A stretch of DNA of 29,720 nucleotides from Nitrospirota bacterium (GTDB lineage Bacteria; Nitrospirota; Thermodesulfovibrionia; Thermodesulfovibrionales; Dissulfurispiraceae), in NCBI GenBank assembly GCA_040758355.1, contig JBFLWF010000027.1, positions 1 to 29,720 on the forward strand, read 5' to 3'. A program made the translations under genes and the position numbers. The notes beneath the pieces are model-generated. The model saw nothing but the letters and a program-made list of their open reading frames with translations, was not told the DNA's origin and ran no database searches. Position 1 is the stretch's first letter, and every line of letters starts with the position of its first letter. Shown piece by piece: positions 1 through 29,720 of the stretch.

Positions 1-123
1 ACAAAATTCGTGTTATACAGAGAAGGGCTTACGGTCTCAGAGACGAGGAGTATCTGCGCCTGAAAATACTTACATGTATGCTCAAGGAGATATAAAATGA
101 CCCACTCGATTACACGAAGAGCC
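1..123 (+). mobile_element. 3' end of an ISL3-family insertion sequence (transposase C-terminus plus terminal inverted repeat)
   Basis: Frame 3..95 reads KIRVIQRRAYGLRDEEYLRLKILTCMLKEI*, matching the ISL3 transposase C-terminal pattern (NNKIKVIKRRAYGFR...). The element ends ...TACACGAAGAGCC, i.e. GGCTCT on the other strand, typical of ISL3 termini. It is the exact reverse complement of 29594..29716. Confidence 0.9.
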
Positions 124-709
124 AAAAATAGTTTCCCTTCCTATACCACTCAATCGAATCAAGCTTTTTTATTGTTCTCTCATAATCTTCTATCTTCTTT
201 GCCTCTATCTTTACATCTCGCTTCTTGGCTTTTGCTAATGCCTCAAGCTCTTTCCTCAGCCTCTCATTTTCTTTTACAAGTTCTTCAGCTTTTTTGCGGG
301 ACTCTTCAAGCTCCTTTGCCTTATATTTGTCGTCAATGATTTTCTTGAGTGTCTTCTGTGCTTCTATCGGGTCTGCCGAGACCTTTGCCTTGAGCCAATA
401 GGTCTTGCCATCCCATTTCTCCTCTATCACCTCTGCTGAGACTATGCCTGCTGAATATGTCGTTACCTGATCTTTTGTCAACTGCATGTTTTTGACTTCG
501 GTTTCACTTATTAAGTATGTGCCGAATTCTTCAAGAAGCAGCCTCTTTACCATCTCAAGCGAAATCGTTCTGCTTGAATGCTTGCTGTCAAGCTCGCTTG
601 CCTGATAGGTATATTCTTTTACAAAGGTAACTTTTTCAGCGTGGGATAATCCGGCAGACAGGAATATAACGAGAACGCATGCAAGAAAAATTTTCATAAA
701 ATATCGCAT
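110..709 (-). pseudogene. Secreted coiled-coil protein, probably TPR-containing, truncated by the IS at position 123/124
   Basis: Signal peptide (MKIFLACVLVIFLSAGLSHA), a long E/K coiled coil, then SIEWYRKGNYF, which looks like the start of a TPR helix. The terminal WLFV* is read across the junction into the IS end. Confidence 0.7.
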
Positions 710-808
710 ATAATTCCCCCTTGCTTCAATTATAGGAGAATTATATCAGCTTTCATGAAAGAATGGAGGTGAAAATTACCCTAAAGTCATTGGCTATTCA
801 CAAACCGC

Positions 809-838
809 TTTACAAAGGCATACCCCATAATTTAGAAT
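809..838 (+). promoter_or_regulatory. Putative sigma70 promoter of the toxin-antitoxin operon, probably leaderless
   Basis: TTTACA (809-814), 18 nt, TAGAAT (833-838). ATG follows 6 nt later at 845 with no Shine-Dalgarno. Confidence 0.5.
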
Positions 839-844
839 TTTATT

Positions 845-1120
845 ATGACAACGGCAACCGAATATAAATATATCGTAAAAGACGATGCGCTCCTCGGCGG
901 AGAGCCTGTAATCAAAGGGACAAGAACCTCTGTACGGGCTATCGTCGAAAACTGGCGACTCGGCTTATCGCCTGAAGAGATCGTGATTCACATGCCGCAT
1001 CTTACCCTCGCGCAGGTTTTTGAAGCGCTTAGCTATTACAGCGACCATCAGGAAGAGATCAACGAATACATTGAAAAAAATCAGATTCCCGGCGATAAAA
1101 TTCACCCCTCAGTAAAGTGA
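845..1120 (+). CDS. DUF433 family antitoxin
   Basis: GGEPVIKGTRTSV...GLSPEEI...PHLTLAQVFEALSYY is the DUF433 signature; overlaps the next ORF by 4 nt. Confidence 0.9.
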   Translation: MTTATEYKYIVKDDALLGGEPVIKGTRTSVRAIVENWRLGLSPEEIVIHMPHLTLAQVFEALSYYSDHQEEINEYIEKNQIPGDKIHPSVK

Positions 1121-1452
1121 TATCCATATACTGCGATGAAGATGTAGATATTCTTGTAAAACCGCTCCTTGAAGCTAAGGGTTTTAAAGTTTTCACAACG
1201 CTCGAAGAGCAAATGCTTAGCGCCCCAGATATACAACAGATAGATCATTCCATAAGAAAAGAATGCGTATTCCTTACTCACAACAGAATAGATTTTGAAC
1301 GCTTATACACAAATCTCATGAATGAGGGGAAAAATCATTCAGGTGTTATTATAGCAACGAGAAGAAATGTCTATGAACTTGCGAGAAGAATCGCAAAAGT
1401 TCTATCAGGGTACACGAAAGAGACTATTAAGAATCAATTGCTCTATATTTAA
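1117..1452 (+). CDS. DUF5615 / VapC45-like PIN-domain toxin
   Basis: IYCDEDV...D..Q...VFLTHNRIDF...HSGVII pattern; paired with DUF433. Confidence 0.85.
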   Translation: MISIYCDEDVDILVKPLLEAKGFKVFTTLEEQMLSAPDIQQIDHSIRKECVFLTHNRIDFERLYTNLMNEGKNHSGVIIATRRNVYELARRIAKVLSGYTKETIKNQLLYI

Positions 1453-1488
1453 CGCCATGTCTTATCTGGTAAAGCCTAATTCCTTAAA

Positions 1489-1518
1489 TTGACAGAAAAT
1501 CATACCCTTTCATATACT
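1489..1518 (+). promoter_or_regulatory. Putative sigma70 promoter for the lsrF operon
   Basis: TTGACA (1489-1494), 18 nt, TATACT (1513-1518); AGGAGG Shine-Dalgarno before the ATG at 1551. Confidence 0.65.
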
Positions 1519-1550
1519 ATTCGCTATATATTTCATCAGGAGGGCTGAAT

Positions 1551-2369
1551 ATGGACTTCGGACTTAAAAACAGGCTTTCAAAAATCTTTAATCCCAGGAC
1601 AGGAAAAACGGTGATGCTCGCCGTTGACCACGGCTATTTTCAGGGGCCTACAACAGGCTTAAAAGACATGAAGAATATCATCCCCCTTATCCCTAATGCG
1701 GATTGTTTATTTGTAACAAGGGGAATTTTAAGGACATCCATAGACCCTAAAACCGAGACTTCAATATGTTTAAGAGTATCAGGCGGACCGAGCATCTTGG
1801 GAGAATTATCCAATGAAGATATTATCGTCTCGATGGAGGAGGCTGTCAGGCTTAATGCCTCAGGCGTTGGAATGTCCATATTTGTGGGCGCATCGAATGA
1901 AGACAGGACAATATCTAATTTAGGAAGACTGGTGAACGAGGCTGAAAGATACAATATGCCCGTGCTCGCTATAACGGCAGTGGGCAAGGAAATGGTAAGG
2001 GATTCACGGTATCTCGGACTGGCATGCAGGATGGCTGCGGAGATAGGTGCGCACTTCGTTAAGACCTATTACTGCGATGATTTTCATAAAGTGGTCGAAG
2101 GTTGCCCTGTGCCGATCGTTATAGCAGGAGGCAAGAAGATACCCGAGATGGATGCGCTCGTGATGACAGAGAATGCCATTAAGGCAGGCGCAAAGGGCGT
2201 TGATATGGGAAGAAATATATTCCAGAGCGACAGCCCTATCGGCATGATAAAGGCAGTAAGAGCCATTGTCCATAAAGGCGCTTCTGCTCAGGAGGCATAT
2301 GAGATTTATCAAAAAAGCAAAAAATCATCTGCCGTAGAAATGGCTGATACGGCTATGGAAAAGGTATAA
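1551..2369 (+). CDS. lsrF: LsrF-like thiolase (DhnA/class I aldolase fold)
   Basis: MDFGLKNRLSKIF..TGKTVMLAVDHGYFQGPTTGL, VKTYY Lys motif, PIVIAGGKK, GVDMGRNIFQS. Confidence 0.88.
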   Translation: MDFGLKNRLSKIFNPRTGKTVMLAVDHGYFQGPTTGLKDMKNIIPLIPNADCLFVTRGILRTSIDPKTETSICLRVSGGPSILGELSNEDIIVSMEEAVRLNASGVGMSIFVGASNEDRTISNLGRLVNEAERYNMPVLAITAVGKEMVRDSRYLGLACRMAAEIGAHFVKTYYCDDFHKVVEGCPVPIVIAGGKKIPEMDALVMTENAIKAGAKGVDMGRNIFQSDSPIGMIKAVRAIVHKGASAQEAYEIYQKSKKSSAVEMADTAMEKV

Positions 2370-2370
2370 A

Positions 2371-3405
2371 TTGAAAGTAGCGGTATATTACAGCAATGAC
2401 GATGTAAGGATCGAAGAACGGCCTGTTCCCCGTATAAACGACGGCGAGATACTCGTAAAAATGATGGCATCGGGAATCTGCGGTACCGATGTAATGCAGT
2501 GGTACAGGCAGAAAAAGGCCCCGCGTGTTCTTGGTCATGAGATGGCAGGCGAGATTGTCGAGGTCGGAAAAGAGCTATCAGCCATCAGCCATCAGCCATC
2601 AGCATTTAAAGTTGGCGACAGGGTCTTCGTATCTCATCATGTGCCATGTTATAACTGCCGTTATTGCAATAGCGGTAATTATACTGCATGCGAATCGCTG
2701 CACGCCGGGAATTATGAGCCCGGAGGTTTTTCAGAATATATAAGGGTTCCGGCCCAAAATGTGAAATACGGAACTTTCATTCTTCCAGACAACATGACTT
2801 ACGAAGAGGCTGCAATGATAGAACCTCTTGCGTGTGTGGTAGCCGGCCAGAAACATATCGAAATAAAAAGGGGTCAGACAGTTCTCATGATAGGCTCGGG
2901 CATGTCAGGCCTGCTTCACATCCAGATGGCCAAATCAAAAGGAGCTACAGTGGTTGCAACCGATATTAATAAATACAGGCTGGATAAGGCAACGGAGTTC
3001 GGAGCAGACTATGTCTTTGACGCTAATGAATATTCTGCGGAAAATCTTAAAGAGATAAATAAAGACAATCTTGCAGAACATGTCATTGTATGCGCTGGAG
3101 CAAAAAAAGCGGTTAATGATGCTGTATCTTCAGTGGACAGAAAAGGGAAAATACTCTTCTTCGCGGTGCCGGAAGGAGATATAAGCATACCTTCGACAAG
3201 GTTCTGGAGAGACGAGATAACAGCCACATTTTCATACGGAGCCTCACCCGATGACCTCAAAATCGCTATGGAGATGATCCAGAGCGGAACGATTAACGCA
3301 AAAAAAATGATAACGCATATGGTTCCGCTTTCTGACATACAGCGTGGATTCAAACTGGTATCTGAGGCAAAAGAATCATTAAAGGTCGTGATCATCCCTG
3401 ATTAA
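2371..3405 (+). CDS. Zn-dependent medium-chain alcohol dehydrogenase (sorbitol/threonine dehydrogenase-like)
   Basis: GICGTD, GHE, structural Zn motif CYNCRYC...C, EPLAC, GSGMSG Rossmann motif. TTG start. Contains an in-frame heptamer repeat insert. Confidence 0.9.
   Translation: MKVAVYYSNDDVRIEERPVPRINDGEILVKMMASGICGTDVMQWYRQKKAPRVLGHEMAGEIVEVGKELSAISHQPSAFKVGDRVFVSHHVPCYNCRYCNSGNYTACESLHAGNYEPGGFSEYIRVPAQNVKYGTFILPDNMTYEEAAMIEPLACVVAGQKHIEIKRGQTVLMIGSGMSGLLHIQMAKSKGATVVATDINKYRLDKATEFGADYVFDANEYSAENLKEINKDNLAEHVIVCAGAKKAVNDAVSSVDRKGKILFFAVPEGDISIPSTRFWRDEITATFSYGASPDDLKIAMEMIQSGTINAKKMITHMVPLSDIQRGFKLVSEAKESLKVVIIPD
2573..2603 (+). repeat. In-frame 7-nt tandem repeat (AGCCATC, about 4.4 units)
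   Basis: AGCTATC AGCCATC AGCCATC AGCCATC AGC, encoding LSAISHQPSA. Confidence 0.95.
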
Positions 3406-3412
3406 TAAACCC

Positions 3413-4771
3413 TTGAAAATATTCTTTTCGGGCATAGGCGGAAGCGGTGTGTCGGCAATAGCAGGCTTTATGGCTGACAAGGGCCACATTATCTCAGGCT
3501 CAGACAGGGCATTTGATAAAAACCCAGAGCATCCTTTATATAAATTGCTCAAATCAAAGGGCATCTGCATAGTTCCTCAAGATGGCAACGGGATTGACAG
3601 CTCCTTTGATTTTTCGGTATTTAGCACAGCAGTTGAACATGACCAGCCGGAGTTTCTAAAAGCAAAGTCTTTAGGAATTCCCATAAAGACAAGGCCTGAG
3701 TATCTTTCTGAAATAGTACTGGACTTTAAGACAATAGCTGTAGCAGGGACAAGCGGAAAGTCGACCACATCAGGGATGCTTGCATTCCTGATGCAAAAGT
3801 TCGGATTAAACCCGAATTTCATAGGCGGAGGAAGAGTAAAACAATTCAAGACAGGGACAAACCCGGGCAACTCAATCACGGGAAGCTCAGATATTCTCGT
3901 CATCGAGGCTTGCGAATCTGATGGTACGATTGTCAATTACAAGCCGGAGCACTCGATAATCCTGAACCTTGACTTAGACCATCACTCGATAGACAAAACT
4001 GCCATGATGTTTGAGACACTTGTTAAAAATACAGCAGATAAAATTGTTGTCAATGCAGATGATGATAATCTCAAAGATATCGACATAAAAGACACGATCA
4101 CCTTTTCCATAGATAGCCCATCAAATTACAAGGCTGATAATATTATTTATAAGCCTTTCAGCACAGACTTTTCATTAAAAGAAACAAAATTCAATCTTTC
4201 CATTCCCGGCAGGCATAATCTCTACAATGCCCTTTCATGCATTGCAATCCTGTCCGAAACGGGAATACCTATTAAAGATATTGCAGGCGTATTGCATGAA
4301 TTCAAAGGAATCGAGAGGCGGTTTGATATTCACCTGAATGACGGGAAACGACTTGTCATCGACGACTATGCGCATAATCCGCATAAAATATCATCCCTTA
4401 TGCAGACAATGAAAAACATCAAAGAAAAAATCTGCTACATATTTCAGCCTCATGGATTTGCACCAACACTAATGATGAAGAACGAATATATTGAAGCATT
4501 CACAGAAAATCTCCGCGATACCGACCACCTTATACTCCTGCCAATATTCTACGCAGGAGGCACTGTCAGCAAAGACATCTCAAGCCATGACCTTGCAGAT
4601 GGAGTAAAGGCTAAAGGGAAATCCGTTGAGGTTGTTGAAGACAGAAATGTAATTTTAAAACGACTGAATGACCAAATCAATGGATATAATAATTATGTCA
4701 TCTTTGGAGCAAGGGATGAGACGCTTTCAGACCTTGCGAGGGGAATAGCTGATTTAATCCGTTCTGCTTGA
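3413..4771 (+). CDS. MurC/Mpl-family Mur ligase (stand-alone paralog)
   Basis: GIGGSGVSAIA, SGSD, AVAGTSGKSTT P-loop, EACESD, DLDH, GIERRF, DDYAHNP, FQPH. Confidence 0.85.
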   Translation: MKIFFSGIGGSGVSAIAGFMADKGHIISGSDRAFDKNPEHPLYKLLKSKGICIVPQDGNGIDSSFDFSVFSTAVEHDQPEFLKAKSLGIPIKTRPEYLSEIVLDFKTIAVAGTSGKSTTSGMLAFLMQKFGLNPNFIGGGRVKQFKTGTNPGNSITGSSDILVIEACESDGTIVNYKPEHSIILNLDLDHHSIDKTAMMFETLVKNTADKIVVNADDDNLKDIDIKDTITFSIDSPSNYKADNIIYKPFSTDFSLKETKFNLSIPGRHNLYNALSCIAILSETGIPIKDIAGVLHEFKGIERRFDIHLNDGKRLVIDDYAHNPHKISSLMQTMKNIKEKICYIFQPHGFAPTLMMKNEYIEAFTENLRDTDHLILLPIFYAGGTVSKDISSHDLADGVKAKGKSVEVVEDRNVILKRLNDQINGYNNYVIFGARDETLSDLARGIADLIRSA

Positions 4772-6001
4772 CACATTCGGCATTCCGCCTCTTACTGTTT
4801 GAACAATAATCAAGCCCGCAAGAAAAAACAAAGCCACCGACAGCACTGCAGGACGCTGGCTTCCGAAGGTTGATGATAAATAGCCGAAGACGAGAGGGCC
4901 TAAAATAGCCGATGACTTGCCGACGAGGGAATAGACTCCGAAATATTCCGATTCCTTCCCGTCAGGGATAAACTGTGTGTAGAATGCCCTTGTTGCTGCC
5001 TGAACAGTGCCGAGACCCAAACCTGCAATAGAGGCAATTATAAAGAAATGTGTTTTAATTTGAACAAAAAATGCTGCAATTGATACGGCAATCCACATGA
5101 CCAAAGACAGGATGACCACTTTTTTGGGTCCCCAATAATCTATCGGCTTTGCCATCAAAAAAGCTCCGATAAGTGCCGTAGCCTGGACAATAAGATACAT
5201 GCCTATTAATTCTTCAGGTTTAAATTGGAGGGTCGTTGCAGCGAATATGCTCGAAAAGACTATAACAGTATTCACTCCATCCTCATAAATGAGATATGCC
5301 ATTAAAAATTTCCTCTGTTCTTTATTAGCCCAGATTTTTTTTAATGTCTGCCATGTATACCTAAGTCCATCCATTGCTGCACCGCATAAGGTAGACGAAG
5401 TACCCATTATGAAATCACCCCTTTTTACATCCGGCGGTAAAAATAAAAACGCAGGCAGGGAAAAAATACCGAAGAACATAGCTACCATAGGCCATGTCAT
5501 GCTCATGAACCCCTGTTTTATCAAAAACAGAGCCAGCAATAAAGAGATTATGGAACCTGCATATCCAACTCCAAAACCCCACGCCGATACCCTCCCCTGA
5601 TGCGTTGTTTCGGTTATCTCCGGCAAAAATGAATTATAAAAAACAAGACCGCCCTCCATGCCTATGTTGGCAAGGACAATAAGGATAAATCCTTCGATGA
5701 CCATTCCTTTGTGAAGAAAATAAAACGAAACAACAGATGAAATACAAAAGAGGGTATAAAAGATGAGCAGCCTCTTTCTTATCCTTGCGTAATCTGCTAT
5801 CCCGCCGAGAAATGGCGAGCTTATGGCCACAACTGCCATGCTTACTGCTATTGCCCTTCCCCACCATAGATCACCGAGACCTGTTTCATTGCCGACTATC
5901 ACATTCGCATAATAGACAGGAAAGATCACAGCAGCTATAACGGCAGAGTAGCTCGAATTGGCAAAATCAAATAGACACCATGAAAGGATTTTTCTATTCA
6001 T
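4754..6001 (-). CDS. MFS transporter (UMF1/BtlA/Atg22-like)
   Basis: SWCLFDFANS, SPFLGGIAD, FYNSFLP, GRVSAWGFGVGY, EYFGVY; about 12 hydrophobic segments. Confidence 0.88.
   Translation of the reverse strand: MNRKILSWCLFDFANSSYSAVIAAVIFPVYYANVIVGNETGLGDLWWGRAIAVSMAVVAISSPFLGGIADYARIRKRLLIFYTLFCISSVVSFYFLHKGMVIEGFILIVLANIGMEGGLVFYNSFLPEITETTHQGRVSAWGFGVGYAGSIISLLLALFLIKQGFMSMTWPMVAMFFGIFSLPAFLFLPPDVKRGDFIMGTSSTLCGAAMDGLRYTWQTLKKIWANKEQRKFLMAYLIYEDGVNTVIVFSSIFAATTLQFKPEELIGMYLIVQATALIGAFLMAKPIDYWGPKKVVILSLVMWIAVSIAAFFVQIKTHFFIIASIAGLGLGTVQAATRAFYTQFIPDGKESEYFGVYSLVGKSSAILGPLVFGYLSSTFGSQRPAVLSVALFFLAGLIIVQTVRGGMPNVSSRTD
5385..5411. repeat. 27-nt palindromic element inside the central loop of the MFS gene
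   Basis: CATAA-GGTA-GA-CGAAG-TACC-CA-TTATG: nested inverted repeats with a C(GAA)G core; length is a multiple of 3. Confidence 0.55.
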
Positions 6002-6701
6002 CTATTAACTTTTTGAGCGCCTCTTTTGCTGCAGACATCTGGGCATCCTTCTTGCTCTTTCCTGTGCCGCTTCCATACAACCGACCGTTTATATAAACCT
6101 CTGCAGTGAAGATCTTTTTGTGTTCTTCCCCTTCCTGTTTTACAATCCTGTATTCGGGCAGGACGCCAAAGAGGCTCTGGCTTTTCTCCTGCAATTCGCT
6201 CTTGAAATCATACCCCTCTTTTTTGGAGATTATGCTATCAATCTTATCGCTGAAAAGCCTTAATATCACAGACTTTGCAGTCCCATAATCGCTGTCTAAA
6301 AATATGGCTCCAAATAAGGCTTCCACTGCATCGGAGAGAATGGACCTCTTGTGGCGGCCTCCTGTTGATTCTTCTCCCCTGCCGAGTCTTAGATATTTTC
6401 CGAGTGAAAGCCTTGCGGCTGTCTCAAAAAGCACCGACTCCTTTACCAGGTAGGATTTCATCTTCGACATGTCTGCCTCTGTTAACGGGATATCGTTAAG
6501 GAAAAGGGACTCAGCAATAACAAGACCTAAAACAGAGTCGCCGAGAAACTCGAGCCTTTCATTGTAGCGGGGAGCTTCGTCTGGATTCTCATGATGGTAT
6601 GATTTGTGCGTGAGGGCATCTACCAATAAATCCTTATTGCTAAAGCGATACCCTAAAAGGTCCTCAAGCCCCTCTATATCTTTTGAATAATAGGCAGGCA
6701 T
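5994..6701 (-). CDS. rnc: Ribonuclease III
   Basis: [18 protein letters not shown] signature, [15 protein letters not shown]-terminal dsRBD. Start placed at MPAYY (6701), overlapping the fabF end; the longer start at 6779 is unlikely. Confidence 0.95.
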
Positions 6702-7914
6702 TGGTTCCACCAAAACCGAATGAATTGGACATTGCGCACTCAACATCCATCTGTTTTGCCTTATTGGGTGCATAGTCAAGGTCGCATTCGGGATCGGGAT
6801 TTTCGAGGTTTATTGTCGGAGGCACAATGTTGTTATGGATGCTCAATATGGAGAAAATCGCTTCCACTCCGCCTGCAGCGCCGAGGAGATGTCCTGTCAT
6901 GGATTTTGTTGAGCTTACGCATAACTTATATGCGTGTTCGCCAAAGACCGTTTTAATTGCCGCTGTCTCCAGCTCATCTCCATACTTTGTCGATGTTCCA
7001 TGTGCATTGATATAATTTACCCTTTCCGGTTCAATCCCGGCATCCTTTAAAGCCGCCCTCATGCAACGTGCAGCACCCTCTCCTTCAGGGGCCGGAGTTG
7101 TAATGTGATAGGCATCGCTGGACATCCCATAGCCTATAATCTCGGCATATATCTTTGCTCCCCTGTTAAGGGCACTCTCAAGGCTCTCAAGGATTATCAC
7201 TCCCGAGCCTTCTCCCATGACAAAACCGTCCCTTCCGGCATCAAATGGTCTGCTTGCTTTCTCGGGTTCGTCATTTCTTGTTGACAATGCCTTCATGACA
7301 GCAAATCCGCCGACTCCGAGGGGAGTTATAACAGACTCGGTTCCGCCTGCAATCATTACATCGGCATCGCCACGCTGGATTATCTTAAATGAATCGCCGA
7401 TGGAATGGCTGCCTGTTGCGCAAGCCGTGACAGCAGCAGAATTGGGTCCCTTTGCACCGAATTTTATGGATACATTGCCTGATGCAAGGTTGATAATGAG
7501 CATAGGGATAAAGAAGGGGGATATCCTTCTGTATCCCTTTTCGAGATATATCTTGTGGTAATGCTCGATGGCCGGGAGACCTCCCATGCCGGCACCGATA
7601 ATGACACCGACCCTTTCGGCATTCTCATCGGTAATCTTCAGTCCCGAATCCTCAGCAGCCATTGTGGCAGCAGCCATGGCAAAATGGATAAACCTGTCCA
7701 TCTTTTTTATCTCTTTTGCCTCGATATATGGGGCGGGGTCAAATCCTTTAACCTCGCCGGCAATACGCACAGGCATCTGAGAGGCATCAAACTGCGTTAT
7801 AGGGACTATCCCTGATCTGCCTTCAAGGGCAGACTTCCATGAAGCCTCCACACCTATTCCAAGGGGCGTTACAAGACCAAGCCCTGTGACTACTACACTT
7901 CTTTTTTCTATCAT
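6664..7914 (-). CDS. fabF: 3-oxoacyl-ACP synthase II
   Basis: VVVTGLG, TACATG catalytic Cys, [29 protein letters not shown]. Confidence 0.97.
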
Positions 7915-8141
7915 CCTACTTTATTCTTGATGTAATCTATTGCGTCTTTGACCTTTGCTATCTTCTCTGCATCCTCGTCAGGTATCTCGATATTGAATGC
8001 CTCTTCGAATGCCATAACGAGCTCAACGGTATCAAGGGAGTCTGCACCGAGGTCTTCAACGAATGATGCCTCCGGTGTTACCTCTGATTGGTCAACGCCA
8101 AGCTGCTTCGATATGATCTCCTTTACTTTTTCGTCTACCAT
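7911..8141 (-). CDS. acpP: Acyl carrier protein
   Basis: [25 protein letters not shown] Shine-Dalgarno. Confidence 0.97.
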
Positions 8142-8162
8142 TATTACCTCCGTTTTATTATT

Positions 8163-8223
8163 TAGGCTATAGGCTATAGGCTATAAAAATAAAATTATAC
8201 CTATAACCTATTGCCCATTGCCT
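8163..8223. repeat. Inverted pair of 7-nt tandem arrays between fabG and acpP
   Basis: (AGGCTAT)x3, AT-rich spacer, then ACCTATA ACCTATT GCCCATT GCCT, a degenerate reverse complement of the left unit. Confidence 0.85.
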
Positions 8224-8225
8224 GC

Positions 8226-8960
8226 TTACATATACATTCCGCCGTTTACGTGTATCACCTGACCTGTTACATAGCCCGATTCGGGCGATGCAAAGAATGC
8301 AACTGCACTGGCGACATCGTCCACAGTACCGAATTTATTCATGGGAATAGTCTTGAGCATCTCCTGCCTTACATTTTCAGGCAGTGCATCTGTCATGGCT
8401 GTCGTAATAAAGCCGGGCGCAACGGCATTCACTGTAATCCCCCTGCTCGCATATTCCTTTGCAATGGTCTTTGTCAGGCCGACCATTCCTGCCTTGGAAG
8501 CGCTGTAGTTGGCCTGTCCCGGATTGCCCATAAATGCTACAACAGAGGCGATATTGATGATCCTGCCGTAGCGCTGCTTTGACATAACTTTAACAGCTTC
8601 CTTTGAACAAAGGAAAGTCCCCTTCAGGTTGATATTCATTACGGCATCCCAGTCTTCCTCTTTCATCCTGAGCAAAAGGCCGTCCCTTGTAATTCCTGCA
8701 TTGTTGACAAGTATCTCGACCTTGCCGAATTCCTTAACAGCGTTTTCAAAAATGGCAGCCACATCCGATGAATTTGAGACATCCGCCTTTAGTGCAATGC
8801 TCTTTATGCCTATTTTCTCCAGCTCCGAGGATGTTTCTTTTGCGATGTCCATATTTACATCAACAACAACGATATTCACCCCGCGCCTTGCAAGTGATTC
8901 TGCTATGGCCTTGCCGATGCCCCGGCCTCCGCCTGTTATTAGTGCTGTATGTCCATTCAT
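8226..8960 (-). CDS. fabG: 3-oxoacyl-ACP reductase
   Basis: TGGGRGIG, NNAGITRD, YSASK, NAVAPGFI, VNGGMYM. Start at 8960 follows a GGAGG Shine-Dalgarno. Confidence 0.96.
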   Translation of the reverse strand: MNGHTALITGGGRGIGKAIAESLARRGVNIVVVDVNMDIAKETSSELEKIGIKSIALKADVSNSSDVAAIFENAVKEFGKVEILVNNAGITRDGLLLRMKEEDWDAVMNINLKGTFLCSKEAVKVMSKQRYGRIINIASVVAFMGNPGQANYSASKAGMVGLTKTIAKEYASRGITVNAVAPGFITTAMTDALPENVRQEMLKTIPMNKFGTVDDVASAVAFFASPESGYVTGQVIHVNGGMYM

Positions 8961-8973
8961 AATAACCTCCACA

Positions 8974-9067
8974 TTGAGTCATTAAGTAATTAAGTTATTA
9001 AATAATTGAGTTGCTGAGTTATTACTTTTAGTTATTGACTTAATGACTTATTAACTTAATTACTTAA
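8974..9067. repeat. Inverted pair of 8-nt tandem arrays directly upstream of fabG
   Basis: TTGAGTCA TTAAGTAA TTAAGTTA TTAAATAA TTGAGTTG CTGAGTTA, 14-nt spacer, TGACTTAA TGACTTAT TAACTTAA TTACTTAA. Confidence 0.9.
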
Positions 9068-9150
9068 CCAAAAAGTCGGCTATCATTGTAGCAGAGAACC
9101 GACCCCATTTTCCAGTCATTTTTGTCCATAATCTGTAAAGAGAAACTTAA

Positions 9151-9323
9151 CAAGGAGTCGGCGGGCAGGATTCAAAGACTTTGCACATAAGATTTGGTAA
9201 CAGCATTATCTTGTATCCGTCATCTACTACTATGGCATCTATAAGATTAAACATTTGTAATCTCACAATTACACATGAATAAGGACTTTGTAAAGGCTTT
9301 GAAGACTGCCTGCCGACTCCTTG
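9151..9323 (+). other. 173-nt long hairpin element (structured RNA or MITE-like)
   Basis: Arms 9151-9185 and 9289-9323 give 30 Watson-Crick pairs, 2 G-T and 3 G/A mismatches. Inner stems: 9208-9215/9240-9247, 9219-9223/9232-9236 and 9256-9261/9268-9273. Confidence 0.65.
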
Positions 9324-9345
9324 ATTACTGGTCATTGCACTTTCA

Positions 9346-9374
9346 TTGACACATAACGCTTTTCCTGTTATATT
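9346..9374 (+). promoter_or_regulatory. Sigma70 promoter for glgC-DUF488-ligase
   Basis: TTGACA (9346-9351), 17 nt, TATATT (9369-9374) preceded by TGn (extended -10). Confidence 0.7.
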
Positions 9375-9411
9375 TTTTCTTGTCATGGAAAGGATGATAA
9401 AAAGAACCGAC

Positions 9412-10638
9412 ATGAAGGATGTGCTTGCCATCATACTTGCAGGAGGCAAGGGAGAACGTCTGCATCCCATGACCATTCACAGGGCAAAGCCTGCTGTCCC
9501 CTTCGGCGGTAAGTACAGGATCATAGACTTCACCCTCAGCAATTGCATCAACTCTGATATAAGGAAAATAGCAGTAATTACACAGTACAAATCCCTTTCC
9601 CTTGACAGGCATCTTGCACTGGGATGGCAAAACCTCTTTAATCCAGAACTGGATGAGTTTATCATCTCCATTCCGCCGCAACAAAGGGTAAGTGAAAGCT
9701 GGTATACAGGAACAGCAGATGCCGTATATCAGAATATCTATTTTATTGAAAAGGAAGAGCCTCCCTATCTGCTCATCCTGTCAGGAGACCATATATACAA
9801 AATGGACTATTCAGAAATGCTCGCCTTTCATGTAGGAAAAAAGGCAATCGGAACAGTTGCAGCAATAGAGGTGGATAAGAAGATCGCATCCTCCTTCGGC
9901 ATCATGGAAGTTGACAGCGAATGGAGAATCATAGGTTTTGAGGAAAAACCAAAAAAACCGAAGACAATACCCGGAAATCCAAACCAGTGTCTTGCATCCA
10001 TGGGCGTTTATATATTCAATACAGAGGCAATGGTAGAAGAGCTGAAGATAGATGCTGCAAAGACGTCTGCCCATGACTTCGGCAAGAACATAATACCTGA
10101 TATGCTTAAATCAAACAAACTCTTTGCATATAATTTCAGGGATGAAAATAAGAAAGAGGCAAAATACTGGAGGGACGTAGGGACCATAGACGCCTACTGG
10201 GAAGCCAATATGGATCTCGTTTCTGTGGATCCGTTATTAAACCTCTATGATAAGGACTGGCCCATAAGGACATATCAATGCCAGTACCCGCCTGCCAAAT
10301 TCGTATTTGCACAGGAGCAGAAAGGCGGAAGGCTCGGAATATCGCTGGATTCCATCGTCTGCGATGGGTGCATCGTTAGCGGCGGAAGGGTGCAGAGTTC
10401 GATCCTGTCTCCAAATGTCAGGATAAACAGCTGGGCATCTGTAAAGGAATCCATCCTCATGGAAAATGTGGAGATAGGGAGATATGCAAAAATAAAAAGG
10501 GCAATCATTGACAAAGATGTATACATCCCTCCAGAGACGGTAGTCGGATACAATCTGAACGAAGACAGGAAAAAATTTCATGTGAGCCCGAACGGCATAG
10601 TGGTCATTCCGAAGGGAACGGATTTCAGGAAGCTTTGA
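9412..10638 (+). CDS. glgC: Glucose-1-phosphate adenylyltransferase
   Basis: ILAGGKGERL, RAKPAVPFGGKYRIIDF, WYTGTADAVYQN, SGDHIYKMDY, ASMGVY, DFGKNIIP, YWRDVGT. Start could also be 9385 or 9394; 9346 is the -35 box, not a start. Confidence 0.96.
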   Translation: MKDVLAIILAGGKGERLHPMTIHRAKPAVPFGGKYRIIDFTLSNCINSDIRKIAVITQYKSLSLDRHLALGWQNLFNPELDEFIISIPPQQRVSESWYTGTADAVYQNIYFIEKEEPPYLLILSGDHIYKMDYSEMLAFHVGKKAIGTVAAIEVDKKIASSFGIMEVDSEWRIIGFEEKPKKPKTIPGNPNQCLASMGVYIFNTEAMVEELKIDAAKTSAHDFGKNIIPDMLKSNKLFAYNFRDENKKEAKYWRDVGTIDAYWEANMDLVSVDPLLNLYDKDWPIRTYQCQYPPAKFVFAQEQKGGRLGISLDSIVCDGCIVSGGRVQSSILSPNVRINSWASVKESILMENVEIGRYAKIKRAIIDKDVYIPPETVVGYNLNEDRKKFHVSPNGIVVIPKGTDFRKL

Positions 10639-11054
10639 AAAAAATATATACTCTCGGGACAAGCAGAAGGAGCGAGGAGGATTTCATAGAAATCCTCCTC
10701 TTTTATGATATAAAAACCGTCATCGATGTCAGACGCTTTCCAAAAAGCAAGCTGCAAATATTCAATAAAGAATACCTGCAAGACCTTTTAGAGAGAGAAG
10801 GGATGTCCTACATCTTTTTAGGTTTCGAGCTCGGAGGGTTTAGAAAGGGCGGGTATGAGGCTTATGCAAATACCGATGAATTCAGAGATGGCATCGATAA
10901 GCTGGAAAGGGCTGTCAATAATAATTCCGTAATAATATGCGCTGAAAGGTTTCCGTGGAAGTGCCACAGGAGATGGATAGCAAGGGAGCTTCACAGAAGG
11001 GGATGGCTGGTAGAGCATATAATAGATAAAGGAAAGGTCTGGGTGCCTAAATGA
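10635..11054 (+). CDS. DUF488 family protein
   Basis: IYTLGTSRRS, IDVRRFPKS, ELGGFR, ICAE..PWKCHR; 4-nt overlaps with both neighbours. Confidence 0.88.
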   Translation: MKKIYTLGTSRRSEEDFIEILLFYDIKTVIDVRRFPKSKLQIFNKEYLQDLLEREGMSYIFLGFELGGFRKGGYEAYANTDEFRDGIDKLERAVNNNSVIICAERFPWKCHRRWIARELHRRGWLVEHIIDKGKVWVPK

Positions 11055-12778
11055 AATTTAAAAGACTCGTTGAATACTTTGAAAGGCTTGAGGAGACCAC
11101 AAAACGTCTTGAGATGTTCGATATTCTTGCAGGGCTTTTTAAAGAGGCATCCGGCGAGGATATAGACAAGATAATCTATTTAAGTCAGGGGCAGCTTGTG
11201 CCGCCGTTTCACGGCCTCGAAATAGGCATATCGGAAAAGCTTCTTATACGGGCAATATCAGATGCAACAAATACGCCGACCAAAAGGGTAGAACAGACCT
11301 TCAGGCACACAGGCGACATGGGAAGGACAGCAGAGGAGCTTAATAAGAGAAAAGGCTATGACCTTACCGTGAAGCAGGTTTATGGAGAACTCATGGATAT
11401 TGCACAGACAGGTGGCGCTGGAAGCGTAGAGAAAAAAATAAGCCTTCTTTCAAATCTATTTAAAGGTGTTTCTCCAATAGAGGCAAAATACATTGCGAGG
11501 TTTGTCATAGGGAGATTAAGGCTCGGGATAGGAGACCCCACGGTGCTGGAGGCCCTTGCCCTAAGCATCGGAAATCGTGAACTGAGGCCTGAACTCGAAA
11601 GGGCATATAATCTGTGCTCTGATTTAGGTCTTGTTGCTAAAACACTTATAGACAAAGGCATAGAAGGCGTAAAAAAATTCAAGGTTCAGGTTGGTTATCC
11701 CATAAGGATGGCATTATGCGAAAGGCTTTCATCATCAGAAGATATAATCCAGAAAATAGGCAGAGCGGCAATAGAGGCAAAGTATGACGGATTCAGGGTC
11801 CAGTGTCATAAGGATGATGAGAATGTGGAACTATTTTCAAGGAATCTCGAAAGGACCACCCACATGTTCCCTGAAATTACGATGGCCATGAAAAAATACA
11901 TAAATGCAAAAGAGGCAATCATCGAAGGAGAAGCACTTGCATATAATGAAGGTACCGGAGAACTATTCCCATTTCAGGTAACAATCCAGAGAAAAAGGAA
12001 ACACGGCATAGAGGAACTGTCAAAAGAGCTTCCGTTAAAATTCTTTGTCTTTGATTTGCTCTATCTGGACGATGTCGACTACACGGAAAAGCCCTTTTCA
12101 GAAAGGAGGAAAAAGCTTGAGTCCATAATTAAAAAGAATGAAGTTATCGAGCCTTCGGAGATGTTTATAACAGATGACCCATCAAGAATATTTAAATACT
12201 TTGAAGACACTATTGAAAGGGGACTTGAAGGGGTCGTGGCTAAAAGGCTTGACGCCCCCTACTCTGCCGGTGCAAGGAACTTCAACTGGATCAAGCTTAA
12301 AAGAAGCTACAAAGGAGAACTGGCAGATACAATAGATGTCTGCATTGTCGGATATTTCAGAGGAAAAGGTGCAAGGGCAAAATTCGGCGTTGGTGCACTT
12401 TTAGGTGCAGTTTATGAGCCTGAGACAGATACGTTTAAAACCATAAGCAAGATAGGCTCTGGATTTAAAGAGGATGAATTCTTTGAGCTGAAAAAGATGC
12501 TCGATGAAATAGCCCTCAAACATAAACATCCGAGGGTTGATTCTGCAATCGATGCCGATGTATGGGTTGAACCCAGATATGTTATTACTGTTATGGCCGA
12601 CGAGATTACACGCTCTCCTGCCCATACAGCAGGAAAGGACAAGGATGGAATCGGTTATGCCCTGAGATTTCCGAGATCAACCGGTTTTATAAGGTTCGAC
12701 AAAAATCCCGAAGATGCAAATAGCGTCAAAGAGATTATCGAGATGTTCAAGCAGCAAAAGCAGGTGAGCGTAGTTTAA
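11051..12778 (+). CDS. ATP-dependent DNA ligase with N-terminal DNA-binding domain (archaeal/LigB-like)
   Basis: LRLGIGD, motif I EAKYDGFRVQCHK, IIEGE, FFVFDLLY, EGVVAK, WIKLK, IGSGF, ALRFPR. Confidence 0.93.
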   Translation: MKFKRLVEYFERLEETTKRLEMFDILAGLFKEASGEDIDKIIYLSQGQLVPPFHGLEIGISEKLLIRAISDATNTPTKRVEQTFRHTGDMGRTAEELNKRKGYDLTVKQVYGELMDIAQTGGAGSVEKKISLLSNLFKGVSPIEAKYIARFVIGRLRLGIGDPTVLEALALSIGNRELRPELERAYNLCSDLGLVAKTLIDKGIEGVKKFKVQVGYPIRMALCERLSSSEDIIQKIGRAAIEAKYDGFRVQCHKDDENVELFSRNLERTTHMFPEITMAMKKYINAKEAIIEGEALAYNEGTGELFPFQVTIQRKRKHGIEELSKELPLKFFVFDLLYLDDVDYTEKPFSERRKKLESIIKKNEVIEPSEMFITDDPSRIFKYFEDTIERGLEGVVAKRLDAPYSAGARNFNWIKLKRSYKGELADTIDVCIVGYFRGKGARAKFGVGALLGAVYEPETDTFKTISKIGSGFKEDEFFELKKMLDEIALKHKHPRVDSAIDADVWVEPRYVITVMADEITRSPAHTAGKDKDGIGYALRFPRSTGFIRFDKNPEDANSVKEIIEMFKQQKQVSVV

Positions 12779-13623
12779 AACTCCACTATCATATTATCAA
12801 TCAGCCGCGTGCTGCCGATTTTCACCGCTACTGCAAGAAGATTTTGCTTTTTGAACTCATTTAACTCATCGAGGGTATTAGTATCATAAACCCCTGCATA
12901 CTGTATTTCAGAAATGAGCGGCTCTGCCTCAAGCGTATCATGCATCTGTTTCCTGACATCCACCGGATTTGATTCACCTGATTTTATCATCTGTGATGCA
13001 GAAAGCAGGGTCTTGTAAATAACGGCTGCCGCCCTCCTCTCTTCATGGCTCAGGTACACATTCCTCGAACTCATTGCAAGACCATCTGGTTCCCTGAAAG
13101 TCGGGCAGATAATTAAATCCACATCCATATTCAGGTCTTCCACCATCCTCTTAATAATGGCTGCCTGTTGAAAATCTTTCTGACCGAAATATGCTGCTAC
13201 AGGTTTTACTATATTAAAGAGCTTGCATACAACTGTTGCAACGCCTGTGAAATGCCCCGGCCTGAAAACTCCGCATAGTTTATCTGATAAGTCCTTTACT
13301 GTTATATATGAAGAGAACCCGTCCGGATACATGGCCCTGGCATCAGGCATGAACAGGATATCCGCACCTTCTCTTTTCAGTTTTTCCATGTCCCCTTCCA
13401 TGTCCCTCGGATATCTGTCAAAATCTTCCTTTGGCCCGAATTGTGCGGGATTTACGAATATGCTCACGACAACAATATCGTTCTCGCTCCTTGCCCTTTT
13501 CACAAGGCTGAGATGCCCTTCATGCAGGGCACCCATTGTAGGGACAAAACCTATCGTCTTGCCATTGTGCAGGTGCCTTTTCGATGTTTCCTTCATTATT
13601 CTGGGAATTCTGATATTTTCCAT
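12775..13623 (-). CDS. panC: Pantoate--beta-alanine ligase
   Basis: GFVPTMGALHEGHLSL, SIFVNPAQF, RPGHFTGV, FGQKDFQQ, DGLAMSSRN, TRLIDN. Confidence 0.97.
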   Translation of the reverse strand: MENIRIPRIMKETSKRHLHNGKTIGFVPTMGALHEGHLSLVKRARSENDIVVVSIFVNPAQFGPKEDFDRYPRDMEGDMEKLKREGADILFMPDARAMYPDGFSSYITVKDLSDKLCGVFRPGHFTGVATVVCKLFNIVKPVAAYFGQKDFQQAAIIKRMVEDLNMDVDLIICPTFREPDGLAMSSRNVYLSHEERRAAAVIYKTLLSASQMIKSGESNPVDVRKQMHDTLEAEPLISEIQYAGVYDTNTLDELNEFKKQNLLAVAVKIGSTRLIDNMIVEF

Positions 13624-13718
13624 GTCATTAATTTATACGAACAGTCTGTGTCTATTCAAGTCCATAATACGAAGCCATATATCTATGAAAGTAAAGCAGG
13701 CATGGATGAAAAGCCTTA

Positions 13719-13776
13719 GGGACTGTCCCAGATTTACGGACTGAGCGAAGCGAAGTCGTAGAATCGGGACTGTCCC
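13719..13776. repeat. 58-nt REP-like nested hairpin
   Basis: GGGACTGTCCC at 13719-13729 and 13766-13776, enclosing GATTTACG/CGTAGAATC, GACT/AGTC and a central GCGAAGC. Confidence 0.8.
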
Positions 13777-14096
13777 CGTGGATTCATGTACATTTGAGAT
13801 GTTTATGGCCTCGGTATTTGATCACTGCTGTCCAAAATATTTCTTATTAAGGCATATAGCTCGATTTCTTTGCAAAATAAACTACCTTATTTGCAAGTGC
13901 ATGACACTACTTGACGATAAAGTTTATTTTCAAACTGTTTCGCCCGACTCCCGCTTCGACTCCCGTAGGGTCGAGGTAAACCGTGATTTTACTTCGGAAA
14001 TCGAGCTATATGCCTTGTTTTGTGCTGTAACAAAAATTTATTTTGGACAGATGTGATATTTGATATTTTTATACAGTTATATTGTTTAGAAATTTA

Positions 14097-14148
14097 TTGA
14101 CAATGATACTGTAACTATTATAAACTGGGTGTATAGAATTTTTATACA
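14097..14148 (+). promoter_or_regulatory. Putative promoter of the octaheme cytochrome operon with an adjacent palindromic operator
   Basis: TTGACA (14097-14102) with TATAAA (14119-14124) or TAAACT (14121-14126); palindrome TGTATA-GAATTTT-TATACA at 14130-14148. Confidence 0.45.
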
Positions 14149-14276
14149 TTACAATTAATAGGTGTTGCCGCCATGCAACAAGACGTTTTTAAATCCGTTA
14201 AGAATAAAAAATCGCTTCACATCGAAGCCTGCAAAGCAAACCTATTCCCAAAAACCTGTCAGAAAAATCACCTTAG

Positions 14277-14295
14277 ATTGTTACCTTGTAACAAT
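14277..14295. promoter_or_regulatory. Perfect 8-bp inverted repeat just upstream of the otr ribosome-binding site (candidate operator)
   Basis: ATTGTTAC-CTT-GTAACAAT. Confidence 0.4.
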
Positions 14296-14323
14296 AAAAC
14301 AAAAATCCTTACGGGAGGTTGTT

Positions 14324-15796
14324 GTGAAAGTTAGGGCAATTGTGGCAATGGTAGCAGCCATTATACTCGTCGCTGCTACAGCAGGAATGACGGCATCCAT
14401 TGATCATTCCCAGTTTGTAAAAGGACCGTTCAAAAGCGGAGAGGATGTCACAAAGGTCTGTCTTCAGTGCCATGACAAGCAGGCAGAGGACATTATGAAA
14501 ACCCCTCACTGGAAATGGAAAGGCACTCCGAGGACAGTAAAAGGAATGGAGAACAGCAAGCAGGAATATGGCAAGGCAAACCTGATTAATAACTTCTGCA
14601 TCTCCATTGAAGGCGGAGACAAGTGTGCAAATCAGGAATTCTGCTCAAAATGTCATCCGAGCTACGGATGGAAGGACAACTCATTCGACTTCAAAGACAA
14701 GACCAAGATCGACTGTCTTATCTGTCATGCAAAAGACGGCAATTACAAGAAAGGAATCGCAGGAGAGCCCGATCGCAAATTGATCGAACAGGGCAAGATG
14801 TCTCTTACAAAGGCAGCACAGAGCGTCGGTATTCCCAACAGGGACAACTGCGGCGTATGCCACTTCAATGGCGGAGGAGGAGATGCAGTTAAGCACGGAG
14901 ACCTCGATACCACCATCAGTAAACCTAAAAGGGACCATGATATTCACATGGGCGGCGCTGCGGACATGAGCTGTCAGGCATGCCATGTAACAAAGAATCA
15001 CAAAATCTCGGGTGCATCCACTTTCCTTGCAACAAATGACGGAAGGGTAAGCTGCGAGGACTGCCACAGAAATCCTCATAAAGATTCTATGGTGAACAAG
15101 GTCCTTTCAAGACATGAAAAAACTGTTGCCTGCCAGACATGCCACATTCCGTCTTTTGCAAGGGGACAGGCTACAAAGATGAGCTGGGATTGGTCGACAG
15201 TTGGCAAAGACATCGACCCTGAAGAACAGTTCGGCAAAGAGACCTACGCAAAACACAAAGGACATTTTACATGGGGAATGAACGTTGTTCCCGCATATGC
15301 ATGGTATGACGGACAGGTAGAGAGATACCTGAAAGGAGACAAAATCAAGGATACTACAAAGACCGTATACATCTCAAAACCCACCGGAGAAATAAAGGAC
15401 AAAAACTCAAAGATCTATCCATTTAAGGTTCATACAGGCAAACAGCCTATGGATTCGGTCAACAAATATCTCCTGATTCCTCAGACATACAAGGGCGTAT
15501 GGAGCCATTACAACTGGGAAAAGGGCCTTGCCGACGGTGCAAAGGGCTCTGGACTTCAATACAGCGGCAAGTACGAGTTCGTCTCCACCGCATTCTATGG
15601 CAGTATAAATCATGAAGTGGCTCCCAAAGAGCAGGCACTAAAATGCAAAGACTGCCACATGGAAGGAAAAAGACTCGACTGGCAGGCATTGGGTTACAAA
15701 GGAGACCCGATGAGGGTTGGCGGCAGATTTGAAAACGGCGCTGCTGTAGCAGAAGAAACCAGCAAGCCCGTTAAAAAGACTGCCAGCAAAAAATAG
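14324..15796 (+). CDS. otr: Octaheme c-type cytochrome, tetrathionate reductase (OTR) family
   Basis: GTG start after GGAGG; signal peptide; 8 CxxCH motifs (CLQCH, CSKCH, CLICH, CGVCH, CQACH, CEDCH, CQTCH, CKDCH); GK.N.INNFC, GGGGDAVKHGDLD, INHEVAP, LGYKGDP. Confidence 0.92.
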   Translation: MKVRAIVAMVAAIILVAATAGMTASIDHSQFVKGPFKSGEDVTKVCLQCHDKQAEDIMKTPHWKWKGTPRTVKGMENSKQEYGKANLINNFCISIEGGDKCANQEFCSKCHPSYGWKDNSFDFKDKTKIDCLICHAKDGNYKKGIAGEPDRKLIEQGKMSLTKAAQSVGIPNRDNCGVCHFNGGGGDAVKHGDLDTTISKPKRDHDIHMGGAADMSCQACHVTKNHKISGASTFLATNDGRVSCEDCHRNPHKDSMVNKVLSRHEKTVACQTCHIPSFARGQATKMSWDWSTVGKDIDPEEQFGKETYAKHKGHFTWGMNVVPAYAWYDGQVERYLKGDKIKDTTKTVYISKPTGEIKDKNSKIYPFKVHTGKQPMDSVNKYLLIPQTYKGVWSHYNWEKGLADGAKGSGLQYSGKYEFVSTAFYGSINHEVAPKEQALKCKDCHMEGKRLDWQALGYKGDPMRVGGRFENGAAVAEETSKPVKKTASKK

Positions 15797-15805
15797 GAGG
15801 AGAAA

Positions 15806-16114
15806 ATGAAGACATCAAAGACGATAATACTCGCAGTATTGTCAATCTTCTGCATGGCAATGCTCACAGGCGTTGCAATGGCAGAGGAAAAGGTATCCAT
15901 CAAGGGAAAGGTTAAGAGCATCAATGCGGATGCCAAAACCGCTGTAGTGGCTACAGAAGATGGAAAGAATGTAACTATTGCCGTTGAAGACGAAGAAACG
16001 CTTAACAAGTTCAAAGACGGCAGGATCGGCACAGACGATGACGTAAAAGTCAAATACGTAGTCAAAGACGGCAAGAATGTAGCCACATACTTTAAAAAGG
16101 CTGCAGGCTGTTAA
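15806..16114 (+). CDS. Small exported beta-rich protein ending in KKAAGC
   Basis: AGGAGGAG Shine-Dalgarno, signal peptide ending VAMA, OB-fold-like alternating pattern (KGKVKSIN...DDVKVKY), terminal Cys. Confidence 0.8.
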   Translation: MKTSKTIILAVLSIFCMAMLTGVAMAEEKVSIKGKVKSINADAKTAVVATEDGKNVTIAVEDEETLNKFKDGRIGTDDDVKVKYVVKDGKNVATYFKKAAGC

Positions 16115-16134
16115 ACAGCAAAGAAGGTATTCAG

Positions 16135-16170
16135 AAAGGGCAGTCTGGACAGACTGCCCTTTTTTTATTT
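16135..16170 (+). terminator. Rho-independent terminator of the otr operon
   Basis: AAAGGGCAGTCT-GGAC-AGACTGCCCTTT followed by TTTTATTT. Confidence 0.9.
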
Positions 16171-16174
16171 CCAA

Positions 16175-16203
16175 TTGACAATCCTTCCATTAAGATGTAT
16201 AAG
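16175..16203 (+). promoter_or_regulatory. Putative sigma70 promoter for the GYD gene
   Basis: TTGACA (16175-16180), 17 nt, TATAAG (16198-16203). Confidence 0.55.
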
Positions 16204-16239
16204 AAAATTAAGAATATCCATCTAAAAAGGAGGGAAGCC

Positions 16240-16524
16240 ATGGCTTACTATGTAATTCTCAGCAAGTTGACGGATGAAGGGAGAAAGACCATCAAAGGAA
16301 AACCGGAAAGGATGTTTGAGGTCAACAAAGAACTGGAGGCAATGGGTGTAAAGGTTAAAGAACAGTTCGCAGTCTTAGGGCCATATGATTTTGTAAATAT
16401 TATAGAAGCGCCCGATAACGAGACGGTCATGAGGATGTCTGTGGAATTAGGGGCAAGAGGGTCGGTAGAGCTTCTCACACTGCCAGCCATTTCAGCAGAG
16501 GAATTTGCGAAGAAGATGAAGTAG
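16240..16524 (+). CDS. GYD domain protein
   Basis: LTDEGRKTIK..PER, LGPYDFV.IIEAPD; AGGAGG Shine-Dalgarno before the ATG at 16240. Confidence 0.88.
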   Translation: MAYYVILSKLTDEGRKTIKGKPERMFEVNKELEAMGVKVKEQFAVLGPYDFVNIIEAPDNETVMRMSVELGARGSVELLTLPAISAEEFAKKMK

Positions 16525-16541
16525 CGATTGGGTTGGTCATT

Positions 16542-16586
16542 GCACTGTGCGGCTGTATTGAAAGACAGTTGCACAGTGCTATTGTT
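16542..16586 (+). terminator. Stem-loop after the GYD gene (possible terminator)
   Basis: GCACTGTGCGGCTGT / ACAGTTGCACAGTGC 15-bp stem with 2 G-T pairs; weak T tract. Confidence 0.5.
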
Positions 16587-16625
16587 AAGTGGAATTTTTG
16601 AATCTTTATATGTTAATTATAATTC

Positions 16626-16856
16626 ATGTCCATTAAGCCCGATGTTGTTTTAGACCTGAAAGGGCTTCACTGCCCTATGCACATCATGAAAACCAAAAAG
16701 GCCCTTGACCTTATGAAGGCAGGCCAGATCATCGAGGTAATATCCAATGACAAAGGCTCAAAATCGGACATCTCCGCCCTCTGTAGAAGACTTGGACTGG
16801 AGTTGATAAGCACAACAGAAGAAAACGGCATTTTCAGATTTACAATCAAAAAGTAG
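16626..16856 (+). CDS. TusA/SirA family sulfur carrier
   Basis: LDLKGLHCPMHI..TKKAL..M..GQIIEV.S.D.GS..DI; the CPxP motif is altered to CPMH. Confidence 0.85.
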   Translation: MSIKPDVVLDLKGLHCPMHIMKTKKALDLMKAGQIIEVISNDKGSKSDISALCRRLGLELISTTEENGIFRFTIKK

Positions 16857-16861
16857 GTTTG

Positions 16862-17203
16862 TCAGCACGTAAGGTGAAGGCAGGCTATTGTTTTTCTTTT
16901 CCCGGATAATTCATTAAACAAATTTACAGCATCTGTTGTCCTTGCTACATGCACATCTATTTTCAGCGATTTAAGCTTGCTTATGACATCCTCCGAAACC
17001 TTCATGATACCGGAGTAGCCGGTTCCAATTATAATGACTTCAGGCCGTGCATCCAGCACTTCCCTTAAATCATCCATCTGCAAAAAATGGCCTTCCTTCC
17101 TCCACCACGATGAATTGACCCTGTCCGGATATATAATCACATCGGATGTATATGTTTTTCCGTCAATGGTTATCCTTCCGAAGGAATAGTGCTGGATTTT
17201 CAT
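16862..17203 (-). CDS. Mth938-like (DUF498) protein
   Basis: YSFGRITIDGKTY.SDVII.P, WWRKEGH, IIIGTG, terminal HLTC. Confidence 0.88.
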   Translation of the reverse strand: MKIQHYSFGRITIDGKTYTSDVIIYPDRVNSSWWRKEGHFLQMDDLREVLDARPEVIIIGTGYSGIMKVSEDVISKLKSLKIDVHVARTTDAVNLFNELSGKRKTIACLHLTC

Positions 17204-17261
17204 GGAAATATTATACTACACTTCACTTTAAAGCCAAATTTATGATAAGGTGAATAAATTA

Positions 17262-17327
17262 GTCCATCGTTCATTTTAAAAATAAAATTGCGCTAAAAGA
17301 TGAACGGTGAACAAGGAACTATGAACC
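17262..17327. repeat. Inverted pair of 7-nt tandem arrays (TGAACnn)
   Basis: GTCCATC GTTCAT, spacer, TGAACGG TGAACAA GGAACTA TGAACC; one more GATGAACT follows the palindrome at 17521. Confidence 0.7.
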
Positions 17328-17328
17328 A

Positions 17329-17517
17329 AATCCAGTGATAAGGATGGGTCCCTGAAGTGAATAGCGATGTTTTGGTAACAGTTCTTTGCGACTGGAGCGT
17401 TAAACAGCCGCAAGTGTTTGAACCCGAAGGGTGAGTTTTGCGGCTGTAGCGTAAGGAGCATTAGAACTGTCAAAACAGAGCTTCTGAACGAAAGAGACTT
17501 ATCCTTATTGCTGGATT
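17329..17517 (+). other. 189-nt nested palindrome (MITE/REP-like element or structured RNA) upstream of argG
   Basis: 25-nt outer arms AATCCAGTGATAAGGATGGGTCCCT / AGAGACTTATCCTTATTGCTGGATT (20 Watson-Crick, 4 G-T, 1 mismatch). Inner stems TGTTTTG/CAAAACA, ACAGTTCT/AGAACTGT, ACAGCCGCAA/TTGCGGCTGT; apex ACCC-GAA-GGGT. Confidence 0.8.
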
Positions 17518-17545
17518 ACAGATGAACTAAACTTGGAGGAATGAG

Positions 17546-18739
17546 ATGGCAAAGAAGGTTGTACTGGCATATTCAGGCGGTCTTGATACATCCATTGTTA
17601 TAAAATGGCTTATAGAGACATATAATGCAGAGGTCATAGCCTTCTGTGCAGACCTCGGTCAGGGTGAGGATTTGAACGCCGTAAAAGAAAAGGCCATTAA
17701 TACGGGGGCTTCAAAGGCTTATGTGGAGGACTTAAGGGAGGAGTTTGTAAGGAATTACATATTCCCGATGCTCAGGGCAAATGCCATCTACGAAGGCACT
17801 TATATGCTCGGCACATCCATAGCAAGACCGCTCATAGCAAAAAAGCAGATCGACATAGCAATAAAAGAAAACGCAGATGCCGTAGCACACGGAGCAACAG
17901 GCAAAGGTAATGATCAGGTAAGGTTTGAGCTCACATATTATGCCCTTAAGCCGGATATAACGGTCATATCTCCATGGCGCGAATGGTCTTTCGATTCAAG
18001 GCAGTCGCTGATAGAATATGCTGAAAAGCACGGAATACCTGTGCCTGCCACAAAGGAAAAACCCTACAGCACAGACAGAAATATCTTCCACATCAGTTAC
18101 GAAGGTGGAATACTGGAAGACCCTTGGTCAGAACCGCCGATAGATATGTACACCATGATGGCATCTCCTGAAAAAGCGCCTGATAAGCATATATATATAG
18201 ACATTCATTATGAAAAAGGGAATCCGGTAGGCATAAATGGAGAATTCCTTTCGCCTGTCGATCTTTTTGAAAGACTCAACAAACTCGCAGGAGACAACGG
18301 CATCGGAAGAATAGACATAGTGGAAAACAGATATGTGGGAATTAAATCAAGGGGTGTTTATGAGACGCCTGCAGGCACTGTCCTTCATATAGCCCACAGG
18401 GCACTGGAATCCATCACACTTGACAGGGAGGTCTTGCATCTCAGGGACTCGCTCATTCCAAAATATGCAGAACTAATTTATTACGGCTACTGGTTTTCAC
18501 CAGAAAGGGAAATGCTCCAGACAGCAATAGATTCCATTCAAAAAAATGTTACCGGCACGGTAAGGTTAAAGCTATATAAAGGAAACTGCATTGTTGTAGG
18601 CAGGAAATCCCCGAAATCGCTCTATCATCCCGAACTGGCAACCTTTGAGGCAGAAAAGGTATACAACCAGAAGGATGCGGAAGGATTTATCAAGCTGAAT
18701 GCGCTGCGGCTGAAGGTGAAAAAGATTCTCGAAAGTTAA
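17546..18739 (+). CDS. argG: Argininosuccinate synthase
   Basis: [51 protein letters not shown]. Confidence 0.97.
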
Positions 18740-18746
18740 AAGTCAA

Positions 18747-19868
18747 ATGTCATGTGATGATCTTAAATATTGGCTTGCCCTAACCCTTATAAAAGACATC
18801 GGCCCGGTAACGGCAAAACGGCTGCTTTCCGCTTTCCGGACGCCCAAAAGAGTATTCGAGGCAAGCCCAAATGAGCTAAAAGACGTGGAGGGAATAAACG
18901 GCTCTAAGATAAATGGCATCTCTGAATTCAACTCATGGGATGAGGTCGAAAAAGAGATCGATGAGATCAACGGGCATAATGTCAGAATAATCAGATATAC
19001 CGATGAGGAATATCCAGAAAGCCTGAGATATATTGACGACTCGCCTGTAATACTTTATGTCAGGGGCAGCTTTATAAAAAAAGATAAATATGCAGTTGCG
19101 ATAGTAGGCTCGCGCAATATGACGCCTTACGGAAAAAAAATTACAGAAACAATTGCATCTGAGCTCGCTTTATGCGGCATTACCATAGTAAGCGGAATGG
19201 CACGCGGCATAGACGCAATATCACACAAAAGCGCATTAAAGGCAAATGGCAGGAGCATAGCAGTGCTTGGCTCGGGTCTTGACAACCCCTATCCTCCTGA
19301 AAACAAGGGGTTGTTTGATGAGTTGTCGGAGAAGGGATGCGTTATAAGCGAATTCCCTATGGGAACTCCTCCAAACAAAGAAAACTTTCCGCAAAGAAAC
19401 AGGCTGATAAGCGGGCTTTCCCTCGGGGTGCTCGTTGTCGAGGCTGCAGCAAGGAGCGGCTCTCTCATAACTGCAGGCTGTGCGTTAGATCAGGGGAAGG
19501 ATGTATTTGCCGTACCGGGAAGCATAACCTCGGCAAATTCCGAGGGCACGCATGAACTTATCAAAAAGGGCGCAAAATTAGTGCAAAAGGCTGAGGACAT
19601 ACTCGAAGACATAGCGCCCCACCTTAAAGGTCTTAGAGGCTCTGAGGGGGCTCGTGGGGGAGATGTAATCTCCCCCACGGTCAATGGACTTGAAATAAAC
19701 GATGAAGAAAAGGCAATATGTAATATTTTAGGCAGCGAGCCAAAGCATATAGACATAATTTCAAGAGAAGCAGGAATGCAGGCCGGAAGAGTACTGGGAA
19801 TACTGCTCGGCCTCGAAATAAAGGGCATAGTGAAACAATCCGAAGGCAAGAGATTTTATATATTGTAG
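18747..19868 (+). CDS. dprA: DNA-processing protein DprA
   Basis: VAIVGSR, IVSGMARGIDA, AVLGSG, FPQRNRLISGLS, VVEAAARSGSLITA, VFAVPG; C-terminal winged helix. Confidence 0.96.
   Translation: MSCDDLKYWLALTLIKDIGPVTAKRLLSAFRTPKRVFEASPNELKDVEGINGSKINGISEFNSWDEVEKEIDEINGHNVRIIRYTDEEYPESLRYIDDSPVILYVRGSFIKKDKYAVAIVGSRNMTPYGKKITETIASELALCGITIVSGMARGIDAISHKSALKANGRSIAVLGSGLDNPYPPENKGLFDELSEKGCVISEFPMGTPPNKENFPQRNRLISGLSLGVLVVEAAARSGSLITAGCALDQGKDVFAVPGSITSANSEGTHELIKKGAKLVQKAEDILEDIAPHLKGLRGSEGARGGDVISPTVNGLEINDEEKAICNILGSEPKHIDIISREAGMQAGRVLGILLGLEIKGIVKQSEGKRFYIL
19653..19679. repeat. Perfect 27-nt REP-like hairpin inside the dprA linker
   Basis: CGTGGGGGAGAT-GTA-ATCTCCCCCACG: 12-bp perfect stem with a GTA loop. 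Confidence 0.85.
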
Positions 19869-19878
19869 GAGGAAAAGA

Positions 19879-20163
19879 TTGGCAAAAAGATTTATAGACA
19901 TATTGCGCATGCTCGCAAAGGATCTTATAGAAAAGGGCTATGATGCGGATGACGCACTGAAAAAGATCAGCGTCTTCGACATAGATTTTCTAACGGTAAA
20001 GGAAGAGCTTTTGACCCTCGAGTTGTCGCAGTACATAGATGATGCAGAACTGGACACCATAAGGGCGCTTCTTTCGTATGTCCTGATGAAGGAAACGGAA
20101 CTTGATACCGAAGAGATATACGCCTTCATATTCGGAAGGGGAAGACAGATAACATGGAACTAA
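19879..20163 (+). CDS. Small acidic protein, possibly Smg/DUF494-like
   Basis: AGGAGG Shine-Dalgarno and TTG start; occupies the smg position between dprA and topA. The family call rests on synteny only. Confidence 0.55.
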   Translation: MAKRFIDILRMLAKDLIEKGYDADDALKKISVFDIDFLTVKEELLTLELSQYIDDAELDTIRALLSYVLMKETELDTEEIYAFIFGRGRQITWN

Positions 20164-20179
20164 TGGAGGACTTGAGAAA

Positions 20180-22486
20180 TTGAAATCCCTTGTTATAGTA
20201 GAGTCGCCTGCAAAGGCAAAGACCATCAATAAAATACTGGGCAAAGAGTTCGGCGTTAAGGCATCCATCGGCCATGTAAAGGACCTTCCCAAAAAAAAGC
20301 TTGGAGTGGATGTCGACAAAAATTTCGAGCCATATTATGAAATCATTCCGGGCAAGGAGAAGGTAATAAAGGAACTGAAAAGCGAGGCGAAAAAGGCAGA
20401 AAAGATTTACATAGCAACAGACCCCGACAGGGAGGGAGAGGCCATCGCGTATCATATAGCAGAAGAAGTAAAGCCGCCCAAGAATTCCAAAAAGATTTAT
20501 CGGGTTACATTCCATGAAATAACAGAGCGTGCTGTAAAAGAGGCTATACAGAATCCCGGCGAAATTGACATTAATAAGGTCGAGGCGCAACAGGCCCGCA
20601 GAATCCTCGACAGGCTTGTGGGCTATAACCTCAGCCCGTTTCTCTGGAGAAAGGTCAGAAGGGGATTAAGCGCAGGAAGGGTTCAGTCCGTTGCAGTAAA
20701 GCTTATAGTAGACAGAGAAAGGGAAATCGAGTCATTCAACAAAGAGGAATACTGGACAATAGAGGCCCTTTTGTCTCCTAAAACAGAGGGGGCACAATTT
20801 TGGGCAAGACTCTACAAATACAACGACTCCCTTGTCATCAACCGTGATGCCGAAGAGGGAAAGCGTTTTCTCATTACCAACGCAGAGGCCGCACAGCAGA
20901 TTGCGGATGAAATTAAGGACAAGGAATTTTATCTCTCTAAAATAGATAAAAAACTCAGGAAGAGGTCACCCTCTCCACCCTTTATTACAAGTACATTGCA
21001 GCAGGAGGCGGCAAGGAGGCTGAGATTCCCTGCAAAAAAGACCATGATGATAGCACAGCAGCTTTACGAAGGAATAGAGCTTGGAGAAGAAGGCTCTGTG
21101 GGCTTGATTACATATATGAGGACAGACTCCTTCCGCATAGCTCCTGAGGCACAGGAATGGGCAAGGGACTTGATAGAGAAAAAATTCGGAAAGGATTACA
21201 TCCCTGAAAAACCGCCCCATTACAAAAGCAAGGGGAGCGCACAGGAAGCCCACGAAGCAATAAGGCCGACATATCCGGACAAATCTCCGGAGGCTGTAAA
21301 AAAGTTTTTATCCAAAGACCAGTATAACCTTTATACCCTTATATGGAACAGGTTCATCGCAAGCCAGATGGCCCCAGCGCAACTGGAGCAGACGACGTAT
21401 ATTATAGAGTTAAGAGAGGGGGCCAAAGGTACAGAACTCAGGGCATCGGGTACTGTTATCAGATTTCCGGGATTTATGGCATTGTACACGGAAAGCAAAG
21501 ACGAAATAGAGGAAGAAGAAGGCGGAATCCTGCCTTCCATGAAGGAGAATGACATCCTCAAACAACAGGAGATAAAGCCGGTACAGCATTTCACGCAGCC
21601 TCCGCCGAGATATACAGAGGCTACTCTTGTAAAGGCCCTTGAGGAAAAGGGCATCGGAAGACCGAGCACTTATGCAGCAATACTGTCCACAATTCAGGAC
21701 AGAAAATATGTGGAAAAAAATGAGGACAGGCGTTTTATGCCTACAGAACTCGGAATTGTTGTGAACGACCTTCTTGTTGAGAAATTTCCTGAACTGATAG
21801 ACATAGGATTTACTGCAAAGATGGAAGACGAACTCGATGAAATTGAGAATGCAAAGATGAAGTGGGTCAAGGTAGTTAAAGATTTTTACAAACCCTTCAG
21901 CCGTGATCTGTCAGAGGCATCAAAAGACAAAGGAAAAGTAAAACCACAGGATATCCCAACAGAAGAGGTTTGCGAAAAATGCGGTTCCCCAATGGCCATA
22001 AAATGGGGAAGGCATGGAAGGTTCCTTGCATGTACAGGCTATCCTCAGTGCAAAAACACAAGACCATTGGAAGGCGGCAACGGCAAACAGGTCGCAGAGC
22101 AGACCGTGACAGAGGAGATATGCGAAAAATGCGGCGCTCCAATGGTCATAAAGAGCGGGAGATTCGGGAAGTTCCTTGCGTGTTCAAAATACCCTGAATG
22201 TAAAAATACAAAGCCTATTTCGACAGGGGTAAAATGTCCTCTGGATGGCGGAGACATTGTGGAGAGAAGGTCGAAGAGAGGAAAGGCATTCTGGAGCTGC
22301 AGCAATTATCCGGAATGCAAGTTTGCGATGTGGTATAAGCCTGTGCCAAAACAATGCCCAAAATGCAGTGCATCATTCCTTGTCGAAAAGTGGAACAAGG
22401 CCGGAGAGGTGTTTCATGTCTGCCTGAATAAAGGCTGCGATTACAAAGAAGAGATAAAAAAAGAGGAGACGGCAAGCGAAGCATAA
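20180..22486 (+). CDS. topA: DNA topoisomerase I with C-terminal Zn ribbons
   Basis: LVIVESPAKAKTI, ATDPDREGEAI, SAGRVQS, LITYMRTDS (catalytic Tyr), AQEAHEAIRPT, GIGRPSTY, repeated C4 ribbons. Confidence 0.97.
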   Translation: MKSLVIVESPAKAKTINKILGKEFGVKASIGHVKDLPKKKLGVDVDKNFEPYYEIIPGKEKVIKELKSEAKKAEKIYIATDPDREGEAIAYHIAEEVKPPKNSKKIYRVTFHEITERAVKEAIQNPGEIDINKVEAQQARRILDRLVGYNLSPFLWRKVRRGLSAGRVQSVAVKLIVDREREIESFNKEEYWTIEALLSPKTEGAQFWARLYKYNDSLVINRDAEEGKRFLITNAEAAQQIADEIKDKEFYLSKIDKKLRKRSPSPPFITSTLQQEAARRLRFPAKKTMMIAQQLYEGIELGEEGSVGLITYMRTDSFRIAPEAQEWARDLIEKKFGKDYIPEKPPHYKSKGSAQEAHEAIRPTYPDKSPEAVKKFLSKDQYNLYTLIWNRFIASQMAPAQLEQTTYIIELREGAKGTELRASGTVIRFPGFMALYTESKDEIEEEEGGILPSMKENDILKQQEIKPVQHFTQPPPRYTEATLVKALEEKGIGRPSTYAAILSTIQDRKYVEKNEDRRFMPTELGIVVNDLLVEKFPELIDIGFTAKMEDELDEIENAKMKWVKVVKDFYKPFSRDLSEASKDKGKVKPQDIPTEEVCEKCGSPMAIKWGRHGRFLACTGYPQCKNTRPLEGGNGKQVAEQTVTEEICEKCGAPMVIKSGRFGKFLACSKYPECKNTKPISTGVKCPLDGGDIVERRSKRGKAFWSCSNYPECKFAMWYKPVPKQCPKCSASFLVEKWNKAGEVFHVCLNKGCDYKEEIKKEETASEA

Positions 22487-22489
22487 TAC

Positions 22490-23185
22490 ATGAAGCAACC
22501 CTTTCTTATCGGCATTGGAGGCGCCCACAGCGGTGCAGGCAAGACAACCATAGCAGTTGCAATTTTAAAATATCTGAAAACCCATCCACCCATCTACCCA
22601 TTCACCCACTCACCAAAAATCGGAGCCATAAAATACACAAAGACAGCCTTTTATTCATCCATCATAGACGACAAAAGTATTCTCAGCCAGGAAGACAAAG
22701 ACACCAAAAGGCTACTTGATGCAGGAGCAGAAGAAGTTTTATGGGTTCAATCGCCTGCAAATGAGATCAATGAAGTCCTGCCAATGGCAATTGACAGGCT
22801 CTCCCATCTCGACGGCATAATCATTGAGGGCAATAGCGCAATTGAGTTTTTAAAGCCGGATGTTGTAGTATTTATAGCTGATGTTTCTAAGGAGAATATT
22901 AAGCCCTCAGCCCGGAGAATACTGAAACAAGCTGACATTGTTATTGAAAAAGGGTCGTCGCATTACTCGTCAAAAAACATACATGAATTGATACACTGCA
23001 TAGAGATGACAGCGAAGAAAAAAGAAATCGAAAATATTTTAAAGACACGGTCTGCCGAAGGCAGGATTACATGCAGCGATGCAAGGACAATCGCCGAAGA
23101 ACTGGGGGTTCCTTACAAAGAAGTCGGCAAGACTGCCAATGAACTGAAAATAAAAATAAAGAATTGTGAGCTCGGCTGCTTCTGA
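22490..23185 (+). CDS. MobB-like P-loop protein fused to a C-terminal Cys-containing (C...CELGCF) domain
   Basis: GGAHSGAGKTT Walker A, KDTKRLLDAGAEEVLW, IIEGNS; tail EGRITC...KIKNCELGCF. Confidence 0.7.
   Translation: MKQPFLIGIGGAHSGAGKTTIAVAILKYLKTHPPIYPFTHSPKIGAIKYTKTAFYSSIIDDKSILSQEDKDTKRLLDAGAEEVLWVQSPANEINEVLPMAIDRLSHLDGIIIEGNSAIEFLKPDVVVFIADVSKENIKPSARRILKQADIVIEKGSSHYSSKNIHELIHCIEMTAKKKEIENILKTRSAEGRITCSDARTIAEELGVPYKEVGKTANELKIKIKNCELGCF
22580..22614 (+). repeat. In-frame 8-nt tandem repeat (ACCCATYC-like, 4 units)
   Basis: ACCCATCC ACCCATCT ACCCATTC ACCCACTC ACC, encoding THPPIYPFTHSP. Confidence 0.9.
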
Positions 23186-24000
23186 TGGGTACTGTACTTT
23201 TTGAATTGGCCCTTACCTTTTATTTCGCTGCAACAATTATAAGCATCGTCGACATATTCAAGGGCGGGAAGGAATCATCGAAGCTGATGATCTTCGCCAC
23301 CGGAGCCGGATTCGCAATCCACTCAATAAGCATAATCTACAGATACATAGCAGTAGGCCACCTTCCGATAACGAGCATGCATGAGGCATCGTCCTTCTTT
23401 GCATGGTGTATTGTCCTTATATTTTTCTTCCTCGAATACAGGTATAAAATCGGCATAATGGGCTCGTTCATCCTGCCCATAGTCTTCATACTTATGCTTT
23501 CTTCATCAGTCTTTCCGAGGGAAATCCGCCCGCTTACGCCGGTGCTCCAGAGCTACTGGCTTCCTGTACACACATTCCTGGCATTCTTAGGGAATGCGGC
23601 ATTTGCAGTGGCATGCGGCATCGGGATAATGTATCTGATTCAGGAGCATTATCTGAAATCAAAGCATCTCGGCGATCTCTTCAAGAGACTTCCGAGCATT
23701 CAGGTTCTCGACGAGATAAACTACAGGCTTATTACCATCGGATTCCCTCTCCTTACCCTTGCCATAATTACAGGAGCGCTATGGGCAGAAAGCGCATGGG
23801 GCAGCTACTGGAGATGGGACCCCAAAGAGGTCTGGTCGCTCATAACATGGTTTATCTATGCCCTTGTCCTTCACGTCAGGCTCACTGCAGGCTGGAGGGG
23901 AAAGAGGGCAGCCATTTTGTCCATAATCGGATTTCTGGCGATACTTTTTACATTCTTTGGCGTTAATCTACTTTTAAAGAGTCTGCATGCATTCTCATGA
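23185..24000 (+). CDS. ccsA: Cytochrome c biogenesis protein CcsA/CcsB (system II, HemX position)
   Basis: Multiple transmembrane helices, LQSYWLPVH, WWD domain GALWAESAWGSYWRWDPKEVW, terminal LHAF. Confidence 0.92.
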   Translation: MGTVLFELALTFYFAATIISIVDIFKGGKESSKLMIFATGAGFAIHSISIIYRYIAVGHLPITSMHEASSFFAWCIVLIFFFLEYRYKIGIMGSFILPIVFILMLSSSVFPREIRPLTPVLQSYWLPVHTFLAFLGNAAFAVACGIGIMYLIQEHYLKSKHLGDLFKRLPSIQVLDEINYRLITIGFPLLTLAIITGALWAESAWGSYWRWDPKEVWSLITWFIYALVLHVRLTAGWRGKRAAILSIIGFLAILFTFFGVNLLLKSLHAFS

Positions 24001-25271
24001 AAATTCTCATTATAGGACTGAATCATAAGACAGCTAATGTTGAAACGAGAGAAAGGCTTGCCTTTAATGGGCCCAAGCTTGAAGAAGGAGTTTTTGGCCT
24101 AAAAAAAATACCCGAGGTAAAAGAGGTTGCAGTACTGTCAACATGCAACAGGGTGGAACTGTATACCTGTGTGAGCAACACGGCTTCAGCAGCAGAGAAT
24201 ATTAAGAACTTCCTTTCCGGATTTCATAATGTAGCAAGAAGCGATTTCGAGAAATCCCTTTACATTCACACCGATACCGATGCCATAAAACATATATTAA
24301 GGGTTGGCTCAAGCCTCGATTCCATGGTTGTGGGAGAGCCACAGATCCTTGGCCAGCTTAAGGATGCATTCGACTTTGCCCTCAGCAAAAAGACAACCGG
24401 TATTCTTCTGAATAAGTTAATGAAAAAGGCCATATCCACTGCAAAGAGGGTGAGGACAGAGACGAGGATTGCCGAGAATGCAGTCTCCATAAGCTTTGCA
24501 GCAGTGGAGCTCGCAAAGAAGATATTCACAGACCTTTCTGGAAAATCATTCATGCTATTAGGTGCAGGAGAGATGGCAGAGCTTGCAGCACGCCACCTCG
24601 TAAACAACGGCGTTACGGATGTGAAGGTGGCAAACAGGACATACGAGCGCGGATGCGAACTGGCAAAAGAATTTAACGGAAAAGCGGTAAAATTTGAAGA
24701 ATTCTTAAATGAATTGATACACACCGACATAGTCATCTGTTCAACAGGCGCATCGACCTATGTCCTTTTAAAGGATCATATGCAAAAGGTAATGAAGGAA
24801 AGGAAGCACATGCCGGTATTCATTATCGATATTTCTGTGCCGAGGAACATAGACCCGGAGATAAATAAAATAGACAACGTATACCTCTATGACGTGGATG
24901 ACCTTCAGGATGTAGTGGACACCAATATCCTCGAGAGAAAAAAAGAGGCTGAGAAGGCAGAAGATATAATAGAGGAGGAGGTCGAGAAATTTACAAAATG
25001 GATGTCATCCCTCGATTCGGTGCCGACTATTGTGGCTTTAAGACAGAAGGCAGAAGAGATCAAAAATGAAGAAATGGAGAAATTCAAGAATAAATTCCCT
25101 GAAATCGATGCGGAAAAGATGAAGGCACTGGAATACATGGCAACAGCTATAATCAACAAGCTCATACACCCGCCCACTGTTGCACTCAAAGAGGATACAG
25201 AAGACAGGGACGAATTGATAGCCATGATAAAAAAATTGTATGGGATAAATGGAGATGAAAATGAAGAATAA
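23997..25271 (+). CDS. hemA: Glutamyl-tRNA reductase
   Basis: [44 protein letters not shown]. Confidence 0.97.
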
Positions 25272-26217
25272 AATCGTTATAGGCACTCGTGGCAGCAAAC
25301 TCGCGCTCTGGCAGGCTGAATGGATTAAGTCTGAACTAAAAAAATTAAATCCCGACTTAGAGATTGAACTTAATAAAATTAAGACCACTGGCGACAAGAT
25401 TCTGGATGTGCCACTGGCAAAAGTAGGCGGGAAAGGGCTTTTCGTAAAGGAGATTGAAGAAGCACTCTTAAAAGGCGAGGCGGATATAGCTGTCCACAGT
25501 ATGAAGGATGTGCCAACAGATTTTCCTGAAGGATTACATCTCGCAGTAATAACAAAAAGAGAAGACCCGAGGGATGCATTTATAACAGCAGTTAGCAGTC
25601 AGCAGTCAGCAAGCAGTCAACAAATAAAGAGCTTTAAAGACTTACCTCAGGGTGCAACTATCGGCACAAGCAGTCTCAGGCGCTCATGTCAGTTGCTCAG
25701 CATAAGGCCTGATTTAAAGATAGAGCAACTCCGTGGAAATCTCGATACAAGACTGAGAAAACTTGACGAGGGTCAGTTCGATGCAATAATCCTCGCTGCT
25801 GCGGGTGTTAAAAGGCTCGGATGGTCGGAGAGGATTACAGAGATCCTTCCTCCTGAGATAAGCCTTCCTGCCATAGGTCAAGGAGCGGTCGGGATCGAAT
25901 GCAGAGTTGATGACGAATTCATAAACAATCTGATTTCACAACTGAATCACAATGAAACCTCGGTATGCGTAAGAGCAGAAAGGGCATTTCTAAAGAAACT
26001 CGAAGGCGGATGTCAGGTGCCAATCGCAGCATATGCAAGATTGATCGATGGCAGAGTTGTAATGGACGGGCTTGTAGGAAGCGTTTCAGGAGACAGGATT
26101 GTAAAAGGCCGGATAGAAGGCACACCGAATGATGCAGAAAACCTCGGAATCAGGCTGGCAGAAGACCTCCTTTCAAGAGGTGCAAAAGAGATACTGGACG
26201 AGGTCTACGGCAGGTGA
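25261..26217 (+). CDS. hemC: Hydroxymethylbilane synthase (porphobilinogen deaminase)
   Basis: [50 protein letters not shown]. Start could also be 25249 or 25255. Confidence 0.97.
25587..25622 (+). repeat. In-frame 7-nt tandem repeat (AGCAGTC) in hemC
   Basis: AGCAGTT AGCAGTC AGCAGTC AGCA AGCAGTC AACA, encoding [12 protein letters not shown]. Confidence 0.92.
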
Positions 26218-27737
26218 AAAAAGGCAAGGTCTATCTCATAGGCGCAGGCCCTGGTGATGTAGGGCTTTTGACAGTAAAAGGCCTGAAATGCCTTCAGAAG
26301 GCCGAGGCTGTCGTATATGATTTCCATCTCAACGCCCAGATATTGAATTACATCAATCACGATGCCGAATTCATATATGCAGGCAAGCGCGGTGGACACC
26401 ATGCAATGACGCAGGATGAGATAAATCAGGCGCTTGTTGATAAGGCAAATGAAGGCAAAATCGTATGCAGATTAAAGGGCGGCGATCCCTTTGTATTCGG
26501 CAGGGGCGGTGAAGAAGCAGAGGTTCTTGTAAATGAGGGTATAGAGTTTGAGGTAATACCCGGTGTCAGTTCTTCCATTGCTGCACCTGCATATGCAGGC
26601 ATTCCATTAACGCATAGGAAATATTCTTCATCCTTTGCAGTTATTACAGGCAACGAAGATATAACAAAGCCAGAAAGCTCCATAGACTGGTCGAAGTTTG
26701 CAAATGGCTTTGACACCCTCGTTTTTTTAATGGGTGTTAAGAACATCGGCGCTATAACTTCAAAACTTATAGAGCACGGCAAGTCTCCAGATACTCCTGT
26801 AGCAGTTGTGAGATGGGGCACAAGGCCTGACCAGAAAACAGTGGTCAGCACCCTGAAAGACATTGCAGGGCTTGTAAAAGAAGAGAATATCAAGCCCCCT
26901 GCTGTAATGGTAATTGGAAATGTGGTCAAATTAAGGGATACATTGAAATGGTATGAAAACAAGCCCCTGTTCGGCAAGCGAATTTTAATCACAAGGGAAT
27001 ACACAAGAGATTATGAAATCCTCGAAGAACTCGGCGCAGAGATATTCGAGTTTCCTACAATAGAGATAGTACCGCCAGAAAGTTACAGAGAATTGGATGA
27101 ATCAATAGATAAGGTAGAAACTTACAACTGGATAATATTCACAAGCGCGAATGGATTCAGATATTTCATGCAGAGGCTTCTCGACAAGGAGAGAGACATT
27201 AGAGATTTAAAGGGCGTCAGGATATGCGCTATCGGAACAAAGACAGCAGAAGCGATAAAAAACTACGGCATCAAAGTGGATTTAATCCCTGAAGAATTCA
27301 CTGCAGAAGGGTTAATAAAAGCCTTCAGCCTTCAGCCTTCAGCCCTCAGCCTTAAAGGATTAAAAATCTTACTTCCTCGTGCTGAGGTTGCAAGGGAAGT
27401 ATTTCCGCAGAAGGTAAGAGAGCTTGGCGGAGAGATAGATACACCTGCTGCATATCGTGCAATCAAGCCTGAAAAGCACGGCAAAAGATTAAAGAGATTT
27501 TTAAAAGAAGGAAGGATTTCTGTTGCAACATTTACAAGCGCTGCTACCTTCAACAATTTCGTGGATATAATGGGCGATGATGCAATAGAGATTTTAAAGG
27601 ATGTAACCATAGCCGTCATAGGCCCTGTGACTGCAAAGGCCATAGAAAAGGCAGGATTAAAAGTCTCCATTATGCCAAAAGAAGCTACTATAAAGGCAAT
27701 GGTTGATGAGATAATCAAATGGGCTGCTAAATCATAG
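26214..27737 (+). CDS. cobA: Fused uroporphyrinogen-III C-methyltransferase / uroporphyrinogen-III synthase (CobA-HemD)
   Basis: [34 protein letters not shown]; then the HemD part [30 protein letters not shown]. Confidence 0.95.
27320..27354 (+). repeat. In-frame 7-nt tandem repeat (AGCCTTC, 5 units) in the HemD domain
   Basis: AGCCTTC AGCCTTC AGCCTTC AGCCCTC AGCCTTA, encoding [11 protein letters not shown]. Confidence 0.95.
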
Positions 27738-27771
27738 TCGCAATTAATCTGAATTTTTATTGCATTCCAAA

Positions 27772-27808
27772 ATAAAAGGACAGGACTTTACCCACCCTGC
27801 CCTTTTAT
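27772..27808 (+). terminator. Probable terminator after the hem operon
   Basis: ATAAAAGGACAGG ... CCTGCCCTTTTAT with 1 mismatch. Confidence 0.55.
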
Positions 27809-27888
27809 GATATTCTAATAAAAATATCTTACACTGCCTCGTGCACTGTGGGATATCTCTGAACAGCAGGTATTTTGGAAAATATAGG

Positions 27889-27928
27889 CCAGCAGGAAGT
27901 GTAATGCTTCTGCTGGTATTATTTTTTT
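27889..27928 (+). terminator. Second terminator-like hairpin
   Basis: CCAGCAGGAAG...CTTCTGCTGG followed by a T-rich tract. Confidence 0.45.
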
Positions 27929-27995
27929 ACGAACACAGAAGAATGTACTATATATGGTAAACACGAGACATGAAAAACGTAAAAAGGAGGCATAT

Positions 27996-28442
27996 ATGAG
28001 CGAGATAATAATCACGGTTGACCTGGGCACTATTAACGCCTACGAAATTATCAGGGACCCTTTAAAAATCGAAAGCGACAGATTGGAAACGATAAAAAGC
28101 TATGTTACCATCGAACCGCATGCCAGGGCATCGGAAAAATACAGCGGCGCAGCGGGCAGATTCTACCAGGGTGGCGGCACAAGTGGGACGACAGCGGGGT
28201 TTGGAGAACAGCAAAATGTTGAATTGGAAGCTGAAAAGCGACTGATAAAACGCTTAGCTGAAACCATCAATGAACTGGTACTGGGAAAGGACTGCGATAA
28301 ATGGTTTTTGGCCGCAGACAGGAGCATAAACAATCAGATACTCGAAAATCTGAACCTGGCGGTAAAGGCGAAGTTGAAAAAGAACGTTGCAGCAAACCTC
28401 ACGAAGACCGACAAGTCGGAGATCATGGGTTATTTTGCCTGA
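27996..28442 (+). CDS. Host-attachment (AtsE)/baeRF-like protein
   Basis: AAGGAGG Shine-Dalgarno; IIITVDLG, GRF...G.GE, E.EKRLIK.LAE.I, W.LAA, NLTK. Family call is from motif resemblance only. Confidence 0.65.
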   Translation: MSEIIITVDLGTINAYEIIRDPLKIESDRLETIKSYVTIEPHARASEKYSGAAGRFYQGGGTSGTTAGFGEQQNVELEAEKRLIKRLAETINELVLGKDCDKWFLAADRSINNQILENLNLAVKAKLKKNVAANLTKTDKSEIMGYFA

Positions 28443-28532
28443 CTTGGCCATGCGGTGCTGGCTCACAAATTTCCGGCGGCAAGCTAATAAGAACAGAAGG
28501 CTGATCCCTTCTACGCAGATGAACAGGAGGAT

Positions 28533-28955
28533 ATGGCAATGAAAAAAAGAACGATCTATATAACAGAGTTTGACATGGAGCGGTTGAAGAAGCGTCTATT
28601 TGAGTCTGAAACCATTCCCGAGAGGGACAAGGAGAACCTGGCGGAACTTGAGCAGGAATTAATGCGCGCGGAAATCGTTTCACCCAAAGAAATCCCGCAA
28701 GATGTCATTACGATGAATTCCACAGTGCGTCTGAAATATCTCGATACAGAAAAAGAAATGATTTATACCGTAGTTTTTCCTTCTGATGCCGATGTTGCTC
28801 AAAATAAGATATCCGTCCTTGCTCCCATCGGTACCGCATTAATAGGATACGGGGTCGGAGACATTATTACATGGAAGGTGCCGGCGGGGCTGAGAAAATT
28901 GCGAGTAGAAGAAATTATCTACCAGCCGGAAGCTGCTGGACATTATGATCTATAG
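28533..28955 (+). CDS. rnk: Nucleoside diphosphate kinase regulator (GreA/GreB C-terminal domain)
   Basis: IYITEFD.ERL, EL.RAEIV, DVITMNS, ISVLAPIGTALIG, YQPEAAG. Confidence 0.92.
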   Translation: MAMKKRTIYITEFDMERLKKRLFESETIPERDKENLAELEQELMRAEIVSPKEIPQDVITMNSTVRLKYLDTEKEMIYTVVFPSDADVAQNKISVLAPIGTALIGYGVGDIITWKVPAGLRKLRVEEIIYQPEAAGHYDL

Positions 28956-28992
28956 GATATGCATCCCGGCAACATTATGACAGGAGAAACAT

Positions 28993-29607
28993 ATGATTGC
29001 CATCGTGCGTCGCTCTTTCTGGAGAACAGATATTGCAATCGATCTCGGTACTGCTGTTACACGCGTGGCTCTCGGAGAAAGCGCCCCTTTGGTGCGTCCA
29101 TCGCTGGCAGACGGAACACAGGCATTGCGTTCTGGAGTCGTTGCTGATCCCGATGCAACAGTTGCCGTGCTGCGGCCGCTTATCCGGGCGGCGACGAAGT
29201 TTGGGATTATCCGACCCAAGGCATTGGTTTGTGTGCCAACGGATGTAAACGAGCAGGAGCGAGAGGCTGTGGTCGACTGCCTCATCAGGGCTGGGGCCTC
29301 GACAACTGTTGTCGTCCCTGAACCGCTTGCGGCAGCTATCGGCTCCGGAGTTGATATGCTGTCACCATATGCTCATATGATCCTCGATATCGGCGAAGGA
29401 GTCACCGACTGCGCAATTATTAAAGAAGGCGCTATCATAGCAAGCCGAGCAGTTCGCGTCGGTTGTTGCGAGCTACGGGAAGCAGTAAAGAAAGGGGTCA
29501 TGGAGAAATGGAGTATTTCTGTCACACATGATGCGGCAGAGTACGGCATGCGAAACTTCGATATTTCATATCCGTATCGTGATAAAGAATACGGGCTCTT
29601 CGTGTAA
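28993..29607 (+). pseudogene. Divergent MreB-like actin ATPase truncated by the IS at 29593/29594
   Basis: DIAIDLGTA, ALVCVP, EREAV, EPLAAAIGSG, DIGEGVTD. The terminal GLFV* is read across the junction into the IS end. Confidence 0.8.
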
Positions 29608-29720
29608 TCGAGTGGGTCATTTTATATCTCCTTGAGCATACATGTAAGTATTTTCAGGCGCAGATACTCCTCGTCTCTGAGACCGTAAGCCCTTCTCTGT
29701 ATAACACGAATTTTGTTGTT
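29594..29720 (-). mobile_element. 3' end of a second, identical ISL3-family IS copy (inverted)
   Basis: Begins GGCTCTTCGTGTAATCGAGTGGG; the minus strand 29720..29622 reads NNKIRVIQRRAYGLRDEEYLRLKILTCMLKEI*. Confidence 0.9.

Follow-up and report, generated by a model that had tools for sequence, protein, structure and literature searches.

Tandem heptamers lie in frame in the genes of three enzymes within one stretch of 29,720 nucleotides from a Nitrospirota bacterium (contig JBFLWF010000027.1; the whole analysed stretch is called the window), and the question raised by this locus is how such repeats come to be written into housekeeping proteins. To our knowledge, no cause has been generally accepted for the abundance of heptamer repeats beyond expectation in bacteria, and we know of no function for the TIGR02436/S23p family of four-helix-bundle proteins. 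A link between the two would make both testable and would give a candidate source of the repeats.

Heptamer arrays in the window

The following features were located in the window:

2371-3405, zinc alcohol dehydrogenase ORF, host of the AGCCATC array
2573-2603, + strand, AGCCATC array (TRF, period 7, 4.4 copies), dehydrogenase residues 68-78
8163-8225, no strand, gene-less inverted doublet of the ATAGGY family, between fabG-like and acyl-carrier-protein-like genes (labels from translations, not from a family search)
8972-9067, no strand, gene-less inverted doublet of period-8 arrays (hairpin z = -4.5)
22580-22614, + strand, fourth in-frame array, period 8 (TRF), in a mobB-like gene (22490-23185)
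25587-25622, + strand, AGCAGTC array, HemC residues 113-125 (HemC, 25249-26217)
27320-27354, + strand, AGCCTTC array, CobA-HemD residues 369-381 (CobA-HemD fusion, 26214-27737)

The initial annotation had reported in-frame heptamer arrays on the coding strand of three enzyme genes, and the TRF positions and an ORF check bore this out, with all three ORFs intact. TRF gave the HemC array as CAGCAGT at 25586-25611 (3.7 copies), followed by a degenerate tail to about 25622, and the CobA-HemD array as AGCCTTC at 27320-27353 (period 7, 4.9 copies). In predicted structures, the HemC array occupies a low-confidence loop after strand 109-113 (pLDDT < 50 at 117-123), and the dehydrogenase array comes after strand 58-65 and before strand 84-87 (block mean 62). 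The period-8 array of the mobB-like gene had been overlooked in the initial annotation; its unit is identical in the same-genus genome G003. The doublet at 8163-8225 and the arms of cassette L001, one of the gene-bearing cassettes described below, belong to one common family (ATAGGY). Elsewhere, the window encodes an ATP-dependent DNA ligase of the TIGR00574 type (11051-12778, 466 bits) and a multiheme cytochrome c (PF11783; 14324-15796).

Genome-wide census and strand filter

The assembly of this genome (G000; 2.77 Mb, 99% complete) contains 2825 predicted genes, called with our own simple predictor, so that edge and start assignments are rough. Over the whole assembly, 298 period-7 and 133 period-8 rows were found among 887 TRF rows, and a periodicity scan gave 312 period-7 and 133 period-8 arrays compared to at most 43 for each of the periods 4-6 and 9-13. 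In the comparison with codon-shuffled controls that had been named earlier as a check, 216 period-7 arrays were present in the real genes versus 10 and 7 after synonymous-codon shuffles and 0 and 0 after codon shuffles, which excludes a chance origin. The sequence TCAGCnnTCAGCnnTCAGC occurred 132 times in this genome and its reversed control 0 times.

The approximately 445 arrays of 7- and 8-base units comprise 256 inside genes, 129 intergenic ones and 60 at gene edges; the 215 interior arrays fall in 158 of the 2825 predicted genes, about 1 gene in 18. Cyanobacterial STRRs, short tandem heptamer repeats, are one period-7 system for comparison. The genome-wide excess of period 7 that marks long heptanucleotide SSR or STRR-like arrays was present here, and the arrays differ from that mainly intergenic class by the 256/445 inside predicted genes. 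Copy number peaked at 4.5 units both within and between genes, with a length ceiling near 5 units (only 5 of 67 intergenic 7-mer arrays reached at least 5.5), and the phase of the array ends varied. The single heptamer family claimed initially did not hold, the units being dozens of 7- and 8-base words that form a web in which neighbours differ by one or two bases, and that are swapped at one site between relatives.

Strand counts were strongly skewed (coding to non-coding, AGCAGTC 38:0, AAGGGTC 21:1 and AGCCTTC 13:0). Among the 215 interior units, stop codons occurred only on the opposite strand in 160, only on the coding strand in 13, on neither in 34 and on both in 8. A run of 7-mers passes through every reading frame within three units, and given the 160/215 versus 13/215 stops, the preference for the coding strand is for the most part the outcome of a filter against stop codons; a bias of 6:0 was left over in one stop-free unit. 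The proposed selection for frame in loops was supported. Among the contigs of four metagenomes, which drop rare variants, 0 of 5 listed indels fell in an array. Two inverted doublets are translated within genes (G000:C45:7805-7878 and C6:92251-92325), and in the former the stop-bearing arm is read through as a variant unit.

Replacement of arrays between orthologs and paralogs

The dehydrogenase loop has 15 aa here versus 8 aa in the closest orthologs, all of which (10/10) are without a seed for the array. The initially inferred gain of 7 aa was thus correct; its mode, a 21-nt insert, was not, with 33 nt standing in place of 12 nt. The first 25 nt of the array have a single other copy in the genome, which lies at the homologous loop of a paralog with 44% identity. 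Because the string common to both loops extends over 32 nt, the right flank codons are of the paralog lineage type (FKVGDR, not FKTGDR) and the homologous loop carries an array in 5/5 same-genus paralogs (units of 7, 8 or 9 bases), the array was likely acquired by short gene conversion from this paralog through a short conserved patch. Among 17 paralog loops inspected by eye, 9 were judged repeat-derived. The dehydrogenase array therefore offers a concrete event, an apparent move between paralogs. As a general route, paralog conversion was rejected as rare, an array site common to both paralogs being found in 6/75 directed comparisons.

For HemC, 25 of 29 relatives could be parsed. The loop has 21 aa here and 10 aa in 3/25, 12-16 aa in 5/25 and 17 aa in 17/25 relatives, about seven of the last group showing no clear repeat by eye. 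The units at this site were AATTTCA in same-genus genomes, GGTTCAC or GTTCAAA in others, and yet another in one of the four metagenomes, which hold partial contigs of relatives. For HemD, parsed in 17/29 relatives, the loop of 17 aa equals that of repeat-free relatives (16-18 aa) with no net gain in length, and the loops of other relatives reach 33 aa with different units. Equally long loops without a repeat, which the initial annotation had listed as evidence against its reading, therefore occur for HemD, and in part for HemC with its approximately seven loops of 17 aa that lack a clear repeat.

The comparison with G003 covered about 0.84 of 2.37 Mb and gave 71 comparable sites, one row of which is a paralog. 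The same unit was present at 9 sites, a different unit at 24, and 38 were below the detection score; a site scored as empty in this way often still holds a decayed array. The length difference was 0 at 23 sites and +7 aa at 3, within a range of -37 to +14, and the arrays therefore mostly overwrite loops rather than adding 21-nt blocks. A fixed insertion quantum of 21 nt, suggested by the initial annotation, was rejected as a general rule on these counts. Turnover of this kind in the loops of core enzymes offers a fast route of change, here in 158 of approximately 2825 predicted genes.

At certain sites in the G003 comparison, imperfect seeds of 1-2 units were matched by clean, slippage-like gains of +21 or +30 nt. 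These seed-like empty sites speak for a host microsatellite process, in which reiterated polymerase slippage from chance seeds would be followed by drift and homogenisation and the cassettes would be passengers gaining hairpin arms. The connection of units as one- and two-base neighbours also fits slippage, as does a heptamer excess in many taxa, reported in the available text of PMC4692102. Slippage is nevertheless doubtful as the main source, at perhaps one chance in four by our judgement: the dehydrogenase site has no seed, the ceiling near 5 units holds even in intergenic arrays, and one-unit steps would disrupt essential genes. Since a one-unit slippage would frameshift an essential gene such as hemC, each landing was presumably a single step. 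The earlier argument against independent slippage from chance seeds was supported, and unit families were found genome-wide.

Four-helix-bundle cassettes with inverted arms

Six TIGR02436 matches (TIGR02436 / PF05635) above the curated cut-off were found in this genome, four of them full length and none inside the window. Each gene lies between an array and the inverted counterpart of that array. One of the proteins matches 2gsc (E 2e-16), a solved family member with five chains that is described as a homopentamer. Around the gene of one cassette, a long stem with periodic mismatches was predicted (z = -5.05).

Flanks were usable in 76 of 80 relatives, drawn from many phyla, and 28/76 cassette loci passed a strict inverted-array test versus 0/71 control windows. 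The upstream flank was nearer to the reverse complement than to the direct strand of the downstream flank in 87/104 cassette loci. The polarity was common, with the G-rich arm leading in 95/104 cassettes and 31/35 doublets, and of 58 close same-period array pairs 35 were inverted and 6 direct. Arm similarity increased with protein identity (Mantel rho 0.38, 0/300 permutations; 75/104 rows are one clade), and it was still 0.152, compared to 0.039 in the control, at a protein identity of 60-70%, a range in which four-fold sites have reached saturation. Arm units track the protein clade across phyla. Slippage would account poorly for the fixed polarity of doublets and for arm units that go with the protein clade.

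Of eight sites occupied by a cassette in a relative, three hold a gene-less doublet in this genome and the other five a plain spacer (by eye). The neighbours at the eight aligned sites are protein genes and not the rRNA location of a 23S rRNA IVS. The units of the genome's own cassettes matched 73/445 arrays versus 44 for random words, and own plus relatives' cassette units matched 257/445 versus 136. TCAGC arrays predominate in this assembly (99% complete), yet no TCAGC-armed cassette was found in it; among the relatives, the top TCAGC counts, 106 and 56, belong to the two whose cassettes are TCAGC-armed, compared to 132 in this genome.

Several loci depart from the usual layout. At L005 (G000:C2:52726-53340), the four-helix gene carries a TIGR04258 suffix domain, with a 9-base array upstream and its inverse translated within the ORF ahead of the suffix domain (by eye). 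At L006 (G000:C20:34605-34736) and L060, only about 45-53 codons of the four-helix gene are left between two intact arms, and these loci can be regarded as intermediates between cassette and doublet. Next to the cassettes at L002:1-700 and L052 are short, spacer-like repeats of CRISPR-like appearance, found repeatedly to either side. A GxxExxY (PF13366) gene of a nuclease family lies between inverted 9-base arrays in the cassette-type layout (G000:C7:41242-41580); as a driver of the arrays this nuclease was rejected, being found in only 19/151 genomes and not following load.

The arm duplex was more stable on the sense strand in 51/104 cassettes only, and therefore no RNA-specific signal was seen; selection at the RNA level on arm pairing was rejected for lack of a strand preference. 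A code from amino acid to base was likewise unsupported: R or L after EGDE goes with the arm class, but the residue changes only twice on the tree and leaves no informative independent pair.

Array load across the order

In sampled DNA from 40 relatives, 87 arrays were found in 991 kb of 26 gene-positive genomes and 5 in 568 kb of 14 gene-negative genomes. Over 151 genomes of the order, TIGR02436 proved to be a gene family that follows repeat load (rho 0.64), with clear exceptions; a search for such a family had been proposed in the initial annotation. Family membership confounds this correlation and related genomes are not independent data points; within f6, f8 and f12 the difference vanishes or runs the other way. 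The median number of TCA-periodic pattern matches was 23 in gene-positive and 0.5 in gene-negative genomes; at least 20 matches were present in 44/85 gene-positive versus 7/66 (in another count 10/66) gene-negative genomes, and 16/85 gene-positive genomes had at most 5.

Five gene-negative high-load genomes, whose existence fits slippage, were searched again (G116, G029, G125, G071 and G085). The very high-load G116 has a broken cassette with a frameshifted four-helix gene (L297:1365-1822) and intact arms, and G029 and G125 gave weak matches to the cassette gene. G071 and G085 have hundreds of pattern matches and no PF05635 match.

Units might instead be synthesised at DNA ends, in the manner of telomerase, by a dedicated enzyme (a polymerase or a reverse transcriptase) to which the four-helix protein would be an Avd-like partner. 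Such synthesis would suit the narrow distribution of array lengths and the kinship to Avd (NF033474, 27-42 bits with a cut-off of 80), and we consider it quite unlikely on the distribution of reverse transcriptases: PF00078 was present in 14/41 genomes and had no match in G000, the RT-rich G007, G021 and G038 are array-poor (0-1 arrays in sampled DNA), and the high-load G019, G022 and G036 have no RT match. In an informal inspection, no reverse transcriptase was noticed next to the cassettes. Reverse transcriptase was rejected as the driver on this basis, and the dedicated seeding enzyme suggested by the initial annotation was not established.

Proposed origin of the arrays

The arrays, their loop positions, the stop filter, the replacement of units, the inverted-arm cassettes, the polarity of doublets and the order-wide co-occurrence are directly supported. 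They are best read together, with about an even chance of being right, as words supplied by cassette arms, spread by short recombination-like copying and filtered by selection on the products. The three window arrays are part of the genome set of approximately 445 runs, of the same kind as the inverted cassette arms. Cassettes would pass through lineages, and their arms and doublets would stay behind as donors. The pentameric four-helix protein would bind its arm of 4-5 units, thereby holding unit and length. Arrays could be written into loops by short-patch conversion or by template switching, with a paralog as donor or with microhomology only, each arrival being a single recombination-like copying step that overwrites about 30 bases, and only in-frame, stop-free products would survive. 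The donor history, the binding by the pentamer and the copying step are the parts that we infer.

A bolder version, which we hold tentatively and consider to have somewhat under one chance in three, has the four-helix-bundle pentamers as specificity subunits of a micro-element system, each recognising a word of 7-8 bases of its own along 4-5 units and guiding host repair to place that word at further sites. If true, passing cassettes would keep rewriting the loops of essential enzymes, explaining the bacterial heptamer excess.

Alternatively, the pentamer may bind arrays in DNA or mRNA as selected sites, so that arrays are kept, not merely tolerated, with autoregulation, RNA processing or nucleoid organisation as functions. 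Conservation of the unit along the protein clade would agree with this, as would the long predicted stem of the arms (z = -5.05), similar to the RNase III-cut Coxiella IVS, and the related Avd pentamer, which is positively charged and touches RNA in the available text of bioRxiv 2023.10.23.563531. Selected binding is unlikely given the unit turnover at one site within a genus, the majority of arrays matching no resident cassette (73/445 match) and the sense-strand arm duplexes, which are no more stable.

Relation to known repeat systems

The arrays are real and unusual, a variation on the heptamer arrays already known that is tied to IVS-like cassettes. The contribution of the window is a likely paralog-to-paralog copy, a length-neutral overwrite and an order-wide test with exceptions.

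REP/RAYT systems have a gene flanked by inverted repeats and gene-less doublets elsewhere. The four-helix gene between inverted repeats and the gene-less doublets of this genome resemble that layout, but the translations of the 11 genes that have inverted arms revealed none that is transposase-like.

Rickettsia palindromic elements are summarised in the available part of PMC10969869 as palindromes of about 150 bp with a conserved peptide. They share with the arrays the placement of repeat DNA in frame within unrelated housekeeping genes (158 genes here). The arrays are tandem runs of about 30 nt with many units, read in all three frames and often length-neutral, and neither the palindrome of about 150 bp nor one conserved peptide was found. 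Avd, the DGR accessory protein, is a pentamer in an RNP according to the available text of bioRxiv 2023.10.23.563531. The kinship lies in the pentameric four-helix bundle; with NF033474 scores of 27-42 bits, below the cut-off of 80, and no PF00078 match in G000, the cassettes do not belong to the DGRs.

The Coxiella 23S rRNA intervening sequence has an S23p four-helix ORF within a terminal stem that is cut by RNase III, and tandem heptamers of varying number directly upstream of the ORF (available part of PMC4990558). The cassettes share the four-helix-bundle ORF within a stem and the heptamers beside the ORF. As far as that text extends, they differ in lying between protein genes, in having arrays as both arms, in the hundreds of arm-like words elsewhere in the genome and in a stem that is predicted only. 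Beyond this one Coxiella case, no paper on a general cassette-array link or on in-frame array turnover was found in the literature covered, which included few subscription journals.

The closest relatives among heptamer repeats are GGGAATC of Xanthomonas and GGGGA(C/T)T of Nostoc (Rehm et al. 2015, PMC4692102, available text). These have one unit family and are 7-11% intragenic, and in Xcc 70 close inverted pairs were counted among 186 repeats. They share with the present arrays the period of 7, about four units, the dispersed distribution, the frequent inverted pairs and the lack of conservation at the same genes between species. In contrast to them, the arrays here comprise dozens of units, lie in genes in 256/445 cases, are translated in frame and are replaced between relatives. 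The available text of PMC4692102 links no four-helix gene to the heptamers; Xanthomonas encodes XCC0516, a solved member of the four-helix family.
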